Part shown: positions 1 to 64,000 of the stretch, piece by piece | Layout: each line of letters starts with the position of its first letter | How positions within the stretch are numbered: the first letter of the stretch is position 1 | Origin: Escherichia phage vB_EcoP_DE5 | Direction: 5' to 3' (one strand) | Sequence record: MW741821.1 | Length of the DNA stretch: 64,000 nt | Notes under the pieces: model-generated | Seen by the model: only the letters and a program-made list of their open reading frames with translations | Databases searched by the model: none | What the model was told of the DNA's origin: nothing | Made by a program: the position numbers and the translations under genes

Positions 1-9861: not shown

Positions 9862-10224
9862 CTATTGGTTTTTAATCAACTCGATCGATTTACGGATATA
9901 GAGAATATCTCGGAAGTTTCGATAGTTGTTCATAAATTGATGCTTCTGAAACTCTGCTTCAAGTAGGGCTTCTTTAGCACTTTCGTAGTTCTTACGGGCA
10001 AGATGTACAACCCGCTCCGGTAACATATTTGCACGACGGATGATATACTTGTGAGCTTTCATGTTGCTTTGCTCACGAGTAATCTTACCTTTAGCAACTT
10101 TGATACCATTTGCAATCCAAGCAAGTTCTTGCTCAAGCTCATCGTTGGACATTCCACCGAGATTTGATGCAACCTTGTTCAGAGTTTCAATATTAACGTT
10201 GCCCTTAATGGGACGTGTATTCAT
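9862..10224 (-). CDS. hypothetical protein (120 aa)
   Basis: ORF at head of the operon, same strand. Confidence 0.45.
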   Translation of the reverse strand: MNTRPIKGNVNIETLNKVASNLGGMSNDELEQELAWIANGIKVAKGKITREQSNMKAHKYIIRRANMLPERVVHLARKNYESAKEALLEAEFQKHQFMNNYRNFRDILYIRKSIELIKNQ

Positions 10225-10398
10225 ACTTACTCCTGTTGTTTACACTCGTCAATAACCCACTGATAAGTGGATTGCCCAGAAAAGAAACACTGAATAAATC
10301 CAGATGTTCTCTGCGTTACCAGTGCTAGTGCACAAATCACTACCGCTGCTGCTAGCAGTTTTAAATCTAATTTAGACATATTTCCTCTCATTGAATTT

Positions 10399-10423
10399 AA
10401 AAAAGGACTCTCCGAAAAGAGTC
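10399..10423 (-). terminator. putative intrinsic terminator
   Basis: GACTCT-CCGAAA-AGAGTC hairpin followed on minus strand by a run of six U. Confidence 0.4.
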
Positions 10424-10615
10424 AAGCTTTAAATCCAAAAAAGATATTACCCAATATCTGTGGATAACCTGCTCTTAAAATATCTATCCGACGGATGTTC
10501 GAGGAATATTCCTCTCTTTAGCATCGGCCCCATACGGGAAATATATTAAGATTAGGTTAGTTGAGTCAGAATAACTCACATAGCCCTCCGAAGAAGGCTA
10601 TAGGCGTTACTACAA

Positions 10616-10834
10616 CTAAAAATCACCTGATTTTACAAAATCATCACTAAGAATTTCGTCAATCTCTTTGCCGGTCAAATCTTTCCTGAACCAGCAACAA
10701 GGAACATTCACCCATTGACCAGAGTTGTTCTCTACAGAGCATAGATTCCCTGTCTTACTCTTGCATTTATAAGATTTTCCTTTATCTAGGCGATAGTGTA
10801 ATCTGTAAACTACAGACACAAGTGTTATCATCAC
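10616..10834 (-). CDS. hypothetical Cys-containing small protein (72 aa)
   Basis: ORF; 4-nt overlap with upstream ORF. Confidence 0.35.
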   Translation of the reverse strand: MMITLVSVVYRLHYRLDKGKSYKCKSKTGNLCSVENNSGQWVNVPCCWFRKDLTGKEIDEILSDDFVKSGDF

Positions 10835-11064
10835 TCACCTTTCTTAGCACGATCTTTGGCAGTTTTGCCAGTGCGGATGCGATGAGAAACGTTAACCAGA
10901 GTGCCACCATCAACTACGGTAACGCTCTTATTTTTAGCCAGATCAAACACAGTCTTCTCTGTACCACCCAAGCGAATTTGCTTAGGTTCGCTGAAGGTTT
11001 GGGTTGATTTGGATTGGAACTGAAACGGTTGACGGATTGCATCGATTGCGCTTACTTTAGACAT
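10831..11064 (-). CDS. hypothetical basic small protein (77 aa)
   Basis: ORF in minus-strand array. Confidence 0.4.
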   Translation of the reverse strand: MSKVSAIDAIRQPFQFQSKSTQTFSEPKQIRLGGTEKTVFDLAKNKSVTVVDGGTLVNVSHRIRTGKTAKDRAKKGE

Positions 11065-11083
11065 AGGGGAAATTCCTTAAAAA

Positions 11084-11105
11084 ATTATGGCTGCGTAGAG
11101 GGAAT
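11084..11105. repeat. near-perfect 22-bp palindrome centred on GAATTC
   Basis: GCGTAGAGGGAATTCCCTACGC; inner GGGAATTCCC is self-complementary. Confidence 0.6.
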
Positions 11106-11296
11106 TCCCTACGCAAATCGGGCCGCCCACAGAGAGGCGTCATAGTACTAAAAGGAGGAGAGAAGAGGGCTTATTTAGCTACCTTTTTCTGTCCGTTTAC
11201 GAACCAGATAATTGAACCGTCAGGCTGTCGTTGACCGAAGCCTTTCTGGTTAATCATATCGTCATAAGAATATGCTTTACGTCTCATTTGTTTTCC

Positions 11297-11551
11297 CTAC
11301 GAAGTTAAGATGATTTCAGCCTTAATAAACTTCTCACCAACAACCATATCACCAGAGATGACACGTAGTTCTCCAGTGCCTAGGTTAACAGCTCCAGCAG
11401 GTTGACAACCCCTGCTTTTAGCTGTCATCATATAAACCTTTTGATTTTGGCACTCTTGGAGAGTGAACACATCTGACATATTTAGATCTCTGACGCGGAG
11501 GATTTTTTCCTCTTTGTCTTTAACTTTAATGTTAATAATGCTCATATGCAC
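11297..11551 (-). CDS. small paralog-family protein (84 aa)
   Basis: One of four back-to-back ORFs of about 80-84 aa with shared MK.. N-terminus and similar size. Confidence 0.45.
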   Translation of the reverse strand: MHMSIINIKVKDKEEKILRVRDLNMSDVFTLQECQNQKVYMMTAKSRGCQPAGAVNLGTGELRVISGDMVVGEKFIKAEIILTS

Positions 11552-11796
11552 TACTCCTGAACCACTGACATACGAATCATTTCTACCTGATCATCAAGAC
11601 CTTTAACAGATAACATACCTGTGGAAAGGTTTACCACAGGAACCCAACCACTGGCTATACGGATGTTACCAGAAGCATTTTCAACCCTCATGTAATACTG
11701 AGGAGAGGCACTTCCGTTCTGAACCACGAAAGGGTTTCCGGGAATGATTGTTTCCAATCGTACCGTATTATCCTTTTTCTTTGGGATGATTTTCAT
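11551..11796 (-). CDS. small paralog-family protein (81 aa)
   Basis: Tandem array member; start/stop overlaps with neighbours. Confidence 0.45.
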   Translation of the reverse strand: MKIIPKKKDNTVRLETIIPGNPFVVQNGSASPQYYMRVENASGNIRIASGWVPVVNLSTGMLSVKGLDDQVEMIRMSVVQE

Positions 11797-12044
11797 TGCG
11801 TATTATCCACCAAAAGTTCTGCTGATACAGGAACAACTCGGCACCAGATAGAAGGTGCTGTTACGTTACCATCGGATAGACGAAGAGTAATTGTTCGATC
11901 AGAGTTAACGGTTACATTAGGACTTTCAGACACAGACCCTTTAACATAGAGAGTAGCACTCTCAGGGAATTTAAACACTGCTCCGCTGGGGAGGGAGTTG
12001 AGATCAATCGTGGTCACTTCTTCTTTCTTGTGGGTAATCTTCAT
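11793..12044 (-). CDS. small paralog-family protein (83 aa)
   Basis: Tandem array member; ATGA-type overlaps. Confidence 0.45.
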   Translation of the reverse strand: MKITHKKEEVTTIDLNSLPSGAVFKFPESATLYVKGSVSESPNVTVNSDRTITLRLSDGNVTAPSIWCRVVPVSAELLVDNTQ

Positions 12045-12295
12045 TTAGAATCCTTAATAACGTTAGCTTCAACCTTAACAGGAATAACAGAGATGCCCTC
12101 AACGGGGCCACTTAAGTGTCCATCTTCCAGTCTGACACACACGACTCGATCTCGTGCAACTTCTACCCAATTAGTAGATGCCGCAGTACAGACCATATGA
12201 ATTGGACCGTTCTCTTCCAGCCGGAAGGTATCGCCCTTCTTCAGAGTGTGGAGTTTCACAGTCTTGATAGTTTTGTTCAATTCGTTAACTTTCAT
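12041..12295 (-). CDS. small paralog-family protein (84 aa)
   Basis: Tandem array member. Confidence 0.45.
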   Translation of the reverse strand: MKVNELNKTIKTVKLHTLKKGDTFRLEENGPIHMVCTAASTNWVEVARDRVVCVRLEDGHLSGPVEGISVIPVKVEANVIKDSK

Positions 12296-12303
12296 ATTGA
12301 TTC

Positions 12304-12615
12304 CTATTTAAGTTTGAGGCTAATGTTAAGGTGCATACATGCTCTGTTCTGTACAGCAGCATAACTTCTACCGAGCATGTCAGCCATTCTCTGAATAGAC
12401 ATGAACCCAGCATTACGGATAAGGAACTGGTCCTCTTCTTCAGACCATTTAACTCGGATTGAAGCTCTTGATATGCCGAATTTAGTGCAAGCTGTGTTAA
12501 CAGCATTCTCCGTTACATTCATAATCTGAGCTACTTCTTGAACCGAGTACTCTTTGATTAGTCTCCGAAGATTTTCAATCTGCATCGGAGTCCATATAGT
12601 TCTTCGTGCTTTCAT
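12304..12615 (-). CDS. putative DNA-binding protein with two tandem HTH-like repeats
   Basis: Internal duplication: WTPMQIENLRRL...VQEVAQIMNVTENAV and WSEEEDQFLIRN...IQRMADMLGRSYAAV, resembling Myb/SANT or sigma region-4 HTH units. Confidence 0.45.
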   Translation of the reverse strand: MKARRTIWTPMQIENLRRLIKEYSVQEVAQIMNVTENAVNTACTKFGISRASIRVKWSEEEDQFLIRNAGFMSIQRMADMLGRSYAAVQNRACMHLNISLKLK

Positions 12616-13293
12616 ACATCCTCCAATTAATTGTTAAAACTATCAGGGGAGAACACTAGCTCTGGGCCACGCTGTAGATATTGGCCTACCTTCCACAGCT
12701 AATCAGCTAATATACTCCCCTAATAGTTTATGAATAGGGGGAGGGGACGAATCCTCCCTTATCCTATTAGTTAATATTGCATGTAAGATCTAACAATCGG
12801 TTGCCTTTGTAGGAATAAGCGTAAAGCCAATCCAGCACTAAACTCCCGCCCCCTTAGTGGGCTGGGTTATTAAAGGGTAACGCCCTTATGGGCTAGTTAC
12901 ATGAATGTTAGTTTGATAGGAGATCTGAAGTCCTATCTCAAAGGACTCTCGTAAGAATCCTTCACGATATTACTTATTCATCTCTCGTCGGCTATCTCTC
13001 CAAGCCAACCAAGTGTAGGTTTTCAGTTCTTCAAAGTCTTCTGGAGAGAATAGATACTCTTTGAAGGTGTTCCCAAACCACTCTAAAAATTCTTCAGTCA
13101 TAAGATTCTCTTAACAAGATTGGTCACACGGCTGATCACCACATGTTTTACAGATCACTGGTGAGTAACTACAGGCAGGATAAACAGACACCCCATCAAA
13201 CGTCTCACATCCACAATCAGGACATGTACCGTTGGATTCCATGTCATCATCGTCATCTACTTCACCGCCACCAAAACAACTCATACAGGCTCC

Positions 13294-13515
13294 TTAGTAA
13301 ACTAAACCTGTAGCCTTTGCATCAGGCTGAGGGACTACTTTTGCACTAGGGCGATAGCCATCCACTGAGCCGTTCCAAAGATTGACACAGGTGATATATC
13401 CATCGTCTATGATGTCTGTTTTAATCCAGAAGTGTTTATCATGACCAAAAATACTTCCGTTTGGCAGCGTGGACAATTCAACAGTTTTAAGTGACTGCTT
13501 AGAGTCTAGTTTCAT
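13294..13515 (-). CDS. small paralog-family protein (73 aa)
   Basis: Resembles 16007-16225 product (G..F...D..FW.....DG......L..GSV......VVP.PD). Confidence 0.45.
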   Translation of the reverse strand: MKLDSKQSLKTVELSTLPNGSIFGHDKHFWIKTDIIDDGYITCVNLWNGSVDGYRPSAKVVPQPDAKATGLVY

Positions 13516-13723
13516 ATAAGTTCCTTAATATACCAAACCATGTAAAAGAAACATCCTCTTTGTAAGCTCTGCTTTAGCTCTGTAATAAGCCTTAGAACCT
13601 AACAGGCGGCTCTTAACAAAGAACTTAATGTCATTGCTAACATCTTGTATTAAACGCTCCTGTACAGTTTCTGAGGAGTTATTAATCGAATCAATTAACA
13701 CCTTTGTAGATGTGTAATTCATA

Positions 13724-14023
13724 TCACCACTCCTTACCGGTTGTAATCGTAGAGCCACCACACCACAATGCTGTATCAATAACAACATTATCCGGTGTAG
13801 ACTTCTCTTCGTTGATAGAAGGGTTAGCATTAGAACAGGTTGCTCCGTTCCATCGCATATCAATTTCACCAGAAGGAATCTTCTCACCCTTATGCCAGCG
13901 AGAAACACAAACACCTTCCACTGCTACTGCACACCATCCATCAGGACGGCTCTGTACGCAGCCTGTAAGGGCTATGCAGACAAGGAAGATACAGATTAAG
14001 GATATTACACCACCCCAACTCAT
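13724..14023 (-). CDS. putative lipoprotein (99 aa)
   Basis: Hydrophobic N-terminal segment ending in lipobox-like LTGC, then Cys-rich soluble part. Confidence 0.5.
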   Translation of the reverse strand: MSWGGVISLICIFLVCIALTGCVQSRPDGWCAVAVEGVCVSRWHKGEKIPSGEIDMRWNGATCSNANPSINEEKSTPDNVVIDTALWCGGSTITTGKEW

Positions 14024-14162
14024 AATTACCTCCTATTAGATTTGGTGGACTATCTGGAATCGAACCAGAAGCTCACTAAGAAAGTAATTCCCACTGTTAT
14101 AAAAGCACTTGCCTCAACAGGGATACACTAACTCTGGTGCCGCACCCATACTAGCCCTAAAT

Positions 14163-14238
14163 GTGGTGCGCCCTACAGGACTCGAACCTGTAACCAATAG
14201 CTTAGAAGGCTACTGCTCTATCCATTGAGCTAAGAGCG
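14163..14238 (-). tRNA. tRNA-Arg (anticodon UCU)
   Basis: Hand-folded 76-nt cloverleaf on minus strand: acceptor GCGCUCU/AGGGCGC, D-arm GCUC/GAGC, anticodon stem GUAGC/GCUAU with loop CUUCUAA, T-arm ACAGG-UUCGAGU-CCUGU, discriminator A, encoded CCA. Confidence 0.75.
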
Positions 14239-14414
14239 CAGAATTATTTAGATCATATCTCGCTTGGTGATATGACCACATGTTTTACATCGAAGTATAT
14301 AACGAGTACCTGTGTCTTCTATTTGACCAATCTCATTATATATGTGTAAACGAACTTCTTTTATTGTCTCCCAATCATGCAGATGGAATAGACGTTTAAA
14401 CCACTTGAACATAA

Positions 14415-14708
14415 TTACACCACCTCAACGAGAGATGTTTTCCATGCAAACAGAGGTCCATTATCGTTAAGATAAACAGCTCCTCCCGTCTCGAACGGAG
14501 TCCCATAAGGAAGTGCCCAAGCATACCCACGAATTTCTGGCTTATGGGTAAACCCATATACCTCGCCGTTGCTATCAGTTGCTAAATATCTTATAGAGCT
14601 GTCCACTTTAACAACTTCGCCAAAATATTTAACCTCTTTTCCTTTCATATTAACCTCAAGCACAAGCAGGGAGTGTGATGATTTTATGCTTACCATCAAA
14701 TTCTCCAA
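14415..14708 (-). CDS. hypothetical protein, paralog of 14656-14907
   Basis: Shared Y.A.D..G.V pattern with neighbour; true start probably internal. Confidence 0.4.
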   Translation of the reverse strand: MENLMVSIKSSHSLLVLEVNMKGKEVKYFGEVVKVDSSIRYLATDSNGEVYGFTHKPEIRGYAWALPYGTPFETGGAVYLNDNGPLFAWKTSLVEVV

Positions 14709-14907
14709 ATAAACCTAAGAATGTGGGACTGTAAGTTCCAGTACAAACAAACTCATCAAACAATGCGTTATAACTAGGCTTGATCTTCCAAGCCCATACA
14801 TAACCCATCTTGTCAATTGCAATGTAACGAGTGTTCAGAGGAACAGTCATCATTATACCATCAACTTCGATCACTTTAGTGATTGGTGCAGCTTGGAAGT
14901 TTTTCAT
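14656..14907 (-). CDS. hypothetical protein, paralog of 14415-14708
   Basis: ORF; similarity by eye to neighbour. Confidence 0.4.
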   Translation of the reverse strand: MKNFQAAPITKVIEVDGIMMTVPLNTRYIAIDKMGYVWAWKIKPSYNALFDEFVCTGTYSPTFLGLFGEFDGKHKIITLPACA

Positions 14908-15072
14908 ACTTTACCTTTGATAAAAATGTCATTACCACAGACACAGCATGAACGAACAACAGTAGCGCCACGCTGAACAATACGAACCTCTTCCTTAACC
15001 AGACTAATACGAGCACCGCAGCAAGGAGAGTTGACATAAGAGTAACCAGCTTGCGTATGTTTGATTATTTGC

Positions 15073-15486
15073 TTAGACATTTGATTCTAGATCTCTTAGT
15101 TGTTCAGCCAATTGTTCGCATTCATTAACGCAGAACTCTTCTGTTCTTGGTATCCCGTTAGGGTTGAACCGTGTCTTATCACCTGCATGGGCACAATCAA
15201 ATCCGATTGTATCTAAACCACCCATCTCTTCAAGGGTGTCTTGCCATGTGACACCACCATGAACACTTACATAACAAACCTCTTCCTTTCCGTTATATCC
15301 GGTGAAGTTTTTATGTTTTAAGCTGTCTGGTAGCTCTACATATCCACAAAAATGGGAGTCGTTCATGTGCATAATCACAGCACGAAGACCTGATTTAGTG
15401 ACCCAATCTTTAACCATGCGTCTCATATAAGCACCTCTTGTTAGTTTAAGTAAGAGTTGTCCCTTAATTAAAACAACAAAGGCCAC
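15073..15486 (-). CDS. hypothetical protein (137 aa)
   Basis: ORF with conserved-looking VSVHGGVTW and GFDCAHAGD segments; function not recognised. Confidence 0.45.
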   Translation of the reverse strand: MAFVVLIKGQLLLKLTRGAYMRRMVKDWVTKSGLRAVIMHMNDSHFCGYVELPDSLKHKNFTGYNGKEEVCYVSVHGGVTWQDTLEEMGGLDTIGFDCAHAGDKTRFNPNGIPRTEEFCVNECEQLAEQLRDLESNV

Positions 15487-16006
15487 CCGAAGGCAGCCTT
15501 TTATTTATTAACTGTTATACGTCCAATTACCTTGCTTGTTACGGATGGCTGACATTGCATGAATCCAAAAGCCTTCCAGTTTCAGAGCACCATTAGCTAC
15601 TGCATCCATACGTTCAGGGCGGTTCATACGTTTGGTTGATACTTTCATACCTATCTCTCTTTGTTAGTGGAGGCATTATTGCCAGTTGATATAAGGGATA
15701 GCCCTAGTCAGTAGACTAACCCTGACCGCGTACTCATTGCCGACCTTCTCTGCCTAAGAGTTCAGGTTCTAGAGCTATCTCTTATTCCAACTGGTGAAGA
15801 CTCCCTACCCCTAGGAAGTCTCCTGAATCCCAAACCAATACGTACCCCTACATATCGGAAAGTCTTTCGAAAATTAACAGGTTTTAGTCTAACACCGGAT
15901 GTTCGAGCAAGCTCTCCCTAGCGGTGTGGCATATGCCTGAATTAATAAGTTAATGAGGAACACCCTCACATAGCCCTCTGATAAACACAAGGGCTATAAG
16001 TCGGTG

Positions 16007-16225
16007 TTACTTTTGGGATAAACACAGATCAGGTCGTGGCATAACAGTGGTTGATAGACCGAAGACTTCAACAGAACCACTGCTCAAGTTAGCAGCCTTA
16101 CACAAACCATCAGGGGTTTTATCTTCTAGCATCAGCCAGAAACGTTTATCATAAGAGAAAACATCACCACCTTTAACGTCCTCTGCATTTGCATATTTAG
16201 GATAATCAACTACTTTAATTTCCAT
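16007..16225 (-). CDS. small paralog-family protein (72 aa)
   Basis: Similar to 13294-13515 product. Confidence 0.45.
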   Translation of the reverse strand: MEIKVVDYPKYANAEDVKGGDVFSYDKRFWLMLEDKTPDGLCKAANLSSGSVEVFGLSTTVMPRPDLCLSQK

Positions 16226-16235
16226 CTAATTGCCC

Positions 16236-16454
16236 TTATTGATATATAGAAAGGTGGATAAGTTTATTAACATGAGCGAAGTTAGGAAGGATTTGCATCT
16301 CATTGTTGAAGATATTAAAACAACGAACCCCGCCCTCTACAGCATAAGCAGATTTCTGAAACAGACTGCCTCCCCACACAAATACATCATGTGTTTCAAG
16401 AGATCGTAACTGAACAGCCTCGTCAACAACCTTCTTTTCAATGTTCATATTCAC
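16236..16454 (-). CDS. small protein (72 aa)
   Basis: Tandem array member. Confidence 0.4.
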   Translation of the reverse strand: MNMNIEKKVVDEAVQLRSLETHDVFVWGGSLFQKSAYAVEGGVRCFNIFNNEMQILPNFAHVNKLIHLSIYQ

Positions 16455-16702
16455 TTCCGATTGGTAATTACTGCATCATGGATAACTGAAACAGGTAAGT
16501 TTGAATCTAGCTTCATTACTTGATTGGTGCTTAAACTGAGCACTACACAACCATTCCGAAGATCAGTCTCTGACACATGTGGTGTATATAACTGAACGAT
16601 CATGTAATAATCAATACATGTTGCCTTAACTTGGAATACATCACCAAGTTTCAAATCACCCACACACAATTCTTTAGCTTTCATCTCAAGATCAATCTTC
16701 AT
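16451..16702 (-). CDS. small paralog-family protein (83 aa)
   Basis: MK start, L.LGDVF motif shared with 11297-12295 family; 4-nt overlap. Confidence 0.45.
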   Translation of the reverse strand: MKIDLEMKAKELCVGDLKLGDVFQVKATCIDYYMIVQLYTPHVSETDLRNGCVVLSLSTNQVMKLDSNLPVSVIHDAVITNRK

Positions 16703-16928
16703 CTTTAGCCTCTATGTTGGTTATGTGAAGATCACTACGTACTTGGCAGACTTCATCCCGTTTAAAAGGCATGAGCTTTCCAGTTACCACATCAACACAG
16801 TTGACATAATTGTCTGCGTACAATGTGTCGGTTCTGATGTAAAGGGATTCTTTACGCTCAAACAGAACCCCCGGCTTCATGTTATTTAAGCGAAGCATTG
16901 TACGATCGGATTTAATATTAACTTTCAT
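16692..16928 (-). CDS. small paralog-family protein (78 aa)
   Basis: Tandem array member with overlapping start/stop. Confidence 0.45.
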   Translation of the reverse strand: MKVNIKSDRTMLRLNNMKPGVLFERKESLYIRTDTLYADNYVNCVDVVTGKLMPFKRDEVCQVRSDLHITNIEAKDED

Positions 16929-16930
16929 CT

Positions 16931-17245
16931 TTAATCCACCTTATTGGTAAGTCGAGCATTATCAACTACCTGAACAACAGTATCTTTTCTCAACATTGTT
17001 ATTCTATCCGAAGTGAGATCTACTACTACTCTTTCGTCAGGCTTCCAACTAGCTGAATAAACGGTTGAGGAATCTAGCTTTACTGTAAGATATATTTTAT
17101 TTTTAGGTGGAACAGTTTCAAAAACACTCCCCACCTTCAGGTCTTTCAGTTGCTTGACTACAGGGGCTGTATTAATATCATGCTTCATTGTTAATCTCCT
17201 GCTGTTTAGCAATAGCCACTCGCAAGTCTTCATTAGCACGAGCAA
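16931..17245 (-). CDS. small paralog-family protein (start probably internal at MKHDIN)
   Basis: L.DLKVGSVF motif as in family. Confidence 0.4.
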   Translation of the reverse strand: MLVLMKTCEWLLLNSRRLTMKHDINTAPVVKQLKDLKVGSVFETVPPKNKIYLTVKLDSSTVYSASWKPDERVVVDLTSDRITMLRKDTVVQVVDNARLTNKVD

Positions 17246-17474
17246 GGCGTAACACTTCGTGGTTGAGGTTCTGAAGACGCTTGTTTCTGTCCTCTACTTG
17301 CATAATAAGATCATTAAGTGTTACTTTAACTTTCTCATTATACATCTCATCCACTCGAACTAGGGATTTATACATTCTCTCCCAGCTTGCTGCTTTGTTT
17401 CTGAGAATAATAAATCCTAGAACGCTGATAGTTAAACAGCTTACAAAAAGGAATTTATATACTTCTAAAGTCAT
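17178..17474 (-). CDS. membrane-anchored coiled-coil protein (98 aa)
   Basis: N-terminal hydrophobic helix followed by charged heptad-like region. Confidence 0.4.
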   Translation of the reverse strand: MTLEVYKFLFVSCLTISVLGFIILRNKAASWERMYKSLVRVDEMYNEKVKVTLNDLIMQVEDRNKRLQNLNHEVLRLARANEDLRVAIAKQQEINNEA

Positions 17475-17673
17475 ATTATTTACCCTTTATCAGAGATTAA
17501 AAGTAATATTATTTAAGTAAGTTATATTTAGTAAACTTATTTTCTAAGAAATTTTCAAAGGGTCTATATACAGAGCATTACCCATAGTCCCAGAATACTG
17601 CCATCTTTTTCAATAAATTTACTAAGTGGTTGGTTTATAAAGGAATTTAGTTTGTCAAATCTGGCACTAGTGA

Positions 17674-18063
17674 TTATTCCCTAGAGCTATTATCGAACAC
17701 TAAATCACCACAATACATAGGATTGGCATACCATTTTGGCACCCCTTCGCTCTTACTCTGAAAGTAAGTCCCACTGTACAGCGGAACATAATTCTTCTTA
17801 AGGGCACGTTTAGCTAGCCTCTCGCTTTCTCCAATGGCTTGCTTAGTCATCGGATTTTTATCACGAATCAGCTTTACATAACGTTTATAAGGTTTCTCCT
17901 GTTTTAATAGTACCGGAATCCACTCAAACTGGTTCTTTTGTCTTATCACCTGTTCAGCGGTCAGTTTTCGTTGGGCCATTCTATTTATCACGGTATCCGC
18001 AACTAAAGCCTTACATGCGGTTGGCTGATTCCCTGCCTCATAATAAATAGTCAATGTCAACAT
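17674..18063 (-). CDS. cell-wall hydrolase, SleB/CwlJ-like
   Basis: YYEAGNQ...ALVADTVINRM...QKNQFEW...PKWYANPMYCGDLVF matches the Hydrolase_2 pattern. Confidence 0.55.
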   Translation of the reverse strand: MLTLTIYYEAGNQPTACKALVADTVINRMAQRKLTAEQVIRQKNQFEWIPVLLKQEKPYKRYVKLIRDKNPMTKQAIGESERLAKRALKKNYVPLYSGTYFQSKSEGVPKWYANPMYCGDLVFDNSSRE

Positions 18064-18112
18064 TAGCTGTGCCGTTGTTATCAGAACTTGATACCTCCTG
18101 TTTTACGGGCAT

Positions 18113-18138
18113 AAAAAAGCCCCAGCCGTAGCCGGGGC
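18113..18138 (-). terminator. putative intrinsic terminator
   Basis: GC-rich hairpin (GCCCCGGC/GCUGGGGC, one mismatch) followed on minus strand by six U. Confidence 0.5.
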
Positions 18139-18449
18139 AAACCTGAAAGCAACACATGACCGTTGCTATAAATACACTCGCAAATGCACTTACAGCAACG
18201 CAAAAAGCCGCTCAAAGGCGGCTATGCGGAAGCTTCAAATGGGGAGAGGGCACGACGCGACAGAAAGAGCGTCATAGTACTAAAAAGAGAGGCTATTGGA
18301 GAGGTTACTTATTGCCTTCCTTAATGCCTTGTTTTCTTGTTTAACCAATTCGTTTTCTTCTTGCAAGGATGCTACCAGATGGACCAGAACATCAACTACT
18401 GCATCACCTTGCCGCATCTCTCTGACTTTATTTAGAATCTCTGAATAAA

Positions 18450-18893
18450 TCATTTTACCCTCGCCTCTTTGATGGGGTCGATGTATTTCTCAACGCCCCA
18501 CTTGTGTTTACTATCTGCGTAGAAAACATCAGGTGCACATTGGCTTGTTTTAGGGAAGGCTTGCGGGTCTTTCGTGCTCCCCTTAAACTTCTGTTTACCT
18601 CGAGTGCGACCATTACAGAAGATTTCTAACTTCTTCTCCTCTTCTGTTTTAGCTCCCCCGCTCTGTAACAAAGAACGTTTATGATCAGCTAACAACAACG
18701 CATCAGCCCGATGGACACGATGGCCTACACGTTTTGCCACACTGGAAGGAACATGGGATTCAGCCTCAGCCTTTGCAGCACGACGTTTTAAACTACGCTT
18801 ACTAACGTGATTAGTTGCCTTCGGTTTCTCTTTCTCCAGTTCAGAGATAGAAAAACAACGCCCGCCCTTCATGCTGATTTTTGATTTAGCCAC
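18450..18893 (-). CDS. hypothetical basic protein (147 aa)
   Basis: Lys/Arg-rich ORF. Confidence 0.4.
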   Translation of the reverse strand: MAKSKISMKGGRCFSISELEKEKPKATNHVSKRSLKRRAAKAEAESHVPSSVAKRVGHRVHRADALLLADHKRSLLQSGGAKTEEEKKLEIFCNGRTRGKQKFKGSTKDPQAFPKTSQCAPDVFYADSKHKWGVEKYIDPIKEARVK

Positions 18894-19168
18894 AATCTTA
18901 TTCCTTTCAGTGATAAGTTATATCGGGCAAGCCCATCAAGTCGATAGGCTTGAACAAATAACTTAATCAAGTAAACTAAATGACTTCCAACTGCGTAGCA
19001 GGATTGTACCATCATCCATAACTACACTTAATTGCAATAGTTTTTTGTTGCAACTACTCACCGTTGTAATTCGTCCGGTTGTACTTTTACCTTTATTGCT
19101 GTAAAGATATACAACACGACGGCCTAACAAGCGGGAAGGTGCTTTCTTAAATGCTGAAATGTTAGTGA

Positions 19169-19393
19169 TCATAATGCTTGATACCTTTGAATGTGTTCAA
19201 TACGGGTGGATTGAGCAAATGACGCTTTAACAGCCATTTTCCTAACTTCTTCTTTACGCTGGTTAGTGTGTACAGTATCCCAATGATTGTTATCACGTTG
19301 GCGCTGTAATATCTTACTACATTTGCGATGGTTTCCCGTGCTGCGATGTTTCTCACAAATAGGACACTTGCCAAAATTACTACTGAATATCAT
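19169..19393 (-). CDS. small zinc-binding-like protein (74 aa)
   Basis: CPICEKH...HRKC motif. Confidence 0.35.
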   Translation of the reverse strand: MIFSSNFGKCPICEKHRSTGNHRKCSKILQRQRDNNHWDTVHTNQRKEEVRKMAVKASFAQSTRIEHIQRYQAL

Positions 19394-19617
19394 TTTCTCA
19401 ATCCCAGCTTTCTTAAGATACGGCCTAACGTTGTTTCTTGCGTGATAATATAGCTGATCGCTTCACGTTCCAATGTTTCAATCTTCATTGGCGACGGATA
19501 CCATTCACCGGTAATAACACATTTACATTCAACGCCATACTTTTTAGATAGGCGGTAATGTTGACCGTTGACAAGATTTCTATAAATCGTGGTATGTGTA
19601 ATTAACATGATCGTCAC
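19390..19617 (-). CDS. hypothetical protein (75 aa)
   Basis: ORF with 4-nt overlap to downstream ORF. Confidence 0.4.
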   Translation of the reverse strand: MTIMLITHTTIYRNLVNGQHYRLSKKYGVECKCVITGEWYPSPMKIETLEREAISYIITQETTLGRILRKLGLRK

Positions 19618-19661
19618 CTTTGATTAGATTCTTTGATTAATGCACTGAATCAATGCACTGA

Positions 19662-19697
19662 TAAAAGAAAAGGCGCTACCCGTTAAGATAGCGCCTT
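19662..19697 (-). terminator. putative intrinsic terminator after 19720-20628 gene
   Basis: 9-bp stem AAGGCGCTA/TAGCGCCTT with 10-nt loop, followed on minus strand by UUUUCUUUU. Confidence 0.55.
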
Positions 19698-19719
19698 ATG
19701 TTTATTCAAATTGTCTTAC

Positions 19720-20628
19720 TTATGCCGCCTGACGTGCCGCCATAATTTCAGCCGCTTTACGCAACACTTCTTCCTCTTCTGCTTTCGCCGCTTGTTCGGT
19801 ACGGGTAGCAACCGTTGAAGAGATACGACCGCGCAGACTTTCTAACTTCTCCTGCATAGCTGCAACAGTCTTTTCCATTTCATCAGCGTATGAATCGAGT
19901 GATTCTAATTCCTTGCTTGATGCGTTCATCAGATAATCATCCGAGATCGCTACCGTTGAGGCCGTGACTTTCTTGATGAGTGAATCAAAGGACTTTTTAA
20001 CCTTCCCAACTTCTTCACTCAGGGCGATAGTGTTATCGCTAGTTGCGCCGTTGCGCTCATCAGCCAGTAATTTGGCTTCAATACGGATTGCATTCAAGCG
20101 TTCAACTAAAGCGTAAATATCCTGATTAAAATCTTCCTTGTTTTTCGCCGGAATTTGCAGGTGTGCCGCCACGTTGTCATTACAACCCTTGTAAAAGTTA
20201 GGGTTATCAACTTCAATTTCACGGCCTAAAGCAAAGTTTTCGAAAGCGTTTGACCAGCGAGCGCGGTTTTGTTCCATTTTGGCCTTAATTTGTGCTTCTT
20301 TCGCGTCTTCTTTAGCTTTCGCCTCACCTTCCAGATTAATCCACTTTTTACGACCATTTGCCGCATCGGTGTTAAACTTGATAGGAGTTAAGAAAGTAAT
20401 TGCAGTGGCAATCACATCCATATCACGAAAACGTTCAGTTAACAAGAAGTCAACCGCCGTCTGCAATACGTCCAGCTTTTTACCGTTACTGCGGAAGTGC
20501 TGCAAGTGCCCTAACAGGAAGTTAGAAACATCTTGTTTGATCGCCGCGTTATTGCTACGAATGTTGTTAGCCAGTGCGTTAAAACCAGATTCTTTTACCA
20601 GATTAAAGATTTTAGCCATGATATTCAC
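19720..20628 (-). CDS. hypothetical protein (302 aa)
   Basis: First long ORF of the leftward transcription unit; Ala/Lys/Glu-rich C-terminal region. Confidence 0.5.
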   Translation of the reverse strand: MNIMAKIFNLVKESGFNALANNIRSNNAAIKQDVSNFLLGHLQHFRSNGKKLDVLQTAVDFLLTERFRDMDVIATAITFLTPIKFNTDAANGRKKWINLEGEAKAKEDAKEAQIKAKMEQNRARWSNAFENFALGREIEVDNPNFYKGCNDNVAAHLQIPAKNKEDFNQDIYALVERLNAIRIEAKLLADERNGATSDNTIALSEEVGKVKKSFDSLIKKVTASTVAISDDYLMNASSKELESLDSYADEMEKTVAAMQEKLESLRGRISSTVATRTEQAAKAEEEEVLRKAAEIMAARQAA

Positions 20629-21442
20629 CTTTCAATTGTAAGGGCGCTATTGCCCCGCTCTCTATGAGCTTGTTTAAGTCACTATTAACTTAACTATAAC
20701 CGCTAACTATTCAGTAGTTATAGGTAAGTGGGGCGGTCTTATCAGGAGTTAACCTTGCCGCCCCCTTATCCGTGATGTTTCATCTGGTATCTTTAATTAG
20801 TCGCTATAAACGAAGCCGACCTGATAGCGATGATCAATCATCACAATAAGGCAGTGCGTCCGACTCTAATTAGTTACGTTATTGTAACCGTCGGCAATAT
20901 CGTTTACTTTGCTTTCGCTCTCGCCTATCCTTTTATATCAACTCTCAATCGCTAGTCATCGCCCACTACGGGATACTATTGCGAAAGAGTCATTGACCGT
21001 CTAATGTTCCGACGTTTTATATCTTTCGGCAAGTTTACTACATAAACCGACTATGTACTTTCATCATAAGATGAATCTCAAGCCGTTCACATCGTAAACG
21101 TTCACACTAAACCTTATTGTTAAATAGCAATTTGCCACTTTTTAACCACTCCCCGCCGCTCTCAATTGAGCGTTAATTCGTCGGGATTGCCTACCCTGAT
21201 TAACTTCTTTCACCGTAGCACCATGTTAGCGATGACCGCCGCTACCCTTAACCGTGGGCGATTAGCTTAAGCCTTTGCGTGTACTCGATGAATCTGTTTA
21301 TCAGTGGTGACGTTTCCAGTAAGGGAATGTAAAACTGTTTACCCTGATAATTTAGGGAGTTTTACGCCGTTTTATCTGGTATGTTATCCGATGGTTATTA
21401 TCATCTAACATATTCAACCGATATAGGAGAATGTTTAAATTA

Positions 21443-22057
21443 TTAAAGAGCGGTAAATCTATCAGTGTGCTTTCTCACACTATGCAACTGTTAGCCGTTG
21501 TTACGCTTTTCACTGAAGCGATGATTTGCTTAGTGAGTGCTCATTATGAATCATGTTGTTTTCGCTGTCAACCGCTTTTTAATCTTTTTTCGTCGTTCCC
21601 GCTATTGGGAGGATATATCAATCAGCTTTATTTGATTGAAGATTAAGCGGTGAGGCTTAACTTATGACTCATATTGTTAAAGAGCGTTTAGCCTTTTAAA
21701 GTGTCTGCTAATCACTGTCACATTGAAGGCTTACTGATTCATTAACAGGCCGCCTACACCTGAACTAATCGCTGCACTATGTGCCACCTTTCCCGCGATA
21801 CGTTGATTTGGGAACTAGTTAGCGATGTTTTGCTAACTTGTGGTTAGTATGGACTACTTTAACCACGTTTGCAACTCTTTTTATCATCTTCTTTTAATTC
21901 CTTTCCCTTATCTCGCGTGAATCTATGCGAAAGGGCAAGATGATAAGTTTTTAAAGAGCGGGATTTTTTAAGTCATCGCTGACTATGCTCACTATATATC
22001 AGGCTTTTTCTGGTGTCAATACTCTTTTTAAGTATTTTCACTTTCTAGCCTGATTTT
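21443..22057. repeat. dispersed direct repeats of TTAAAGAGCG(G), four copies
   Basis: Copies at 21443, 21677, 21951, 22047; inverted partial copy (GAGAGCGGGG) at 20653-20662. Confidence 0.6.
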
Positions 22058-22404
22058 TAAAGAGCGGGGCAAGTTTCCTTGCCTTGTATGTTTTTCATCG
22101 TACCCGATGAATTGAAGTATACGCCAACCAATGTGTAATGCAATAGGGTAAAGCAAATTATTTTAAACTTTTTCATAGTGGGATAGGTAAAAGAACGCGC
22201 ACGCGTGATACATCATAGAAAATAGCTTGTAAAGCATTATTTAACGGCCTGTAACGCATCACAACGAGCTAAAGGAGGGTAAGGAATACAATCACCTTAG
22301 AAATGAGAAAAGCCTCACTAGGAGGCTTACAGGAAGGATTTAAAGCAACAGATACAGTAGGACCATAGGCATGACTACGGCACAATATAGGAGAAAGATT
22401 AAGC

Positions 22405-22782
22405 CTATGGATTTACACATTGACCTAAACCGGACTCAATTTCATTCATGGACTCATCAAAGAGCGTCAACGATGAGCGCATCAAGTGATCTATCGTGAT
22501 TTGTTTACCGGTAGTTTCATTTACCAGCAGAATAGCTTTGTTATCTGATTGCACATGATCAAAATCATTTACATGCAAAATAATAACTTTAGGTGACTGT
22601 TTACCAGTTTCATAGTTTTCTATCAAATAGGTGCACTGTAAACTGTCAACCGTAGCAGGGGAGAACATTGCAGCCTTAACACTACCCATAGACGATAGGA
22701 GAACGCCCAGCAGGAGAACGACAAGGAAGAAGCCCACGAATACTTTTACTACAAATTTGATAATACCCATGATAATAATCAC
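22405..22782 (-). CDS. predicted membrane protein (125 aa)
   Basis: Long hydrophobic N-terminal segment (FVVKVFVGFFLVVLLLGVLL). Confidence 0.45.
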   Translation of the reverse strand: MIIIMGIIKFVVKVFVGFFLVVLLLGVLLSSMGSVKAAMFSPATVDSLQCTYLIENYETGKQSPKVIILHVNDFDHVQSDNKAILLVNETTGKQITIDHLMRSSLTLFDESMNEIESGLGQCVNP

Positions 22783-22867
22783 CTATAGTTAGAGAATATA
22801 AGAATAAAGCATATCAGCGACGAATAACGCCACTGTAACGACGAACAAGCAACGCCAAAAATAATCA

Positions 22868-23143
22868 CTATTCATCGTTGCTATTCTCGCCAAAAAATGC
22901 TACGCTAATCTGTTCCACTTCTTCCAGCGACAGGAGAATCCCGCGTTGGGCTAAATACTTCCCAACAGTTAGATAATCTTGCACTAAACAGACAATAGGA
23001 AAGCGTATATTTTGAATCTCACCTTTGGAAAGAAAAGACAAATATCCAACGTCGATTGATTCATCAAAGGACAATGTAACGCCACCGTAATTATGCGTAT
23101 CAATTAACGCAATAGTTTCATTTCCCATTGGTATCATCCCCAA
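22868..23143 (-). CDS. hypothetical protein (91 aa)
   Basis: ORF in minus-strand cluster. Confidence 0.35.
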   Translation of the reverse strand: MGMIPMGNETIALIDTHNYGGVTLSFDESIDVGYLSFLSKGEIQNIRFPIVCLVQDYLTVGKYLAQRGILLSLEEVEQISVAFFGENSNDE

Positions 23144-23384
23144 TCAGACCATGATTAAGCAGGTTAGCCAGCGACAAATCACCGTCAATATAGATTGATC
23201 TGAAATCATCGCGGGTAATTTCGAAATCAGCAAAGGCTAGCCAGTCTTTAAGAGGCTGATATTCCATCCTGCAAAAAGTGATAACAGGCAAGATTATCTG
23301 ACCATCAAGTGTATTAAACATGATAGAGCTTCCACCAACAAAACAAGAAAAACCGTTAGATAATTTAACTTCTTTAATAGCCAT
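23118..23384 (-). CDS. hypothetical protein (88 aa)
   Basis: ORF in minus-strand cluster. Confidence 0.35.
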   Translation of the reverse strand: MAIKEVKLSNGFSCFVGGSSIMFNTLDGQIILPVITFCRMEYQPLKDWLAFADFEITRDDFRSIYIDGDLSLANLLNHGLIGDDTNGK

Positions 23385-23410
23385 TTTTTACACTCCCAAA
23401 AATAGATTAT

Positions 23411-23902
23411 TTACTTACTAGCCTTAATACAGTTGGCTAAATTAACGTGAACAGTATAAACAGCATTATCAGCATTATTGTAAACAGTGGTGGCGATCAT
23501 CGACTCATTAACTGGGCCATAACTCACTAGATTGGTTACAGCTTTAACATCTTCGTAACGTTGTACAGTGCCATAAGTCACCATATCCGCATCGTTATCA
23601 GTACGCTTGAGAACTAGATCACTGTTAGGCTGATTATCTAACGTTTTAGATTGAAAGAGAACGCCATCATTAGTAACGTTGCTAAATTTCATCTTTAGCA
23701 CGGTATTATTGCCGTCACTATCCGCACCGTTGCAAATCATCCAACCCTTATTGATGGAACTAGAGAAGACACTAGCCGCATCAGTTGCAGGAGCAGGACT
23801 AGCGATAGCCTTATCAGAAAGAGATGTGACCAGTGCACTAACACCGATAGCTGCAACCAGTGCATAACTTGCCAGATTAACTACCTGCATTGCTTTAGCC
23901 AT
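23411..23902 (-). CDS. predicted secreted protein (163 aa)
   Basis: Signal-peptide-like N-terminus (LASYALVAAIGVSALVTSLS...AIA), Asn/Thr-rich mature part. Confidence 0.5.
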   Translation of the reverse strand: MAKAMQVVNLASYALVAAIGVSALVTSLSDKAIASPAPATDAASVFSSSINKGWMICNGADSDGNNTVLKMKFSNVTNDGVLFQSKTLDNQPNSDLVLKRTDNDADMVTYGTVQRYEDVKAVTNLVSYGPVNESMIATTVYNNADNAVYTVHVNLANCIKASK

Positions 23903-24100
23903 TTCGTTATTCCTTAGATAGATTCAATCAACTGTCATCAACTATATAATAAAGGAAAAGGCTGTCAACCATCTATTTTCTAACTTTCTTGCATCCTCCT
24001 GAAAACTAAAGGAATTTAATTTGCTAAACTTTCCATACTCAGAGAATCAGCTTACTTCTTATTGTTACTTTATAACACTACGGGTAACAGACCAACAGAC

Positions 24101-24507
24101 CAGGACAAACGGGGATACAACAACCGCAGGACAGACCACGGGGAAACATAGCAAGATAGTGCGGTAATAATATACCACTTAAATAATCATCAACTCATAA
24201 AAGAAAAGACCATTCGCTACGCTCATAAAGGCACGCTGAAAAAGAAAAGATTAAAAGAAATACAATCATCCACTTAATTAATACATACATCATTATTGCA
24301 CTCATAATCATTACTATTGAAACTATTTACATTCAAACTATGGGGGATGTGGGCTATTACTTATGGGTATTATTAGCCTCTTATGGTAGTGCCTGTACAG
24401 TGCTAGCCTTTCTCTCACTCTCTAAAGGGGAACTAAATAAACGGGTAGCTAATGAATAGGATGGTATACACGGGGAAAGAATAACGGGGAGTAGGCACGG
24501 GGAAACG
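24101..24507. repeat. dispersed repeats ACGGGGA(A/T)A (about 5 copies) and ACAGACCA (3 copies)
   Basis: CACGGGGAAA at 24137, 24469, 24496; related copies at 24105 and 24484; ACAGACCA tandem at about 24087-24102 and again near 24131. Confidence 0.55.
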
Positions 24508-24903
24508 CTGGAACGTGGAAGGAGGTGTAAAGGCATTGCCAATAACCCTTTTTTAAATGAGGACTCCCCCCTTTTAGGAAACGCGCGGGAAGCGCCTAGC
24601 CCCACTCGGTCAAATCAGAATTTTAAACTCTTATATATAAGGTTAAGTATGAATCTAATTAAAGTATTTAGACGGATGAAGTGTAAGCACAATTACTATC
24701 TTCTTCGTAAAGCTTACGGGGATGAAAGAATACATGGTCTCTACCTATCAACATGGAAGTGTAAGGAATGTGGTAAGTTGAGATTCAGTACATGGGTTGA
24801 CAGACCAGTCAGTAGGCCTTAATGGAAATAATCTTTTGGTTAGTAATAGTCTTCTGTTTATTCATCTGCTTCTCTATAGCAAGATGTATCAAGTATGACT
24901 AAT

Positions 24904-25009
24904 GACATGGCCTTTATGAAGTCCCCTTTATGACATGCCCTTTACTTCAGCGTACACGGGTTGTTGGTATGAGGTGGCCTTTACGGGTTGGATATGACTA
25001 GCCCTTTAT
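24904..25009. repeat. array of 14-bp repeats TGAC(A/T)NG(G/C)CCTTTA (3 tandem + 2 spaced)
   Basis: Units at 24904, 24917, 24931 contiguous; further copies ending 24983 and at 24996-25009. Confidence 0.6.
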
Positions 25010-25129
25010 ACTTTTATTCAGAGGATAGAATATGAGGTTTTTAAAAGAACTACACTCCTTGATTTATAAGGACATAGTGTACTCAGTATCCCGCAATGCA
25101 TGGTTCTACCAAAAAGGTGGCAACGGTGA

Positions 25130-25420
25130 ATGGGTAGATTGAATCTTATTCAGAGGAGAAGGATTATGAATTTAATATTAGACTTTTTATCAGAGATGGT
25201 GCCTCGGTTTAGAACGGAGACATACGCTTTCGTAATCAACAGTGACTCTGAAGATGGGATGGAAGCTACGTGCCTAGGGCGTCTTGTTGATTTAGATGAT
25301 GAAACAGATTTCGATATTACAATTGATGTGAGTAGCTTAGGTTGGCTCTTCTTCAGAGCATTCCGCACTTACAAAGTAGAAACATATAAAGATTACAGCA
25401 AGGGAGAGACAGATGAATAA
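25130..25420 (+). CDS. hypothetical protein (96 aa)
   Basis: First sizeable plus-strand ORF of late region. Confidence 0.4.
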   Translation: MGRLNLIQRRRIMNLILDFLSEMVPRFRTETYAFVINSDSEDGMEATCLGRLVDLDDETDFDITIDVSSLGWLFFRAFRTYKVETYKDYSKGETDE

Positions 25421-25982
25421 TTTAATCAAAGCGATGGACCTTAACGAGTATAATTCACAGCTGTGTCGCTCTGGCTGTAGTTTACAGCATTTAGAAACTA
25501 TGGGAAACATCTCAGGACTAGCTGTACAAGATTTGTATAGTGGAAGTATTCTTAAACCAAATATTACGGAGAACAAAAACATGTTAGATTTGATTCATAC
25601 TACTCGCCCTGATTCTAAAACTAAAACACAACCATCTACTCTGGAAGTAGTTGAATATGAATCTACTAAACATGATCACCTCCCTGACTATGCTCGTGCA
25701 ATGATTGAGATGATCGAAGAAGCTGAATATGAAATGCTCCATGATTACATTACCTCCAAAGATGAATGGCATCGTGATGTTCGCATCGAAGAGGATGGTA
25801 CAGAAACAATTACGTGGATTCACAAGAGTGAGTTAGTAGACGACGCACTGCGAGACTACGAAAAATTTTTGGTCGATGGCTCTATTCTTTTAGAGGAAGA
25901 GAAGGGTGTAGAACTTCCGTGGGAGGGTGAGATAGTTACTTTAGGTAAGATGTTTAACCTGTCCGTCAGTAATTGTAAGTAA
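25413..25982 (+). CDS. hypothetical protein (189 aa)
   Basis: ORF followed by hairpin terminator. Confidence 0.45.
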   Translation: MNNLIKAMDLNEYNSQLCRSGCSLQHLETMGNISGLAVQDLYSGSILKPNITENKNMLDLIHTTRPDSKTKTQPSTLEVVEYESTKHDHLPDYARAMIEMIEEAEYEMLHDYITSKDEWHRDVRIEEDGTETITWIHKSELVDDALRDYEKFLVDGSILLEEEKGVELPWEGEIVTLGKMFNLSVSNCK

Positions 25983-25987
25983 TGTTT

Positions 25988-26008
25988 GCCTCCCTTGGGA
26001 GGCTTTTT
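25988..26008 (+). terminator. putative intrinsic terminator
   Basis: GCCTCCC-TT-GGGAGGC hairpin followed by TTTTT. Confidence 0.6.
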
Positions 26009-26038
26009 GTGTTGTTGATAATGTAGAAGGAGTATAAA

Positions 26039-26512
26039 ATGTTTGGAGAAAACGGAGAACTCACGCCTGCACAGGTAGCTGAGATTACAGGAAGATTACC
26101 CGGAGTAACGGAAGAACTTGAAGGCCGTGGTATGAACCCAAGCAATGGGAAGTTTCAAAAGGGAAATAAATTCGGACGACCCAAAGGTAGTAGAGGTAAA
26201 CTGACACAATTAATGTTGGACCGTGTTGCTGCAAGTCATTTGTCTCCTGATGAAGTGTTAATTCAAATTTACGAAGATCCTAATATTCCACCTGATCTTA
26301 GATTCAAGGCTGCATCAAAAGTTGCAGATCTGGTATATCCTAAGGCGGCCTCTGTTGAAGTTAAGATTGAGGAAGAGAATGTAATCAACGAAGAATCATT
26401 GAATGCACAAATCAAGGACTTCTTGACTGGAGCACTTGGTATCGATGTTATGCCTCCAGAAGAAGACAACTCTGAGGACGCTGAAAAGGGGGAGGAAGCG
26501 GACGAGAGTTAA
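26039..26512 (+). CDS. putative small terminase subunit
   Basis: Position immediately upstream of TerL; basic N-terminal region and acidic C-terminus; positional inference. Confidence 0.4.
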   Translation: MFGENGELTPAQVAEITGRLPGVTEELEGRGMNPSNGKFQKGNKFGRPKGSRGKLTQLMLDRVAASHLSPDEVLIQIYEDPNIPPDLRFKAASKVADLVYPKAASVEVKIEEENVINEESLNAQIKDFLTGALGIDVMPPEEDNSEDAEKGEEADES

Positions 26513-26607
26513 TTAAAGGAAGACAGGATAGCGTATTCTGTAAGATGAGAGGGGGAGGTTCTTTGACGAAGGGACTTTCCCTTTTCTATTTTTAAACTGG
26601 AGGAAGT

Positions 26608-28149
26608 ATGTCATTAGATAAACAAATTTATGAAGCTCTAACTGGTAACAACCTTAGTGTAGACGAAAAGAAAGCACTATTGAATATGTTGAAAGAGCGT
26701 GACCAATGGAGGAAGTATAATAGGATTTTGTCTTTCAAGGCGTATGACTTCCAAAAGAAATTTTATGCAGCAGGATTGAAGCATCGCTTTAGGTTCTTGT
26801 GTGCAGCGAACCGTGTTGGTAAATCTTATAGCGAGGCATACGAGTTTGCTTGTCATGTCACAGGTCGCTACCCAACTTGGTGGACAGGATATAAATTTAA
26901 AAGACCTATCTTAGCATGGGCAGTTGGTATTACAGGGGATTCCACAAGGAAGGTATTGCAAAAGGAATTGTTTGGTACACCTATCGGAAAGGATACAAAT
27001 TTATTAGGGACAGGTGTCATTCCTCGTGATGCTATCGTCATTGATACGATAGAACGAGATGGTAACAAACTTCAAATCGTACAAATCAAACATCAAAATG
27101 AGAGAGGAGAGTTTGACGGTTTAAGTACATTAGAATTCCGTTCAACCCAACAGGGTGAACACACATTGATGGGTGCAACAGTTGACTACATTTGGTTAGA
27201 CGAAGAAGATCCATACGAGTCTATGGCTATATTCGCACAGTGCGTCACACGTACACTCACAACTAAAGGTCTAGTTACAATTACAGCTACACCAGAGAAC
27301 GGTTTAACTGAACTGGTAGATAAATTTATGAAAGGTGAAGGAGATGAGAGCACAGGTTCTCTATATTTCCAGAATGCCTCTTGGTGGGATGCTCATGCAG
27401 ACCTAGGTGGACATATCACTGACCAAGATATAAAAGATATGACTGAAGGTATTCCAGCGTGGCAGTTAGAGATGCGTTCGAAAGGTATGCCATTGTTAGG
27501 AAGTGGTTTGATTTATGATGTATCGGATGACACAATTAAATGTGAACCATTCGAAATTCCTGATACGTGGAAACGTGTCTGTGCAATTGATATTGGTATT
27601 GATCACCCAACTGCTGCTGTTTGGACAGCTTACGATGCAAACACGGATACTATCTATGTTTACGACTCATATAAAGAAGGTGGCTTTACTCCAGTGTATC
27701 ATGCTCCAGCTATTAATGGTCGTGGTCAGTGGATTCCTGTCATCCTACCGCACGATGCGGACAATATTGAGAAAGGTAGCGGTTCATCTGTTGCTCAATT
27801 CTATAAGAATGCAGGAGTTAACGTACAGAGTGAGACCTTCTACAACAAAATTGGAATGGATGGTAAAAAGAACTTCTTTGTAGAACCGGGAATCACAGAT
27901 ATCCGAGAAAGAATGATGAGTGGACGCTTTAAAGTCTTTAACACAGCCGCTAACGCTAAGCTATTCGAAGAGAAAGCTAGATATCACCGTAAGGTTGGTA
28001 AGATTATTAAAGAACATGATGACTTAATGGATGCAATGCGCTATTCAGCGTGCTCTGTTACACATCGTGGTCGCTCTAAGCATGACGTTAGCTACGGAAG
28101 TGCTTCTTTGTATGAGGCAAACGTAAGCAGATGGAATCAGAGTTACTAA
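26608..28149 (+). CDS. terminase large subunit
   Basis: Walker A-like CAANRVGKS, Walker B-like YIWLDEED, C-terminal nuclease-like region; position before portal. Confidence 0.8.
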   Translation: MSLDKQIYEALTGNNLSVDEKKALLNMLKERDQWRKYNRILSFKAYDFQKKFYAAGLKHRFRFLCAANRVGKSYSEAYEFACHVTGRYPTWWTGYKFKRPILAWAVGITGDSTRKVLQKELFGTPIGKDTNLLGTGVIPRDAIVIDTIERDGNKLQIVQIKHQNERGEFDGLSTLEFRSTQQGEHTLMGATVDYIWLDEEDPYESMAIFAQCVTRTLTTKGLVTITATPENGLTELVDKFMKGEGDESTGSLYFQNASWWDAHADLGGHITDQDIKDMTEGIPAWQLEMRSKGMPLLGSGLIYDVSDDTIKCEPFEIPDTWKRVCAIDIGIDHPTAAVWTAYDANTDTIYVYDSYKEGGFTPVYHAPAINGRGQWIPVILPHDADNIEKGSGSSVAQFYKNAGVNVQSETFYNKIGMDGKKNFFVEPGITDIRERMMSGRFKVFNTAANAKLFEEKARYHRKVGKIIKEHDDLMDAMRYSACSVTHRGRSKHDVSYGSASLYEANVSRWNQSY

Positions 28150-28154
28150 AGTAA

Positions 28155-28184
28155 GGGGGAGGTTTGTCCTCCCTTCTTTTATTT
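28155..28184 (+). terminator. putative intrinsic terminator/attenuator after TerL
   Basis: GGGGGAGG-TTTGT-CCTCCC hairpin followed by T-rich run. Confidence 0.5.
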
Positions 28185-28210
28185 AAGCTATCAACCGAGG
28201 GAGAGAATAG

Positions 28211-30454
28211 ATGGCTAAGCAAAAATATAGTGAAGAGGTGTTGGACGAGTTACGTGTTGACCTTCAACGTCGTTTTAATTACGCTCAAGGTTACGTGGAC
28301 ATGGCTGTTAAGGGCTATGCTCGTGAAGCTTGGGAATATTTCTATGGTAACTTACCTGCACCAGTAACTGCTGGCAGCTCTAGTTGGGTAGATCGTACTG
28401 TTTGGGAATCTGTTAACGGTACATTGCAAGATATTATTAACGTATTCTGTTCTGGTGATGAAGCAGTTACTTTCGTAGCTGACAACCAACAGGATTCTGA
28501 TGCTGCTGATGTAGCAACTAAATTAGTTAACCAAATTCTTCTGCGTGATAATCCGGGATACAATATTATCTCTTCTGCTGCACAAGAATGTCTAGTTACT
28601 CGTAACTCTTTTATCAAGTATTATTGGGATGAACAAACTTCTACTCAAACTGAAGAAGCTGAAGGTGTACCACCGGAAGCATTGGCTGCATATGTTCAGG
28701 GATTAGAAGCTGGTGGACTCAAGAATCTGGAAGTCTTCACTGAAGAAAATGAAGACGGTACAGTAGATGTTAAAGTTACTTACGAACAAACTGTTAAACG
28801 TGTGAAAGTTGAATATGTTCCTTCAGAGCAAATCTTTGTTGACGAACATGCTACCTCTTTTGCAGATGCACAATACTTCTGTCATCGTGTACGTCGTTCT
28901 AAAGAAGATCTGGTTGCTATGGGCTTCCCTAAAGATGAGATTGAAGCATTCAACGACTGGACAGACACGATGGATACCACTCAATCTACAGTTGCTTGGT
29001 CTCGTACTGACTGGCGTCAGGACATTGATGCTGATATTGGTACAGATACCGAAGATATCGCTTCTATGGTTTGGGTTTATGAGCACTACATCCGTACTGG
29101 TGTTCTAGATAAGAATAAAGAGTCTAAACTCTATCAGGTTATTCAAGCTGGTGAGCATATCCTTCACACTGAAGAAGTAACTCACATTCCGTTTGTAACT
29201 TTTTGCCCGTATCCTATTCCGGGTTCCTTCTATGGTCAATCGGTCTATGACATTACGAAAGATATTCAAGATTTACGTACCGCGTTAGTTCGTGGTTATA
29301 TTGATAACGTCAACAATGCTAACTATGGTCGATACAAAGCCCTTGTTGGTGCATACGATCGTCGCTCTCTGCTTGATAACCGTCCCGGTGGAGTGGTTGA
29401 AATGGAACGTCAGGACGCTATTGACCTGTTCCCATACCATAACCTACCTCAAGGTATTGATGGCCTCCTAGGCATGTCTGAGGAGCTTAAAGAGACACGT
29501 ACAGGTGTAACCAAACTAGGCATGGGTATCAACCCTGATGTGTTTAAGAATGATAACGCTTATGCAACCGTAGGCTTGATGATGAATGCTGCACAGAACC
29601 GCCTCCGTATGGTATGTCGTAACATTGCTCACAATGGTATGGTTGAATTGATGCGTGGTATTTACAGCCTTATCAGAGAAAATGGTGAAGTTCCTATCGA
29701 GGTACAAACCCCTCGTGGTATGATTCAGGTAAACCCAAAACAATTACCAGCTCGTCACAACCTCCAAGTTGTTGTAGCTATCTCTCCTAATGAGAAAGCA
29801 GAACGTGCACAGAAACTGATTAGCTTGAAACAGCTGATTGCAGCAGATGCACAGTTAGCGCCTCTCTTTGGTTTGGAGCAAGATCGTTACATGACTGCAC
29901 AGATCTTTGAGTTGATGGGCATTAAGGACACACATAAATACCTTCTGCCTCTGGAACAGTATCAGCCTCCAGAACCTTCTCCGATGGAAATCCTCCAGCT
30001 CGAGATGACTAAAGCACAGGTTGAGAACGTACAGGCTTCTTCTCAGAAGATGATTGCTGATGCATTCGACCAACGTGAACGTACTACATTCGAACAGCAG
30101 AAAGCTGCGGATGAATTAAGTCTACGTCAGGAAGAGTTGCAATTCAAGCAAGAAAATGCAGCAGATGCAATGACTCTGGAAAACCGTAAAGAAGATAACA
30201 ATGCTACTCTGGAACAAGCTAAGCACAAGTTAGCTCTTATGCAACAGCAGGTCCGTCAGTATGAATCTGTACTGAAAGAATTGCAGATGGTTATGTCTCA
30301 TCAGGTAGACCAAGAGAAGATTGTTCAGCAAGCTCGTGTTCAGGACAAAACTTTGGAACTCCAAAAGAAAGAAGCTAATGTAACTAAGAAAGAGCAACAA
30401 GCTTCTCTCAAAGATTCACGGATTCCAGGCAAACGTCTTGGAAGTAAAAACTAA
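28211..30454 (+). CDS. portal protein (747 aa)
   Basis: Large ORF directly after TerL; C-terminal coiled-coil Gln/Glu/Lys-rich tail; positional inference. Confidence 0.6.
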   Translation: MAKQKYSEEVLDELRVDLQRRFNYAQGYVDMAVKGYAREAWEYFYGNLPAPVTAGSSSWVDRTVWESVNGTLQDIINVFCSGDEAVTFVADNQQDSDAADVATKLVNQILLRDNPGYNIISSAAQECLVTRNSFIKYYWDEQTSTQTEEAEGVPPEALAAYVQGLEAGGLKNLEVFTEENEDGTVDVKVTYEQTVKRVKVEYVPSEQIFVDEHATSFADAQYFCHRVRRSKEDLVAMGFPKDEIEAFNDWTDTMDTTQSTVAWSRTDWRQDIDADIGTDTEDIASMVWVYEHYIRTGVLDKNKESKLYQVIQAGEHILHTEEVTHIPFVTFCPYPIPGSFYGQSVYDITKDIQDLRTALVRGYIDNVNNANYGRYKALVGAYDRRSLLDNRPGGVVEMERQDAIDLFPYHNLPQGIDGLLGMSEELKETRTGVTKLGMGINPDVFKNDNAYATVGLMMNAAQNRLRMVCRNIAHNGMVELMRGIYSLIRENGEVPIEVQTPRGMIQVNPKQLPARHNLQVVVAISPNEKAERAQKLISLKQLIAADAQLAPLFGLEQDRYMTAQIFELMGIKDTHKYLLPLEQYQPPEPSPMEILQLEMTKAQVENVQASSQKMIADAFDQRERTTFEQQKAADELSLRQEELQFKQENAADAMTLENRKEDNNATLEQAKHKLALMQQQVRQYESVLKELQMVMSHQVDQEKIVQQARVQDKTLELQKKEANVTKKEQQASLKDSRIPGKRLGSKN

Positions 30455-30463
30455 GGACGTCGA

Positions 30464-30700
30464 ATGAACATTAGACATCAATTTAATAAAGAGCACGCCG
30501 CCGCTTTGGCGGCTCTCAACCTTAACGGCAGTCTTGACGCAGCATTAGAGGCATTGAAAGAAAGACTCATGACAGAGATAGTTCAAACAGAACCTCATGA
30601 GAATAAGAAACGCGAAGATTGTTATCAAAAGTATAAAATGGTTGGTAGCTTAAAAGAGGTCATAAAAGCTGCTATCAATAGTGCAGGAGATGTTTCATAA
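30464..30700 (+). CDS. hypothetical protein (78 aa)
   Basis: ORF between portal and scaffold genes. Confidence 0.4.
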   Translation: MNIRHQFNKEHAAALAALNLNGSLDAALEALKERLMTEIVQTEPHENKKREDCYQKYKMVGSLKEVIKAAINSAGDVS

Positions 30701-31785
30701 TGCCACAAGATAATTATATTGACCCGAACGATTTTAAATCTTTCCTCCAACTGGATGACCTGAAAGGTTCTTTCAAAGAAGAACTCGGTCGATTAGAATC
30801 TGAACAAGAACCAGAAGTGGACATTGACGATGAGTTCCCGGAAAAAGACGGTGACGATTTCGACTTTGATACCGACCTTCTCGGTGAAAGCGATGTGCTT
30901 AAGTTCGAAGATGAAGATGGTTGGGAAGATCATGATGAGGAAGGCGAAGTCGAAGAAGACGAGGACGACTCTGATGAAGGTGCTGAAGACACTGAAGTAG
31001 AAGAGGAAGACTCAAGCGATGCAGGATATGAAGATGATTCTGCTGACGGCGATGGTGAAGTCTTTGATGTAGACTACGAAACCGTTATCACCCTTCCTGA
31101 TGGACGTGAGATGACTATTGAAGAACTCTCCAATGGCTATCTTACTGGTGCTGATATGACAGAACGAGAAACTACTCTTCAGCGTCATATGGAAGCATTC
31201 GAGGAACGTGTAGTAGGTTTGAAGGATGTATTAGAACTAGCGTCTTTAGAAGCAGACCGAGTAATTGAAGATTATAACGGTTTTGATTGGGACAAGCTTG
31301 CAGTAGAAGATCCTCAAGCATATGTTGAAAACAAACGTTTCCTAGAGAAGTACACAGCTCGCCGTCAACAGCTTGAACAGGCTCAGGTCCGTATTAAGCA
31401 GGAAGCAGCAGCTAAAGAGCAGGAAGCTTTCCAAGCCAAGAGTATTGAATGTGTTAATATTCTGAAACGTGAGATTCCAAATTGGGATGAAAACTTATAT
31501 CAAAACTTAATGCAATACGCAATTGACTTAGGTGCTACTGAAGAAGAAGTATTGAAGGAAAACCGTCCGTCTATTTTCCTAGCTCTCCATAAAGCATACC
31601 AATTTGATAAAGGTAAGCAACAGGTGATGGCTAAGATTAAACGTCCCGGTGCTCCACGTAAGGTTGTGAAGTCTGATGCTGCAAAGTCTCGCACTTCCAA
31701 TAAGCCCGACAACGCTAAGGTTGCCAAGGCATTCGCAGAGGGTCGCGTTAGTCACGAAGACGCATTCAAATTCCTCGTAGATTAA
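30700..31785 (+). CDS. putative scaffolding protein (acidic, 361 aa)
   Basis: Highly acidic Asp/Glu-rich N-terminal half plus coiled-coil region; located between portal and capsid genes. Confidence 0.5.
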   Translation: MPQDNYIDPNDFKSFLQLDDLKGSFKEELGRLESEQEPEVDIDDEFPEKDGDDFDFDTDLLGESDVLKFEDEDGWEDHDEEGEVEEDEDDSDEGAEDTEVEEEDSSDAGYEDDSADGDGEVFDVDYETVITLPDGREMTIEELSNGYLTGADMTERETTLQRHMEAFEERVVGLKDVLELASLEADRVIEDYNGFDWDKLAVEDPQAYVENKRFLEKYTARRQQLEQAQVRIKQEAAAKEQEAFQAKSIECVNILKREIPNWDENLYQNLMQYAIDLGATEEEVLKENRPSIFLALHKAYQFDKGKQQVMAKIKRPGAPRKVVKSDAAKSRTSNKPDNAKVAKAFAEGRVSHEDAFKFLVD

Positions 31786-31825
31786 TCGACAAATTAATTA
31801 TTAATAGTATAGGAGCTAACATAAC

Positions 31826-32884
31826 ATGGCTAATCCAACTTTATTTGTATCGTATGACCAGAATGGTAAAAAACTTTCTTTTGCTAACTGGATTTCTGTT
31901 CTGTCCCCTCAGGATACCCCGTTCGTATCTATGACCGGTAAAGAGTCTATCAACCAGACTATCTTTAGCTGGCAGACCGATGCACTGGCAAGCGTTGACG
32001 GTAATAACGCACACGTCGAAGGCTCTCGTGCTGAAGACGGCGAAATGAAACCGACCGTTATCAAATCCAACGTTACTCAGATTCTGCGTAAGGTTGTTCG
32101 TGTTTCTGATACTGCTAACACCACCGCTAACTACGGTCGTGGTCGTGAACTGATGTATCAGCTGGAGAAGAAAGGTAAAGAGATCAAGCGTGACCTCGAG
32201 AAAATCCTTCTGTCCGGTCAGGCTCGTACCGACGTTCTGGCTGACCAGTATCTGACTAACTCTGCAACTGATCCTGCTGTTGTTGGTCTGAATGACACCC
32301 ATGCAGCTCGTAAGACTGGTGCATTCCAGTTCCTGTGTGCTCACGGTGGTCTGGCTGGTGGCGTTGTTGACAAGACCAAGAATGGTCCTGCTGACCCGGA
32401 CACTGGTGCAGTAACTGTTAAAGTTGCACAGAATGCTTCTAACCCGACCACTAACATTGGTTTCGACGAAGCTGATATCTTTGATATGACTCTGCAACTG
32501 TATACCGCTGGTTCTGAAGCAGATATCATCATGATTAACCCGGCTCATGCTAAGATCTTTGCTGGTCTGCAAGAAAATACTCAGGGTTCACGTAAGCGTA
32601 TCTTTGAGAACACCAAGCAGTTCATCTACGAAGTTAACAGCATCACTGACCCGCTGGGCCAGAGCTACAAAATCATCGTTAACCGTTGGATGCCTACCGA
32701 TGCAGTTTACTTCTTCCGTAGCGCTGACTGGACTCAGATGGTTCTGCGTGCTCCGAAACGTACTGAACTGGCTAAAGACGGTTCTTACGAGAAGTGGATG
32801 ATTGAAATGGAAGTTGGTCTGCGTCACCGCAACCCGTATGCTTCCGGCGTTCTGTTCACTGCTGCGGGAAAGGTGGTGGCGTAA
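31826..32884 (+). CDS. major capsid protein (352 aa)
   Basis: Position after scaffold; strong RBS; biased codon usage; followed in -1 frame by Ig-like ORF. Confidence 0.6.
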   Translation: MANPTLFVSYDQNGKKLSFANWISVLSPQDTPFVSMTGKESINQTIFSWQTDALASVDGNNAHVEGSRAEDGEMKPTVIKSNVTQILRKVVRVSDTANTTANYGRGRELMYQLEKKGKEIKRDLEKILLSGQARTDVLADQYLTNSATDPAVVGLNDTHAARKTGAFQFLCAHGGLAGGVVDKTKNGPADPDTGAVTVKVAQNASNPTTNIGFDEADIFDMTLQLYTAGSEADIIMINPAHAKIFAGLQENTQGSRKRIFENTKQFIYEVNSITDPLGQSYKIIVNRWMPTDAVYFFRSADWTQMVLRAPKRTELAKDGSYEKWMIEMEVGLRHRNPYASGVLFTAAGKVVA

Positions 32885-32895
32885 CAGTAGACAGT

Positions 32896-33408
32896 GTGAC
32901 TGTTAGCCCTGCGTCTTTAGCAAGTCTAGAGACAGGGGCTACTCGGCAGTTCACTGCAAGCGCGGAGAAAAGTGATGGTTCTACCGAAACAACTGGCTTT
33001 ACTTGGTCAGTGACAGGAGGTGGTTCTATCACTCAGTCGGGTTTGTATACTGCTCCGAGTGCGTCTCAATCCACTGATGTATCCATTACTGCAACTTTAG
33101 AAGGTGTTTCTGGTACAGCAACCATTTCTGAAATTGTTGCTCCTGCTCCTACTATTGTGAGTCGTGGGCCAATTACAGGTAAAGTAGGTGGTACTACCAC
33201 TAACTTCAACACCATGTTTACTGTAACTAATTCTATTGCTGATGATTACACACTTGTTGTAACTCCCGCAGAAGCTGGTACAATAAGCGCTAATAATTCG
33301 TTAAAATTAGATGCTGCTGCAAGTGGCGAAGTTACTGTTCAAGCAAGTTTGACAGCTGACCCATCCATCAATGCAACATGCACTTTTACTGGTGTAACAC
33401 CTGCTTAA
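32896..33408 (+). CDS. Ig-like (Big_2-type) domain ORF, probably expressed as a -1 frameshift extension of the capsid protein
   Basis: Ig-like pattern (TRQFTASAEKSDGSTETTGFTWSVTGGGSITQSGLYTAPSA). The -1 frame is open from 32806. Slippery heptamer G_GGA_AAG at 32866-32872 lies in the capsid frame. No good RBS for the GTG at 32896. Confidence 0.55.
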   Translation: MTVSPASLASLETGATRQFTASAEKSDGSTETTGFTWSVTGGGSITQSGLYTAPSASQSTDVSITATLEGVSGTATISEIVAPAPTIVSRGPITGKVGGTTTNFNTMFTVTNSIADDYTLVVTPAEAGTISANNSLKLDAAASGEVTVQASLTADPSINATCTFTGVTPA

Positions 33409-33415
33409 AACTAGA

Positions 33416-33439
33416 CCCTGCCTTCGGGCGGGGTTTTTT
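33416..33439 (+). terminator. intrinsic terminator
   Basis: CCCTGCC-TTCG-GGCGGGG hairpin followed by TTTTTT. Confidence 0.7.
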
Positions 33440-33458
33440 CGTTTTAAGACCTATACAA

Positions 33459-33467
33459 GCCAGTGTG
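33459..33467 (+). promoter_or_regulatory. TAATGTATA promoter-like motif (candidate phage-sigma promoter)
   Basis: Exact TAATGTATA 43 nt upstream of the 33510 start codon, just after a terminator. Confidence 0.5.
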
Positions 33468-33509
33468 TAATGTATATTCTTTGTCTACATATAACAAGGA
33501 GGACAACCT

Positions 33510-34262
33510 ATGGCAATGCCAGATGTTCAATACCCCATCAATACCTATGGGTGGCTAAAGAAGGCCGTGGCCCTCTGGGCAGATAGGGACGATGACGAAT
33601 TTGTTAATCAAATTCCAAACTTTATTAACTTTGCAGAGAAAGAGATTTATCGTAACTTACGTATCCCTCCTCTGGAAAAAGAAGTGTATTTAGATATTAA
33701 AGATGGAGTAGCTTACATTCCTCCTGATTACTTAGAAGCTCAATGGATGATGAGAGCCAAAGATGGTACAATCTTCCAAGTAACATCTCCTGAAGAGATT
33801 AGCTATCGTAGACAGCATGGAACAATTAACCCATCTCATTGGAATAACCAACCTGTTAATTTTGCTCGTTTCGGTAGTCGTTTCATTTTCTACCCTAGCA
33901 TTGAAGCAGATACTCCTGTTTATCCTGATGATGGAAGTCCTTTGATTCCAGCAGAAAACTCAGTAATTCTTAGCTATTATGCAGATCCACCGGAATTCCA
34001 TGAAGATACAGATACTAGTACTATTCTCACTATCGCACCAGAGCTTCTTCTGTATTTCACCCTACGTCATGCTTGTCTGTTTGTTCAAGATGATAATGGA
34101 GTTCAGAAATGGTCCGCATTAGGAAAAGCTATCCTTGATGAAATGGTAGAGCAGAATAAGAAACAAGAGTACTCAGGTTCACCTATCGCAATTCCGAATA
34201 ACATGACTCGACTTCAGAGCAGCTTGCCTGATATTTATGGTATTCGTACTTCTCGTGTATAA
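33510..34262 (+). CDS. virion structural protein (possible head-tail adaptor)
   Basis: First gene after capsid terminator and promoter motif; positional inference. Confidence 0.4.
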   Translation: MAMPDVQYPINTYGWLKKAVALWADRDDDEFVNQIPNFINFAEKEIYRNLRIPPLEKEVYLDIKDGVAYIPPDYLEAQWMMRAKDGTIFQVTSPEEISYRRQHGTINPSHWNNQPVNFARFGSRFIFYPSIEADTPVYPDDGSPLIPAENSVILSYYADPPEFHEDTDTSTILTIAPELLLYFTLRHACLFVQDDNGVQKWSALGKAILDEMVEQNKKQEYSGSPIAIPNNMTRLQSSLPDIYGIRTSRV

Positions 34263-34271
34263 GGAGATAAT

Positions 34272-37049
34272 ATGATCGTTTATAATAACCAAGCACCTGA
34301 TGCAGTGAATAACGTTGGGCAGTTTGGTGCTACTGAAGGCTCTATCGGAGCTTACAAGCAAGCGGCAGAATATGCAGCTGACTCTAAATATTGGGCACTG
34401 TTAGCAGAATCTAAGTTTGGTACAATTGATGATTTAATTGCTGAAGTAGAACGTCTGTATCAACAGGGTGTTCTGATGAAGCAAGACATTGAAGATCTTA
34501 AGCAGGACTTTAAAGATCAAGATGCTCGTCTGATGAGCTTGATTGCTCAGACTAATGCGGCAGTATCTGATGCAAATAACGCAGTCGCCCTGATTAACCA
34601 AAAACTCATTGAAGTCCAGAAGCAGCTTGATGTTCTGTTAGGAATGTCTGTTGATGTAACAACCCTCCCTCCGGGAACTCCGGCTACTGGTTCTTTTAAT
34701 CCTAACACTGGTGTAATCTCTTTAGGTATTCCAGAAGGTGATCCCGGAAAAGATGGTTCTGTTAAGGATTTGGATACAGCACCTACTGGTGTTCCAGAGC
34801 TAGGTGATTTAGGTTTCTATGTTGACAAAGATGACAACACCGTCCACAAAACTACTCTAGATAACATTGCTAACTTAATCCCATCTGTTCGTTCTGTATC
34901 TATTAACGGAGGTCCAGCTCTTGATGGAGAGGTTGCTCTAACACTTAACAAAGAGACGGTAGGTTTAGGAAATGTTCTGAACGTTGCTCAGTACAGTCGT
35001 CAAGAGATTAATGACAAATTTGACAAAACTACCAAGACATACCAATCAAAAGCAGAAGCTGATGCTGATGCTCAGTATCGTCAAGTAGGTGAGAAAGTTT
35101 TAGTTTGGGAAGCTACTAAGTATGAATTCTATACTGTTGCTGCTAACAAGACATTAACTCCTGTTAAAACTGAAGGTAGAATCCTTACTGTTAACTCTCG
35201 TTCTCCAGACTCAAGTGGTAACATTGATATCACGATTCCAACAGGAAACCCGTCTCTGTATCTTGGTGAGATGGTGATGTTCCCTTATGACCCAGCTAAG
35301 AATATCTCATATCCGGGGGTTCTCCCTGCTGATGGTCGTCTGGTATCAAAAGAGTCTGCTCTAGATTTAGGTCCATCACTTGTTAGTGGTCAGCTTCCTG
35401 TGGTCTCTGAAACAGAGTGGCAGGCTGGTGCTCGTCAGTATTTCTCTTGGGGTAAGTTAGCAGATGGAGTCACTGATGCAGATTCTACTAACTTTATAAG
35501 TATCCGACTCCCTGACTGGACTGGTGGTGAAGCTATCAGATCTCCTGATTCAGATAAGGATGCTAATTACAAGGGTCGTGTTCAATCTCAGATTCCTTAC
35601 ATTGTAACCGTAAACGGAAAAGCTCCTGATGATGCTAATGGTAACGTAGTTCTCACAGCTGCTAATGTTGGTGCAGCAGCGTCCGGAGCAAATTCAGATA
35701 TCACCTCACTCAGTGGACTAACTACTCCCTTATCTGTCACTCAGGGTGGTACAGGTGTTACTGATATAGGAGGTTTGCGTAGAGCGGCATTGGTTCAGGG
35801 TGTAGAATGTAATGACCAAACAGGACCAGATAGCTACAACAGTTTCCACTCCCCTAATACTCAATATGCATGGAAGATAACCAACTCTGGTGTGGCTCAA
35901 ACAATTAAAGTTTCCGATGGGTCTGCTGTTCCTATACCTATAGGTTCTGGGGGTACAGGGGCTACCTCTGCTTACGATGCTCGTATTTCTTTAGGTTTGG
36001 GCAGATTCCGGGAAGAGGGTGTGGAAACTAAAACCTACTCCCCTGATTTTGGAACGTACATATACATCAATGATACATCTTGGGGTTGCTATAACACGAC
36101 GAGAGGTACAGTACCTTTAGGAACTGTTCAAGGGGGTACTGGAGCAATAACAGAAGCTGGGGCTCGTGTTAATCTGAAAGTAGATAAACTTGTTCAGAGT
36201 TCAACTGACACTAAACTTTTAGATGGTTCAGGAGATCACACATTCTTTATAGCTGGGGATGATTGGGGGTATTTCAATAATTCAGATTCTTCCAGAATTG
36301 CCCTACCGGTAATAAGTGGTGGTACAGGAGGGAAGACTCCAGAAGAAGGCTGTGAAAAGTTAGCGGCAATGCATTATCAGCATAGTCAATCAACATACTA
36401 TGGTAGTGATGCTTTGCCGACCGGTATTGGGTTCTACAGTCAAGACACTTCACCATTCCCTGGCGGTAACGGAGGCCCTTACTCATATGCAGAAATAATG
36501 ACTATTGCTGAAGGTGGTCGTGGAGGTAACTGGTCTCAAATAGGTTTCTCTACTATTACGAACCAAGCCCCTCGTTATAGACAAAGGACTAGTGACCCTT
36601 CTTTAATCACAAACTGGCGTGACTTCTTAATAAGAGATTTGAACACTACCGTAGATGTTAATGGTTTTGTTAAGATTGCATCACCTATAGTCAAACTAAA
36701 ATCTGATGGTTCTTCTGAAGTTAATGACCAAGCCCAAGGAGTAACAACCGAAAGGCTAGATGTTGGTGTTTACAAGATATCTGGGACTTTAGGGTTTAAC
36801 TCGGATGCATCTTGGGGTGGTATCGAAGGTGGTTTTTCTATTCCACAAAACTCCAATGGTTTACCTCTTCTTTGGGTTGACTTTGAAGTTGATGAAGAAG
36901 GTGATATTACTCTGAAAACTTACCATCGGACTCATGAGGGAGTTCCTTCTTTTGCTAGTAATGTAATAGAGGGTGTGGCAGATGGGGAACCTATCGATAT
37001 CCCTGTTGGAAGATGGATTGATCTTCGTGTTGAAATGCCTTCTAAATGA
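34272..37049 (+). CDS. tail fiber protein with repeated GGTG(A)..A..AR.NLGL motifs
   Basis: Repeats SGGTGATSAYDARISLGLG, VQGGTGAITEAGARVNLKV, ISGGTGGKTPEEG resemble the phage tail-fiber repeat. Confidence 0.6.
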   Translation: MIVYNNQAPDAVNNVGQFGATEGSIGAYKQAAEYAADSKYWALLAESKFGTIDDLIAEVERLYQQGVLMKQDIEDLKQDFKDQDARLMSLIAQTNAAVSDANNAVALINQKLIEVQKQLDVLLGMSVDVTTLPPGTPATGSFNPNTGVISLGIPEGDPGKDGSVKDLDTAPTGVPELGDLGFYVDKDDNTVHKTTLDNIANLIPSVRSVSINGGPALDGEVALTLNKETVGLGNVLNVAQYSRQEINDKFDKTTKTYQSKAEADADAQYRQVGEKVLVWEATKYEFYTVAANKTLTPVKTEGRILTVNSRSPDSSGNIDITIPTGNPSLYLGEMVMFPYDPAKNISYPGVLPADGRLVSKESALDLGPSLVSGQLPVVSETEWQAGARQYFSWGKLADGVTDADSTNFISIRLPDWTGGEAIRSPDSDKDANYKGRVQSQIPYIVTVNGKAPDDANGNVVLTAANVGAAASGANSDITSLSGLTTPLSVTQGGTGVTDIGGLRRAALVQGVECNDQTGPDSYNSFHSPNTQYAWKITNSGVAQTIKVSDGSAVPIPIGSGGTGATSAYDARISLGLGRFREEGVETKTYSPDFGTYIYINDTSWGCYNTTRGTVPLGTVQGGTGAITEAGARVNLKVDKLVQSSTDTKLLDGSGDHTFFIAGDDWGYFNNSDSSRIALPVISGGTGGKTPEEGCEKLAAMHYQHSQSTYYGSDALPTGIGFYSQDTSPFPGGNGGPYSYAEIMTIAEGGRGGNWSQIGFSTITNQAPRYRQRTSDPSLITNWRDFLIRDLNTTVDVNGFVKIASPIVKLKSDGSSEVNDQAQGVTTERLDVGVYKISGTLGFNSDASWGGIEGGFSIPQNSNGLPLLWVDFEVDEEGDITLKTYHRTHEGVPSFASNVIEGVADGEPIDIPVGRWIDLRVEMPSK

Positions 37050-37089
37050 AACAAGAATGCTCCCTTCGGGGAGCTTTAAGGAGAAATAA

Positions 37090-39282
37090 ATGTCTAGAGA
37101 ATTAATGCCCAAATCTGGCATAATGATGCCTCACGTAGTTGTGACCAGAGATGCGGCTGTTGTTGGTGTTTCTACAGTAGATGGACAGGCCGGGGCTATT
37201 GACCTCACTGGAAAGTATTTACAGAAAACCGATGCGGCTGCTACATATCAGACTAAAACAGAGGGAGCATCTAAAGACTACGTATTAGATTCAATTCAAC
37301 CTCTTATGTCTAGTGCTCTGTTCCGAGAAGATCCTTGGGTTGTGAACGACACACCTTTCCGCTCTACTGGAGCTAACGGTGTAGAGTCAGTGGATATGAT
37401 GAAGGTCACTCCTGATAACTCAATTAAGATTGGTAGTTATGCTTCTTCCGTTCAAGGTGTAGAGATTCACTCTGCTGGTCGTCTTCAGGTTGTTGACCAG
37501 AATGATTCTGGAGTAGAAACTAAGTATCCAGTTTATTCTAAACGCTACCGCCCAGAGATTGAAGATTTACCTTTTGCTGCGATTGGTTCTTATGTTAAAG
37601 ACTCCAAAGGTCGTACTGTTGGGGTTACTCGTACAGGGATTAACTCTGATATCAAACAGCTCACGCAGAAGGTGACTTTCACTCAACCAGTTACTGTTCC
37701 TGATGCAGTTGGAGACTATGATGCAGTTACTTTGAGACAGCTTCGTAATAGTGGTGGTGGTTCTGGTGGTCCTGGTGGTCCTACAATGAGTGGCATTTCT
37801 AACTTTGGGATTGGGGATTTTCATTTACGTGATAGTCGTGCTTTCATCCCAGCTTTTGAGGTGGTGTCTGATGGTCAACTCCTTGAGCGTGCTGCCTATC
37901 CTGACTTATGGGCGTACGCTCAACTTCTTACACCCATCTCTGATTCAGAGTGGCTTGCTAATGTAGAAAATAGGGGTAAATATTCTACAGGTGATGGTTC
38001 TACGACCTTCCGTGTCCCAGACCGAAATGGTGTTCAGAGTGGGTCTGTTCCGGGACTGTTTGGTCGCGGTGACGGTGGGGATAGTGCTCTAAATGGGATA
38101 GTGCGTAGCAACGCCGCGCCGAACATTACTGGTGCTCTGGGTGCATCCATGACTACCCTGTACGATGCTCCAGATACAACAGGTACGGGTGCAATAGTTC
38201 CAGCCCCTATAGTTATAACCGAATATAAATTAGATAGTACGGGTACTGCAAGACTAAACTACAGGCTCAACCTTAATATTGATGCCAGCCTATCCAATGC
38301 GGCATACGGTCGTGACGGCACCGCAGAGGTCCGACCCAATGCTTTCACCGGGGTCTGGACTATTCGTGCTCATGGTGGATTTGTTGCTGCTAATACTTCT
38401 TGGTCTGTTATCAATAGTGACACCGCCCGGCCTTCGAATGGAACGAAAGTTTCCAGTGGGTCGGTTGTCTCTGAGTATAGAATCGGTTCAGAGGTGGAAG
38501 CTTCTACTACCCTCAAAACTGATGCCTACATCAACGGAGCTTACTATGGAATCATTGACGTCTACAATAAAACTAAAGGAGTTACCAAGCAGTTAGCTTT
38601 CGACGATTCTGGTACACTGAATTCTGATAGGTATGTTGCTAGATTTGGCACTTTGATGTCTTGGAGTGAAACAGGAGCTAGGAAAGGAACATTCTCTATG
38701 GATAACCAAGGGATAGGGTCTAACTACTCATTCAACTCTATACTAAGTGCATCACAAGCATCCAATGGAGGGTACAAGACTACAACTCACGTTGGTATGA
38801 TTCACAATGACGCCGGAACTTTTGCCGACTCTTGCTGGCACGTTGCAGGGGATGAAAATAACCAATATGGTTGTCGTCTAACCCTTCGACCAAACAGGAA
38901 TGAGATTTTCTATTATACTTGGCAACCCAGCTCTACTGGAACATACACTCTTGCTCTGAATCCTGTGTCAGATGAAAGATTAAAACATGATATCCAAGAT
39001 GTATCTCCTGAGAAAGCTATCAAGGCTATCAAAGGGTTGGATTTCAAATCATTTGTGTATAACAACGATGAACAAGGAAGAACTCGTCGTGGTATTATCG
39101 CACAGCAAGCAGAAAAGGTAGAACCTCTTTATGTTAAGACTCGTAGGTTCCATGACAACGATGGTGTAGAGCAAGAACAGAAAGAGCTAGACTCAGCTCC
39201 TATGCTCCTTGATACTATGCAGGTTGTTCAAGACCTTCTGAAACGTATTGAAGTTCTGGAATCGAAGTTAGCAGAGAAGTAA
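37090..39282 (+). CDS. tailspike/tail fiber with C-terminal intramolecular chaperone (peptidase S74-like) domain
   Basis: C-terminal ERLKHDIQDVSPEKAIKAIKGLDFKSFVY...GIIAQQAEKV...LESKLAEK matches the auto-cleaving chaperone domain of endosialidase-type tailspikes. Confidence 0.7.
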   Translation: MSRELMPKSGIMMPHVVVTRDAAVVGVSTVDGQAGAIDLTGKYLQKTDAAATYQTKTEGASKDYVLDSIQPLMSSALFREDPWVVNDTPFRSTGANGVESVDMMKVTPDNSIKIGSYASSVQGVEIHSAGRLQVVDQNDSGVETKYPVYSKRYRPEIEDLPFAAIGSYVKDSKGRTVGVTRTGINSDIKQLTQKVTFTQPVTVPDAVGDYDAVTLRQLRNSGGGSGGPGGPTMSGISNFGIGDFHLRDSRAFIPAFEVVSDGQLLERAAYPDLWAYAQLLTPISDSEWLANVENRGKYSTGDGSTTFRVPDRNGVQSGSVPGLFGRGDGGDSALNGIVRSNAAPNITGALGASMTTLYDAPDTTGTGAIVPAPIVITEYKLDSTGTARLNYRLNLNIDASLSNAAYGRDGTAEVRPNAFTGVWTIRAHGGFVAANTSWSVINSDTARPSNGTKVSSGSVVSEYRIGSEVEASTTLKTDAYINGAYYGIIDVYNKTKGVTKQLAFDDSGTLNSDRYVARFGTLMSWSETGARKGTFSMDNQGIGSNYSFNSILSASQASNGGYKTTTHVGMIHNDAGTFADSCWHVAGDENNQYGCRLTLRPNRNEIFYYTWQPSSTGTYTLALNPVSDERLKHDIQDVSPEKAIKAIKGLDFKSFVYNNDEQGRTRRGIIAQQAEKVEPLYVKTRRFHDNDGVEQEQKELDSAPMLLDTMQVVQDLLKRIEVLESKLAEK

Positions 39283-39374
39283 GATAAGCCCCTTCGGGGG
39301 CTTTAGTAGTAAGTACCCTTAGTAAGTAATGAAACTAATATATCCCAAGAGGTTAATATATAGGAGACACTCAA

Positions 39375-39593
39375 ATGAAAATGATGAAACAAGCTGCATA
39401 TGGTTTAATATGTTTAGGCGCAGGTGTTGTGGTATCCACCGCAGTTCCTGTAGGCGCAGTTCATCCATTAGTAACTGTCCCTGCTCCAGTAGAGAAGCTC
39501 AGCTCTCAATGTAAGCAGAGAACAATTCAAAATAACTTAGTTGTTATTTGCCCTGATGCTGAATCTAACGCTCTGAGAAAGATACTACCTTAA
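39375..39593 (+). CDS. small membrane protein, candidate holin
   Basis: 72 aa with one hydrophobic segment (AAYGLICLGAGVVVSTAV) directly upstream of the lysozyme gene; positional inference. Confidence 0.3.
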   Translation: MKMMKQAAYGLICLGAGVVVSTAVPVGAVHPLVTVPAPVEKLSSQCKQRTIQNNLVVICPDAESNALRKILP

Positions 39594-39621
39594 TTTAAAG
39601 GGACTACAAAGGAGGTTAGAA

Positions 39622-40113
39622 ATGGATAACGTCGCATTGCCACCTGTACAACTAAACTTAAGCCCAGCTGGAATGGAATTCATCATGAAGCATGAGGGTA
39701 TGAGAACAAAGGCTTATAAAGATTCCGCAGGTATCTGGACTATATGTGTAGGGGCTACGCGCGATATGAATGGTTATCCGGTTAGACAAGGATTAACGTA
39801 TTCTATAGAGGATTGTCTAGCTCTGCTAGATAGAGACACACAAGACTCTGTTCGTGCTACTCAGAAGAACATAAAGGTTCCTTTACTAGTTCATGAGTTT
39901 GATGCCCTCACTTCTTTCAACTTCAATGTTGGCAGTGGGGCTTTGAGCACATCTAAGTTAAGGAAGGTAATCAATGGAGATGTTAAGGGGGATGTTTATT
40001 CCGAATTTCTTCGTTGGGATAAAATAACGGTCAAGGGAGAGAAGCAGAGAAGTCAGGGTCTTCATAATAGAAGAGTTGCAGAAGCTAATCTTTACACCGA
40101 AGGTAAATATTAA
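39622..40113 (+). CDS. lysozyme (GH24, T4-lysozyme-like) endolysin
   Basis: FIMKHEGMRTKAYKDSAGIWTICVGATRD signature of phage lysozyme. Confidence 0.75.
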   Translation: MDNVALPPVQLNLSPAGMEFIMKHEGMRTKAYKDSAGIWTICVGATRDMNGYPVRQGLTYSIEDCLALLDRDTQDSVRATQKNIKVPLLVHEFDALTSFNFNVGSGALSTSKLRKVINGDVKGDVYSEFLRWDKITVKGEKQRSQGLHNRRVAEANLYTEGKY

Positions 40114-40125
40114 TGGAGGTGCCTT

Positions 40126-40929
40126 TTGGCTATCGAAACTAATGCGGTAGTTATTACCGACTTAAACCCGCTCTATCCTAGAGACAGGGATTACATCTAC
40201 GAAGGGGCGGCTCAAATCCGCCTCATTAAACAAACGTTACAGAACACATTCCCCAATGTCACAGAACCAGTTGATATTGATTCTGACACTTTTAAGATTA
40301 TGTCAGAGAAGCTTAAGTTTACTGGTGATGCAATGGATGTTGGCGGTCTAATGATTAAGAACGTCACTCCGGGAACTGGTGACAAAGATGTTGTTACTAA
40401 AGGTCAGATGGAAGCGTTCATGAAGAACTGGATGGAGAATAAAGTATTCCGTATCGGCGCTTACTATATCACTGAAGAAGATATTAACCCCGGTGATTCC
40501 ATCTCCTTAGGGTTTGGCTCTTGGGCTAAAGTGACTGGTGTTATCATGGGTACTGGTGTAGTAAACCCTGATGGTTCTGTCCCTAATGCTCAGAGAGTTG
40601 AGTTCCAAGCAGGTGGTACTGGTGGTCGTGTCTTCAATACTATTCGAACTGAGAACGTACCTTTGATGACAGTTAATGGCTCCAGCTTCTCTCTATCCAG
40701 TAATACTCACAGTCACAACATGGTATTTGGTCGTGGAGATGCTAGTGGTCATAACAGCTCGCCAAACTGGTATAGTCCGGGTGGTGGATACAGTCAGAGA
40801 ACTGATAATGATACTCACACTCATACAATCTCTGGTAGTGTAAGTCTTGGTCGTGATGATATCTCTCGTCAACCTATTAACACTTTGCCACCATTCAGAG
40901 CAGCTCACATTTGGAGACGTATTAGCTAA
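40126..40929 (+). CDS. virion structural protein (267 aa)
   Basis: Gly/Thr/Ser-rich ORF in tail module. Confidence 0.4.
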   Translation: MAIETNAVVITDLNPLYPRDRDYIYEGAAQIRLIKQTLQNTFPNVTEPVDIDSDTFKIMSEKLKFTGDAMDVGGLMIKNVTPGTGDKDVVTKGQMEAFMKNWMENKVFRIGAYYITEEDINPGDSISLGFGSWAKVTGVIMGTGVVNPDGSVPNAQRVEFQAGGTGGRVFNTIRTENVPLMTVNGSSFSLSSNTHSHNMVFGRGDASGHNSSPNWYSPGGGYSQRTDNDTHTHTISGSVSLGRDDISRQPINTLPPFRAAHIWRRIS

Positions 40930-40938
40930 GGAGGAATT

Positions 40939-43900
40939 ATGGCGCTGTATCCAATAAAGTCGCTAGGTGCTGTAGGCGTTATCGCTGATCAGGCTCCGAC
41001 AGACTTAGCTCCTAATGCTTTCACTAATGCTATAAATGCTCGATTTGTTGAGCAGAGAGTCTTTAAGACGGGGGGCAATGCCCCTCTTTCTTATGTAGAT
41101 GAAGATAAGGATTTAACCCCTCTGTCTTTCGTTTCTATGCCTTTCGATTATTATAGCGCAGGTAATAGCTTTCTTGTTGTAGGTACAAATAAGAAGTTAT
41201 ATAAACTGACAGATGAAAGCTTGACTGATATTAGCCGTAAGGTTGCTACAGTCACTAAGAAGGCTTCTGCCTCAATTAAGATTTATCCAGTTGTTTCTCA
41301 GATCGTTCCTAAAGAATCAACTATCTCAATGAACTTCAATCAGACCAAGAATCTAGAGGTTTCTCTTCTCCCTGCTGATGCTAATAATACTGATCTTATT
41401 TGGGAGGTTAGTAACTCAGCCTATGGAAGTATTACGGTAGACCCTAGTGACTCTAAACTTGCTACTCTAACATCTTTTGAGAAAGAGGGTAATCTTGTAG
41501 TAACTATCTCTACTGCCAATGAATCCGTAGTGGCTCAGATTGCTGTTAATATCATAGATGGTGATTCAGGCATCTTCTTGAGTCAAGATACTGTTACAAT
41601 TCGTAAGGGAGGGACTACTACTCTCACGGCTGTTACTGGCAAGACTCCTGTAACTTGGTCCAGCAGTAACGCTTCTATTGTATCCGTAACTCCTAACGCC
41701 AACTCTTTAACTGCTGTCATTACAGCGAATGGAGAAGGTAATGTAACAATCACTGCTGACAACGGAACTAAGACTGCTTCTTGTGAGATTGTTTCTATCC
41801 CTCAGATTGATAGTATCTCTTTAAGCCAGTCAGATGTTACTGTGAGTAGAGGTTCTCAGTATATCTTAACTGCTACCCTTTCTCCTGCTAACGCCCCTAA
41901 TCAAAATATTACTTGGACCTCTTCTAATCCAAATATTGCAACAGTATCAGGGACTAGCACACAAGGGACGATCAACGCTCTACTTGCTGGTTTTACTGAG
42001 ATTACAGCTACCACTGAAGAAGGTAACAGAGTTGCTGTCTGTACTGTACGTGTGGACTTAGCTGGAAGGACAATGAGAACAAGTGCTATGGCATTTGCCG
42101 CTCCTGTATCAGAGTCAGTAGAAACTCAAGAGGAAGAAGTAGTAACTCCTCCTGAAAGTGAAGAGACGGTTTATTTTGCTGAGCCTACATCCGGTATTGA
42201 TACGTCAGGGATGTACGAAGGTAATAACTTCTATGACTACTCTAACGTGAATGACATTGAAGGTTTTGCAAGAGCTTCTTTACTGGCAACCCCTTTGTCA
42301 TCTGTAACCTTAGATGTTGTCAGCGCCTCACTTGATGTTGGTGAAGAGATTGTTATCACAGCTACAGCTTCTCCAGAAGGTGATTATTCTTATCAGTGGT
42401 CTGTTGATAAGACTGGTTATGTTTCTACAACTTCAGTCACTGGTAAATCTATCAAACTGGTTGCTCTTCGTAAAGGAGAGATTAACGTAACATGTACTGT
42501 CAGTCAGATGACTCAGAAGGATTACGATGCTTTTGATGATTATCCTTGGTATCACGCTGTTATCTCTAACTGTGCAGTTGCTACAACTCACTATGAAACT
42601 CCTCAGGTAAAAGAATTCGAATCAGAATACTTTGTAGATCTTCCGGGATGGGGTGAGCAAACAGTTGTCGATAATGACGGGAACCCTTCAGTCAAGAAGT
42701 TTAACTGGAAATGTGAAAGAGTAAGATCTTTTAACAACCGTCTTTTTGCTCTAAACATGAGAGAGGCTAACGCTTCTGGTGTTACCACTAACTACCCGCT
42801 TCGTCTTCGTTGGTCTAACTTTGCCAATGAGAATAAGGCTCCTACACTGTGGGATGACTTTGCCTATGATCGAGTTGTGTCTTCGGACTTAGCTTCTAAC
42901 ATCGTAGGGCAGACTCAGGCTCTAGAGAATGGATATGCTGGTTACATTGACCTAGCCGATTCTAATGGTAGCTTGATTGATATCCTACCTCTTAAAGACT
43001 ACTTGTTCGTTTATACAGAGTTTGAAACGTATATTGGTTCTCCGACTAATAACACGTACCAACCTCTAATGTTCAAGAAGCTCTTTAACGACTCTGGTAT
43101 CCTCGCTCCCGAGTGTGTGGTTGAAGTAGAAGGTAGTCACTTCGTAGTTACTCAGAACGATGTAATCTTACACAATGGTGCAACCAAGAAGTCAATTGCA
43201 TCTAACCGTGTTAAGAACATGCTGATTAATGAGGTGTGTCTGGTTAACCCTCTAGCAACTCGAGTACACTTGCATCAGGATAAGAAAGAAGTTTGGGTTC
43301 TGTACGTAGGTCCGGGAGAACCAAAAGAAAGCTTCGCTTGTACTAAAGCTGCTGTATGGAATTATGAGTTTGATACTTGGTCTTTCCGTACTATCCCATA
43401 TGCTCAGTGTATTGGTCTGGTTGATCCTCCTGTTTTAGAAAGAGGTCCAATCTGGTCTGACTTCCAAGAAATCACTTGGGATGACCCATCTATTAAAGAA
43501 CTCGTTTGGAGAAAGGATGCAACAAACTTTAGACAGAGGGTTACGATAGTAGGTTCATTCTTGAAGGGATTCTATCAAGTGGATGTAGGTGCTCTTGATT
43601 ACTTCTATGACAGGCTAAATGATGTTGTTATAGAGAAGCCTCTGGAAATGAGGTTAGAGAGGACTGGTATAGATTTTGATAATGTGACGAATGAGTGGAA
43701 TCAGAAGCATATTAACAGATTCCGACCTCAGACAACTGGCTCGGGTACTTACATATTTGAAGCTGGTGGTAGTCAATTCTCAAATGAATATGGACACCCA
43801 CACACATCTAAGACATATACGATCGGTGTTGACAGGCACGTCTCGGTGAGACTGAACCATCCATACCTTTTCTATAATGTTATAGATAATGATGTTAACA

Positions 43901-43956
43901 GTAATGCTGCTATCAATGGTTTAACGATAGAGTTTGCTGTTGGCGGGCGGAGATAA
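40939..43956 (+). CDS. large tail protein with tandem Ig-like (Big_2) domains (1005 aa)
   Basis: Repeated Ig-like segments (VTIRKGGTTTLTAVTGKTPVTWSSSNASIVSVTP..., LSQSDVTVSRGSQYILTATLSPANAPNQNITWTSSNPNIATVSG...). Confidence 0.55.
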   Translation: MALYPIKSLGAVGVIADQAPTDLAPNAFTNAINARFVEQRVFKTGGNAPLSYVDEDKDLTPLSFVSMPFDYYSAGNSFLVVGTNKKLYKLTDESLTDISRKVATVTKKASASIKIYPVVSQIVPKESTISMNFNQTKNLEVSLLPADANNTDLIWEVSNSAYGSITVDPSDSKLATLTSFEKEGNLVVTISTANESVVAQIAVNIIDGDSGIFLSQDTVTIRKGGTTTLTAVTGKTPVTWSSSNASIVSVTPNANSLTAVITANGEGNVTITADNGTKTASCEIVSIPQIDSISLSQSDVTVSRGSQYILTATLSPANAPNQNITWTSSNPNIATVSGTSTQGTINALLAGFTEITATTEEGNRVAVCTVRVDLAGRTMRTSAMAFAAPVSESVETQEEEVVTPPESEETVYFAEPTSGIDTSGMYEGNNFYDYSNVNDIEGFARASLLATPLSSVTLDVVSASLDVGEEIVITATASPEGDYSYQWSVDKTGYVSTTSVTGKSIKLVALRKGEINVTCTVSQMTQKDYDAFDDYPWYHAVISNCAVATTHYETPQVKEFESEYFVDLPGWGEQTVVDNDGNPSVKKFNWKCERVRSFNNRLFALNMREANASGVTTNYPLRLRWSNFANENKAPTLWDDFAYDRVVSSDLASNIVGQTQALENGYAGYIDLADSNGSLIDILPLKDYLFVYTEFETYIGSPTNNTYQPLMFKKLFNDSGILAPECVVEVEGSHFVVTQNDVILHNGATKKSIASNRVKNMLINEVCLVNPLATRVHLHQDKKEVWVLYVGPGEPKESFACTKAAVWNYEFDTWSFRTIPYAQCIGLVDPPVLERGPIWSDFQEITWDDPSIKELVWRKDATNFRQRVTIVGSFLKGFYQVDVGALDYFYDRLNDVVIEKPLEMRLERTGIDFDNVTNEWNQKHINRFRPQTTGSGTYIFEAGGSQFSNEYGHPHTSKTYTIGVDRHVSVRLNHPYLFYNVIDNDVNSNAAINGLTIEFAVGGRR

Positions 43957-43960
43957 CAAC

Positions 43961-43989
43961 AAGGGGCTTCGTGCCCCTTTTATTGTTTT
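43961..43989 (+). terminator. intrinsic terminator/attenuator
   Basis: AAGGGGC-TTCGT-GCCCCTT hairpin followed by T-rich run; implies downstream gene starts at ATG 44000. Confidence 0.6.
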
Positions 43990-43999
43990 GGAGGAACTT

Positions 44000-44968
44000 A
44001 TGGGTGCAGGTGGTTTTCGTAAGAACACTGGTCGCAACAACACCACACTCCCGTACAACGTTGGGTTTCTCAATAATGTACAGGACACAGAAACATATAA
44101 CGTAGCAGTGTATGATGAATTACAAAAAGTTAGCACAGCTACTAACCAAATGTTCCAAGCTATAGATGAAATTCACGAAGAGATTGATGTTCGTATTAAA
44201 GCTCTTAATGCAATGAATCTTCAATTTGATGAGCTTGAGAATAGAATTACTACAGAGATAGAAACAGCTATTGCAGATATCCAAACCCAGATGGGGAACC
44301 TGTCCACTGAGGACATTTGGGATAATTCTGTTCAACCCCCTGTGAAGCTAGAAAGCACTGTATCTGGTTTTAAGACCAGCATCGAAGGTAACACAACTAA
44401 AATTCAGACAGTAGAAGGTATTGTTAACGATCAAGGTCAAGAGATTGCTCTTGTTCAGACAGAACTGCAAAATATCAACGGAAGCCTTTCTCAGTATATG
44501 AAACTCTCTGAGTATGAAGCTACGTGGGGTGTTAACTCTACAGTCAACGGAAGATATGCTGGGGTCAAGTTAACTAACAACGGAACAAACAGTCAATTCC
44601 AAGTAACAGCTAACAAATTTATTGTTGGTGATGGCAGCTCTGGGAATACCCCCTTCGTATTTGAGGGTGGGCGAGCTAGGATGGAATTCGCTGACATAAA
44701 GAACGTCAACATCACAACTGCTCAGATTGCCAACGCTAGGATCCAATGGGCACAGATTGATAACGTATCTATCTCCAATGCTCAGATTCAGAACTTATCA
44801 GCGGATAAAATCACTGCTGGTTCTATGTGGGGTTCTAACTGGAGACTTACTGTTGGTGGTGATTTTGTTATGGGTGGTACAGGTGGTTCTCAGTTGTGGA
44901 TGAATGGTAATAGAATAGATTTTTATGATGGGAGTGGAACTCTTCGCATAAGAATAGGGAGTTGGTAA
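44000..44968 (+). CDS. tail/structural protein with coiled-coil region
   Basis: ORF with GGAGG RBS before ATG 44000; track start 43934 overlaps the terminator. Confidence 0.45.
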   Translation: MGAGGFRKNTGRNNTTLPYNVGFLNNVQDTETYNVAVYDELQKVSTATNQMFQAIDEIHEEIDVRIKALNAMNLQFDELENRITTEIETAIADIQTQMGNLSTEDIWDNSVQPPVKLESTVSGFKTSIEGNTTKIQTVEGIVNDQGQEIALVQTELQNINGSLSQYMKLSEYEATWGVNSTVNGRYAGVKLTNNGTNSQFQVTANKFIVGDGSSGNTPFVFEGGRARMEFADIKNVNITTAQIANARIQWAQIDNVSISNAQIQNLSADKITAGSMWGSNWRLTVGGDFVMGGTGGSQLWMNGNRIDFYDGSGTLRIRIGSW

Positions 44969-44969
44969 C

Positions 44970-46004
44970 ATGGCATATGGAATATGGACACGCCCGGTTG
45001 GTCCGGGTCCAGCGGCACCTGCTGATATTTACATCGATAGTGGTAGCACATTCCCTCAACTCAGAAATAGAGTCAGTGGGAATTTCTCTTTTAGTGGAAA
45101 TACCTGTGACTTGCCTATAAGTGGTTGGGATGGTAGTGGTCAGATAGTTGTAGTTCCAACAGGGTCTGTTGTTTGGGAGAGATACATACCTCCTAACGTA
45201 ACGTCTGATGTGTATTGGATAACGGATATATCTGTTATTAATAACTCAACCTTCAGAGTTACTATGGACTATAATGTAAACGGTTGGGTATTTGATATGG
45301 CTTTTAATGTGTATCAAATATGGCCTAGAGCTAACAGGAATTATGGAATCACATTCTCCAACTCTGCTGACTATTTCTCAATATCTGATTCTGGGGTTGT
45401 TGGTCAATGTATTTGGGCTTGGGAGGGTGACATAAATGGTTCTCTTCAAATACCAGATATTGGTGGTTTTGATATGAGCCGAGCAACTGTCTACGCGAAT
45501 TGGAGTAACGGTGGAGCAGGGCTGCTATACAATCCATCCAATAGGGTTGTTTATGTGTACCAGAACAGGTCTCATGATAATGGTAACACAAACCAAACAG
45601 GATACATTGGTGGTGTTAGAATTGCCGTCTTCTGTGATGGTTCTGGAGTACCAACCCACAATGGTGGTTTAAATATCTTCTCTCCAAATGGGTCTCAGTG
45701 TGTATTTTCTACATATAGAACCCCTTTTAGTGTTGAGGGATTTATGCCTATGAGTGGCGGTAACACATCTCTGGCCTATCCAATGATACCACTATCTTAC
45801 GGAGCAGGAGCAATAAGAGGCAAGGCTAGTGGTTGGTATTTTCAACACACAAGATCTCACATGATGAATGGCTCTTCTTTCGGTACAGGTTTCGGAAGGA
45901 TGATTTACTCTTGGAGTAGTCAATATGATTTAGGAGGGGGTGGTGCCCTCGGGTTAAGTATTCCAATATTAGATGCTAGAAAGATATTCAGGAGTATACA
46001 ATAA
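44970..46004 (+). CDS. virion structural protein (344 aa)
   Basis: ORF in late operon, 2-nt spacing. Confidence 0.45.
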   Translation: MAYGIWTRPVGPGPAAPADIYIDSGSTFPQLRNRVSGNFSFSGNTCDLPISGWDGSGQIVVVPTGSVVWERYIPPNVTSDVYWITDISVINNSTFRVTMDYNVNGWVFDMAFNVYQIWPRANRNYGITFSNSADYFSISDSGVVGQCIWAWEGDINGSLQIPDIGGFDMSRATVYANWSNGGAGLLYNPSNRVVYVYQNRSHDNGNTNQTGYIGGVRIAVFCDGSGVPTHNGGLNIFSPNGSQCVFSTYRTPFSVEGFMPMSGGNTSLAYPMIPLSYGAGAIRGKASGWYFQHTRSHMMNGSSFGTGFGRMIYSWSSQYDLGGGGALGLSIPILDARKIFRSIQ

Positions 46005-46013
46005 GGAGATATT

Positions 46014-46796
46014 ATGGCAATCAGAATGGGTATCGAAGAACTAGACCCAATGGTACAGCAAGCTTCAAAGAAGTATGGGATTCCTGCTGCTTTGATTCAT
46101 GCTGTCATCCAAAGAGAGTCCAGTGGTCGTCCTACAGTGGCCTCTGGAACTGGTCCTGTAGGTTTAATGCAGATCAGTAAAGGGTTGGCTAAAGATTACG
46201 GTTACAAACTAGAAGATAGACTTGACCCAGCAAAGAATATTGATATGGGCGCTCGTTACATAAGAGATAACTTAAAAGCTTTTAATGGTGATGTTAAGAA
46301 AGCAATGGTTGGTTATTCAGAAGGTATCGGTGGAGCTAAGCAAATGTTCGCTGGTAAAAAGGGGTTTACTCCACAAGCTCTTGACTCCATGAACAATAAA
46401 CACTTTCTTCCTTTCTATGGTGATGCAGCTTCTCAGATTGCTAACCCTGTTGGAGCTTTGCAAGCTGTTCAACCAGTCAATCAGTTTAGTCCTGACTTGT
46501 TAGATAGAGAGAAGGCCGCACAAGCTCCAACTCAGGCAGAGATTGCTGCTTCTAAGACAGGTGCTTTAGGTGGAAATCCAGTAGAGTTTTACTCTGATGA
46601 AGTGCAGGAAGGCGAAAATCAGAAACCTCAACAGAACTTTGGTAATGCAGTATTAGGGGTAGCTGCTATGCTTGCTGGTAAACCTCCCACTTCTCAAACA
46701 GTTCAGAGGGCAAGTGCACCACATGCAGCAGGTTCTCAGTACAGTCCACAAACACAAGCAGTGCTCAGACGTCTGGCTAGCATTGGTGTAAAGTAA
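46014..46796 (+). CDS. lytic transglycosylase (SLT domain) virion protein
   Basis: AVIQRESSGRPTVASGTGPVGLMQISKGLAKDYGY matches SLT catalytic motif (ES...GxxGLMQ). Confidence 0.7.
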   Translation: MAIRMGIEELDPMVQQASKKYGIPAALIHAVIQRESSGRPTVASGTGPVGLMQISKGLAKDYGYKLEDRLDPAKNIDMGARYIRDNLKAFNGDVKKAMVGYSEGIGGAKQMFAGKKGFTPQALDSMNNKHFLPFYGDAASQIANPVGALQAVQPVNQFSPDLLDREKAAQAPTQAEIAASKTGALGGNPVEFYSDEVQEGENQKPQQNFGNAVLGVAAMLAGKPPTSQTVQRASAPHAAGSQYSPQTQAVLRRLASIGVK

Positions 46797-46815
46797 TAAT
46801 CTTTAAGGAGGACTT

Positions 46816-47868
46816 ATGTCTTTATTTGGAAAATCAGCTTCTAGCAAAACCACAGTGGCCCCTTCCTCTCAGGTTGATGCCCTGCTGAAGCAGATTGTTG
46901 CTAATGCTCAGAATATGCAGAACAACGATCCGGGATTCATCTCCCAACAACTGGCTGGGTTTAATGGCAACCAACAGGGTGCTCTGAACAACTTAGCAGC
47001 TTCTACTACTCAGAAGCAATTGGCTGATATGTACACGCCTCGTACACAGCAAGGGTTGGACCAATTAAACTCTCTTGCACAGCAGTATCAGAATATTGTC
47101 AATGGTGGTGGTCTAACTGCTGATGGTGTTAATAACTTTAGTAAAGGATTGAATAACTCAGCTCTTGCTCAAGCGACTAGTAAGGCAGCTTCCAATGTAT
47201 CCCTCGGAAATGGTTCTGATTCAGGCTCTCTCCGTAGAGCTGCTGCTCAAGGTGCTGCTCTGAACAGTGCTAATACAAACTTAGCTCGTACTATCAGTGG
47301 CAAGAATATGGGAATCAGTGCTCTTCAACAAGACCAAAACTTCCAGAGGGGCTTACTTGGTGCTCAGTCAGGATTGGCTGGACAGAATCTCAATCTTGGT
47401 GCTCAAGGTGTTCAGGCAACTCAACAAGCTATCCAGAATCAACTCATGGCTGGTAATCTACAACAGCAACAAGCCCAAGCTCAAGCTGATATTAATTGGC
47501 AGAACGCTATTGGCTCTCAACAGTATGGGTGGAATCAGCTTAACAACCAACTTAATGTATTAAATAGTGTAAGCCCAATGGCTGGGTACACGATTAAGAA
47601 TGCTGCTCCGGGGGTTAATACTGGACAACAGCTCCTAGGTGCTGGTATCACTGGATTAGGTATTGCAGGTCGTATGGGTGCTTTCTCTCCTAATCAACAG
47701 ACTCAGAATGCTTGGAGTTCCTATAACAACTCAGGTGGGCAATCTGGAATGGCTGGTCCTATGATTGGTGGTTCTAATCTTTCTCAACAGAAAGGTCAGT
47801 CTAACTGGTTATCCACAGCAGGTAGTAATATCTTAGGTGGTGTCTTAGGGGCATTTGGAGCAAACTAA
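46816..47868 (+). CDS. Gln/Asn/Gly-rich internal virion protein
   Basis: Low-complexity Q/N/G/A-rich 350-aa ORF in ejection-protein region. Confidence 0.45.
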   Translation: MSLFGKSASSKTTVAPSSQVDALLKQIVANAQNMQNNDPGFISQQLAGFNGNQQGALNNLAASTTQKQLADMYTPRTQQGLDQLNSLAQQYQNIVNGGGLTADGVNNFSKGLNNSALAQATSKAASNVSLGNGSDSGSLRRAAAQGAALNSANTNLARTISGKNMGISALQQDQNFQRGLLGAQSGLAGQNLNLGAQGVQATQQAIQNQLMAGNLQQQQAQAQADINWQNAIGSQQYGWNQLNNQLNVLNSVSPMAGYTIKNAAPGVNTGQQLLGAGITGLGIAGRMGAFSPNQQTQNAWSSYNNSGGQSGMAGPMIGGSNLSQQKGQSNWLSTAGSNILGGVLGAFGAN

Positions 47869-47880
47869 AGGAGATTTGAT

Positions 47881-48849
47881 ATGGGACTTTTCGGAGGCGG
47901 GGGTAGTAAAACTACTTCCCAAATGATTCGCCCTGAATACATTCAACAGTATATTGACCAGCTTAACCAACAGATTGGTAATACTAGTTCAGGGGATTAT
48001 GTTTATCGTGACAATGTAGGGTTTAATAACAATCAGACAGAGGCACTTAACAACCTAGCACAATCTGGCGCTCTAGGTACTCTCTCACAGCAGTATATGG
48101 ATGCAGCAGGTCAAGGCTTGGGTTATCTAGATAATGCCTATAAAGGTTATCAGAGCCTCTCTGGACAAGGTGGGATTACTGGAGAGCAGATTGGTGCTCT
48201 CGCTGGTCAACTGTATGATGATGACGCTGTGCAAGCAGCCATTACAGCTAATAATGAACAGGTTCAACAGAACTTGGCACGTAATGCTCTTCCTCAGTTA
48301 GCTCAACAGTTTGCTGGTCAACAAGGTTCAGGTGCTCGTATGGCTAAGTCTTTTGCCCAAGGTGATGCTCTGAATCAGATGCAAGGCCAAGCAACAGATA
48401 TTACCAATAGTGCCTATAACTCGGCTATTAGCCAAGCTGAAAGCATCCTCTCTGGTAATAGACAGAATCAGGCAGCTGCTCTCTCTGGTCTTTCTAATAT
48501 TGGTTCTAACCTTTCTAACCTAGGTCAGCAGGGTGCTAATTTGTCTCAACAGCAAATAATGAATCAATGGAATGCAGGGTTGCAGCAACAACAGCAACAA
48601 CAGAATGAATATGATAATGCCTACCAGAATGCTCAGAACGCAGCTAATTGGGGATGGCAAGATATCAATAACCAACTCGGTGCAGCAGGTGTACTTAACG
48701 GTGCTCTCGGACAAACTACAACTACTAAAACATCTGGTGGCAAAGGTGGTTTCCTTGGTGGAGCTATGAGTGGTGCAGCAGCTGGCTCTTCCTTTGGACC
48801 TTGGGGTGCATTAGCTGGGGGTGTAATCGGTGGGTTGGCTAGTACTTAA
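47881..48849 (+). CDS. Gln/Asn/Gly-rich internal virion protein
   Basis: Low-complexity composition similar to upstream ORF. Confidence 0.45.
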   Translation: MGLFGGGGSKTTSQMIRPEYIQQYIDQLNQQIGNTSSGDYVYRDNVGFNNNQTEALNNLAQSGALGTLSQQYMDAAGQGLGYLDNAYKGYQSLSGQGGITGEQIGALAGQLYDDDAVQAAITANNEQVQQNLARNALPQLAQQFAGQQGSGARMAKSFAQGDALNQMQGQATDITNSAYNSAISQAESILSGNRQNQAAALSGLSNIGSNLSNLGQQGANLSQQQIMNQWNAGLQQQQQQQNEYDNAYQNAQNAANWGWQDINNQLGAAGVLNGALGQTTTTKTSGGKGGFLGGAMSGAAAGSSFGPWGALAGGVIGGLAST

Positions 48850-48862
48850 TTAGGAGATAAAT

Positions 48863-50518
48863 ATGCAACAGACAACTTACGCTCAGGTCAGAAGTCGTGA
48901 CCCGAGAAATACTTTCTATGGTGTTAATCCGGGAGCGGCTTCGGCCTCTCCTTATATGGCTAGACCAACTCAGACAGCAGATATTTCTATGTATCAACGT
49001 CCTGCTGTACCTTCATCTCTTGCGGGTCTTGTCTCTCAGGCAGAAGAAGATCAGAATGCTATGGTTAATCCGGGATTCCAGCAACGTCTTATGGAACAGC
49101 AGAATCAAGGGACTCCTACCAGTCTTCAGGGTATTGATATTGGAGCACCGGCCCCTGTAGCGTCTAACCCTAACCTATCCACTGATCAAGGTTTACAGGA
49201 TGCTGGGCTTATGCCTAGTGACCCTCTTCCGGTAACACCTCCTACTAAACCGTTAGAAGCTGGTCCTATGGAGTTTACTCCTTCTCAGGTGGAACAGGCA
49301 CAAGGTGTGATTAATACTCTTGCTCAAGGACAAGATACTGGTGATGGAATGGCTGCTGCTACTCGTGCTAAAGATCAGGAACGTGTTAACAATGATATCT
49401 TGCAAGTTGCTAAAGCTAAAGACCCTTCAGAAGCTTGGAACAAATTACAGAAAGAACCGTTCTATCAGAACTCTAGTTTCTACACAGGTTTGATGGGTGT
49501 AGGTCTTTCCATTATGTCAGGTAAGTCTCCTATTGAAGCTTTCCAGATTGGTCAGGGAATGGCTAATCAAGATGAGACTAAGAAGCAACTGGAAGCTAAC
49601 CGTGATGCTCTGATTGAACAAGGCTTCTCTCAAGACTCGATTGCAGCTGCTATTGCTAACGGAGACCCATCTCTACTGAAGATGAGAGCTGTAGACCCTG
49701 CTCAGAAAGAAGCGTTGTATGCTGCTCGTGAAGAACGACAAAATGCTGAATGGGATAGACGTCAACAGATTCAAGAGCAAACTATGCGTGAGCGTGCTGA
49801 TGAAACTCGTCGTGCCGCTGAAGAAAGAGCTAACATGAACTTTGAACGTCAGAAAGAGTTGATTGGTTATCGTGATAAGGTTAAGGCTGAACGTGCTGAA
49901 CAAGCTGCTCAGAGTTTTAACTTTAACCCGAAAGAAGTTCGTCTTGCTCAGAATACAGCTGAAGGTACGGTTGCTAAGCAGTGGGCAGAGAAAGGTGGCC
50001 TGTTTAACCAGTCTAACAAAGACTTGGATTTGGCTGATAAGGCTGTTAAGGATAAAGACTATCAGACAGCTCGTTCTGCTTACATGCAGGCTATCATGAA
50101 CTCCGCAAGGGCTGAAATCGGTGCTACTCGTTCTCTTACCGAAGAAGACTTGGGGCACTTTGCAGAAGACCCATCAATCTTCATTCGTGTTGGCAACAAG
50201 TTTGCACTGAAATCTGGATGGCGTCCTACTGATTCTGCTCTTGCTTATGCTCGTAAGCAAGCTAACGTTGGTCACACCTCTGCAATGAAAGGTGTTGCTG
50301 ATGCTAAGAGAGCTACGATTGAAGCTTACATCGGTTCTGGTATGGATAAGAAGAGAGCTACTGCATTGGTTAACCGTGCAATCCCTTCTGGTGGTTTCTA
50401 TGACCCTCTAGGTGTTTTCTCTGAACAAGCAGAAGAAGCAGTTGGTGGTGCAGCAACCAATCCTAAGCTCAATGGTGCTTTATCAGCTGTCGAAGACACT
50501 AGCTGGTTTACTCAATAA
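48863..50518 (+). CDS. internal virion protein (551 aa)
   Basis: ORF in late operon. Confidence 0.45.
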   Translation: MQQTTYAQVRSRDPRNTFYGVNPGAASASPYMARPTQTADISMYQRPAVPSSLAGLVSQAEEDQNAMVNPGFQQRLMEQQNQGTPTSLQGIDIGAPAPVASNPNLSTDQGLQDAGLMPSDPLPVTPPTKPLEAGPMEFTPSQVEQAQGVINTLAQGQDTGDGMAAATRAKDQERVNNDILQVAKAKDPSEAWNKLQKEPFYQNSSFYTGLMGVGLSIMSGKSPIEAFQIGQGMANQDETKKQLEANRDALIEQGFSQDSIAAAIANGDPSLLKMRAVDPAQKEALYAAREERQNAEWDRRQQIQEQTMRERADETRRAAEERANMNFERQKELIGYRDKVKAERAEQAAQSFNFNPKEVRLAQNTAEGTVAKQWAEKGGLFNQSNKDLDLADKAVKDKDYQTARSAYMQAIMNSARAEIGATRSLTEEDLGHFAEDPSIFIRVGNKFALKSGWRPTDSALAYARKQANVGHTSAMKGVADAKRATIEAYIGSGMDKKRATALVNRAIPSGGFYDPLGVFSEQAEEAVGGAATNPKLNGALSAVEDTSWFTQ

Positions 50519-50538
50519 GACCTAAGTCCTGCCTTCTA

Positions 50539-50547
50539 TAATGTATA
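50539..50547 (+). promoter_or_regulatory. TAATGTATA promoter-like motif
   Basis: Exact motif 39 nt upstream of ATG 50586. Confidence 0.5.
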
Positions 50548-50585
50548 TAGGGGGTAGGACATTTTTATTTATAAAAGGAGACGTT

Positions 50586-53500
50586 ATGGCTAACATTAAA
50601 CCGTGGGAAGAAGCTTCCAAAGCTCCTGCGTATCTGAATGCCTCTCCGGAGCAACAAGCTCAAATGAGAGAACAATATAAGGCAGCAGGTGGCTCTATTC
50701 CTGAGGAACAGCCAGTAGCACAACCACAACAAGAAGAACGTGGTGCTATAGGTGAGTTTGCTCAAGGTGTGTCAAATGCTCTTCAATCTGGTGGTGCAAA
50801 TATTGCAGCTAGTGCTGCTAAAGGTATTGGTGGTTTAGTTGAGATTGGTGAGAATCTAGCTGGAGCACAAACTAGTTATGGTAAGCGTATCCAAGAGAAC
50901 TCTCAGAATCTTCTGAAAGAACGTATGGATAAGATTGAGGATGGGATTGGTAAAACTGTAGGTCAGTATGCTGGCGTTGCTGGTGATATTGGTATGACTG
51001 TTGCTAACCCATTGGCTGCTGCTGCTATCATCGCAGGTCGTGAGACAGGTCGTGCATATGCAGACCAAACCCCTGAAGAGGGGGAAGATAAATCTATTCT
51101 AGATGCAGCCTTAGTTGGTGGTGCTAACTATGCGGCTCAGAGAATCCTTCCGGGCGCTGTTGGTACAGCTGAGTCCACACTTGGACGTATTGGTCAGAAC
51201 GTTGCTACTAACGCAGTGGCTGGTGCTAAAGGTGGCGCTCTTGTAGGTGCTGCTGAAGCTCAGAACAAGCATGGAGATGATACAACCTTTGCTGATGTAT
51301 TAGAAGGTGCTATCGAAGAAGGTGCTATGGGTGCTGCATTCGGTGGTGCAGTTGGTGGGGTTCATGGTTTGATTAGCCGTCCGGATTCTACTGTCTTCAA
51401 GAACACTCCAGAGTATGCGAAGACTGATATTGCTGCTGATGATGAACTAATTCGTAGTGCTAAGAATATTGATGAACTGAAAGAAGCTTACTCTAAAGCT
51501 GAAACTGCTAACGCTGCTTCTGCTCTGAACCTTCTGGATGAGAATGGATTCCGTATTACAGATGCTGTTGCTGTAGACTCTCCTGCTGCTCAGCGTATTC
51601 TTAATACTGACCAAGCTCGTGCTGAGAAAGCTGCTTCCGTTCAGAAAGAACATTCCAACATTCCGGGCCTCAACCCTTTAGCTTCTCCTGCTAAGACTCG
51701 TGGTAAAGCATTCGCTGATAACGAGCACAACCAGAAGCAGGCTGTTGCTATGAAGGATGCAATGGCTGACTACACCAAAGACAACACGAAAGCTCTTACA
51801 GATGTTCTAGATAATCTAGATCGTGAATTAACCTCTCTCCGAGCTTCTGGTGATTTTACTGGTAGTCCGATTGATATTAAGAACCGTACACAAGCCGACC
51901 GTGATTTCATTGATGCTTACAAGACTTTCTACAATGAAGCAAATCGATTCAAAGCTCGTGATGGTGAAGACTTTAATAACTTTGTAGAGAAAGCTGCTGA
52001 ACTACAGAAGATGGCTGATAATGTTTCTCCAGAGATGAAGAAAGCTATCGGTGGGTTGAAGAAACTGAAAGGCATGCCTGAAGGTTTTAATCCTATCCAA
52101 GATGCTTACACTCTGAACAATACGGCTAAGTTTATGAGTAACCAAGATCGTGGTTGGACTTCCCTGACTGATGATGGATTCCGTGAGGCTTCTTCACCTA
52201 GTCTGGTAATGAACACTCTCGGTGCTGCTAAGTATGCTCTGAATCGCTTCTCTTCTCAGCGTGCTCGCTCTCAACGTGTTAAGCAACAAGAATCTAACAG
52301 TGAAGCTATCCGCTCTCTAGCTCGCGGTGATTTGGAAGTTGCTCGTGCTAAGTCGACTGCTGATGAAGCTCGTGCTAAGATGGAAGAAGAACCAGTTGTT
52401 GATGACGTTAAATTTAAGACGCAAAATGACGCGGAAACCGAACCGGTTCGGGAACCTTCTTCTAGTACTGTGATAGAAGAAAATCTTCCTTCTTCTACTC
52501 CTCAAGAAACTCCTCTTACAGCTCGTGATTTAGTTGCGCAAAGACGTGCTATCCGTCAGGCTGAACAGCGTCGCGCTGAAGAAGAGGCAGCTGCTGCTCA
52601 AGAAGCTCCAGTCGAACAAGCTCCACAGGCTGAACCTCTCCCTGCTCGTAACCCTTTAGAGGAGCGTCGTGCAATGGAACAGCAACGTGCTCAAGAAGAG
52701 GCCGCACAGGCTCCAGAACCCACTGTAGAGGAACCAACAGTCAAAGCTGAGCCATTACCTGCCCGTGCTCCTAAAGCTCCTAAGGAAGCTGTACAGGACG
52801 TTAAACCGGCAAGTGGTGTAGAACGTTTAGCTGCTATGTCTAGTGCTGCTCGTCAGGCTACTAAAGATCGTGCAGAACGTTTTGCTCGTTCTCTGTACTC
52901 TAAGGCTGCTAAGGCTAAAGCTACTGCTGAAAACTTCTTGGCTTATAAAGGTGACCCCAAGGAATTGATGCGTCGTATTCGTCAGGAAGATAATGCTATC
53001 AACACGGAACGTCATGAAGAAATGGCTCGTAACCAGCTGGCTTCTCAGCAAGGTATTGCTACTGCTAAGAACAACACTGTACGAACTAATTTTGCTGAAT
53101 GGGTTAAGGAACGTGGTCTGCCAGAAGACATTGCTACTAAGGCATTACGTGCTGAAGAGAAAGGTTTAGGTGGGAACGTAACTAACTTGGATAGTCTGAA
53201 ACGTCGTGCTGAAAGGTTGTATCAGAAGCAGCGTGAGGATGAGTTTGATAGACTGTATCAACAAGCTCTAGAAGAGAACAAAGCTTTCGATAAGAAAGAT
53301 GCTCCTAAACTGGTTGACCAGAAGAAAGAGCTTCAGTCTGAGATTGATGCTTTGATTGATTCAGAACCTTTACGTCCTGCTCAGAAAGATGCTATGCGTA
53401 AGCTGATGAATGACTTTGTAGATGGGAAGTTTAAATCTTCAGAGAAGGCTGGTAGGGAAGAGGCTTTGGAAGTTGGTCAGATGAAGGATATTTGGGATGG

Positions 53501-55007
53501 GTTTATTAACACCTATAACAGAGAAGTGAATACCTTCAACAAAGCTAACAAGAACTCTCAGTACGAAGCTGCTGCTAAGCATTTACAGGCTCGTGAAGAA
53601 CGTCTTGCTACACTCAGGAAAAAGGCTCAGGCTCGTTCGGATGCTAAAGCTGCTGTTGAGAATGAACGTAAAACTCTAGAGGCTATTGCAGCTCAGAAGA
53701 GTGAGATTGAGAAGATGATGGAAGGTTTACCTAAACCTGTTCGTGAGGCTCAGGAATCTCGTACATTGAAACAGTTGGCTGCTCACCACGATAAGAACTC
53801 TCCAGTTCCTCCAGAGAAGTTCCGTAGTTACATTGAACGTATCCATAACGCCGAGTCAGACTACCTTGATCGTCAGCGTCGTTTAACTGATGCAGAGGAA
53901 GATGCTCGTCAGGCTAAGTGGAACAAGATGTATGAGCAAGCGGAAGAGATGAACCGCAAGTTTGATGTGGACAAGAGAGTTAAGCGCAGTGAAGAGCTTA
54001 AAGCGGCCCAAGAGCGTGAGAATGATCTTATGGCAGTACAACGTCAACGTGATGACATTCATCGCCGCCTGATGCGTACTATGGAAGATAAGGGCATATC
54101 TAGAGAGGATGCTGAAGCGTTTGCTGGTTCCTATATGGACAACCGTTATGCACTTCTTGAGAAACCTATGACTCCTACTGAACATCAGAATGCTCGTTCT
54201 CGTATCGAAGCTGATGTTGAGAAGTTCGCTAAGAAGTACGAATCAATGACTCCTATTGAGAAAGAGATTGTTAAGGTTACTGGAGATACTGAAGGTAAGC
54301 TTGATAGCTTGGATTCAGATACTAGGAAGGCTATTGAGGAGGCTCAGAAGGTTGACTCTGATATTAAGAAACTGCAAGAGGAAGAGTTGGAGATGGAGAA
54401 GATTCGTTCTGCTCTGCCTGATGATGAAAGATCTCAAGCAAATTCTGATATCTTGGAAAGCATTAAACAACAGGAAGAGGTCTTTGCTGATAAAGTAGAG
54501 AAAGCTTTCTTGAGTGGGAAGAGCTTGGATGAGTTGGCTAGTGTGGCTGAAGTTTTAGACAGGGTTCATGGTGCAGATAAGGCTGGTAACAACCGTCGCT
54601 TTGTACGTGCATTGCAGACTGCTGCTGAAAACAAGAAGAGGTATGGTGATAATCCAGTAGCTTGGTTTAGTGCTGATGATTACTCTGCCATTGCTAAACT
54701 TGGTGCTTCTTCCGCAGGTGGTAACAAATCCAGAGCACTGGAGAAGATCTTTGGTTCTACAGCTGAACAGGCTAAGAGTAAGTTGCTTGGTAGGGATGAT
54801 GTAGCGAAGATGAGGCGTGTAATTGAAGAGAACCCTGATATTAAGATTCCTTCTTACAAGACAACGAATCGTACTGAGTACTTACAGTTCTTGGAGAAGT
54901 TTAATGACGAAGGGAAGCCTAAGATTAAACGTGGCTCATTGTCAGAGAAGCTTGAACGCAGTAAGCGTCAATCGAGACTCCGTGTAAGAGTTCGACCTAA
55001 GGAGTGA
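50586..55007 (+). CDS. giant internal/ejection-type protein (about 1473 aa)
   Basis: AAGGAG RBS before ATG 50586; long Ala/Glu/Lys/Arg-rich coiled-coil regions; last gene of late operon. Confidence 0.55.
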   Translation: MANIKPWEEASKAPAYLNASPEQQAQMREQYKAAGGSIPEEQPVAQPQQEERGAIGEFAQGVSNALQSGGANIAASAAKGIGGLVEIGENLAGAQTSYGKRIQENSQNLLKERMDKIEDGIGKTVGQYAGVAGDIGMTVANPLAAAAIIAGRETGRAYADQTPEEGEDKSILDAALVGGANYAAQRILPGAVGTAESTLGRIGQNVATNAVAGAKGGALVGAAEAQNKHGDDTTFADVLEGAIEEGAMGAAFGGAVGGVHGLISRPDSTVFKNTPEYAKTDIAADDELIRSAKNIDELKEAYSKAETANAASALNLLDENGFRITDAVAVDSPAAQRILNTDQARAEKAASVQKEHSNIPGLNPLASPAKTRGKAFADNEHNQKQAVAMKDAMADYTKDNTKALTDVLDNLDRELTSLRASGDFTGSPIDIKNRTQADRDFIDAYKTFYNEANRFKARDGEDFNNFVEKAAELQKMADNVSPEMKKAIGGLKKLKGMPEGFNPIQDAYTLNNTAKFMSNQDRGWTSLTDDGFREASSPSLVMNTLGAAKYALNRFSSQRARSQRVKQQESNSEAIRSLARGDLEVARAKSTADEARAKMEEEPVVDDVKFKTQNDAETEPVREPSSSTVIEENLPSSTPQETPLTARDLVAQRRAIRQAEQRRAEEEAAAAQEAPVEQAPQAEPLPARNPLEERRAMEQQRAQEEAAQAPEPTVEEPTVKAEPLPARAPKAPKEAVQDVKPASGVERLAAMSSAARQATKDRAERFARSLYSKAAKAKATAENFLAYKGDPKELMRRIRQEDNAINTERHEEMARNQLASQQGIATAKNNTVRTNFAEWVKERGLPEDIATKALRAEEKGLGGNVTNLDSLKRRAERLYQKQREDEFDRLYQQALEENKAFDKKDAPKLVDQKKELQSEIDALIDSEPLRPAQKDAMRKLMNDFVDGKFKSSEKAGREEALEVGQMKDIWDGFINTYNREVNTFNKANKNSQYEAAAKHLQAREERLATLRKKAQARSDAKAAVENERKTLEAIAAQKSEIEKMMEGLPKPVREAQESRTLKQLAAHHDKNSPVPPEKFRSYIERIHNAESDYLDRQRRLTDAEEDARQAKWNKMYEQAEEMNRKFDVDKRVKRSEELKAAQERENDLMAVQRQRDDIHRRLMRTMEDKGISREDAEAFAGSYMDNRYALLEKPMTPTEHQNARSRIEADVEKFAKKYESMTPIEKEIVKVTGDTEGKLDSLDSDTRKAIEEAQKVDSDIKKLQEEELEMEKIRSALPDDERSQANSDILESIKQQEEVFADKVEKAFLSGKSLDELASVAEVLDRVHGADKAGNNRRFVRALQTAAENKKRYGDNPVAWFSADDYSAIAKLGASSAGGNKSRALEKIFGSTAEQAKSKLLGRDDVAKMRRVIEENPDIKIPSYKTTNRTEYLQFLEKFNDEGKPKIKRGSLSEKLERSKRQSRLRVRVRPKE

Positions 55008-55014
55008 TAAAAGA

Positions 55015-55049
55015 AAAGCCCCAACCGAAAGGAAGGGGCTTTATTTGTT
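55015..55049 (+). terminator. intrinsic terminator ending late operon
   Basis: AAGCCCC...GGGGCTT stem followed by TTTATTTGTTT. Confidence 0.65.
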
Positions 55050-55366
55050 TCTAAGTTTTAAAAACCATCAAATTCGTCATACATCCCAATTCTCTTCAGA
55101 AGTCTGGATGTTCATCTTCAAAGCATCCTGAGATGCCTCCGTAGAACCAATCCGATTTACTGCCAAGAATAACAACTTCTTCATTCATACACCCTCCTAG
55201 ATTGCGTTTATAAAATTAGTAAGTTTCTCTTCACTTTCATCAAAAGCTTTTCCAGCTGCTTCCATCTCCCAAGTATCGGCATTATCAATAAAGCTCTGAG
55301 CTTCTAATAGATCGTGGATTAAGTCGAAGAGTTTATTTTTATCTGCTTGTGTGATCATGTCAGTTC

Positions 55367-55594
55367 CTAGATTAAATCGTAATACTGAATAATGTCAGAG
55401 AGTTTGAACTCTCGAATCTCATCTTTCTCTACATCTATCGCTGTCATAATCCAACAAGGTTTGCCACCGTTATGAAAACGGGAGCTAGCAACGGAGGTTC
55501 GGAGTGGAATAACGGACCGGTCAGCAACCTCGCCTCTCCAATTGCGATAGCGAAAGCGAAGCACTTGTTGCGTAGATTTTTGATCATCACTCAT
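55367..55594 (-). CDS. hypothetical small protein
   Basis: ORF; start chosen at internal Met (MSDDQ) to avoid overlap with HNH gene. Confidence 0.3.
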   Translation of the reverse strand: MSDDQKSTQQVLRFRYRNWRGEVADRSVIPLRTSVASSRFHNGGKPCWIMTAIDVEKDEIREFKLSDIIQYYDLI

Positions 55595-55988
55595 TTCCTT
55601 TTTTGAATTGTTTTCTTGCATCATTCTCTTCTTTTGTTTTAATCTTATGACAAGGGTCTTTACACAGAACCTGAAAACCTTCTTTCTCACACAGAGCACG
55701 AGAGATGATTTCATCCCAAGTTGCTTCATGGTCAAGAGGAACTATAGGCTCTATGTGGTCAATAGCCATATCCTTTACAGGGTGGTCAGAACCACACATG
55801 GCGCACTTAAAGTGCATTGCCAGTCTGCCTGTCTTTGGATTAATCTTTTGCTCTGTCTTGGCGTCTGCTAGTGCATCGAACATTGGCTTCCACTTTCTAG
55901 TCAGAGAACGAATCCCTGACTTGATGAAAGAGTTGTAACGAGCTTCAGTCCACATTCCAGAGCATCTAGTCTTCTCAGCCTTCGCCAT
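55587..55988 (-). CDS. HNH endonuclease
   Basis: HFKCAMCG...IDHIEP...LCKDPCH pattern (Cys pairs, DH, invariant His). Confidence 0.55.
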   Translation of the reverse strand: MAKAEKTRCSGMWTEARYNSFIKSGIRSLTRKWKPMFDALADAKTEQKINPKTGRLAMHFKCAMCGSDHPVKDMAIDHIEPIVPLDHEATWDEIISRALCEKEGFQVLCKDPCHKIKTKEENDARKQFKKGNE

Positions 55989-56176
55989 AACCTACACTCA
56001 TATCATCTTCTTCCCATACACGTTTATCTACTCGGTGTGATACTTTTTCACGTTTTTCTTTAATATAGCGGTTGCCTAATTCGTGGCTATATTTAATACG
56101 CTGCTCTTTACGAGATTCGCGGTTGGAGGAGTTTTCATCATATGAACGATAATCAAATTTACCCATTATAATATCC

Positions 56177-56689
56177 TTATTTTATCCAGTCTCTTTCTAT
56201 ATATGAGGTTGTGAGCTTATATCTCTCTGCTTCAGGTGAGAAGATGACTATCACACTTCCTTTAGTGTTACCACTAACACTTTGCTGTGTATCTGCTCTT
56301 GTGAAACTCACACGACCACCTGTTATGAAAACAATCTCATCAGCATGGTTTATACACTTAGTAAACCACTTAACAGAAGTATCAGCTGGCAGCAATAAAA
56401 CTGTACCAACTTTAAGTTTCTTGTTTTTAATTGCCAAGTCAATCCAAGGAGTTATGTCTGAATATGGAGGATTACACCAAGTGTAAGTGTTTCTGAACTC
56501 AGAGAAATCATAAGTTAAAGAATCCATTTCCTCTGTTATATATTTTTCTAGTAGATGATTCTTGTCACTAGACGCTATATCGCAGGAGAATTCAAACCTT
56601 GTGTTAAAGAAATCAAACAGCCATTTAGGAGTTTGCCATAAATCTCTAATGTCTTCTGGGGTATTACTAGATCTATAATCTGTTACCAT
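56177..56689 (-). CDS. DNA N6-adenine methyltransferase (phage Dam-type)
   Basis: Catalytic NPPY motif in YTWCNPPYSD context. Confidence 0.7.
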   Translation of the reverse strand: MVTDYRSSNTPEDIRDLWQTPKWLFDFFNTRFEFSCDIASSDKNHLLEKYITEEMDSLTYDFSEFRNTYTWCNPPYSDITPWIDLAIKNKKLKVGTVLLLPADTSVKWFTKCINHADEIVFITGGRVSFTRADTQQSVSGNTKGSVIVIFSPEAERYKLTTSYIERDWIK

Positions 56690-57525
56690 TCTCTATCCAA
56701 CCATGTCCAATCAAATAAATCTTCCGGAGTCTGACCAACAAAGAGCAGCCTAGCATTCTCAAGCATCTTCTCTTCATCTTCAGTATCGAACTTCTTATAA
56801 TATTCCATTCGTACTATATGATACATGGTCCACTTATCTGTAACATCAGCTAGTAATTTAGCTGCTGCCTTCTTCCCTATACCTTGACGTCGAAGCTGAA
56901 GTTTACCACCCCACATAACCTCTTTACGTTCCCCACATCCGGGGATATTATCTGTACCATCTCCAATCAACATCTGATAGAAGAAGTTTTGCCATGAAAC
57001 TAAATCAGATACATAGTGAGGAGGAACTTCTTTCTGTCTTTCTCCACAAGCCCAACGGTAGTGCCATCCGGGAGTTATCAACAAATCCTTGTCTCTAGTA
57101 CAGATGATAGTGTTCTTATCCCTACGTTGCCTTTCAGCTAGTGCATCATCAGCCTCTCTCCCAAATACATCTATGTATTCATATTTACCTTTAATATAAT
57201 CACCAACATTTTGCCAGTGAAAAGGTCTCTCTCCGGGAGGTCTATTTGCTTTATAGTCTTGCTGCTTAGCAACATCAAAACGGAAGTTACCACCTTCGCT
57301 GAAGTAGAACACAACCTTGCTGCAACCTGAGCGAGCAATGATTGTATCTATCTTGTACTGAAGTCGTTCAATCATGAAATTGTAATCAACTGGAACACGT
57401 CCTGTGTCAAGAAAGGGATGCTCCTGAGTAAGAGCACCCACTTCATATCGAAGAACGTCAGCATCCACTATAGCAACTTCAGGGAGCTTAACTTCTTCCA
57501 TAAATATCATCCTGAGCTTGTGCAA
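56683..57525 (-). CDS. 5'-3' exonuclease / flap endonuclease (RNase H-like)
   Basis: IGDGTDNIPGCG motif characteristic of phage 5'-3' exonucleases. Confidence 0.6.
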   Translation of the reverse strand: MHKLRMIFMEEVKLPEVAIVDADVLRYEVGALTQEHPFLDTGRVPVDYNFMIERLQYKIDTIIARSGCSKVVFYFSEGGNFRFDVAKQQDYKANRPPGERPFHWQNVGDYIKGKYEYIDVFGREADDALAERQRRDKNTIICTRDKDLLITPGWHYRWACGERQKEVPPHYVSDLVSWQNFFYQMLIGDGTDNIPGCGERKEVMWGGKLQLRRQGIGKKAAAKLLADVTDKWTMYHIVRMEYYKKFDTEDEEKMLENARLLFVGQTPEDLFDWTWLDREW

Positions 57526-58377
57526 TAATCCAATCTAGATCTGATACTGCTGATTCAATAGTTGAGTCATTAAACAGTAGATATGTTTTTCTCTGTTCGC
57601 CTTCAATATATGAGCGAGAGTCTCCATCAAAAGAGCAACCATCTCTAAGAACTTGGACAACTTGGACATGGAAATTCTTTTCTAGTTCTCGTACCTCTGC
57701 ATCAAAACCTCCGTCAGTAAACACGACAATATCATCCTGACCTAGCCCTTCTTGTTTGATGCTTTTTACAGCAAGATCCCCCATATGATTGTTGCCAAAC
57801 ATAGGTTTTAAGAAGTCTTCACTTGTAGAAATCATCAAATCTCTTACAGACTTCCCTCCCCATTCTGGTCTAGGTTTTTCTTTCCATTCACGGTCTTCAT
57901 AGCGTGCTAGAAAGTTTTCTAGAGGTATGCCTAGTGCAGCAGCAGCTACCTTGTACATTGGCTCCTTGAAGGATTTGGTTGAATAATTGTGATGGTATGA
58001 ATGGGCATTAACCCAAGCATTGGCTATCGTATCTTTACCACAACCCGGAGGCCCATTAAGAATTACTACTAAAGGCTTATAATGGGAATCTCCCACCATA
58101 TTGGTCAGTGCTGGATTGCCTTGAGATTCCATTTCTAATTGCTCCGTGTGGTCATGTGAGTAGTCTATTGGAGAAGTTTTGTTACCAGTAACTTTAGGTA
58201 AAATCGCTCTAGTTGTTTCTACGTATTTACCGCCATCAATATTGATTTGAAACTCTACAAGCTCATTCTGTAACTCATATCCTGATAAGTTGGATAGCTC
58301 CTCCAACTCATCTCTGACGAAATTTAAATGTTTGATTTTAATTGCAAGAGCTTTCTTTAAAGCTTTTACCTCTTCAT

Positions 58378-58387
<10 letters not shown>
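57488..58387 (-). CDS. P-loop nucleotide/nucleoside kinase-like protein (start probably internal)
   Basis: Walker A LVVILNGPPGCGKDT. Confidence 0.5.
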
Positions 58388-59873
<1,486 letters not shown>

Positions 59874-59874
<1 letters not shown>

Positions 59875-60233
59875 TATTCTATTCCACGCTCTTTCAGAGC
59901 TTCTAACAATCCATTGTGATTAGCAGCACATTCTGTGTACTGGTCCTGATACCACTCCAACGTAGTGGCTAGTGCTTTTCCTTGAGCACTTTCTAAAAGA
60001 GGTAGGTCAACCCTACATTCAGCTTTTAGGTTTGTTGGTAAGGGCATTGATTGCCTGCTGTTGTCGCTCATTGAACAAGCTGACATACTCATCACTAGCG
60101 CAGACATTATAAAAAACTGGTTTAGTTTTCTCATAATGCATCTCTTTATAAACGGTTTCCGTGTTCTTCTTCCAGTTAGATAAACCGGTAAGAACTCTCT
60201 GAGCAACTTCATCAGCTGCCCTACTTCTTTCAA
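59874..60233 (-). CDS. putative o-spanin (outer-membrane lipoprotein), start probably internal
   Basis: Internal Met followed by signal and lipobox-like MSAC; gene begins inside the i-spanin ORF in another frame. Confidence 0.4.
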
Positions 60234-60393
60234 TCTCTAACTCTTGTTGATGCTTTTCTTTATCCAGATTGTTACTGTCTGTTCTGTACTCATTAAACTT
60301 CATGCCACCAAAGAATACAAGAGCTGAAAAGATAACAAATCCTAGATTATCACTTAAAGTGCTTTGCATATTGACTCCAACGAAAAAAGCCAC
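60019..60393 (-). CDS. putative i-spanin
   Basis: N-terminal TM segment LGFVIFSALVFFGG then coiled-coil periplasmic domain; overlapped by lipoprotein ORF. Confidence 0.45.
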   Translation of the reverse strand: MAFFVGVNMQSTLSDNLGFVIFSALVFFGGMKFNEYRTDSNNLDKEKHQQELEIERSRAADEVAQRVLTGLSNWKKNTETVYKEMHYEKTKPVFYNVCASDEYVSLFNERQQQAINALTNKPKS

Positions 60394-60395
60394 CC
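60373..60395 (-). terminator. intrinsic terminator after SSB gene
   Basis: AGCCACC-UCCG-GGUGGCU hairpin followed by six U on minus strand. Confidence 0.6.
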
Positions 60396-60426
60396 GGAGG
60401 TGGCTAAGCTATAACAAGGAGAGTTA

Positions 60427-61173
60427 TTAGAATGGGCTATCGTTGTCGTCTTCGTAAGTAGAAGCAGGCTCTTTATCAATCGTAGGGATTGAAGGAGTAG
60501 CTTCTTTCTGTTCTGTTTCAGAAGCACGAGTAATTTCACGACCAGCCAGAGGCATGTTCTTAGCGTCATTAGCTTGAGTAAGCAGGTTGCGCTGGAACGG
60601 GAACATCAGTTGATAGGATGCTACGTTCTCATCGGTTTCAGCATATGGTTCGAAGAATACCAGAGGACTACGAGCTTCACCAACTGCTGCACGATATTTG
60701 GTTGGGATTGGAGAAATGGTCTTGATGGAGTTTTTAACTTCACCAGCTTTGTTAGTATAAGAGTTAACCAGAATGTTAACAGGCTGACCTAACAGAACAT
60801 CCTTGAACCAAGACAGATCACCTTTCAGTGCTTGAATACTTGGGTCAATCATCTTGCAAAGATCAAGAATACCAGAGTTCTTAGCTCGTGGGTTTACATC
60901 ATAGCTCTTGAACTGGCAAGCCGGACGTGGTTCTAATGCCTTACCATCGGAATCTTTACCAGTAGCATCAACACCAATCAGCTCGAAAGCCAAATCCATA
61001 CGGAAAGCTGGATTCTTAGGAGTTACTGCTTTGGTCTTCGGGTCAATCCAAGGGTCACGATTGTGAACACCCAAACCTACTACACGAACGATACGTGCTT
61101 CGTATTCACCATCAGGGATTACATCGTAGTTGGATTTACGAGAAGCAGTTGCGATAGTTGGAATCATAGACAT
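60427..61173 (-). CDS. single-stranded DNA-binding protein (T7 gp2.5-like architecture)
   Basis: Acidic C-terminal tail ending in aromatic residue (EDDNDSPF); position among replication/recombination genes. Confidence 0.45.
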   Translation of the reverse strand: MSMIPTIATASRKSNYDVIPDGEYEARIVRVVGLGVHNRDPWIDPKTKAVTPKNPAFRMDLAFELIGVDATGKDSDGKALEPRPACQFKSYDVNPRAKNSGILDLCKMIDPSIQALKGDLSWFKDVLLGQPVNILVNSYTNKAGEVKNSIKTISPIPTKYRAAVGEARSPLVFFEPYAETDENVASYQLMFPFQRNLLTQANDAKNMPLAGREITRASETEQKEATPSIPTIDKEPASTYEDDNDSPF

Positions 61174-61232
61174 ATTTTAATTTCCTTATTTAATTTGAAA
61201 GATTGTTGCTCTCTTTGAGCGGTTATGTATAG

Positions 61233-61241
61233 TATACATTA
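61233..61241 (-). promoter_or_regulatory. TAATGTATA promoter-like motif oriented toward SSB operon
   Basis: Reverse complement TATACATTA, 59 nt upstream of SSB start; part of palindrome ATGTATA-G-TATACAT. Confidence 0.45.
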
Positions 61242-61304
61242 CGCTTATACCGATAAGAGTACTATATAATATAAGTATCTTTGGTAGTAGATATAACACA
61301 CTAG

Positions 61305-61313
61305 TAATGTATA
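61305..61313 (+). promoter_or_regulatory. TAATGTATA promoter-like motif, plus orientation
   Basis: Exact motif in a 400-nt intergenic region with no plus-strand gene downstream. Confidence 0.35.
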
Positions 61314-61719
61314 TATTGTATAGCTGATAAAGTTATTGCAGGCTTGTATATTGGGCAATTCACAGAATCCCTTGCAAGTACCGAAGGGCAGGAGCCACCT
61401 GCGAGATAAAAATAGAGAATTAAGGAATCCTTGATTTAGGTTGTAGGGACTCCTAGGGACTTTGATTCTCTATTTAAAAGAATATTAATTACTTATTACC
61501 TAAATAATTAACTAACTTACTTAAACCAAATTCAAGAATGATAGATAAAAAGATTATTCCTAAGAAAGCTAAAAAGTAAAGGATATAAGTTACCATTCAA
61601 GTAAACCTTTAAAGTTAGATTTTTCTACTATCCTCTGATAACGAAGATTAGAATCAGCTTGTTTCTTTAACATCTCATTATATTGATCTCTGATAGAGTC
61701 TTTATGTACTACAGGTTCT

Positions 61720-62223
61720 TTAAATAACGAGATCTTGTTCTTTTCTTCTTTCATCAAAGACCTTCCTAATCTCTTGCAGAGAAACAGCTTTATAGTTAAT
61801 TTGCTCCATTGATGTACAGAAATATCTCCAATCATCAATTACGTGGTTATGAGTATGAGCATAAATATTAAACTTCCCTCTCATCTCATCAGTGTGAATA
61901 GGAATATGAGTTACCCAAAACTCTTTATATTTATAATCACCAGAGATTCTACGGAAGACTTTCATCATATCAGGGAGAAGTTCTAACCTGTCATGGTTCC
62001 CTAAGACTAGATGCTTCTCTCCTCTTACTTCAGCGATGATATCAAGGGCATACTTTTCAAACACCCAATCACCGGTAAAGAAGATTTTATCACGTTTAGT
62101 TACATGATCAAATGCAGCTAGGATTGCTTTGTCATGTTCTTCGATGGTTTTAAATTGCTTACGAAAACTACAGATGTTGCGATGGCCTAAGTGACCATCC
62201 CCTGCAAAATAAACTTCAGCCAT
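61720..62223 (-). CDS. metallophosphoesterase (Ser/Thr phosphatase-like)
   Basis: GDGHLGH, GDWV, LGNHD motifs in calcineurin-like order. Confidence 0.7.
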   Translation of the reverse strand: MAEVYFAGDGHLGHRNICSFRKQFKTIEEHDKAILAAFDHVTKRDKIFFTGDWVFEKYALDIIAEVRGEKHLVLGNHDRLELLPDMMKVFRRISGDYKYKEFWVTHIPIHTDEMRGKFNIYAHTHNHVIDDWRYFCTSMEQINYKAVSLQEIRKVFDERRKEQDLVI

Positions 62224-62232
62224 AAAGACCTC

Positions 62233-62448
62233 TTAGATAGTACACCCATCACAAGTTAAGTCACCTAGCAGGGACAGGGAAAGTAATCTGGATTGCTCAT
62301 CGCTGTATAGTTGATCAATCTCTTCTTTAAGTTTTGCCAACTCCATAAAGTTAATGAGCTGACCATGTTCGAGGCAGTCTGTTTTTAGTACGAACAAAAC
62401 TTCAGCGTTGGTTGAGTCTTCACTTGAGTATTTATCAATGTATTCCAT
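62233..62448 (-). CDS. hypothetical protein (71 aa)
   Basis: ORF in minus-strand operon. Confidence 0.4.
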   Translation of the reverse strand: MEYIDKYSSEDSTNAEVLFVLKTDCLEHGQLINFMELAKLKEEIDQLYSDEQSRLLSLSLLGDLTCDGCTI

Positions 62449-62450
62449 TT

Positions 62451-62672
62451 TTATGCCACATCTCCTTGTTTGTTGTTAATAACATCCAGTGCTGTATAAG
62501 CTTTACCTGTTCCTAAGTATTCCAAAACTGGAGGACTCTTCTTTTCTTCAGCGACTACATAAGGTGTGATCTTCCCTTTCAGTACAGCCTGAGATGCTTT
62601 AGCACTGTCTTCAGAGGTATGAATAGTAGTAAGCCCTTTCTTTCCAATTCTATAAGTGTGAACCCAAATCAT
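62451..62672 (-). CDS. hypothetical protein (73 aa)
   Basis: ORF in minus-strand operon. Confidence 0.4.
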   Translation of the reverse strand: MIWVHTYRIGKKGLTTIHTSEDSAKASQAVLKGKITPYVVAEEKKSPPVLEYLGTGKAYTALDVINNKQGDVA

Positions 62673-62832
62673 TCTTCTTCCTCATATTCCCAATTTCTTT
62701 CATAATATCCAGAGTTATAGTTTAGGGCGCACTTCTCGGCCTCTTCTATGTCGTCGGTGTTTAGGATATTCACCCACCCTCCAGCTTCATCAAAACCTTC
62801 TTCTTCCTCGTTAATCCATACACTATATTTCT

Positions 62833-63243
62833 TCATCGAATCACCAAAGGCTCTTCAGAGTACACAGGAGCGGCTATTTCTACAGGAGGTGCTGCCCTAA
62901 GGTCATTAAGTCTTACGCCCTTCAGCATACCGTCTAGGTGGTCCTTTTTGGGGATTCCAACAGGGAAGTCATCAATCCAGATATCGACGAAGAAGCCTAA
63001 CTGTCGACACACCTCATCCTTCTGCACACCATTACAAAAGATGACAGGGATTTGCAGGGTCTCTGCATCATAGAGGATATCCACGTTATCATAACCATTA
63101 GGCTCTGAGAAACGGAAAGTCACGAATCTTACATCATGTCCATACCCTTTCATCAATCCTATCACATCTCTCCACAGTCGTCTGTCTGCTGTGTAAGTGT
63201 CATCATAATCTAAACCAATATTCATGTCAAACCCTTTAGACAA
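62833..63243 (-). CDS. HAD-family phosphatase (5'(3')-deoxyribonucleotidase-like)
   Basis: N-terminal IGLDYDDT (DxDxT) motif. Confidence 0.5.
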   Translation of the reverse strand: MSKGFDMNIGLDYDDTYTADRRLWRDVIGLMKGYGHDVRFVTFRFSEPNGYDNVDILYDAETLQIPVIFCNGVQKDEVCRQLGFFVDIWIDDFPVGIPKKDHLDGMLKGVRLNDLRAAPPVEIAAPVYSEEPLVIR

Positions 63244-63457
63244 GAAAAGCCGCCCGAAGGCAGCTTCTTATTTAACTGTTCACTTTAGCTTCAAGTGTTT
63301 CGTTTTCAATACTCAAGTCAATCACTACACCAGTAAGCTCAACGACTGCTTGGCGAAGGGCATCTTTACCCATAGAGTGTACTTGAGATAAGAAGAAAGC
63401 TTTACCTTCTTCAGTGGATAGGGTTTCTTTTAATTCAGAAGCAGTCATTGATATTCC

Positions 63458-63652
63458 TTATGTTATGTTATAAATTCGCATGATTGTACCACCATTGGCT
63501 TCAATAGCAGCAACCATTTGGTTTCGTTCTTCATCCGTGTAAACTAACACACTTCTAAACTCGCCTGTTGCATCAGTATAAAGGATGTTATATTTTGGAG
63601 GCGGTTTACGGTAAATACCTTCCATCACTCTTTCTCCTCTCGTTCTTTCCAC
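63458..63652 (-). CDS. hypothetical protein (64 aa)
   Basis: ORF in minus-strand operon. Confidence 0.35.
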   Translation of the reverse strand: MERTRGERVMEGIYRKPPPKYNILYTDATGEFRSVLVYTDEERNQMVAAIEANGGTIMRIYNIT

Positions 63653-63808
63653 AGTTCGGCTAGCTCTAGATAGAACTCAGCCTCATCAGGACGACCTTGT
63701 TCATTACAGATGGCGCTCTGACGATAACACCAATCCGATGGCATCTCTTCCACTTCAATCTCCTTGTTATGAACCAATCAATAAGAATAGTTCATTCGTC
63801 TTATTTAT

Positions 63809-64000
63809 TCACTCTACCAATGCAGGTACTTCTATCCTTTTAACTGTGAATGTCTTGTTTGGAAACTTTCGAACTAGCTCTGCTGCTTTGGTTATTGCTA
63901 AGTTCTCTGTCTCAAAGATACACAGTTGACCATTTAATGCTACGAGAGTGGAGCCACCACTAAAGACGGCCCAAGATTCATAATAACCACGAACACTCAT
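63809..64000 (-). CDS. hypothetical protein (63 aa; may extend beyond window)
   Basis: ORF at window edge. Confidence 0.3.
   Translation of the reverse strand: MSVRGYYESWAVFSGGSTLVALNGQLCIFETENLAITKAAELVRKFPNKTFTVKRIEVPALVE

Follow-up and report, generated by a model that had tools for sequence, protein, structure and literature searches.

Profile comparison shows ten small ORFs in the leftward gene cluster of a coliphage to be, at the sequence level, anciently diverged paralogs of one small uncharacterised protein family, whose members are predicted to fold as SH3-like beta-barrels. The window, that is, the whole 64,000-nt stretch of DNA that was analysed, belongs to a Kuravirus (phiEco32-like podophage) and is 99.8% identical to Escherichia phage SkaterBoy_Bas90 across the paralog region. 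All ten genes lie on the minus strand, encode proteins of 70-85 residues, and are shown to form two translationally coupled blocks and one singleton: 11297-12295 (four genes), 13294-13515 (one), and 16007-17188 (five) (Table 1). In a common, therapeutically used coliphage group, the early cluster has roughly 50 annotated genes, about one fifth of which belong to this single family. The family is undescribed and widespread in phages, and its ten copies are not treated as one family by any database or paper; in the literature, including the SU10, YF01, 7-11, and BASEL papers, the paralogy is not mentioned and functional data were not found.

Table 1. Paralogs (A1-A10), second paralog pair, and putative promoters in the window. 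LOO, leave-one-out profile; WP, wide profile without relatives of the tested member.
Feature	Coordinates	Strand	Length (aa)	Bas90 gene	PHROG	Particulars
A1	11297..11545	-	82	Bas90_0091	phrog_12612	28.2 bits, E 3.7e-8 (LOO); E 5.8e-14 (WP); AGGAG 9 nt upstream of ATG 11545
A2	11551..11796	-	81	Bas90_0092	phrog_7431	E 5.8e-8 (LOO); E 1.6e-11 (WP); start overlaps A3 stop in ATGA
A3	11793..12044	-	83	Bas90_0093	phrog_7832	E 3.3e-8 (LOO); E 3.2e-9 vs A4 (pairwise phmmer); ATGA overlap with A4
A4	12041..12295	-	84	Bas90_0094	phrog_7832	E 9.6e-10 (LOO); AGGAA upstream of ATG 12295
A5	13294..13515	-	73	Bas90_0098	phrog_6570	similarity-network hub; pairwise E 5e-9 vs A6, 7e-5 vs A9, 1e-3 vs A3
A6	16007..16225	-	72	Bas90_0109	phrog_6570	E 1.8e-6 (LOO); E 7.3e-9 (WP)
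A7	16236..16448	-	70	Bas90_0110	phrog_33163	most divergent of the ten
A8	16451..16702	-	83	Bas90_0111	phrog_9955	E 1e-7 (LOO); pairwise E 4.5e-4 vs A10; 11-nt overlap with A9
A9	16692..16928	-	78	Bas90_0112	phrog_16423	E 7.8e-9 (LOO); top scorer against family profile, 113.5 bits
A10	16931..17188	-	85	Bas90_0113	phrog_9955 (1.3e-12)	E 2.6e-5 (LOO); AGGAG 8 nt upstream of ATG 17188
Second pair, member 1	14415..14696	-	93	Bas90_0103	phrog_1972 (E 3.2e-14)	
Second pair, member 2	14656..14907	-	83	Bas90_0104	phrog_1972 (E 9.5e-20)	
Near-consensus sigma70-type promoter, presumed early	23968-23941	-				11/12 hexamer matches; faces array
Near-consensus sigma70-type promoter, presumed early	22019-21991	-				11/12 hexamer matches; faces array
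Near-consensus sigma70-type promoter, presumed early	21571-21543	-				11/12 hexamer matches; faces array

Homology beyond composition is upheld by profile recovery, shuffle controls, and PHROG cross-matches. HMMs built from the other nine paralogs and searched against all window ORFs of 35 aa or more (451 ORFs) picked out nine of the ten members (E 1e-9 to 3e-5), each above all non-members (best E 0.06), and wide profiles lacking the tested member and its close relatives recovered all ten at E 4e-7 to 3e-14 (best non-member E 0.14). Whereas 300 shuffles per member averaged about 0 bits and never exceeded 12, the real sequences of nine members scored 20-33 bits (z 11-22); for A7, z is 4.5. A7 reaches only 7 bits against the profile of its nine in-genome paralogs; it scores 24.8 bits (E 4e-7) against a wider family profile from which A7 and all sequences at least 35% identical to it were removed, and it cross-matches phrog_6570 at E 0.0026. 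The original prediction of at least ten small paralogous ORFs comes down to exactly ten true paralogs, the next window ORF scoring no more than 6.7 bits.

Pairwise identity among the ten is 11-30%. Each has one home PHROG, matched at E 1e-12 to 1e-55, and shows weak cross-matches to others; the seven home PHROGs (6570, 7832, 7431, 16423, 9955, 12612, and 33163), as well as PHROG 8365, which is reached by cross-matches only, are all labelled "unknown function". The comparison shows that PHROGs splits the ten ORFs into separate families, which the profiles join into one superfamily. No paralog matches a characterised family in Pfam, PHROGs, NCBIfam, or PDB sequences. In Pfam there was no match at E <=1 except two chance-level ones, NCBIfam gave none above noise, the best PDB sequence-profile match had E 0.06, and the precomputed Pfam field was "-" in 120/120 homologs among the matches listed.

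Structure prediction, which had been proposed as a check for a common fold, gave the same small beta-barrel for two distant members. The AF2 model of A5 (pLDDT 82.9) is a five-stranded barrel, and that of A10 (pLDDT 82.1) keeps this strand order but carries an insert within the beta2-beta3 hairpin; each matches BFVD models of other paralog groups at TM 0.6-0.8 (Foldseek). With five to six antiparallel strands arranged in a small open barrel, as expected of an SH3-like fold, the models show the paralogs as predicted five- to six-stranded SH3/Tudor/KOW-like small beta-barrels. Identity to known SH3-like barrels (uL2 C-terminal domain, EF-P domain I, eIF5A, Spt5 KOW, CarD, and UvrD/PcrA Tudor-like) is 8-18%; the phage proteins have no sequence-level match to these and no KOW motif (Pfam PF00467 profile), and they are free-standing and multi-copy.

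Among 136 family representatives, the L..L..G.VF motif described earlier is conserved at 51%, 71%, 97%, 65%, and 99% for L, L, G, V, and F, respectively. Six of the ten paralogs have the MK(I/V) N-terminus, the other four beginning with MSI, MEI, MNI, and MKH. The best-conserved columns (L14, L17, G20, V22, F23, Y30, C43, V44, L46, G49, and V60) are, judging from the alignment, core hydrophobics and turn glycines. There is no conserved catalytic-type polar set in the family alignment columns, no signal peptide or membrane segment is visible in the ten sequences, and their C-termini are not conserved. Their net charge, -2 to +3, does not mark them out as either DNA mimics or nucleic-acid binders.

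The tandem, overlapping arrangement is that of a real, translationally coupled multi-copy family. The reported ATGA start/stop overlaps are present at 12041-12044 and 11793-11796, eleven-base gene overlaps occur at 17178-17188 and 16692-16702, and an SD-like motif lies 6-11 nt upstream of every paralog start. The outer limits of the array had to be redrawn: 10616-11296, originally included, holds three unrelated small genes, and the block given as 16007-17245 does contain five paralogs but ends at 17188. The last paralog most likely starts at ATG 17188 and not at TTG 17245, because AGGAG precedes the former and the deposited CDS agrees with it; ORF 11297-11551 most likely begins at ATG 11545. 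The second paralog pair predicted at 14415-14907 is also real, its members matching each other (BLASTP E 4e-4) and both matching phrog_1972, and is a different family, unrelated to the ten-copy one.

The leftward cluster holding the paralogs was reported to belong to the early genes of phiEco32 and SU10, which are transcribed from sigma70 promoters, and the early assignment is also drawn from the YF01 literature. The three putative promoters in Table 1 lie where early promoters have been described in phiEco32 and SU10. From these near-consensus sigma70 promoters upstream and the literature assignment we infer, by analogy, that the paralogs are expressed early. As a point against, four terminator-like hairpins lie between the putative promoters and the arrays. 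In the SU10 proteome the family went undetected, which says little because the sample was a phage preparation.

The copy number of the family varies from 3 to 11 among seven related phages, as a comparison of relatives had been expected to reveal. At conserved slots, alleles only 34-56% identical are flanked by neighbours that are 90-100% identical, and whole genes have been gained, lost, or swapped for divergent alleles. Orthologs do not show the supposed diversifying character: at a gene-wide dN/dS of 0.00-0.40 (34 of 36 ortholog pairs, those with estimable dS) they evolve under purifying selection, and the diversity stems from old paralogy and allele replacement at fixed slots. These dN/dS values, the SD-like motif at every start, and the coupled starts argue that the paralogs are real genes.

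In an exhaustive profile search, about 936 clusters at 50% identity match the family profile. The expansion had been called lineage-specific, which is true of its size but not of the family itself, since the clusters include other phages, metagenomes, and one bacterium. Members elsewhere include N4 gp21, PaP3 ORF65, four copies in Salmonella phage 7-11, and metagenomic arrays, one of them a three-copy tandem array in an unrelated contig; domain architectures comprise two-domain tandem fusions, one HTH fusion, and five repeats behind an SprT-like protease domain. N4 gp21 (74 aa, uncharacterised) is of the same size, has a single domain, and belongs to the family by both wide profile (E 7.9e-18) and Foldseek (TM 0.66-0.75 to both the A5 and A10 models), but it is a single-copy gene that follows the RNAP II genes, and its phage belongs to another family (Schitoviridae). 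The SprT-like protein MFV0249145.1 (478 aa) of a Tenacibaculum MAG carries five tandem repeats of the paralog domain (23-26 bits each; whole protein E 1.2e-20 in the exhaustive search). It differs in its cellular, chromosomal setting (neighbours LpxK, RF-1, and SusC/D), its fused metalloprotease domain, and its strongly basic repeats.

BLAST-level searches cannot bridge the lineages of this family. With N4 gp21 as query, tblastn matched only Enquatrovirus; the family consensus found mostly kuraviruses in a phage collection (tblastn) and nothing in PLSDB plasmids, and a viral-contig scan with it gave no confirmed relative. The ten copies may form a single clade produced by in-lineage duplication or may have been acquired separately: scores to "outside" representatives are as high as those between paralog groups, the outside set includes divergent Kuravirus alleles, and sequences this short would not yield a reliable tree. 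Among the giant proteins matched, rescoring with the Kuravirus-family profile left the cadherin and NHL-repeat proteins without a domain above 8 bits, so that these matches are probably spurious and cumulative. Convincing motif copies, one or two per protein, are present in four Pfam-less proteins of 2,100-3,200 aa.

With regard to function, the paralogs are probably non-enzymatic binding modules, since there is no conserved catalytic-type polar set and the domain recurs in tandem, HTH, and SprT-like fusions. They would be accessory and modular because of the 3 to 11 copies, the allele swaps at fixed slots, and the metagenomic three-copy array. With slightly better than even confidence, we regard the early array of ten barrel paralogs as modular accessory host-modulating binders, each with a different target. 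The hydrophobic core and two turn glycines would hold a fixed scaffold, and the hairpin loops and surface would vary among paralogs, so that the copies probably differ in the host or phage macromolecule that they bind early in infection and the array would serve as a modular set of accessory host-modulating factors. A role in host takeover or anti-defence is plausible from position and size only. The gene-wide dN/dS bears no sign of an arms race, which was counted against the host-modulating explanation. Many short, co-directional, tightly packed early genes, mostly uncharacterised and varying among relatives, also make up the SPO1 host-takeover module and the T7 class I genes; those modules consist mostly of unrelated proteins, whereas here ten genes of a cluster of about 50 form one fold family.

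Alternatively, the array might be a counter-defence island in which each paralog inhibits a different immune system and copy turnover tracks the host defence repertoire, which is unlikely. In its favour, these are small, early, accessory genes whose presence and alleles turn over strongly among relatives, and the BASEL study found Gordonclarkvirinae to be remarkably resistant to restriction-modification without a known inhibitor or modification pathway (PMC11990801). However, the same study suggests DNA modification as the basis of this resistance (PMC11990801), the paralogs show no similarity to characterised anti-defence proteins (Pfam, PHROGs, NCBIfam, and PDB sequences), tblastn with their consensus gave no match in PLSDB plasmids, and the orthologs are under plain purifying selection. 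Somewhat less probable still are modulators of RNA polymerase, ribosome, or RNA, in which the barrel would dock on the translation/transcription machinery during host takeover and be used like KOW, uL2, EF-P, or CarD/UvrD Tudor-like domains.

A further proposal, that the paralogs are substrates or adaptors of the neighbouring amidoligase/ATP-grasp/glutamine amidotransferase peptide-modification cluster, is very improbable. The cluster lies directly downstream on the same strand (Bas90_0080-0085) and is shared by phage 7-11 and, as the 7-11 record notes state, by PaP3, both of which carry family members; yet N4 has gp21 and no such cluster annotated within 22 kb around it, the variable C-termini of the ten paralogs speak against this role, and no direct link was found. 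Finally, a compositional artefact or non-gene ORFs, for which it speaks that only about 6 of 45 pairs among the ten reach E <0.01, is refuted by the shuffle z of 11-22, the clean recovery against 451 ORFs, the predicted fold common to two distant members, dN/dS far below 1, the SD-like motifs at starts, and hundreds of homologs.

The modular-binder reading could be extended, speculatively and with considerable doubt, to an evolvable general-purpose scaffold of virulent phages, whose loops would be re-specified per paralog to neutralise host factors including immune systems, the arrays being exchangeable cassettes that set post-adsorption host range; if true, this could explain the broad defence resistance of Gordonclarkvirinae. 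Should the paralogs bind distinct host targets, the family would offer, in compact form, new inhibitors of bacterial processes or defences; if not, the corrected annotation remains as a result. Now that seven home PHROGs (and one known by cross-matches only), N4 gp21, PaP3 ORF65, and metagenomic proteins in their hundreds are grouped into one superfamily of predicted SH3-like fold, functional screens have a defined target. The closest relative sequenced, SkaterBoy (Bas90), is part of a phenotyped collection and can infect E. coli K-12 whose O-antigen has been restored, which makes it feasible in this phage to delete the two blocks and to use the ten small soluble proteins in pull-downs. In current annotation, several orthologs are mislabelled as endolysin, DNA helicase, or glycosyltransferase.

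The ten small ORFs of region 10616-17245 that had been predicted to be paralogous (A1-A10; 70-85 aa) are all present as described. They correspond to Bas90_0091-0094, 0098, and 0109-0113 of Escherichia phage SkaterBoy_Bas90, and constitute a ten-member paralog family sharing the pattern M-K-I ... L..L..G.VF ... Y ... V.L..G ... V in a multiple alignment (MAFFT). Pairwise phmmer and profile searches were run against every window ORF of 35 aa or longer (451 in all). Significant phmmer pairs were few (A3-A4, 3e-9; A5-A6, 5e-9; A5-A9, 7e-5; A8-A10, 4e-4; A5-A3, 1e-3). Leave-one-out HMMs, each built from the nine other members, recovered nine of the ten (E 1e-9 to 3e-5), directly after the training members and before all non-members (best non-member E 0.06). 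The similarity extends beyond composition, with real scores of 20-33 bits against shuffle means of about 0 and maxima of at most 12 (z 11-22; 300 shuffles per member; A7 lower). A7 was marginal against its nine in-genome paralogs (7 bits, z 4.5) and reached 24.8 bits (E 4e-7) against a profile drawn from 261 family sequences, from which A7 itself and anything sharing 35% identity or more with it had been taken out; for the remaining nine members, relative-excluded profiles gave E 7e-9 to 3e-14. The profile search found no eleventh member in the 64-kb window (next-best ORF at most 6.7 bits). The second pair is also truly paralogous (BLASTP E 4e-4; phrog_1972 at 3e-14 and 1e-19) and is separate from the A1-A10 family.

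Coordinates of the paralogs, their neighbours, and related architectures (window positions unless another record is named)
Feature	Coordinates	Strand	Remark
A1	11297-11545	-	start likely ATG 11545
A2	11551-11796	-	
A3	11793-12044	-	
A4	12041-12295	-	
A5	13294-13515	-	
A6	16007-16225	-	
A7	16236-16448	-	
A8	16451-16702	-	
A9	16692-16928	-	
A10	16931-17188	-	start likely ATG 17188; TTG 17245 not favoured
Second pair	14415-14696; 14656-14907		
D5-like regulator	12304-12615	-	103 aa
Bas90_0097	13111-13284	-	57 aa
tRNA-Arg	14164-14239	-	anticodon TCT, reads AGA
Bas90_0114	17178-17474	-	98 aa
Terminator-like sites	18119-18138; 19670-19697; 15478-15501; 11091-11116	-	GC-rich hairpin + T-run
Site lacking Bas90_0117	18081-18453		a 57-aa ORF lies here instead
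Bas90_0117	PQ850626.1 67884-68801		918 nt, 'tail protein'
Sigma70 promoters (three)	21.5-24.0 kb		near-consensus, directed at array
Amidoligase/ATP-grasp cluster	~1-9850; contig L001 1-5236	- (window)	directly downstream of array
Two-domain fusion	contig L016 2828-3292		metagenomic; verified single ORF; neighbours Pyr_excise and NMN-transporter genes
Fusion to C-terminal helix-turn-helix	contig L013 2842-3303		metagenomic; phage-like, small ORFs
Three-copy tandem array	contig L017 2633-3436		metagenomic, 3.5 kb

Across 36 ortholog pairs (window versus phiEco32, LAMP, NJ01, EP335, and Ptacy1479), dN/dS was 0.00-0.40, mostly 0.05-0.20 (Nei-Gojobori; dS estimable in 34 of the 36), which indicates that A1-A10 are real genes whose encoded proteins are under purifying selection. 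Chance or artefact as an explanation of their likeness is refuted by these values together with the shuffles and relative-excluded profiles. The description of the family as diversifying was not borne out among orthologs, whose gene-wide dN/dS carries no sign of positive selection. The arrays are translationally coupled, and every start of the ten is preceded by a Shine-Dalgarno-like motif 6-11 nt upstream. The expected ATGA start/stop overlaps occur at A4/A3 and A3/A2, the others (Bas90_0114/A10 and A9/A8) being 11-nt overlaps.

Region 10616-17245 matched SkaterBoy (PQ850626.1, 77.5 kb) at 99.8% identity and 100% query coverage by megablast, and more than 100 further phiEco32-like podophages (Kuravirus, Gordonclarkvirinae) at 80-97%. 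The window is a mosaic close relative of SkaterBoy, distinct from SkaterBoy itself, because the best identity of the adjoining 17200-24200 to any record is only about 96% and Bas90_0117, whose phiEco32 counterpart is gp119 ('agglutinating adhesin'), is missing when the ORF list is compared with the annotation.

Copy number varies among relatives, and the counts are lower bounds drawn from comparable segments of 15-24 kb, some at a record end: at least 3 in LAMP (68-kb clade), 5-6 in Salmonella phage PKM.Hi.22.6 (Grimontviridae), 8-9 in phiEco32, 9-10 in NJ01, 10 in both SkaterBoy and Ptacy1479, and 11 in EP335 (Nieuwekanaalvirus). In a gene-by-gene comparison of five phages, family slots were frequently empty or held divergent alleles. 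A1 identities were 100, 86, 56, 49, and 52%, A5 dropped to 44%, A6 to 49%, and A8 to 63-69%, A7 was present in NJ01 only, and A10 was missing or just 37% identical in four of the five. Numerous neighbour genes hold 90-100% identity; because some unrelated small genes vary as much as the family, the whole cluster is a mosaic, with the family a large share of the flux. No more than three pairs count as pairwise recognisable, and their spacing (A3-A4 adjacent, A8-A10 one gene apart, A5-A6 2.5 kb apart) fits old local duplications.

With regard to breadth, the ten-sequence profile, used in a word-seeded search, yielded 127 proteins (68-93 aa; complete contigs of about 68-80 kb), in which no Pfam domain was found. 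An exhaustive HMMER search retrieved 936 of 1.84 billion cluster representatives at E <=1e-3, most being single-domain proteins of 60-90 aa, with two-domain fusions of 140-160 aa. Against the wider family profile, N4 gp21 matched as a single copy (E 8e-18) and Salmonella phage 7-11 carries four copies. In view of these matches and the three-copy array on an unrelated metagenomic contig, the family is widespread; the phiEco32 group stands out in how large its expansion is, and 'lineage-specific' holds for that size alone. A 478-aa SprT-like protein from a Tenacibaculum MAG has five basic domain repeats (23-26 bits each) in an ordinary chromosomal neighbourhood. Four Pfam-less proteins of 2,100-3,200 aa (P0132, P0135, P0171, and P0199) bear one or two convincing copies with the motif L.DLK.GD.F...HY...DL.tG, and the single contig examined held nothing else. 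Cadherin and NHL-repeat proteins also matched, though probably spuriously.

AlphaFold2 modelled A5 (130-sequence alignment; pLDDT 82.9) with five strands, joined by a helical turn and a further short strand at the N-terminus, and the distant member A10 (pLDDT 82.1) with the same element order and a beta2-beta3 hairpin insert. In Foldseek searches of BFVD, both models retrieved one set of small phage proteins, including separately modelled orthologs of other paralog groups (NJ01, WFI101126, EcoN5, LAMP, Paul, EP335, and SU7), N4 gp21, PaP3 ORF65, Salmonella phage 7-11 proteins, and proteins of Klebsiella, Proteus, Providencia, Vibrio, Erwinia, Yersinia, Serratia, and Morganella phages. These predicted structures support a common fold, predicted to be SH3-like. 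Among 136 representatives, the top conserved columns (A5 numbering: M1, K2, I3, L14, L17, G20, V22, F23, Y30, M/I31, C43, V44, L46, G49, V60, L70, and I72) are hydrophobic residues of the core together with two glycines at turns; polar conservation is only moderate (D21, K32, T33, N45, and T48), and no catalytic-type signature was found. This, together with net charges of -2 to +3, no signal peptide or membrane segment seen in A1-A10, and fusions to a second copy, a helix-turn-helix, or a protease, points to a binding module.

It appears that A1-A10 would be expressed early and act as non-enzymatic binders, each with its own targets, in an accessory host-modulating function. In the phiEco32, SU10, and YF01 literature, the homologous cluster belongs to the early class of mostly hypothetical 'host takeover' genes. 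The paralogs may serve a dedicated counter-defence role; according to the BASEL study (PMC11990801), these phages withstand restriction-modification systems by no known mechanism, and DNA modification was suggested. Alternatively, they may dock onto the machinery of transcription or translation. A connection with the neighbouring amidoligase/ATP-grasp genes is the least likely of the three readings. Small-early-gene arrays and SH3-like barrels are each already familiar, and the appeal of the family lies in its testability in a K-12-infecting BASEL phage, not in a demonstrated unusual mechanism. No curated entry or literature for the family was found, the SU10, YF01, 7-11, and BASEL papers do not mention it, and the SU10 proteome table lists no member. 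PHROGs splits it over seven home groups (12612, 7431, 7832 (x2), 6570 (x2), 33163, 9955 (x2), and 16423) with weak cross-matches.

Between position 1 and about 24000, every gene is on the minus strand. Four terminator-like hairpins lie on the way from the presumed early promoters to the paralog blocks, so expression of the paralogs would require internal promoters or read-through; the leftward cluster region has 25 such sites against 10.2 +/- 3.2 in shuffles. The tRNA-Arg sits between the two paralog families, and the Arg-AGA codon is likewise discussed in the YF01 paper. The conserved downstream cluster (glutamine amidotransferase, amidoligase, COOH-NH2 ligase, and ATP-grasp) is common to phage 7-11 and, per the 7-11 record notes, PaP3; the SU10 phage preparation contained two of its products. 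Of the small genes in the cluster, that of the Cys-rich Bas90_0097, a protein with several CxxC-like pairs and an acidic stretch (DDDDD), is conserved best (96-98% in three kuraviruses, 91% in EP335, missing from LAMP). It keeps 84% identity even in the Salmonella phage of the Grimontviridae, in which most of the genes around it can no longer be recognised. The 'D5-like transcriptional regulator', which sets A1-A4 apart from the other paralogs and is kept in all relatives examined, appears to contain an internal repeat of two similar W...E...L...helix-turn-helix-like halves. Annotation errors are propagated across this gene cluster: Bas90_0114 is labelled 'DNA helicase' although its N-terminus is hydrophobic and the rest of it coiled-coil-like, and beta-barrel orthologs go under 'Endolysin' and 'DNA helicase' in phage EcoN5 and, in NJ01, under 'putative two-domain glycosyltransferase'.

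Follow-up and report, generated by a model that had tools for sequence, protein, structure and literature searches.

Antitermination sites and large RNAs in bacteria and phages

In phage lambda, a boxA that lies soon after the early promoter, within nutL and nutR, renders host RNA polymerase resistant to termination; boxB, which is bound by N, is located downstream of boxA. The leader of the E. coli rrn operons (P2, boxB, boxA, boxC, 16S) has the opposite order of these two elements. The put elements are ~70 nt RNAs with two stem-loops. [quoted passage not shown] 2017, PMC5725501). A consensus boxA outside of the rRNA operons is found upstream of CRISPR arrays and in the suhB 5' UTR, where it blocks Rho termination of a long untranslated transcript (Stringer et al. 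2020, PMC7665894; PMC5725501). [quoted passage not shown] GOLLD and ROOL are non-coding RNAs encoded by phages and prophages, of hundreds to >800 nt whose structures are supported by covariation (PMC12286853; PMC5737381).

Here we describe a spacer in Kuravirus, the phiEco32-like coliphages, which with a probability of roughly three in four is an rRNA-operon-like early transcription unit, directed leftward (- strand), in which polymerase protected by boxA would transcribe a large structured RNA and then the early genes.

A non-coding spacer in the Kuravirus early region

The window (the whole 64,000-nt stretch of DNA that was analyzed) comes from a Kuravirus and has ~95% identity to Bas90, SGF2, and other genomes of this group. 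The spacer, 20620-22404 (1785 bp), is positioned between two genes on the - strand. Its upstream boundary is the gp125 homolog (22405..22770), an early gene encoding 121 aa that is present in the ORF list and annotated in Bas90, phiEco32, and others. (This protein matches PHROG 13168, whose label, 'terminase', is doubtful for a 121-aa early protein.) Downstream lies the gp124 homolog (19720..20619, or 19720..20629 together with its Shine-Dalgarno, AAAGGTGA at 20629-20622), which encodes 299 aa and is the first gene of the main early operon. The gp124 homolog belongs to PHROG 13018, a family of unknown function. Searches against Pfam give only weak coiled-coil-like matches below threshold, and a sequence search of the PDB gives no match; the AlphaFold2 model is mostly helical (pLDDT 71.7, pTM 0.47) and, when compared with the PDB using Foldseek, retrieves nothing better than E=0.9 and no hint of an RNA partner.

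In the ~100 deposited Kuravirus genomes, this 1.8-2 kb spacer has been left blank or given spurious mini-ORFs. The original prediction had called the region gene-poor, and this is indeed the case: no ORF on the gene strand is longer than 42 aa, and a comparison of ORF presence and length across relatives reveals no conserved ORF. Among 21 genomes, stop-to-stop frames on the transcribed strand do not exceed 66 aa, and the small indels within the spacer have lengths that are not multiples of three. It has been suggested that mini-ORFs starting with RBS-ATG are present, and some with Shine-Dalgarno-like sequences do exist; these, together with a 71-aa ORF on the + strand (21431..21646), might argue for an overlooked protein or several small proteins. 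However, the 11-aa mini-ORF given as the example is intact in only 3 of 29 genomes, the + strand ORF ranges from 20 to 71 aa or lacks its start in relatives, substitutions track base-pairing (see below) rather than codon structure, and there is no match to Pfam, making a coding role for the region extremely improbable. The spacer is non-coding. The only tRNA of the window is at 14164-14239, and a scan for tRNA and tmRNA finds none in the spacer region.

Purifying selection acts on the spacer. Over 20620-21670, mean identity to the window is ~0.90 in an almost gapless alignment, versus 0.757 at third codon positions in the neighboring gene. The conservation of the leader exceeds that of the neighboring gene taken whole in the SU7 and UKE3 lineages (0.87-0.88 versus 0.75-0.76).

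A gene-poor stretch is located near the end of many deposited records, which would be compatible with the proposal that the region holds the physical genome ends, a terminal repeat, or a packaging signal. However, the spacer in phiEco32 occupies positions 72787-74730 of 77554, and the 193-bp terminal repeat of phiEco32 maps, with 90% identity, to 24405-24597 of the window, which is 2 kb outside of the spacer. Judged by this homology the proposal is refuted, and the chance that it is correct is virtually nil.

Early promoters alternate with boxA sites

The region was first noted for a repeat, TTAAAGAGCG, that had been read on the non-transcribed strand. As described, four direct copies are present on the + strand (at 21443, 21677, 21951, and 22057), two of them within the identical context TTTTTAAAGAGCGGG, and the 64-kb window contains no other exact copy. 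The transcribed (-) strand carries the repeat as GCTCTTTAANA, and in this form all four spacer copies fit the boxA consensus perfectly. The pattern GYTCTTTAANA has six matches in the window, all on the - strand and four of them in the spacer, when 0.50 would be expected; none of 100 shuffles reaches six. In E. coli K-12 rrnB the same pattern recovers exactly the two known boxA sites, and of the four phage copies, three have precisely the sequence of one of these sites. An inverted partial copy, CCCGCTCTCT, is also present at 20653-20662, as had been reported; it does not read as boxA on the transcribed strand and lies within two small conserved hairpins, H41/H42. From their sequence, the four repeats appear to be boxA, the NusB/NusE site of rrn-type antitermination.

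In the direction of transcription, the first copy is boxA-A (22055..22065, - strand), whose sequence, GCTCTTTAAAA, is that of the E. coli rrnB spacer boxA and is conserved in relatives. A hairpin read from the sequence, GGCAAG-GAAA-CTTGCC (22068..22083, - strand), which is part of an inverted repeat that a scan of the other strand had picked up, ends 2 nt before boxA-A, giving the same hairpin-then-boxA order as the rrn leader. The second copy, boxA-B (21949..21959, - strand; again GCTCTTTAAAA), is at ~+25 from the predicted P1 start and is invariant, with large indels in both of its flanks. boxA-C (21675..21685, - strand) has the sequence of the rrnB leader boxA, GCTCTTTAACA, and is also invariant; many relatives have lost or exchanged its 5' flank. 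The last copy, boxA-D (21441..21451, - strand; GCTCTTTAATA), lies within an 18-nt block that does not vary, AGATTTACCGCTCTTTAA, at ~+85 relative to the predicted start of P3. The boxA copies are unchanged where their flanks have been deleted, replaced, or duplicated. All 21 related loci examined have 3-6 boxA copies, which are on the transcribed strand save for one stray match each in L002 and L005. In 38 of 38 genomes and contigs (29 related, 9 distant), the last boxA is at -825 to -936 nt from the gp124 ATG.

The suggestion that the region contains a cluster of strong early promoters also proved sound. Two sites on the - strand, with -35 elements starting at 22019 and 21571, match 11 of 12 positions of the σ70 consensus. 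P1 (21991..22019; TTGACA-17-TATAGT), with a predicted start at ~21984, corresponds to the SU10 promoter at 73996, and P3 (21543..21571; TTGACA-17-CATAAT), which has an A-rich upstream tract and a predicted start at ~21536, corresponds to that at 73511; both start sites are consensus predictions. These sites agree with published predictions for SU10, where promoters were placed between CDS120 and CDS121 (PMC4281155), and for phiEco32. Among 29 genomes, P1 is either conserved or substituted by an equivalent promoter (10-12/12), while the -10 hexamer of P3 is invariant; an equivalent of P3 is seen in most of the distant relatives. In these 29 genomes σ70 promoters (10-12/12) alternate with boxA copies within mosaic flanks, with two to four early promoters per relative; near-consensus promoters and boxA also alternate in the nine distant metagenomic relatives. 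Since boxA-A and boxA-C are upstream of P1 and P3, respectively, they would be transcribed only from promoters further upstream or by read-through of the gp125 terminator. This intrinsic terminator (22310..22328, - strand; AAGCCTC-CTAGT-GAGGCTT followed by a T-run), identified by a terminator scan just after the gp125 homolog, is equivalent to the SU10 terminator at 74441 (SU10 Table S2).

Between P3 and boxA-D are two leader hairpins (21464..21500, - strand), H3 (21500-21485) and the boxB-like H4 (21481-21464), AGTGTG-AGAAAG-CACACT; for comparison, the rrnB boxB is CGCU-GAGAAAA-AGCG. Three of the six pairs of H4 covary. In distant relatives the stem sequence is entirely different, and the hairpin with its purine-rich loop is kept.

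This arrangement resembles the rrn leader in several ways. Both have a strong σ70 promoter with an A-rich upstream tract and a hairpin with a purine-rich loop followed by boxA; the boxA sequences themselves (GCTCTTTAACA, GCTCTTTAAAA) are identical; and, as in an rrn operon, boxA is repeated along the transcript and a long, structured, untranslated RNA lies downstream. Unlike rrn, the phage unit leads into a protein-coding operon, in a virulent phage, its RNA resembles neither rRNA nor any family in Rfam, and its dependence on Nus factors is presumed. A boxC-like GU-rich element was not identified in the phage unit.

As in the lambda nut sites, boxA is present in a phage early transcript shortly after an early promoter. 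However, a lambda-type nut site has boxB downstream of boxA, whereas here the conserved hairpin is upstream, in the rrn order. We know of no N homolog, recognized or annotated, in the phiEco32-like phages. In addition, the lambda boxA is a variant, while this phage has the full rrn consensus (TTT). Unlike lambda, this phage is virulent and later shifts to its own sigma factor (PMC12276001). The chromosomal boxA of CRISPR and suhB is single-copy, whereas the phage has 3-6 copies, each behind its own promoter and >800 nt from the first start codon; the suhB boxA adjoins the start codon and represses expression, which is unlike the phage layout. T7, like this phage, is a podovirus with short terminal repeats and has a promoter cluster in a gene-free stretch before its early genes, but the cluster here is ~2-4 kb from the end and is accompanied by boxA and then by 0.8 kb of structured RNA.

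The original prediction had also raised the possibility of binding sites for a DNA-binding protein or of a replication origin. Origins typically have direct repeats scattered through a stretch without genes, and the repeats might then be iterons or operators, bound as DNA by a protein of the phage or the host. Several observations render this very unlikely. All copies share one orientation, that of the transcribed strand, follow promoters, and have the exact consensus of an RNA element; the rest of the region is conserved by the rules of RNA pairing, with a G-U asymmetry (see below); and there is no inflection of GC skew in the region, as the GC-skew check that had been proposed places the sign change at ~24.4 kb, where the direction of transcription flips. 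A transcript-primed origin may be present in the spacer region.

A large, two-domain structured RNA

Downstream of the last boxA, the conserved sequence is that of a ~0.8-kb non-coding RNA (21439-20641, - strand) with two domains and ~40 helices, which represents a new family. This structured RNA, which occupies more than half of the supposedly empty region, had been overlooked previously. Domain I (21141..21439), defined by RNAalifold and pair counts, is a multibranch closed by H5 that holds H6-H18, including a long arm formed by H12-H17 (21311-21189). A linker hairpin, H19 (21122..21140), connects to domain II (20843..21120), which is closed by the 10-bp helix H20 and holds H21-H33. Within domain II, most pairs of H24-H30 exhibit compensatory changes, and five of the six pairs in the hairpin at 21075-21060 covary. 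The RNA ends with a 3' series of hairpins (20641..20842), H34, H35, and H37-H42, that includes GGGGCGG...CCGCCCC (20764-20730) and the inverted partial copy at 20653-20662 (H41/H42); H37 and H39 have five covarying pairs each.

The consensus structure, obtained with 29 closely related genomes (mean pairwise identity 0.877), contains 239 pairs in 42 helices, and 99.2% of the cells are paired. Seventy-eight of the pairs are changed on both sides, compared with 35.6 +/- 3.0 in shuffles (0 of 500 reach 78) and with 9-13 when the partners are slid by 1-3 columns. When column-shuffled alignments are refolded, just 6-19 such pairs and energies of -69 to -100 kcal/mol are obtained, versus -242 for the real alignment; the z-score for single-sequence folding energy is -7.4. 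Broken cells number 54 of 6922 in the sense direction and 764 of 6922 when the structure is mirrored to the antisense. Because this asymmetry arises from G-U pairs, the - strand RNA is the molecule that is selected.

More distant leaders (51-65% identity) retain 56-82% of the predicted pairs, versus 31-51% in the slid controls, and in L047 pairing is maintained at 63 of the 70 pairs in which both sides differ. When the distant set is folded by itself, de novo, the consensus has -54.8 kcal/mol and 49 compensatory pairs, while its shuffles yield -1 to -5 kcal/mol and 0-10 pairs. The region therefore has the features of a structured ncRNA: compensatory changes above those of controls, strand specificity, and absence of a coding signal.

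In the most distant group just 56-58% of the predicted pairs hold under plain sequence alignment, and a covariance model of the H12-H17 arm gives weak syntenic matches in relatives with ~70% gp124 identity and no match in the group with 47-50% gp124 identity. Some of the structure may be drawn wrongly or be particular to one lineage, and the outermost helices, H1 and H2, which include bases upstream of the start site, are probably spurious. A scan for covariation in pseudoknots and tertiary contacts gave mostly phylogenetic noise, but refined the hairpin at 21075-21060 and supported two small helices.

A candidate long-range pairing of the boxA-A segment (22072-22058) with 20664-20650 (inverted repeat I4) was discarded: its 5' arm varies (GCCCCG versus GCTACG in phiEco32) while the 3' arm is invariant, and thus there is no covariation.

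No Rfam family matches this RNA. At permissive E-values, a scan of 18000-25000 with Rfam 15 covariance models returns nothing better than E=0.31, and over 20550-22420 there are only chance-level matches (E>=1); GOLLD, ROOL, OLE, group I/II introns, RNase P, and the other families give no match at or near the gathering threshold. The phage RNA is similar to GOLLD and ROOL in its size, its phage origin, and its support from covariation, but it does not match their covariance models and is not beside a tRNA island. Unlike them, it is present in phages of Enterobacteria, in an early operon behind σ70 promoters and boxA.

Distribution among relatives

Nine distant metagenomic relatives, in which gp124 has 47-70% amino acid identity, retain the two-hairpin/boxA module and have 1-3 sense boxA copies (2-3 in eight of the nine; L048 has only 972 nt upstream). 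A promoter is also evident in most of them, and the last boxA is at -870 to -936 from the ATG. The same 97 phage records contain both the structured RNA and gp124, and so do all of the distant contigs. Homologs of the 961-nt leader are absent from 5,426 complete E. coli genomes, and the exact core pattern is absent from 185,579 bacterial and archaeal genomes and is found only in 8 Kuravirus-sized metagenome contigs; a scan of IMG/VR with gp124 gives only 5 close loci. In Salmonella phage 7-11, a remote relative, antitermination has been postulated (PMC8948821). The right end of phage 7-11 has no boxA, and consequently the boxA solution is not general to all phiEco32-like phages. A search of the Kuravirus and phiEco32 literature found no description of a non-coding RNA or of boxA antitermination features in the spacer, nor did the searchable literature yield any account of a virulent phage that uses boxA.

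A model for Kuravirus early transcription

We infer from these comparisons a model that includes the start sites, Nus-factor binding, Rho protection, and any function of the RNA. Host σ70 RNA polymerase would start at the near-consensus promoters P1 and P3. Within ~20-160 nt, the nascent RNA would present boxA (GCUCUUUAANA), with a boxB-like hairpin preceding the last copy as in the rrn leader. If boxA acts here as it does in rrn operons and at CRISPR arrays, it would then recruit NusB/NusE(S10) together with NusA, NusG, and SuhB, and the polymerase would become resistant to Rho. In this state it could cross ~900 nt of untranslated RNA and enter the long early operon that begins with the gp124 homolog. 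The ~800 nt of this untranslated stretch that form the conserved two-domain RNA (21439-20641) are not simple filler. The body of the RNA contains 187 G versus 147 C and is heavily paired, and so it may be a poor substrate for Rho even without boxA. As in the case of HK022 put, a structured nascent RNA made after an early promoter could itself modify the polymerase. However, the phage RNA is ten times larger than put, and given that canonical boxA sites accompany it, an RNA-only mechanism is not needed.

Another use of boxA would be as a decoy, in which abundant early transcripts with up to four boxA copies titrate NusB/NusE/SuhB away from the host rrn operons, aiding shut-off. The presence of multiple perfect-consensus boxA copies behind near-consensus promoters, three of them identical to host rrnB sites, is in keeping with this idea. 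Yet one boxA after each promoter is the layout expected for antitermination in cis, and the last boxA holds a fixed place with respect to the structured RNA; it is unlikely that the cluster serves mainly as a decoy. The decoy and cis-antitermination roles are mutually compatible.

Once transcribed under the proposed boxA protection, the structured RNA could act in trans, as an early RNA, or in cis, as a leader. A purely cis-acting role as the 5' leader of the gp124 operon, affecting stability, processing, or translation and perhaps pairing with the gp124 start, is less likely. It would account for the lack of an intrinsic terminator on the - strand between the RNA and gp124 in a terminator scan, for helix H36, in which 20788-20779 pairs with gp124 codons 5-8, and for the co-occurrence of the RNA with gp124. 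On the other hand, ~800 nt and ~40 helices are far beyond the size of the cis-regulatory leaders known in bacteria, H36 lacks covariation, the gp124 Shine-Dalgarno is unpaired in the consensus fold, and co-transcription is compatible with processing to a separate RNA, as occurs with rRNA. Because of its size and its rRNA-like expression, a discrete functional RNA is favored. We tentatively suggest that Kuravirus-type phages make, in the first minutes of infection, a new class of large (~0.8-0.9 kb) ornate RNA. It would be expressed in the style of rRNA, from a strong σ70 promoter followed by a boxB-like hairpin and boxA, with Nus factors assisting both its transcription and its folding. Once freed from the early transcript it would function in trans, for instance by serving as a scaffold or decoy or by forming a ribonucleoprotein that commandeers some host process or blocks a defense.

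Implications for the phiEco32-like phages

The proposed unit explains how phiEco32-like phages could drive very long early transcripts with unmodified host polymerase, by having the host rrn boxA copied behind every early promoter. The RNA within it is among the largest bacterial or phage RNAs supported by covariation outside of rRNA and the GOLLD/ROOL/OLE group. Annotation of the 1.8-2 kb spacer in Kuravirus should become one of promoters, boxA sites, and a non-coding RNA. The phages that carry it plate on E. coli K-12, a host with routine genetics for nus, rho, and suhB and routine methods of phage engineering, so what a giant phage RNA does can be tested directly. If the trans-acting ornate RNA is real, the BASEL phages Bas86-93 would allow the role of giant phage RNAs to be studied in E. 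coli K-12, a genetically tractable host.

A non-coding spacer between two early genes

The repeats lie within a spacer of 1785 bp (20620-22404) that separates two leftward genes, homologs of phiEco32 gp125 (22405..22770, - strand; a 121-aa early protein) and gp124 (19720..20619, - strand). This region and its flanks are matched at 90-97% identity by about 97 phages of Escherichia and Shigella that belong to the phiEco32 group (Kuravirus, Suseptimavirus and Nieuwekanaalvirus, subfamily Gordonclarkvirinae). In phiEco32 (genome 77,554 bp) the counterpart spacer runs from 72787 to 74730, flanked by gene 124 (299 aa) and gene 125. Nearly all annotators have left the spacer blank, and a few have placed ORFs of 30-40 aa there. 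The original prediction of a gene-poor region holds, since the longest gene-strand ORF in the spacer is 42 aa. A 71-aa + strand ORF is unconserved (20 to 71 aa in relatives, or with its start absent), as is an 11-aa mini-ORF, which is intact in 3 of 29 related genomes. Among 21 genomes, stop-to-stop frames on the transcribed strand do not exceed 66 aa, and the small indels do not come in multiples of three. The spacer is non-coding. (Many records label the gp125 homolog "terminase" via PHROG 13168, and it is missing from the Kuravirus genomes MN05, VTCC211, Bas93 and LAMP; these absences, like its size and its place in the early operon, make the label look doubtful. Sequence and structure searches gave no clue to the function of gp124.)

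Terminal repeats, packaging sequences or a replication origin had also been considered for 20640-22400. However, the 193-bp direct terminal repeat of phiEco32 has its homolog at 24405-24597 (90% identity), where the GC skew also changes sign and gene orientation switches from leftward to rightward. On this evidence, the region is rejected as a terminal repeat, as a packaging sequence and as an origin inferred from skew. The position of the terminal repeat also indicates that the window crosses the physical genome ends, as in a circularly closed or permuted assembly.

Copies of boxA alternate with promoters

As first described, the spacer has four copies of the repeat TTAAAGAGCG (+ strand, 21443, 21677, 21951 and 22057). 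There are exactly four, and the rest of the 64 kb holds none. Because the genes here run leftward, it is to be read on the - strand, where it becomes (C)CGCTCTTTAA(N)AAT. All four copies, designated boxA-A (the most upstream) to boxA-D, match perfectly the gamma-proteobacterial boxA consensus GYTCTTTAANA, which was derived from E. coli rrn and suhB sites (Baniulyte et al., PMC5725501). The window contains six matches, all on the - strand, versus 0.50 expected, and none of 100 shuffles reaches six; the two outside the spacer (28005-28015 and 43491-43501, - strand) are both GTTCTTTAATA. Applied to rrnB of E. coli K-12 as a positive control, the pattern hits exactly two sites, one being the boxA in the leader (GCTCTTTAACA) and the other the boxA in the 16S-23S spacer (GCTCTTTAAAA). 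BoxA-C is identical to the former, and boxA-A and boxA-B are identical to the latter. By sequence, then, the motif, which had been taken from the wrong strand, is the host boxA antitermination signal.

The suggestion of an early promoter cluster was also correct. Two predicted promoters on the - strand score 11/12 in a σ70 consensus scan: P1 (22019-21991, TTGACA-17-TATAGT) and P3 (21571-21543, TTGACA-17-CATAAT), with boxA-B and boxA-D lying ~25 nt and ~85 nt, respectively, downstream of predicted start sites. The 29 genomes have two to four promoters (10-12/12) and three to six boxA copies in alternation; a boxA is usually found 17 to 40 nt after each predicted start, and the distance from P3/boxA-D to the gp124 ATG is fixed. 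Between modules the sequence is a mosaic: genomes differ in whether they carry particular cassettes of ~170-190 bp, and some have duplicated promoter-boxA modules. This mosaic occupies the upstream half of the spacer (window 21700-22100 and its equivalents); for example, Bas90 and phiEco32 have a cassette 3' of boxA-B that the window, ES17 and VTCC211 lack, and whole modules are duplicated in NJ01, 172-1, Bas93 and LAMP. Despite these surroundings each boxA copy is invariant, and indel breakpoints abut boxA, as if the repeats served as recombination points. The identity of the copies as boxA is established, as are their orientation, placement and conservation.

Directly upstream of boxA-A is a hairpin, GGCAAG-GAAA-CTTGCC, and another, AGTGTG-AGAAAG-CACACT, with three covarying pairs, lies upstream of boxA-D. 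The E. coli rrnB leader has the same order, hairpin CGCU-GAGAAAA-AGCG followed by boxA. The comparative evidence that the hairpin/boxA module is functional is strong, and the module is what an rrn-type (NusB/NusE/NusA/NusG/SuhB) antitermination signal would be expected to show.

A conserved fold on the leftward strand

The spacer varies in its upstream half, but 21670-20620 is virtually gap-free, and its mean identity to the window of ~0.90 is above that of codon position 3 in the gp124 homolog (0.757). For the SU7 and UKE3 lineages the values are 0.87-0.88, versus 0.75-0.76 for the whole adjacent gene. RNAalifold on 29 genomes (window 21579-20590, - strand) yields a 42-helix consensus with 239 pairs and an energy of -241.9 kcal/mol, in which 99.2% of 6683 cells hold standard pairs; refolded column-shuffled alignments reach -69 to -100 kcal/mol with 6-19 compensatory pairs. 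Two-sided changes are found in 78 pairs; shuffles give 35.6 +/- 3.0 (none of 500 gets to 78), sliding the partners by 1-3 columns leaves 9-13, and the covariation score is 0.227 versus 0.128. The window sequence folded alone has a z-score of -7.4. On the complementary strand the mirror of the structure has 764 broken cells versus 54, because many G-U pairs turn into C-A; this asymmetry identifies the leftward transcript as the selected molecule. The spacer is thus under purifying selection and has a strand-specific fold supported by covariation.

From 5' to 3' on the - strand, the RNA consists of leader hairpins (21500-21464), boxA-D (21451-21441), a multibranch domain I (21439-21141) with a long arm at 21311-21189, a linker hairpin (21140-21122), domain II (21120-20843), closed by a 10-bp helix, and seven 3' hairpins (20842-20641), within which a previously noted inverted partial repeat copy falls. 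An unpaired Shine-Dalgarno sequence and the gp124 ATG at 20619 follow. A 14-nt motif, AUACCAGAU(A/G)AAAC, occurs twice (21382-21369 and 20790-20777, - strand), invariant or nearly so and partly unpaired in both copies; a role in protein binding or in a tertiary contact is possible. In phage LAMP, insertions of ~21 and 11 nt (alignment columns 585-605 and 659-669) and a local replacement alter domain II and helices elsewhere are kept; the insertions resemble an expansion segment and mark insertion-tolerant positions.

No Rfam family matches the spacer RNA, and no homolog was found in E. coli genomes or, by a core-pattern search, in 185,579 prokaryotic genomes. GOLLD and ROOL are often associated with tRNA islands, whereas the phage RNA is not, since the sole tRNA in the window, tRNA-Arg (anticodon TCT; 14164-14239, -), lies ~6 kb away.

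Distant relatives

Nine metagenomic relatives, with gp124 homologs only 47-70% identical and leaders 51-65% identical to the window, were excluded when the structure was derived. All nine have two hairpins with GCTCTTTAACA 8-11 nt beyond them, and most also have, further upstream, a TTGACA...(C/G)ATAAT promoter with an A-rich tract. From group to group the stem of the second hairpin differs completely in sequence and its purine-rich loop is kept. By plain sequence alignment, these leaders retain 56-82% of the predicted pairs versus 31-51% in slid controls; in one (L047), 70 pairs differ from the window at both bases, and 63 of them remain paired. Folded alone, the nine sequences give -54.8 kcal/mol with 49 compensatory pairs, and their shuffles give -1 to -5 kcal/mol with 0-10. 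A covariance model of H12-H17, the long arm of domain I, finds syntenic matches in four of five relatives at ~70% gp124 identity (E 0.0045 to 0.42), and none in L048 or in the 47-50% group.

Where the contig extends far enough, 1.4-3 kb without called genes precedes the gp124 homolog. In five Logan loci (L040, L042, L043, L045 and L050) this stretch is ~3 kb long (locus coordinates ~950-4000) and separates the gp124 homolog from genes in divergent orientation; the promoters, boxA and RNA come from its proximal 1.2-1.5 kb, and the distal 1.5 kb may hold the genome ends.

Proposed antitermination of an untranslated early RNA

BoxA is known to shield long untranslated CRISPR-array transcripts from Rho (PMC7665894). 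By analogy with what is established for rrn operons, lambda and CRISPR arrays, boxA in the nascent RNA would recruit NusB/NusE and their partners, and RNA polymerase would become Rho-resistant over ~900 nt of untranslated RNA and on into the early operon; the same Nus complex may chaperone folding of the RNA. The copies might also act as a decoy for Nus factors, a minor alternative that is compatible with antitermination. A discrete functional early RNA is favoured slightly over a leader that acts purely in cis. Phage 7-11, now in a different family, has no boxA at its early end; according to the paper on that phage, an antitermination strategy there "remains to be defined" (PMC8948821). The searchable literature, whose reach does not include the two primary phiEco32 papers, yielded no description of this boxA use or of the structured RNA.

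BoxA itself is already known, and a virulent phage is a new setting for it. The "gene-poor" DNA encodes a large, highly structured RNA of a new family, which would be expressed much as an rRNA operon is.

Follow-up and report, generated by a model that had tools for sequence, protein, structure and literature searches.

The major capsid gene of Escherichia phage vB_EcoP_DE5 (MW741821.1) very probably encodes two capsid proteins by means of a programmed -1 ribosomal frameshift at the heptamer G_GGA_AAG, a reading to which we assign a probability of about 90%. The window, that is the whole stretch of 64,000 nucleotides analysed here, comes from a Kuravirus, a phiEco32/ES17-like coliphage whose DNA is 97-99% identical to that of phiEco32-type Kuravirus relatives. 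A sequence-only reading had proposed that the frameshift fuses an Ig-like domain to the capsid C-terminus, and this proposal is supported by the conservation of the heptamer, a coding signature in the -1 frame, an unconserved start codon of the downstream ORF, and in-frame paralogues in relatives. We regard the DE5 frameshift as real, as rightly interpreted by that reading, and as already known, since publications describe it for phiEco32, SU10, Paul, Privateer, and YF01 and the GenBank records of Paul and Privateer carry it as an annotation. Comparison and published work on the same phage genus also support the view that the longer isoform is a minor one; that virions contain a longer capsid species is taken from the literature on related phages.

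Table 1 Features at the 3' end of the DE5 capsid gene
Feature	Position	Strand	Basis and details
Major capsid protein gene, zero frame (SU10_MCP family)	31826..32884	+	ORF list; Pfam PF17236; 352 aa, 38.7 kDa
Slippery heptamer G_GGA_AAG, putative -1 shift site	32866..32872	+	Sequence, phase in capsid frame
-1 frame extension after the proposed slip	32872..33408	+	178 codons + TAA
Candidate stimulatory hairpin A	32873..32912	+	Single-sequence fold, 18-sequence pairing
Predicted Ig-like domain 1, Big_2-like	32887..33126	+	Extension residues 6-85; AlphaFold2, Foldseek, weak Pfam Big_2
Hairpin ACAGT-GTG-ACTGT of the sequence-only reading	32891..32903	+	Not conserved
Conserved long hairpin C	32896..32954	+	Minimum-energy structure, RNAalifold consensus, covariation
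Predicted Ig-like domain 2, beta-sandwich without Pfam hit	33151..33399	+	Extension residues 94-176; AlphaFold2, tandem Ig-like PDB matches
Intrinsic terminator after the extension	33413..33446	+	10-bp stem 33413-33436, 6 G-C pairs, then T-run

The slip site in the capsid gene

The capsid ORF closes with ...FTAAGKVVA and a TAA at 32882-32884, the end that had been stated for it. Its product matches the SU10-type major capsid profile PF17236 over profile positions 7-289 of 292 with 258.8 bits (E = 9e-77), above the curated cut-off of 24.1 bits, and the capsid proteins of phiEco32, ES17, and TH38 are 99-100% identical to it. The heptamer GGGAAAG lies where it had been placed and is phased as G_GGA_AAG in the capsid frame; after its AAG come three sense codons (GTG-GTG-GCG) and then the stop. 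No other X_XXY_YYZ heptamer occurs within the capsid ORF. Among the 24 in-frame heptamers of this kind (Y = A or T) in window ORFs of at least 100 aa, it alone opens onto a long -1 ORF (178 codons; the runner-up has 30), and it alone reads past the stop of its own ORF. GGGAAAG was unchanged in 20 of 20 distinct Kuravirus sequences, with a distance of 9 or 12 nt to the capsid stop, and third positions varied in five of the nine codons preceding it in the same set. Two marks of programmed -1 frameshifting are thus present, namely a heptamer phased in the zero frame and a shift site kept in relatives at its synonymous positions as well.

G_GG.A_AA.G ranks in the top three motifs for efficiency in E. 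coli (PMC4066793), but G_GGA_AAG without a stimulator gives only about 0.3% frameshifting there (PMC4066793), and a stimulator is therefore expected. An upstream SD-like stimulator was rejected; inspection by eye found no such motif in about 30 nt 5' of the heptamer.

The -1 frame past the capsid stop

Between 32806 and 33405 the -1 frame has no stop codon, and it ends with TAA at 33406-33408, which verifies the reported run from 32806 into a 170-codon ORF; as listed, this downstream ORF (32896-33408, 170 aa) starts at a GTG. Capsid residues 1-349 plus the extension would make a protein of 527 aa and 55.9 kDa, which is 17.2 kDa larger than the 38.7-kDa capsid protein. The junction peptide predicted earlier, ...FTAAGK followed by GGGVTVDS..., is correct from the sequence, and in longer form the predicted trans-frame peptide reads ...GVLFTAAGK followed by GGGVTVDSVTVSPASLASLETGATR.

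Between 32884 and 32970, codon differences in the -1 frame were 1103 synonymous and 582 non-synonymous, whereas the two other frames gave 215/1389 and 87/1426; across 18 sequences, one stop codon was counted in the -1 frame versus 42 and 31 in the others. By this substitution pattern, the 29 codons 3' of the capsid stop behave as protein-coding in the -1 frame and in no other, and the extension is, on the same kind of evidence, under purifying selection. An ORF that overlaps the capsid gene in the -1 frame and continues beyond its stop under coding selection, with no conserved start codon, is a further mark of programmed -1 frameshifting.

The best of the rival explanations, although a very improbable one, is a separate gene, in which an unattached Ig-like decoration protein (about 170 aa) would start at GTG 32896 and bind the capsid non-covalently. 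The ORF list does give a 170-aa ORF from this GTG, most GenBank records (including those of ES17, phiEco32, and SU10) annotate the extension as a separate 'Ig domain containing protein', and SU10 gp10 has been taken as a possible minor capsid protein that was lost in purification (PMC9509320). However, the sequence-only reading had found no convincing ribosome-binding site for the downstream ORF, and indeed no SD-like motif is present in the 20 nt before GTG 32896 (GTGGCGTAACAGTAGACAGT). Other clades have GTA or ATA in place of this GTG. The first -1-frame start codon varies: the clade of DE5 has GTG at +14, other clades have ATG at +86, and a number of Kuravirus sequences have it upstream within the capsid ORF. 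The ATG at 86 nt past the capsid stop falls inside the first Ig domain, and about 33 residues before it are kept as protein despite the absence of a conserved start codon. The conserved start codon and ribosome-binding site that a Hoc-like decoration protein would have of its own were thus not found here.

Predicted fold of the extension

The AlphaFold2 model of the extension consists of two tandem beta-sandwich domains (pLDDT 96.6), with the strands of domain 1 running from residues 6-12 to residues 79-85. The top Foldseek match was the tandem Big_2 domains of Leptospira LigA (8gyr, E = 2e-11, 26% identity); further matches were Big_2-CBM56 and the Ig-like domains of the SU10 nozzle, and RB49 Hoc was also among them (3shs, E = 1.5e-4). 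Against Pfam Big_2 (PF02368), residues 6-83 of the extension scored 16.7 bits (E = 0.007), below the gathering score of 22.8 bits, so that a Big_2 assignment from sequence alone was dropped and the Ig-like call rests on the structure model. The extensions of some relatives do exceed this cut-off (Privateer 67 bits, L009 119 bits, and L016 26.7 bits). Of the earlier description of the ORF as Ig-like and Big_2-type, the Ig-like fold therefore stands by the model, but the Pfam cut-off for Big_2 was missed. According to the model, the extension forms a tandem of two Ig-like domains. The first predicted beta-strand (residues 6-12) starts upstream of the GTG 32896 codon, which is residue 9, and this also argues against a free protein starting at that codon.

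Conservation among Kuraviruses and distant relatives

In the distinct Kuravirus sequences, the extension past the capsid stop is 174-540 codons long, and SU10 alone is truncated, its extension ending after 11 codons because of an apparent 1-nt insertion. Paul and YF01 have extensions of about 540 codons, and DE5 has the short 178-codon type with two domains, as do phiEco32 and ES17. Distant relatives, with capsids only 55-66% identical, repeat the same arrangement with a shifty A_AAG at the junction. In Privateer, G_GGA_AAG stands immediately before the TAA; one soil/metagenome lineage has G_GTA_AAG, followed 6 nt on by a GC-rich hairpin (z = -4.9), and another distant lineage has A_AAA_AAG at the same capsid junction. 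A scan of metagenomes yielded few additional lineages. Every lineage with an extension ORF has it in the -1 frame with an adjoining shifty site, which speaks against a separate gene, and no in-frame A_AAR was found at the capsid end in lineages without the extension.

A second capsid paralogue, 585 codons long, is present in Salmonella phage 7-11 and in the metagenome locus L026, and in phage 7-11 it joins SU10_MCP and Big_2 in a single frame according to Pfam. In Aeromonas phage APT65, too, a capsid paralogue is extended in frame, and this extension gave no Pfam hit. Such paralogues also speak against a free decoration protein, and from their occurrence in relatives the capsid-Ig fusion protein as such appears to be under selection. 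These in-frame capsid and Big_2 fusions came from the analysis of loci; a protein homology search with the extension returned Kuravirus-type ORFs and a few weak Big_2 proteins, with no in-frame fusions.

For phiEco32, the primary paper, which we cite second-hand, is said to describe a frameshifted capsid product. The GenBank record of Paul (MN045231) gives the gene as a join with the note 'Frameshift at GGGAAAG; Frameshift in PhiEco32 ... (PMID 18294652)'. In Privateer, two bands were seen and supported by mass spectrometry, and the authors of that study report the frameshifted product for phiEco32 and SU10 too (PMC7881722). The same frameshift has been described for YF01 and 'other group phages' (PMC9965538). 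For SU10, slippage at GGGAAAG with forms of 38.5 and 55.4 kDa was reported (PMC4281155), and cryo-EM found neither the longer band nor Ig density (PMC9509320). The lack of the long form in the cryo-EM work fits the truncated -1 frame of SU10 but conflicts with the earlier SU10 proteomics (PMC4281155).

SU10 appears to be a case of a non-functional relic, in which chance or recent ancestry accounts for the survival of the heptamer and of the open -1 frame, and no significant long isoform is made. It is viable with its truncated extension, its capsid is uniform by cryo-EM (PMC9509320), and the low frameshifting of the bare heptamer (PMC4066793) would suit such a relic. For DE5, however, this explanation is even harder to maintain than a separate gene, as the extension is by its substitution pattern under purifying selection, is intact in all distinct Kuravirus sequences examined except SU10, is modular and reaches an expanded length of up to 540 codons in several of them, is modelled with very high confidence, and recurs in relatives with quite divergent capsids. 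Least credible of all is a fusion by RNA polymerase slippage or stop-codon readthrough, for although both are generally known to yield C-terminally extended phage structural proteins elsewhere (reviewed in PMC5009743), the longest homopolymers at the site are GGG and AAA, far below known slippage runs, and readthrough of TAA 32882 would meet TAG two codons on (TAA CAG TAG) in a zero frame that encodes no Ig domains.

RNA structures downstream of the slip site

A stimulator would be a 3' structure 5-9 nt downstream of the heptamer or an upstream SD-like sequence, and we found two candidate structures. In hairpin A, the core stem pairs UAACAGU (32882-32888) with ACUGUUA (32899-32905), the lower stem pairs GGC (32878-32880) with GCC (32906-32908) beginning 5 nt after the heptamer, and more weak pairs reach out to 32873/32912. 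Its spacing is canonical, but it is a weak structure in the single-sequence fold (-13.8 kcal/mol, z = -1.8). Across 18 sequences, 98.3% of its cells are paired and 8 of its 10 pairs are invariant, with no covariation; all four synonymous sites of the core stem are invariant, whereas most loop columns vary. Hairpin C, which begins 23 nt downstream of the heptamer, is the minimum-energy structure of the single sequence (-34.5 kcal/mol, z = -2.5), with 98.6% of cells paired and compensatory changes in three pairs (20 cells), a covariation score reached by 0 of 500 shuffles. The two hairpins are mutually exclusive because both use 32899-32908, and over codons 1-36 of the extension all invariant third positions lie within the stems of one or the other.

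Hairpins A and C are better supported than the hairpin ACAGT-GTG-ACTGT of the sequence-only reading, and for both the stimulator role is that of a candidate. The latter hairpin, which had been put at about 32887-32899, is actually 4 nt away from that position; only 76.7% of its cells are paired across 18 relatives, with pairs 4 and 5 broken in 8-9 of them, and it was rejected as a stimulator because it is not conserved, has only 5 bp, and lies 18 nt beyond the heptamer. For SU10, a stem-loop CTGCTGC-GGGAAAG-GCGGCGG has been proposed (PMC4281155); it was rejected as well, as it contains the slip site, would be melted by the ribosome there, and therefore cannot be a 3' stimulator. Its counterpart fold in DE5 has z = -0.2. 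The strong terminator reported 3' of the extension is real and is also annotated in the SU10 and Paul records. There is no terminator-like site between the capsid stop and the extension, and thus both are on one transcript.

Proposed mechanism and significance

In the mechanism that we propose, most ribosomes would decode GGA-AAG (32867-32872), continue through GTG-GTG-GCG-TAA, and terminate there with the capsid protein of 352 aa. A minority would move back one base on G_GGA_AAG: the tRNA-Gly in the P site would exchange its GGA codon for GGG, and the tRNA-Lys(UUU) in the A site would exchange AAG for AAA. Translation would then follow the -1 frame from 32872 to 33405 and give an isoform of 527 aa, in which two bacterial Ig-like domains in tandem are joined to capsid residue K349. 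We infer that the long isoform is co-assembled at low copy number in the prolate head and displays its Ig-like domains outside the head, where their likely role would be weak adhesion to carbohydrate-rich surfaces.

Nothing in the DE5 capsid frameshift should surprise a specialist. Its value for annotation is that the correct product would be a capsid-Ig fusion instead of free-standing ORFs from arbitrary start codons. Fraser et al. reportedly described in 2006 that Ig-like domains are attached to phage structural proteins by recoding. DE5 would be one more well-supported case of phages adding Ig-like domains to structural proteins in this way (PMC5009743). Within this one capsid family, three solutions for making a short and a long capsid protein can be seen, one with a canonical heptamer, one that combines a weaker heptamer and a strong hairpin, and one with in-frame duplicates.

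ES17-like phages have been explored for gut decolonisation and bind mucin, so that a possible display of Ig-like domains on the head is relevant to them, and ES17 carries the same intact frameshift cassette as DE5. The ES17 study attributed mucin binding solely to the tail fibre, with no Ig-like fold involved. The capsid Ig-like domains of ES17-like phages, DE5 included, might nevertheless contribute to mucin binding, and the frameshift may be controlled by the mutually exclusive hairpins A and C, of which C covaries. Both ideas go beyond the published accounts cited here, and we give them a rather low probability.

Comparison with known systems

phiEco32, SU10, Paul, and YF01 share with DE5 the genus, gene, heptamer, phase, stop distance, and type of Ig-like extension, and there is no essential difference from DE5; the length of the extension varies, and that of SU10 is truncated. 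Proteus phage Privateer (Grimontviridae) is also similar to DE5 in its SU10_MCP-type capsid, GGGAAAG, and -1 extension, which has 168 codons and I-set and Big_2 as its Ig-like domains. However, its capsid is 57% identical, its heptamer abuts the TAA without overlap codons, and the predicted downstream structure is another one.

Gene 10A/10B of T7 and T3 resembles the DE5 case in that a -1 frameshift near the end of the capsid gene yields a minor, longer capsid protein that co-assembles (PMC5009743), and the T3 extension is Ig-like, as in DE5 (PMC5009743; PMC9965538). The capsid family of T7 and T3 is, however, unrelated to that of DE5 at the sequence level, and in T7 the P-site is of the G_GU type and the stimulator involves the terminator more than 200 nt downstream (PMC5009743), whereas DE5 has the canonical G_GGA_AAG. 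Phages 7-11 and APT65 have the same capsid family as DE5 with a short and an extended capsid protein, the long form of 7-11 being SU10_MCP plus Big_2, but their extended form is encoded by another gene, an in-frame paralogue that has its own start codon and lacks a frameshift site. How much of each isoform is made would presumably depend on gene expression in these two phages and on recoding in DE5. Finally, T4/RB49 Hoc also places tandem Ig-like domains on the phage head, as we infer for DE5, and its presumed role is weak adhesion to glycans or mucus (BAM model, summarised in PMC7885116). Hoc is translated separately and binds assembled capsids, whereas the DE5 domains would be covalently attached by recoding.

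Results

The capsid gene and its -1 frame

Judged by its sequence, this region belongs to a Kuravirus, i.e. one of the phiEco32/SU10-like prolate E. coli podophages: positions 31826-33450 share 99.1% identity with phage FS2B, 98.8% with ES17 and 96.9% with phiEco32, and the gene order (portal, small ORF, scaffold, major capsid protein, Ig-like ORF, terminator, adaptor, tail fibre) is the same in annotated relatives. The 24.9-kb UNVERIFIED record MZ417522.1 (L045) carries the name 'Mycolicibacterium phage J1' and a Microviridae taxonomy; it matches this capsid region at 98.8% identity and almost certainly comes from an E. coli phage, as a mislabelled or contaminant fragment. Nothing supports the antisense ORF within the capsid gene, which probably arises as a side effect of the codon usage of that gene.

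Features of the capsid region (window coordinates)
Feature	Position	Remark
SU10-type major capsid protein	31826-32884	Pfam PF17236, E = 9e-77
Antisense ORF, 243 aa	31841-32572, minus strand	wholly within the capsid gene
Slippery heptamer GGGAAAG	32866-32872	phase G_GGA_AAG in the capsid frame
Capsid stop TAA	32882-32884	...FTAAGKVVA*
Candidate hairpin A, extended form	32873-32912	fold -13.8 kcal/mol
Hairpin A core	32882-32888 with 32899-32905	UAACAGU/ACUGUUA
Candidate hairpin C	32896-32954	single-sequence minimum-energy structure (-34.5 kcal/mol, z = -2.5) and RNAalifold consensus
Terminator	33413-33436	10-bp stem; a T-run comes next
SU10 adaptor	33510-34262	next gene; Pfam

A sequence-only reading had proposed that a -1 ribosomal frameshift fuses an Ig-like domain to the capsid protein, and its account of the capsid stop, of the heptamer and its phase, and of a -1 frame open from 32806 was accurate; that frame reaches 33405. 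Slippage would yield ...FTAAGK-GGGVTVDS..., a product of 527 aa and 55.9 kDa (capsid protein, 38.7 kDa). Among window ORFs of at least 100 aa there are 24 in-frame canonical heptamers, and this one alone opens onto a long -1 ORF (178 codons; the runner-up has 30). The terminator noted after the extension is present, with its stem at 33413-33436, and no intrinsic terminator was found in the interval from the capsid stop to the extension. The overlap between heptamer and stop (32873-32881), read as VVA* and GGG in its two frames, varies more than any other stretch of the region, in the window and its relatives alike. Indels of 3 nt are tolerated there, so that it measures 9 or 12 nt; in the zero frame the tails are VVA, VAA, AAA, AGA, AVAA, VAAA and VVAA, and the -1 frame has GGG, GGS or GSGG.

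Conservation and the question of an independent start

For comparison, 45 loci related to this one were gathered from IMG/VR, metagenomes and GenBank phages. All 20 distinct Kuravirus sequences carry the heptamer unchanged and correctly phased, 9 or 12 nt upstream of the capsid stop, and third positions vary in five of the nine codons preceding it. The extension is open in all of them except SU10, running 174-540 codons beyond the capsid stop.

The rival explanation is an independently initiated downstream gene, for which the window offers the GTG at 32896, the sole start codon of the -1 frame before 33000; as had been noted, it has no convincing RBS, GTGGCGTAACAGTAGACAGT in front of it containing no SD-like motif. 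In other clades this GTG is replaced by GTA or ATA, and a start codon first appears 86 nt beyond the capsid stop, within the first Ig domain, which is why gene callers give truncated proteins beginning MSDGST.... The stretch upstream of that start codon is still conserved as protein. Across 32884-32970, codon differences are 1103 synonymous and 582 non-synonymous in the -1 frame, against 215/1389 and 87/1426 in the other frames, and stop codons number 1 (SU10) against 42 and 31. Because the start codon varies, the start-less stretch is conserved and the coding pattern is that of the -1 frame, an independently initiated gene is ruled out as a general explanation.

The Ig-like fold of the extension holds in a highly confident AlphaFold2 model built from 21 sequences (pLDDT 96.6; two beta-sandwich domains, residues 6-85 and 94-176), but the Big_2 assignment is sub-threshold in Pfam (16.7 bits vs 22.8). 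In this model the first strand (residues 6-12) begins upstream of the GTG codon, which is residue 9. The top Foldseek match was to the tandem Big_2 domains of Leptospira LigA (E = 2e-11, 26% identity); further matches were to other tandem Ig-like proteins, among them RB49 Hoc and the Ig-like domains of the SU10 nozzle.

In SU10 the extension stops after 11 codons, owing to a 1-nt insertion, and the truncation has likewise been noted by others (PMC9965538). The insertion, with accompanying substitutions (ACACTGTCTACTG vs ACAGTGTGACTG; L002, KM044272, locus 2541-2600, about window 32890-32900), falls in the loop of hairpin A. A 55.4-kDa capsid form was listed in the 2014 SU10 proteomics, whereas the 2022 cryo-EM showed neither band nor density; sequencing error or a difference between stocks could account for the mismatch.

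Candidate stimulatory structures

In E. coli, G_GG.A_AA.G ranks among the three -1 motifs of highest efficiency (PMC4066793), because tRNA-Lys(UUU) is shifty on AAG. Without a stimulator, however, frameshifting on such motifs reaches only about 0.3% (PMC4066793), and one is therefore expected at the capsid slip site. The hairpin first proposed, ACAGT-GTG-ACTGT at about 32887-32899, really lies at 32891-32903 and was rejected as not conserved: pairing holds in 77% of cells across 18 relatives, and 8-9 of the 18 sequences break two of the five pairs. A stem-loop proposed for SU10 (PMC4281155) was also rejected as a 3' stimulator, the slip site itself lying inside it.

Two mutually exclusive candidates were found. 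The lower stem of hairpin A (GGC/GCC) starts 5 nt after the heptamer, a canonical spacing, and 98% of cells are paired; it is without covariation evidence because it is invariant across sequences. Hairpin C starts 23 nt after the heptamer, with 98.6% of cells paired and three compensatory pairs, its covariation score being reached by 0 of 500 shuffles. In the first 36 codons of the extension (window 32872-32979, 18 relatives), the 10 invariant third positions are all stem positions of A or C and the remaining 26/26 vary, a post hoc and partly circular pattern that is suggestive of RNA-level constraint where the Ig-coding region begins.

Discussion

The invariant heptamer, the -1-frame coding pattern and the lack of a conserved start support a frameshift that fuses Ig-like domains to the capsid C-terminus, the hairpin first proposed apart. 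More distant relatives, with capsid proteins 55-66% identical, follow the same logic with different parts. In Proteus phage Privateer, G_GGA_AAG adjoins TAA and leads into a 168-codon Ig-like extension (I-set and Big_2), and it is annotated as a join and as 'verified via mass spectrometry'. A soil or metagenome lineage (L009-L012, L024, L025, L028) instead carries G_GTA_AAG 3 nt upstream of the stop (in L009 at about 3912-3918), which is non-canonical and shifty in its A_AAG part only. Its extension runs 167-169 codons beyond the stop in L009-L011, L024, L025 and L028 (Big_2 match E = 8e-35 in L009), where a 6-bp hairpin, GCGCCC-CUAC-GGGCGU, stands exactly 6 nt after the heptamer, followed by a second long hairpin; in L009 and L010, the two folded, this GC-rich hairpin gave z = -4.9 and -3.6. 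This lineage appears to couple a weaker slip site to a stronger structure. L012 has an 88-codon extension, with no significant structure downstream of its slip site (folding z = -0.6). The heptamer of L014 is A_AAA_AAG, and no shifty A_AAR was found at the capsid end in the extension-less lineages L013, L027 and Vp_R1.

Salmonella phage 7-11, metagenome locus L026 and Aeromonas phage APT65 have two to four tandem capsid paralogues, one extended in frame at its C-terminus and therefore giving a long isoform without recoding. In 7-11 and L026 this second paralogue has 585 codons; that of 7-11 (L034 2501-4255) joins SU10_MCP and Big_2 in a single frame (Pfam). APT65 (L036 3477-4760) has four paralogues, and its in-frame extension had no Pfam match. 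A terminator lies between the short and long paralogues of 7-11. These in-frame fusions argue that the fusion protein is the selected product and frameshifting one among several ways of making it.

The closest relative with a name is ES17, a therapeutic candidate that binds mucin and heparan sulfate. At its locus (L044, NC_070984, 467-1009) the heptamer is intact; the extension, of 178 codons, is one residue different from that of the window and is annotated as a separate gene. Binding has been ascribed to the tail fibre only, and the Ig-like fold was stated not to be involved (PMC7885116).

The addition of Ig-like domains to phage structural proteins by frameshifting is a general phenomenon (reviewed in PMC5009743), and the capsid frameshift is already known for Kuravirus: the Privateer paper reports that the frameshifted product had been seen in both phiEco32 and SU10 (PMC7881722), the YF01 paper described heptamer and extended isoform for the whole group (PMC9965538), Mirzaei et al. 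also treated the feature in this genus, and the join is annotated in the GenBank entry for phage Paul, which cites PMID 18294652. The conserved alternative structures A and C, the three ways in which a single capsid family has evolved a long capsid isoform, and the intact frameshift cassette of ES17 may go slightly beyond these published accounts.

Follow-up and report, generated by a model that had tools for sequence, protein, structure and literature searches.

The spacer at 61.2-61.3 kb of this DNA raises the question of why two copies of one motif, TAATGTATA, stand there in opposite orientations, and what the plus-strand copy could serve, since no conserved plus-strand ORF follows it. The absence of a plus-strand gene had been remarked on in an earlier note, which proposed that the motif marks promoters read by a phage sigma factor, as in phiEco32-like phages. 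We analysed the whole stretch of 64,000 nucleotides (the window), which belongs to a Kuravirus, a phiEco32-like coliphage with nucleotide identities of 96-99% to phiEco32, SU10 and TH06 (~96% to phiEco32 in the region compared).

The motif and its phage sigma factor

The scan of the whole window that the earlier note had called for returned four exact copies of TAATGTATA (33468-33476(+), 50539-50547(+), 61233-61241(-) and 61305-61313(+)) where 0.60 would be expected; in 100 dinucleotide shuffles the count never rose to four. All four copies were intergenic, lying in the part of the window (10.7% at most) that holds no dominant-strand ORF of at least 50 aa, so that the probability of such placement by chance is ~1e-4 or less. 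One-mismatch variants were at chance level over the whole window (21 versus 21.4 expected). The opposite-orientation pair was present as described, and the palindrome said to enclose one copy proved to be a real near-palindrome at 61222-61242. The regulators and mapped-type promoters of the window are the following.

1144-1392, minus strand: gp79 homologue, 82 aa (PDB 9m7y chain G, all 82 residues, E 1.1e-51)
25988-26003: terminator preceding the P6 homologue
26019-26027, plus strand: P6 homologue, late, variant TAATGTAGA; sequence and context equal phiEco32 1677-1685, upstream of gene 6
33413-33436, plus strand: intrinsic terminator between the Ig-domain gene and P13; 10-bp GC-rich stem, then a T run
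33445-33453, plus strand: TAAGACCTA, upstream box of P13, -38 to -30
33468-33476, plus strand: P13 homologue, late, TAATGTATA; phiEco32 9101-9109, upstream of phi32_13
50516-50524, plus strand: TAAGACCTA, upstream box of P26
50526-50560, plus strand: terminator-like hairpin (15 pairs, 6 GC), then ATTTTTATTT; P26 motif inside
50539-50547, plus strand: P26 homologue, late, TAATGTATA; phiEco32 26014-26022, upstream of phi32_26
58767-59414, minus strand: phage sigma gp36 gene (PDB 9m7y chain F, E 1.6e-144)
60427-61173, minus strand: gene 40 homologue, first gene after P40; 100% identical to phi32_40
61233-61241, minus strand: P40 homologue, middle, TAATGTATA; phiEco32 36631-36639(-)

The sigma-like gene recognised earlier at 58767-59414 was thus identified as that of gp36: residues 2-215 of its product aligned to residues 1-214 of chain F, and Pfam Sigma70_r2 gave a weak match (E 0.002), under the curated cut-off. 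[quoted passage not shown] Six phiEco32 promoters for RNAP-gp36, upstream of genes 6, 13, 26, 40, 58 and 68, share the single element tAATGTAtA, with start sites 6-8 bp past the element (PMC8948821, PMC4331800). The cryo-EM structure 9m7y, an RNAP-gp36-gp79-promoter complex on P68 solved in 2025, revealed base-specific gp36 contacts at -14A, -13A, -12T, -11G, -37G and -34A, and phiEco32 gp79 acts as an inhibitor of sigma70 transcription and an activator of the gp36-dependent kind (PMC12276001).

Positions matching mapped phiEco32 promoters were found for 26019, 33468, 50539 and 61233(-), and not for 61305(+); the window does not reach P58 or P68. The sites at the P13, P26 and P40 positions, the gp36 match and the published element together show that the proposal of a phiEco32-type promoter class was correct. 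The element, the sigma, gp79 and the P6, P13, P26 and P40 positions are all the same as in phiEco32, a nearly identical phage. We conclude with high confidence that TAATGTATA is the -10-type element of promoters read by the E. coli RNA polymerase core with phage sigma gp36, aided by gp79; the class itself is already known, having been described for phiEco32. That the copies are chance AT-rich sequence or host sigma70 -10-like elements is scarcely credible. The motif does contain TATA, its one-mismatch variants occur at chance frequency, and BPROM-based annotations of relatives place sigma70 promoters in some spacers, but the excess of exact copies and their intergenic confinement, their coincidence with experimentally mapped gp36 promoters, the base-specific gp36 contacts and published in vitro transcription with the gp36 holoenzyme all contradict this reading, and sigma70-type matches in the 61-kb spacer were at shuffle level.

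In the mechanism described in the literature, the early genes are transcribed from strong host sigma70 promoters, and gp79, among the early products, dislodges sigma70 region 4 and makes the gp36 holoenzyme more stable. The N-terminal domain of gp36 recognises AATG at -14 to -11, with DNA opening from -11, the C-terminal domain contacts -37 and -34, and transcription begins ~7 nt past the last A of the motif. The predicted starts are accordingly placed at ~26034 for the P6 homologue (5 nt ahead of the ATG at 26039), ~33483 for P13, ~50554 for P26 and ~61226, on the minus strand, for P40. The P6 variant did not figure in the earlier note.

P13 is predicted to drive the adaptor/tail gene block beginning at 33510, and the ORF downstream of it matches the Pfam SU10_adaptor family. 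P26 precedes a 1473-aa gene starting at 50586; in vitro, P26 is transcribed by RNAP-gp36 with 4-fold stimulation by gp79 (PMC12276001). The upstream box TAAGACCTA, with only three copies in the window, begins 23 nt ahead of the motif at both P13 and P26. A fixed distance between motif and gene, as claimed earlier, was not found: the motif end lies 34 nt from the ATG at 33510 and 39 nt from that at 50586 (motif start to ATG, 42 and 47 nt), and the distances of 43 and 39 nt given before had mixed two reference points. The statement that a terminator lies just upstream of each copy holds at 33468 (33413-33436) and fails at 50539, where the motif is inside the hairpin 50526-50560. The predicted P26 start falls in the 3' arm of this hairpin, so P26 transcripts would lack the 5' arm and would be expected to escape termination there. 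Among the exact copies, the assignment to late genes likewise applies to P13 and P26 only, as 61233(-) precedes a middle gene and 61305(+) precedes no gene. The P40 motif is kept in all 14 relatives examined, and the block that P40 heads includes the gene for sigma gp36; the gene 40 homologue carries a ssDNA-binding protein annotation in some relatives.

The divergent copy and the conserved block behind it

The plus-strand copy at 61305, here called Pdiv, is absent from the published list of six phiEco32 promoters as repeated in three later papers. The features of this locus are given below.

61283-61292, plus strand: GGTAGTAGAT, -35-type element of Pdiv, -37 to -28
61305-61313, plus strand: Pdiv, TAATGTATA divergent from P40; predicted start A61320
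61320-61476, plus strand: conserved non-coding block from alignments, candidate Pdiv RNA, ~157 nt
61320-61336, plus strand: H1, 6-bp hairpin at the predicted Pdiv RNA 5' end (RNAalifold, pair counts)
61410-61475, both strands: long imperfect hairpin, followed by UUUUUAUC on the minus strand and by UUUAAAAG only on the plus strand

The results showed that Pdiv, whose phiEco32 equivalent lies at 36704-36712, has the architecture of P68. The bases at -37/-34 are G/A at P6 and A/A at P13, P26 and P40, and 61305(+) carries GGTAGTAGAT as P68 does, which supplies the -37G and -34A contacted by the gp36 C-terminal domain on P68 (PMC12276001). In the 77.5-kb phiEco32 genome, GGTAGTAGAT has only two copies, one at P68 and one at Pdiv, each placed 13 nt ahead of AATGTATA; the arrangement GGTAGTAGAT-N13-AATGTATA is identical at these two sites and unique to them. 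Pdiv stands outside the published set of six, though with the P68 -35 element in common. A search for the bipartite pattern in five IMG/VR kuravirus genomes found both P68 and Pdiv in four, and P68 only in the fifth, where the Pdiv site reads GGTAGTATAT.

The candidate RNA block was found in 37/37 Kuravirus/Suseptimavirus-type loci examined, and 98 phage records matched the intergenic query. The Pdiv motif was intact in 36 of the 37, the exception being one metagenome contig with TAATATATA (G-11 to A). In ES17-type phages, an insertion of ~130 bp separates P40 and Pdiv and both are retained, which argues for independent action of the two.

Four elements make up the block 61320-61476: H1, a middle module that varies and has two alternative forms in relatives, a hairpin that is invariant (61388-61402) and the long 3' hairpin. 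The block contains no conserved ORF. Its 3' domain is 98% identical to that of KBNP1711; for the four-fold sites of neighbouring gene 40 the figure is 62%. Folding energy was -45.8 kcal/mol (z -2.37) for the plus strand and -35.3 (z -1.47) for the minus strand. In H1, two of the six pairs showed double changes (UA<->GC in one, CG<->UA<->AU in the other) and one pair a GC<->GU change, and the type-B (alternative) middle module added one further CG<->UA pair. The covariation score of the block was 0.051 versus 0.025 for shuffles, a value reached by 0/500 of them, with 26/33 pairs invariant; most helices of the candidate RNA therefore carry no covariation information. When substitutions were compared with the window's own MFE pairs, a non-circular test, the result was not significant (p 0.18). 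The two invariant G.U pairs of the hairpin 61410-61475 exist solely in the plus-strand RNA and, like the lower folding energy, speak for that strand. With UUUUUAUC behind it on the minus strand, this hairpin probably terminates transcription of the minus-strand operon upstream; in the plus-strand orientation it has no U tract, which leaves the 3' end of the candidate RNA uncertain. The minus-strand terminator, or a site acting at the DNA level, could account for the extreme conservation of 61382-61476. Rfam 15 at the gathering threshold gave no match in the window except a tRNA-Arg located elsewhere, and within 61100-61700 no E-value was better than 3.2.

Possible roles of Pdiv

Our leading, still tentative reading, to which we assign a probability of about 0.45, is that Pdiv is a seventh gp36/gp79-dependent promoter, of the P68 type and middle class, yielding an undescribed structured non-coding RNA of ~157 nt with a modular variable domain. 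Such an RNA would start at A61320 with the 5' hairpin and would end at, or read through past, the long hairpin 61410-61475.

Pdiv may instead be unproductive, a conserved by-product or accessory of P40 control (for example, a second holoenzyme-binding site tuning P40) or a relic, with the downstream block conserved as terminator and 3' region of the upstream minus-strand operon. We regard this as unlikely, if with some real chance of being right. The asymmetry between UUUUUAUC and UUUAAAAG at the long hairpin, the invariance of most helices, the non-significant substitution test and the published maps with six promoters alone are all consistent with it. Against it stand the complete pair of P68-type -35 and -10 elements, exactly spaced, and the survival of both promoters on either side of the ES17-type insertion. 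In addition, 61320-61409 is conserved though it lies beyond the minus-strand terminator, and the compensatory and G.U changes in H1 make sense as plus-strand RNA only.

The transcript could also act in cis, either through transcriptional interference or as antisense RNA. It would converge on the end of the minus-strand operon that lies upstream and contains a 35-aa ORF (61489-61596(-)), with the terminator hairpin in common as in 3'-overlapping type I toxin-antitoxin pairs. The convergent layout, the hairpin common to both units, the hydrophobic peptide encoded by the small ORF and a weak plus-strand terminator that would permit read-through into antisense territory favour this idea, which nevertheless seems quite unlikely: simple interference has no need of a compensatory 5' hairpin and a conserved internal domain, and whereas a type I toxin ORF would always be paired with its antisense RNA, the ORF is missing in ECBP2-, Bas88- and Paul-type phages, where both Pdiv and the block persist. 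We consider it improbable that Pdiv belongs to a replication origin organised like the primary origin of T7, with a transcript that would run into an AT-rich stretch and there either prime DNA synthesis or activate it. The block is indeed followed directly by DNA of 17-23% GC (61460-61580), and Pdiv shares its middle class with the replication genes and adjoins the SSB-like gene 40. But no iterons or other repeats were found, GC skew gave no origin signal independent of gene orientation, and the AT-rich stretch is partly the small ORF and is not conserved in sequence between subgroups.

Related systems and significance

Salmonella phage 7-11 has a distantly related phage sigma, gp47, and promoters at corresponding positions, among them one that precedes the gene 40 homologue (PMC8948821). 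Its late-promoter consensus differs in being bipartite (GTAAtg-N16-aCTA), with TAATGTATA absent, and unlike the phiEco32 type it has neither gp79 nor a middle class (PMC8948821). In 7-11/Privateer-type relatives, the ~75-100 nt upstream of the SSB-like gene leave no room for the Pdiv block.

T4 late promoters consist of a short, single AT-rich -10-type element, TATAAATA, read by the truncated phage sigma gp55 on host core RNAP with a co-activator. Like gp36, gp55 is a phage sigma on host core RNAP that uses a short -10-type element with co-activator help; it makes no -35 contact and needs gp33 and the sliding clamp, whereas gp36 has a sigma4-like C-terminal domain at -37/-34 and works with gp79. 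At the primary origin of T7, the promoters phi1.1A/B are followed by an AT-rich region. Pdiv resembles this origin in anatomy alone, as a phage-specific promoter firing into an AT-rich stretch, and it resembles 3'-overlapping type I antitoxin RNAs, again in anatomy alone, as a unit that converges on a neighbouring operon with a hairpin in common. In contrast to both, the Pdiv locus has no iterons, and its small hydrophobic ORF is dispensable in relatives.

If Pdiv fires, kuraviruses make a conserved gp36-dependent non-coding RNA beside the operon that encodes gp36, and an RNA player, or an origin, would join a transcription programme regarded as fully mapped. We know of no earlier case of a non-coding RNA with demonstrated dependence on a sigma factor encoded by a phage; this one would be the first. 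The promoter class itself adds nothing new, and its practical value lies in annotation. Automatic annotations of such genomes mostly miss the gp36 promoters or call sigma70 sites, and an ORF caller puts the start of gene 26 at the ATG inside the P26 motif.

The gp36 promoter class and its exact motif copies

The segment at 58-62.5 kb showed 96-99% identity to about 50 Kuravirus Escherichia phages, including TH06, SU10 and phiEco32, and the window spans phiEco32 from about 51,653, over the ends of that record, to about 39,159. The ORF at 58767-59414 (minus strand) gave only a sub-threshold match to Pfam Sigma70_r2 and aligned along its full length with PDB 9m7y chain F (E 1.6e-144), bearing out the phage sigma gene that an earlier sequence-only note had placed there. 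The ORF at 1144-1392 (minus strand) matched chain G, the co-activator gp79 (E 1.1e-51). In the 9m7y entry, solved by cryo-EM, E. coli RNAP is in complex with the phage sigma factor gp36, gp79 and the phiEco32 promoter P68 (PMC12276001).

A scan of the whole window for the 9-mer TAATGTATA returned the same four exact sites that the earlier note had located.

Exact copies of TAATGTATA in the window
33468-33476, plus strand, P13 homologue
50539-50547, plus strand, P26 homologue
61233-61241, minus strand, P40 homologue
61305-61313, plus strand, Pdiv, the copy diverging from P40

Dinucleotide shuffles of the 64-kb window gave an expectation of 0.60 copies, and four were reached in none of 100 shuffles. 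All four lay inside the ORF-free part (no ORF of at least 50 aa on the locally dominant strand), which makes up at most 10.7% of the window, so the exact copies are over-represented and confined to spacers, as the earlier note had expected. One-mismatch variants occurred at chance level (21 observed, 21.4 expected). Taken together, the chance level of the variants and the ORF-free placement of the exact copies indicate that the signal is the exact 9-mer in spacers.

The gp36 holoenzyme uses six phiEco32 promoters, all built on one element, tAATGTAtA, and starting 6-8 bp beyond it; the late promoters precede genes 6, 13 and 26 and the middle promoters genes 40, 58 and 68 (PMC8948821, PMC4331800, SU10 genome paper). 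This list comes from later papers of the group behind the phiEco32 transcription map; no promoter sequences are listed among the primer and core-gene tables in the PMC8948821 supplement. Mapping of the phiEco32 annotation onto the window identified 33468 as P13, 50539 as P26 and 61233 (minus strand) as P40, together with a one-mismatch copy, TAATGTAGA, at 26019 as P6, which had been overlooked; P58 and P68 fall beyond the window. The published consensus, the positional match and the gp36 and gp79 genes agree with the proposal of a phage-sigma-dependent class as in phiEco32-like phages. The motif is thus a known promoter class, correctly recognised and already described in an almost identical genome.

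Other details of the proposal needed correction. The supposedly fixed distance to the gene was 34 nt from motif end to the ATG at 33510 and 39 nt to that at 50586 (42 and 47 nt from motif start). A position just downstream of a terminator was found at 33468 (terminator 33413-33436) and not at 50539, where the motif lies within the hairpin 50526-50560. The assignment to late genes was right for P13 and P26 and wrong for 61233 (minus strand), since P40 is published as a middle promoter.

Anatomy of the mapped promoters

On P68, the element is numbered A-14, A-13, T-12, G-11; the gp36 N-terminal domain contacts it base-specifically, melting begins at -11, the sigma4-like C-terminal domain touches -37G and -34A, and gp79 raises P26 and P68 transcription 3-4-fold (PMC12276001). 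An A at -34 was present in all five sites of the window. A second box, TAAGACCTA, is common to the late promoters P13 and P26 (33445-33453 and 50516-50524); at both it spans -38 to -30 and lies exactly 23 nt ahead of the start of the motif. The middle-type sites P68 and Pdiv carry a different upstream box, GGTAGTAGAT, and judging from these sequences the difference might be the basis of middle versus late timing. Within the macro-domain gene, at 59478-59495 (minus strand), 64 nt ahead of the start of the sigma gene, TAAGACCTA adjoins TAATGTTTA; here the late box abuts a one-mismatch copy of the motif with incorrect spacing, probably by chance.

The P26 hairpin at 50526-50560 has 15 pairs, is terminator-like and is followed by ATTTTTATTT. 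The promoter occupies its loop and 3' arm, with the predicted start at about 50554 in the 3' arm. The hairpin could stop transcription that comes in from upstream, whereas transcripts initiated at P26 would lack the 5' arm and escape. The mechanical ORF of the 1488-aa gene begins at the ATG at 50541, within the TAATGTATA of P26, and homology to phi32_26 places the real start at 50586; the internal ATG is a pitfall for automatic annotation. At P6 (26019-26041), the usual 7-nt spacing would put the transcription start past the AGGAG of the gene and about 5 nt short of its annotated ATG (26039), suggesting an almost leaderless mRNA or else a true start codon farther downstream than 26039.

The predicted P40 leader (61199-61220, minus strand) contains a small hairpin, GCTC-AAAGA-GAGC, within CCGCTCAAAGAGAGCAACAATC, which was 100% conserved in all aligned relatives, even between diverged flanks. 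The palindrome at P40 was judged to have no special role, since the 4E8/ECBP2 subgroup does not keep it and GTATAC is self-complementary anyway.

Pdiv, a conserved divergent copy

Pdiv is also present in phiEco32, at 36704-36712, and does not appear among the six gp36 promoters listed in the later papers. Of 37 related loci taken from GenBank phages, IMG/VR and metagenomes, 36 carry its 9-mer unchanged, among them Suseptimavirus genomes with a spacer identity of only about 75%; the lone exception, metagenome contig ERZ1034915, reads TAATATATA through a G-11 to A change. At Pdiv, GGTAGTAGAT lies 13 nt upstream of AATGTATA and provides -37G and -34A, the very bases that gp36 touches there in the structure with P68. 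This 10-mer has two copies in the whole phiEco32 genome, at Pdiv and P68, with identical spacing. The conservation of the 9-mer and the P68-type architecture argue against Pdiv being a degenerate relic, and by its sequence Pdiv is closer than P40 to the structurally characterised P68. P40 and Pdiv point away from each other, their predicted starts lying at 61226 and 61320; ES17-type phages carry an insertion of about 130 bp between the two and retain both.

The spacer query matched 98 phage records, and a gene-40 protein at least 80% identical was likewise found in 98. In 7-11-like and Privateer-like phages the spacer is too short to hold the conserved block that Pdiv faces. When IMG/VR was searched with a shorter hairpin pattern and with the bipartite promoter pattern, all matches fell in the kuraviruses already covered, apart from three chance ones in unrelated contigs. 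Three more distant IMG/VR contigs (L019-L021), whose gene 40 is 67-70% identical, lack the motif. Upstream of their gene 40 homologue, these contigs have a different conserved spacer element (…GGAAGCATCTAGCAAAGCTAGCATATCAAAGCTAAGCTAAGCTATATGCTTTATCCATT…) with inverted repeats, possibly a promoter or regulatory module of their own.

The block facing Pdiv and its possible roles

Downstream of Pdiv no conserved plus-strand ORF was found, in line with the earlier remark that this copy faces no plus-strand gene. A plus-strand peptide was rejected, as TTG ORFs of 32 and 21 aa are wrecked by the alternative middle module. Pdiv faces instead a conserved non-coding block, 61320-61476, with four parts.

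Parts of the conserved block
61320-61336, plus strand, hairpin H1, beginning at the predicted +1
middle module, two unrelated versions among relatives
61388-61402, invariant hairpin GCAGG-AGMCA-CCTGC
61410-61475, long imperfect hairpin

Relative to KBNP1711, the window is 98% identical in the 3' domain of the block and 62% identical at the four-fold sites of neighbouring gene 40. Pairing in H1 is preserved through double changes (UA<->GC and CG<->UA<->AU) and GC<->GU, and the alternative middle module adds one CG<->UA pair. G·U pairs, two of them invariant in the long hairpin, are valid on the plus strand only, and folding gave -45.8 kcal/mol (z -2.37) for the plus strand compared with -35.3 (z -1.47) for the minus strand. 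Read from sequence, these compensatory pairs, G·U pairs and folding energies count as evidence for a structured plus-strand RNA; this evidence is limited in that 26 of 33 consensus pairs are invariant. The claim that substitutions avoid helices was discarded: its p of 4e-5 on the RNAalifold structure is circular, and p was 0.18 on the window's own MFE structure.

The block matched no Rfam family at gathering or permissive thresholds (61.3-61.5 kb). BLAST with an E limit of 10 matched it nowhere in 5,426 E. coli genomes, so it mimics no host sequence and does not come from a prophage. Against 146 translation-initiation regions its RNA paired no better than shuffled RNA (RNAduplex), and no complementarity of at least 12 nt occurred elsewhere in the window.

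In the published phiEco32 scheme, transferred here by homology, early genes would be expressed from sigma70 promoters, after which gp79 would redirect the core enzyme to gp36 and the TAATGTATA promoters would fire. Pdiv would then be active with middle kinetics, as P68, and its product may be a non-coding RNA shielded by the 5' hairpin. Alternatively, Pdiv may be a non-productive accessory site, with the block kept as a terminator. Since a U run follows the long hairpin on the minus strand only, the hairpin is probably in the first place the terminator of the upstream minus-strand operon, and the 3' end of the putative plus-strand RNA is uncertain. Pdiv could also belong to a T7-like origin, for which the 17-23% GC stretch at 61460-61580 after the block would speak, although no iterons or repeats were found.

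A further alternative is a convergent antisense unit directed against the upstream operon and its 35-aa ORF. This strongly hydrophobic phi32_41 homologue (MVTYILYFLAFLGIIFLSIILEFGLSKLVNYLGNK; 61489-61596, minus strand) ends just short of the long hairpin, convergent with Pdiv and the block; however, it is missing in ECBP2-type and Paul-type relatives, and relatives without it retain the block, which weakens the antisense reading. Pdiv and the block it faces are the sole element that the literature leaves uncovered, a testable lead and not yet a result.

The ORF-poor early stretch 20629-24380 holds three near-consensus minus-strand sigma70 promoters (21.5-24.0 kb; TTGACA-N16/17-TATAGT or CATAAT), with 11 of 12 consensus matches; they presumably represent the strong early promoters known from phiEco32 and SU10. 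The early region also carries a tRNA gene, annotated likewise in phiEco32.

Sigma70 promoters and tRNA gene
23968 (first hexamer), minus strand, sigma70 promoter
22019 (first hexamer), minus strand, sigma70 promoter
21571 (first hexamer), minus strand, sigma70 promoter
14164-14239, minus strand, tRNA-Arg(TCT) gene

Follow-up and report, generated by a model that had tools for sequence, protein, structure and literature searches.

The window, which is the whole 64,000-nucleotide stretch of DNA analyzed here (Escherichia phage vB_EcoP_DE5, record MW741821.1), is likely to carry the standard Kuravirus lysis and entry apparatus, divided among several transcription units. The phage is a Kuravirus of the phiEco32/SU10 type with E. 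coli as its host, and its nucleotide identity to SU10, MN03, and YF01 is 97-98%. An earlier note on this DNA had described the lysis functions as dispersed. This was confirmed, and all the open reading frames (ORFs) named there were found at or near their coordinates, with each domain call being correct. For this genus, the scattered arrangement of the lysis genes has been described in both annotations and publications and is not new; for this reason, the finding is ordinary, the doubtful labels aside. Because such a layout is also routine in virulent phages, the value of the analysis is mainly corrective. The virion-associated enzyme is corrected to an SLT protein. The weak labels within the Kuravirus records are 'SAR-endolysin', 'DNA helicase', and the position-based 'holin', together with weak o-spanin calls in the SU10 RefSeq record and in 7-11.

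Gene content, domains, motifs, and conservation were determined for the window itself, and virion status is established for SU10. For the timing, the topology, and the hole formation during lysis, we infer the following pathway. Late in infection, the tail-module operon would produce a soluble GH24 muramidase, which would accumulate in the cytoplasm because it has no export signal. A 72-aa membrane protein would most likely insert with the N-terminus in and the C-terminus out and would allow GH24 to reach the wall, a holin function with a class-III-like topology. An overlapped i-spanin/o-spanin pair, whose unit has a phage-sigma-type promoter element at its head, would disrupt the outer membrane. 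An SLT transglycosylase would be packaged as an ejection protein and cut the wall at entry, as has been shown for SU10. No experiments on any Kuravirus lysis gene, and neither a muralytic assay nor a lysis requirement for a Kuravirus lysin, were found in the searched literature. Kuraviruses are under development for use in phage therapy and in food biocontrol, and their lysin could serve as an enzybiotic, so that the endolysin gene and its need of an export partner are worth knowing.

The first two genes lie side by side in the tail module:
39375 to 39593, plus strand: 72-aa 'holin', counterpart of SU10 gp14; phrog_11161 (E 3e-50), labelled 'holin'
39622 to 40113, plus strand: GH24 (T4-type) muramidase, 163 aa, soluble, counterpart of SU10 gp15; PF00959

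The endolysin of the window is probably the GH24 protein, as judged from its domain and active-site residues. The match to PF00959 Phage_lysozyme was 111.7 bits (E 3.7e-32; cutoff 22.3), and the catalytic triad E25-x8-D34-x5-T40 is intact in the translation, so that the GH24 lysozyme called earlier at this place is verified. Endolysins in the PDB were also matched (8APP, E 1e-27; 7M5I, E 4e-25). The two genes are flanked by long and short tail-fibre genes. The earlier note had placed them between tailspike and tail genes; the position is right, but the 'tailspike' is a long tail fibre with a Peptidase_S74 chaperone domain. The GC content of the holin-lysozyme pair (0.40-0.42) did not deviate from the neighbouring values and gave no sign of a recent horizontal transfer.

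The 72-aa protein begins with a basic N-terminus, followed by a hydrophobic segment rich in Gly and Ala (about residues 7-29), a linker rich in Pro, and a near-invariant C-terminal segment, which is where conservation is highest. Hydropathy analysis gave a single hydrophobic segment, with a 19-residue Kyte-Doolittle maximum of 2.15. Cys46 and Cys59 both sit in the C-terminal segment and are invariant in the alignments. AF2 predicted, at low confidence (mean pLDDT 54), a helix at residues 3-23 and a hairpin at residues 47-58 between both Cys. The C-terminus is probably a conserved Cys-flanked hairpin located in the periplasm, and a class-III-like topology is possible. Homologues of the protein fall into only three 50%-identity clusters among 1.8 billion proteins. 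In relatives, the gene is invariably directly 5' of GH24, even at 40-58% identity and with other fibre genes; in the window it ends 28 nt before GH24. With its small size, its hydrophobic segment as a predicted TMD, and its gene beside that of the endolysin, the 72-aa protein fits the general description of a holin; the charged cytoplasmic C-terminal tail of class I and class II holins was not found. The name 'holin' was given to it on position alone.

Several of these features also suit a different function, which we consider possible but rather less probable than holin function. The 72-aa protein would then be exported by Sec and cut after Ala28, leaving a periplasmic 44-aa mini-protein stapled by a disulphide, with a role for example as a lysis regulator, an antiholin-like sensor, or a lysozyme partner. 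For the ZCEC16 homologue, SignalP 6 and DeepTMHMM reportedly give a signal peptide only: in a 2026 paper, a signal peptide within the first 30 residues, and no TMD, is predicted for ORF15, a homologue of the 72-aa protein (PMC13417854). The invariant Ala28, with Val26 or a Thr two positions earlier, fits a signal-peptidase site (-3/-1 V-x-A). The C-terminal 34 residues are near-invariant with the two invariant Cys around the predicted hairpin, dN is 0.17 in the C-terminal part vs 0.43 in the N-terminal part, and a charged tail in the cytoplasm, as holins typically have, is absent. For a disposable signal peptide, however, the hydrophobic segment is unusually conserved. Seven positions (Q6, Y9, G10, C13, G17, A23, and A28) are invariant even at 40% identity and S21 is nearly so, with C13, G17, and S21 forming a small-xxx-small stripe on the helix. 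An uncharged run of 20-33 residues, and the lack of a basic n-region in one homologue, both speak against export and cleavage. The genomic context also argues for the holin: the 72-aa protein is the sole membrane protein of the late gene block, no other holin-family match was found among the window ORFs, small membrane ORFs included, and GH24 itself carries no signal for export. If the 72-aa protein were a secreted mini-protein, the true hole-former would still have to be named, and the route of the soluble GH24 across the inner membrane would need another account. A wider proposal, that the Kuravirus 'holin' is a Sec-exported, disulphide-stapled mini-protein obligatorily coupled to the signal-less GH24 and, separately, that the SleB-like protein described below has a non-lysis role, is unlikely as a whole. 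A fusion of the 72-aa ORF to GH24 by frameshift or read-through, as a source of a signal peptide, was rejected because the frame relation differs among relatives (offset mod 3 of 1 in the window, 2 in L006, and 0 in both L010 and L009).

The spanin genes are located on the other strand, within the following features:
59874 to 60134, minus strand: o-spanin, 86 aa, outer-membrane lipoprotein with signal MRKLNQFFIMSALVMSMSA ending before the Cys; phrog_2425 (E 9e-26)
60019 to 60369, minus strand: i-spanin, 116 aa, N-terminal TMD and periplasmic helical domain; phrog_1152 'Rz-like spanin' (E 4e-37)
60388 to 60405, minus strand: terminator-like hairpin and T-run, separating the 248-aa gene from the i-spanin
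61233 to 61241, minus strand: phiEco32 gp36-dependent promoter element TAATGTATA, exact match, 5' of the 248-aa gene

The overlapped spanin pair noticed earlier at 59874-60393, 20 kb from GH24, was borne out and refined to these coordinates, and the macro domain gene reported beside it encodes a Macro domain protein at 59434-59874. The likely start of the i-spanin is ATG 60369 with a GGAG ribosome-binding site ahead, and the alternative GTG 60393 falls within the hairpin. Its TMD is LGFVIFSALVFFGGM. The o-spanin is contained in the ORF 59874-60233; it has the lipobox MSAC and a Ser, not an Asp, after the lipidated Cys. The o-spanin begins inside the i-spanin gene in a different frame and runs past its end, giving an overlap of 116 nt (60019-60134). 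The TMD of the i-spanin, the lipobox of the o-spanin, and the gene overlap together point to a two-component spanin of the overlapped type. The phiEco32 i-spanin was placed in the JH2 family by Kongari 2018, with its architecture listed as 'Overlapped'; the phiEco32 o-spanin is listed in the same work and the pair is catalogued in SpaninDB. SU10 gp035 carries the name 'Rz-like spanin'.

The spanin-macro-sigma unit is headed by the 248-aa gene, whose product has a homologue in 7-11 gene 48 (E 1e-55). The gp36 promoter consensus has been published, 7-11 gene 48 corresponds to a late-promoter-proximal gene of phiEco32, and P48 of 7-11, at the homologue of the 248-aa gene, is a validated late promoter (PMC8948821). 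The exact TAATGTATA element at 61233-61241 is thus a candidate promoter of the spanin unit. When one mismatch was allowed, the gp36-type motif was observed 21 times vs 21.4 expected, which is chance frequency. A possible promoter of this type just 5' of the 72-aa gene (TAATATATA, 39354-39362) was a one-mismatch match only and was discarded.

An additional hydrolase gene is found within the early region:
17178 to 17474, minus strand: 98-aa protein, N-terminal TMD and helical charged tail, 3' of the SleB-like gene
17674 to 18084, minus strand: Hydrolase_2 (SleB/CwlJ-type) single-domain protein; PF07486
18119 to 18138, minus strand: intrinsic terminator directly 5' of the SleB-like gene
18206 to 18223: second terminator 5' of the SleB-like gene

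The SleB-like protein is 129 aa long from ATG 18063, which has no SD ahead, or 136 aa long from the in-frame CTG at 18084-18082; this CTG (CUG) is probably the start. The protein scored 32.2 bits against PF07486 Hydrolase_2 (cutoff 27), and 9/9 scanned homologues match the family (best E 1e-16). Its N-terminal motif Y-x-E-(A/S)-x-G includes an invariant E9, whose counterpart in the alignment to SleB 4F55/4FET is the YGES Glu. This Glu is presumably the catalytic residue, following the SleB literature. A profile search of the PDB returned SleB at E 0.3-0.8 only, which is not significant by itself, and a single-sequence search of the PDB gave no match. AF2 with a 10-sequence alignment gave a mean pLDDT of 45, too low for a usable model of the fold. 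Like the SleB/CwlJ spore-cortex lytic enzymes (4F55, 4FET), the protein belongs to the Hydrolase_2 catalytic-domain family with the aligned Glu9; unlike them, it has neither an N-terminal peptidoglycan-binding domain nor a signal peptide, and the host is Gram-negative and non-sporulating. The gene is under strong purifying selection (dN/dS 0.08-0.13). The terminator 5' of it carries a compensatory change from G-C to U-A in PAS59, and a different hairpin and T-run stand in its place in L019.

Salmonella phage 7-11 and Privateer (Grimontviridae), which are sister C3 podophages of the window phage, were compared with it. Both carry the SleB-like gene with a terminator ahead (annotated in 7-11) in an equivalent early-region neighbourhood, and the 7-11 homologue was matched at E 2.5e-11. 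Of the lysis and hydrolase genes compared, only the SleB-like gene is common to both families. No homologues of GH24, the 72-aa protein, or the SLT protein were found in 7-11/Privateer. The endolysin there is a Peptidase_M15_4 protein encoded beside a phosphoesterase gene (7-11 gp050), as opposed to GH24 in the window, and the spanins are unrelated to those of the window and are located at the late operon end. The 7-11 o-spanin gene has no annotation. The holin-like multi-TMD protein 7-11 gp113 was considered and set aside, as it has no homologue in the window.

The SleB-like gene is conserved and tightly throttled, with its catalytic Glu kept, and its product is not counted as the endolysin. 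The 'extra SleB-like hydrolase' had been listed earlier among the lysis functions; the hydrolase domain stands, but the lysis role is not directly supported. The gene is kept in a sister family that replaced the endolysin and spanins, and a function apart from the lysis cassette would fit this pattern at least as well. We consider it unlikely that the SleB-like protein serves as a second endolysin, redundant or ancestral, that uses the same holin. The kept catalytic Glu and the strong purifying selection would agree with it, and Hydrolase_2 is a recognised catalytic domain in lysins of phages with Gram-negative hosts. In 7-11 and in Cronobacter and Aeromonas phages, the homologues carry the annotation 'endolysin', and GH24 and Hydrolase_2 genes co-occur in other E. 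coli phages. However, the gene follows a conserved terminator in the early region and has an SD-less ATG and a probable CUG start, and it is kept in both families though each has a separate endolysin (GH24 here; Peptidase_M15_4 gp050 in 7-11). It also has no cross-family conserved membrane partner, and a muralytic assay was not found in the searched literature. It is not the sole endolysin of the sister family either, since 7-11 also encodes gp050.

The membrane coiled-coil protein reported next to this hydrolase does have a TMD and a helical charged tail. The 98-aa protein is a mere neighbour of the SleB-like gene, having no counterpart beside the 7-11 homologue gp111, and a lysis role is not supported; the PHROG/RefSeq name 'DNA helicase' is likewise unsupported. 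A second spanin-like pair at this site was rejected, as the overlapping downstream ORF has no lipobox and the charges of the TMD protein suggest the opposite topology. The actual function of the 72-aa protein is worth a small study, and so is the retention of the SleB-like gene in two families that exchanged all other lysis genes.

The virion-associated enzyme is encoded elsewhere:
46014 to 46796, plus strand: SLT lytic transglycosylase, 260 aa, counterpart of SU10 gp20; PF01464; phrog_12507

This third enzyme was missed in the first hydrolase inventory, of which GH24 and the SleB-like protein were borne out. It matches PF01464 at 83 bits (E 1.2e-23), and the Glu-Ser motif QRESSG is present. 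It shares 34.5% identity with the N-terminus of T7 gp16, which is the carrier of the entry SLT domain in that phage. SU10 gp20 (260 aa) is found in virions and leaves them along with the ejection proteins when the genome is released, as determined by SDS-PAGE and MS. By analogy with SU10, the SLT protein is assigned as a virion ejection protein for cell-wall penetration at entry, not for lysis. In the published SU10 virion analysis, gp14 (holin) and gp15 (lysin) are not structural and were not detected by MS, which covered the major gel bands, so that trace virion proteins could be missed. A crude PEG preparation of SU10 contained 34 proteins, and gp14, gp15, and the SleB-like protein were not among these; the non-detection of gp15 thus comes from two independent proteomic studies. 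The question raised earlier, which hydrolase is the endolysin and whether one is virion-associated, is largely settled by the published SU10 work: the virion muralytic enzyme is SLT gp20 and neither of the two hydrolases named.

Two other assignments of GH24 are very improbable. The MN03/MN05 records and the ZCEC16 paper make it a SAR endolysin partnered by a pinholin; the label is present in GenBank MT129653 and PMC13417854, and the Gly/Ala-rich helix in the protein encoded upstream could suggest a pinholin. Only 24 residues precede the catalytic Glu25, of which residues 11-24 align to the stretch just before the catalytic Glu in the soluble endolysins 8APP/7M5I, leaving about 10 to spare, and no weakly hydrophobic TM segment (about 18-20 residues) was found in front of the catalytic domain. 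The 19-residue Kyte-Doolittle maximum of the GH24 N-terminus is 0.95, well under that of the SAR sequences of P1 Lyz and R21 (about 2.1). The segment before Glu25 contains three Pro and Asp2 without a basic n-region, and a divergent homologue starts MIQYPLPPDQLHQSPAG. With its intact triad and too little sequence to hold a SAR domain, GH24 gives the 'SAR-endolysin' labels no support. The placement of the gene among tail-fibre genes might instead suggest a tail-associated entry enzyme, but GH24 is undetected in SU10 virions and crude preparations and absent from the SU10 cryo-EM tail model, SLT gp20 already fills this role, and unrelated small genes occupy the equivalent slot in 7-11/SE131.

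Compared with the S-R-Rz/Rz1 genes of lambda, the window likewise encodes a cytoplasmic soluble muralytic enzyme, a membrane protein upstream of it, and a TMD and lipoprotein spanin pair. Unlike in lambda, the genes do not share a cassette; the spanins, 20 kb off on the opposite strand, are of the overlapped and not the embedded type; the protein encoded upstream has a single hydrophobic segment vs three TMDs; and the enzyme is a GH24 muramidase vs a transglycosylase. In T4 and T7, the endolysin, holin, and spanin genes occupy separate loci, with the transcription programme coordinating them; the lysis families differ from those of the window. The 'extra' hydrolase of T7, gp3.5, is an amidase and also a regulator of RNA polymerase. 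T4 holin T (class III), which has a large periplasmic domain, and antiholin RI resemble the 72-aa protein in the single N-terminal hydrophobic segment and the predicted periplasmic C-terminus with conserved Cys; the periplasmic part is about 44 aa vs 163 aa in holin T, and there is no sequence similarity. The closest systems are phiEco32 and vB_EcoP_SU10, in which the genes, order, and spacing are identical at 97-100% identity (gp14, gp15, gp20, gp035). The SU10 RefSeq o-spanin call (gp034, 57 aa) is truncated and without a signal peptide. SU10 also has an HNH endonuclease inserted 5' of the spanins, and nothing essential differs from the window.

The lysis genes are dispersed as the earlier note had described, and every ORF it named is present in the window with the domain assigned to it. 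The GH24 lysozyme (39622-40113, plus strand; 163 aa) matches Pfam Phage_lysozyme at E 3.7e-32, and the candidate holin beside it is a 72-aa protein (39375-39593, plus strand) with a single hydrophobic segment. The second hydrolase, a 129-aa SleB-like protein (17674-18063, minus strand), scores above the Pfam Hydrolase_2 threshold (32.2 vs 27 bits). The spanin pair was found at 59874-60393, where ORF 60019-60393 belongs to phrog_1152, 'Rz-like spanin' (E 4e-37). The stretch 39300-41000 shares 97-98% nucleotide identity with vB_EcoP_SU10, MN03, YF01 and about 50 further records, and 48 more match at 60-90% identity. All matching records are phiEco32-like C3 podophages (Gordonclarkvirinae, genus Kuravirus and neighbours). 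The public annotation of this stretch runs in the order tail fibre, holin, endolysin, tail protein, and the SleB-like protein is named 'cell wall hydrolase' in some existing records. The scattered arrangement is a known, published Kuravirus gene layout, and such dispersal is nothing out of the ordinary for virulent phages (T4 and T7, for example). The holin-endolysin pair among morphogenesis genes was described in the Privateer and YF01 papers, and GH24 and Hydrolase_2 have previously been reported together in a single coliphage genome. The phiEco32 spanins are an overlapped two-component pair, with the i-spanin placed in the 'JH2' family alongside Felix O1 and the o-spanin grouped with NJ01, ECBP2 and KBNP1711 (Kongari et al. 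2018). The present analysis adds that the virion enzyme is an SLT protein, that the 'SAR-endolysin' label is unsupported and that the 'holin' name is positional, and it revises the status of the SleB-like gene.

The virion-associated enzyme is a third peptidoglycan hydrolase, missed in the earlier note. This SLT lytic transglycosylase (46014-46796, plus strand; PF01464, E 1.2e-23) shares 34.5% identity with the N-terminal domain of T7 gp16 and corresponds to the ejection protein gp20 of SU10. SU10 gp20-24 are in virions and missing from genome-release intermediates, and gp20, a transglycosylase, is presumed to break down the cell wall during entry (Siborova et al. 2022, PMC9509320). Neither gp14 (holin) nor gp15 (lysin) is structural or detected by MS (PMC9509320 Supplementary Table 1). 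Similarly, 34 proteins including gp20-24 were found in a crude PEG preparation of SU10 in which early and middle proteins were also visible; the holin, the lysozyme and any early product of about 15.0 kDa were not found (Mirzaei et al. 2014, PMC4281155). The SleB-like protein has a mass of about 15.0 kDa. The SU10 data indicate that the SLT protein is the virion enzyme, and neither the GH24 nor the SleB-like protein was found packaged.

The lysozyme carries the GH24 triad Glu25-x8-Asp34-x5-Thr40, and the solved endolysins 8APP and 7M5I match it at E 1e-27 and 4e-25. It was labelled a SAR endolysin in the 2026 phage ZCEC16 paper (PMC13417854) and likewise in the MN03 GenBank record, but the sequence gives this label no support. 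The catalytic Glu is preceded by just 24 residues, of which 11-24 correspond in the alignment to the segment directly before the catalytic Glu of the solved soluble endolysins; about 10 N-terminal residues (MDNVALPPVQ) are left over. The top 19-residue Kyte-Doolittle mean is 0.95; the SAR sequences of P1 Lyz and phage 21 R reach about 2.1. A divergent homologue has the N-terminus MIQYPLPPDQLHQSPAG. Because this short, weakly hydrophobic N-terminus does not fit the SAR label, the GH24 protein is probably a soluble cytoplasmic endolysin that would need a partner for reaching the wall. The GC content of the holin-lysozyme pair shows no sign of recent acquisition.

The 72-aa protein falls in phrog_11161, labelled 'holin'. 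Its family is tiny: a profile search across 1.8 billion representative proteins yielded only three 50%-identity clusters. In every contig recovered, its gene immediately precedes the GH24 gene inside an SU10-type tail module, and the adjacency is kept even in relatives whose fibre genes differ. The 'holin' name reflects gene position, and the conservation pattern of the protein is unusual. The C-terminal segment (KLSSQCKQRTIQNNLVVICPD.ES..LR), Cys46 and Cys59 included, hardly varies, and dN against the relative L006 is 0.43 in the hydrophobic segment and 0.17 in the C-terminal part. AF2 modelling, at low confidence (pLDDT 54), gives a helix at 3-23 and, after a disordered linker rich in Pro, a beta-hairpin at 47-58 flanked by both Cys; as modelled, such a hairpin would make sense only in an oxidising periplasm. 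That the protein is instead a secreted periplasmic mini-protein with a cleaved signal peptide is rather unlikely. SignalP 6 and DeepTMHMM, as reported by the ZCEC16 authors (PMC13417854), give a signal peptide only and no TMD, and Ala28 is invariant, with Val26 or Thr two positions earlier. However, Q6, Y9, G10, C13, G17, A23 and A28 are all invariant down to 40% identity, and C13, G17 and S21 form a small-xxx-small stripe typical of membrane helix-helix packing. The best reading is a putative functional holin with an N-in/C-out, class-III-like topology, because the helix residues are invariant and this is the only membrane protein of the late gene block. No holin-family match was found among the other small membrane ORFs of the window. 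The frame of the 72-aa ORF relative to the lysozyme gene is not conserved, which excludes a frameshift fusion of the two. If real, a 53-aa ORF at 14876-15037 (minus strand) would offer an alternative candidate for the holin. Two TMDs are predicted in it, joined by a basic loop, and its C-terminal tail is mildly charged; it has no PHROG match and may not be a real gene, since it seemingly overlaps, in a different frame, genes annotated in SU10.

The SleB-like gene codes for a protein under constraint, as its dN/dS is 0.13 vs EP335 and 0.08 vs PAS59. A Hydrolase_2 match was obtained in 9/9 scanned homologues (best E 1e-16). Glu9, invariant across all homologues, aligns in a weak profile match with the YGES-motif Glu of SleB (4F55, 4FET). 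Both a signal peptide and a cell-wall-binding domain are absent from the protein. Two terminators precede the gene:

18223-18206, minus strand, intrinsic terminator upstream of the SleB-like gene
18138-18119, minus strand, proximal intrinsic terminator directly upstream of the SleB-like gene

The proximal terminator is conserved: in PAS59 a compensatory change turns a G-C pair into U-A, in the distant relative L019 its place is taken by another hairpin with a T-run, and a terminator is annotated at the corresponding place in the 7-11 record. Expression looks throttled, since the gene would be read only by read-through. The annotated ATG (18063) has no Shine-Dalgarno before it and reads CTT in EP335 and PAS59. 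An in-frame CTG (18084-18082) has a conserved AGGAGG 9 nt ahead of it and coincides in the alignment with the TTG at which the 136-aa L019 homologue starts, and the nucleotide differences in the seven codons between CTG and ATG are all synonymous (3/3). Because of these features, the real product is probably a CUG-initiated protein of 136 aa.

In tblastn of all lysis-related proteins of the window against the complete genome of 7-11, a sister C3 podophage, the SleB-like protein has a homologue (E 2.5e-11), whereas no homologue was found for the 72-aa protein, GH24, SLT or either spanin. 7-11 carries its own Peptidase_M15_4 endolysin (gp050), adjoining the phosphoesterase gene, and its late operon ends with an overlapped spanin pair unrelated to that of the window. 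Between long and short fibre genes, SE131/7-11 have two small genes unrelated to the holin-lysozyme pair. Both families kept the SleB-like gene while exchanging endolysin and spanins, which argues against simple lysis-cassette membership. A redundant endolysin role is unlikely, and the enzyme may have a role outside lysis. The SleB-like gene is a conserved, apparently tightly throttled early gene shared with Grimontviridae, rather than an established lysis gene.

Other genes were also observed. The 98-aa protein at 17178-17474 (minus strand) has a TMD and a coiled coil; its name 'DNA helicase' (PHROG 12154, RefSeq SU10 and EP335) is not supported by the sequence. A 99-aa predicted lipoprotein of the early region (13724-14023, minus strand; signal peptide, lipobox LTGC, phrog_4281) may be the counterpart of the SU10 gp104 'putative lipoprotein' and could be a superinfection-exclusion candidate. 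The single tRNA-Arg (anticodon TCT; 14164-14239, minus strand) is as reported for other Kuraviruses.

In the spanin pair, ORF 59874-60233 holds an 86-aa lipoprotein with the N-terminus MRKLNQFFIMSALVMSMSAC, the lipobox MSAC and Ser after the lipidated Cys. The i-spanin more likely starts at ATG 60369, after a GGAG ribosome-binding site and in agreement with the SU10 gp035 annotation; the alternative GTG at 60393 falls inside a terminator-like hairpin. The two genes share 116 nt, read in different frames. In phiEco32, the phage sigma factor gp36 recognises the promoters (consensus tAATGTAtA) of all late and some middle genes (PMC8948821). The following elements were found near the lysis genes:

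61241-61233, minus strand, exact phiEco32 gp36-type promoter element TAATGTATA upstream of the 248-aa gene
60388-60405, minus strand, terminator-like hairpin between the 248-aa gene and the i-spanin
39286-39303, GC-rich hairpin AAGCCCCTTCGGGGGCTT directly after the long tail-fibre gene
39354-39362, one-mismatch gp36-type element TAATATATA, 13 nt before the 72-aa gene

After the exact element, the order is 248-aa gene, terminator-like hairpin, spanin pair, macro-domain gene and sigma gene. The 248-aa gene is homologous to 7-11 gene 48, whose late promoter was experimentally validated (PMC8948821). The hairpin and element before the 72-aa gene may mark a late transcription unit boundary, and the holin-lysozyme pair lies within the late plus-strand block. 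With one mismatch allowed, the motif occurs at chance frequency (21 observed vs 21.4 expected), so the promoter assignment rests on position and not on statistics. The scattered lysis genes could be coordinated via phage-sigma-type promoters. A second exact gp36-type copy lies on the opposite strand at 61305-61313, with no obvious gene downstream. SU10 gp034 (NC_027395 34451-34624; 4952-5125 of the SU10 region L014) is a 57-aa 5'-truncated o-spanin call without signal peptide. The 7-11 o-spanin (NC_015938 30143-30421; L015), unannotated in the public record, has the lipobox LMISGC and overlaps gp030.
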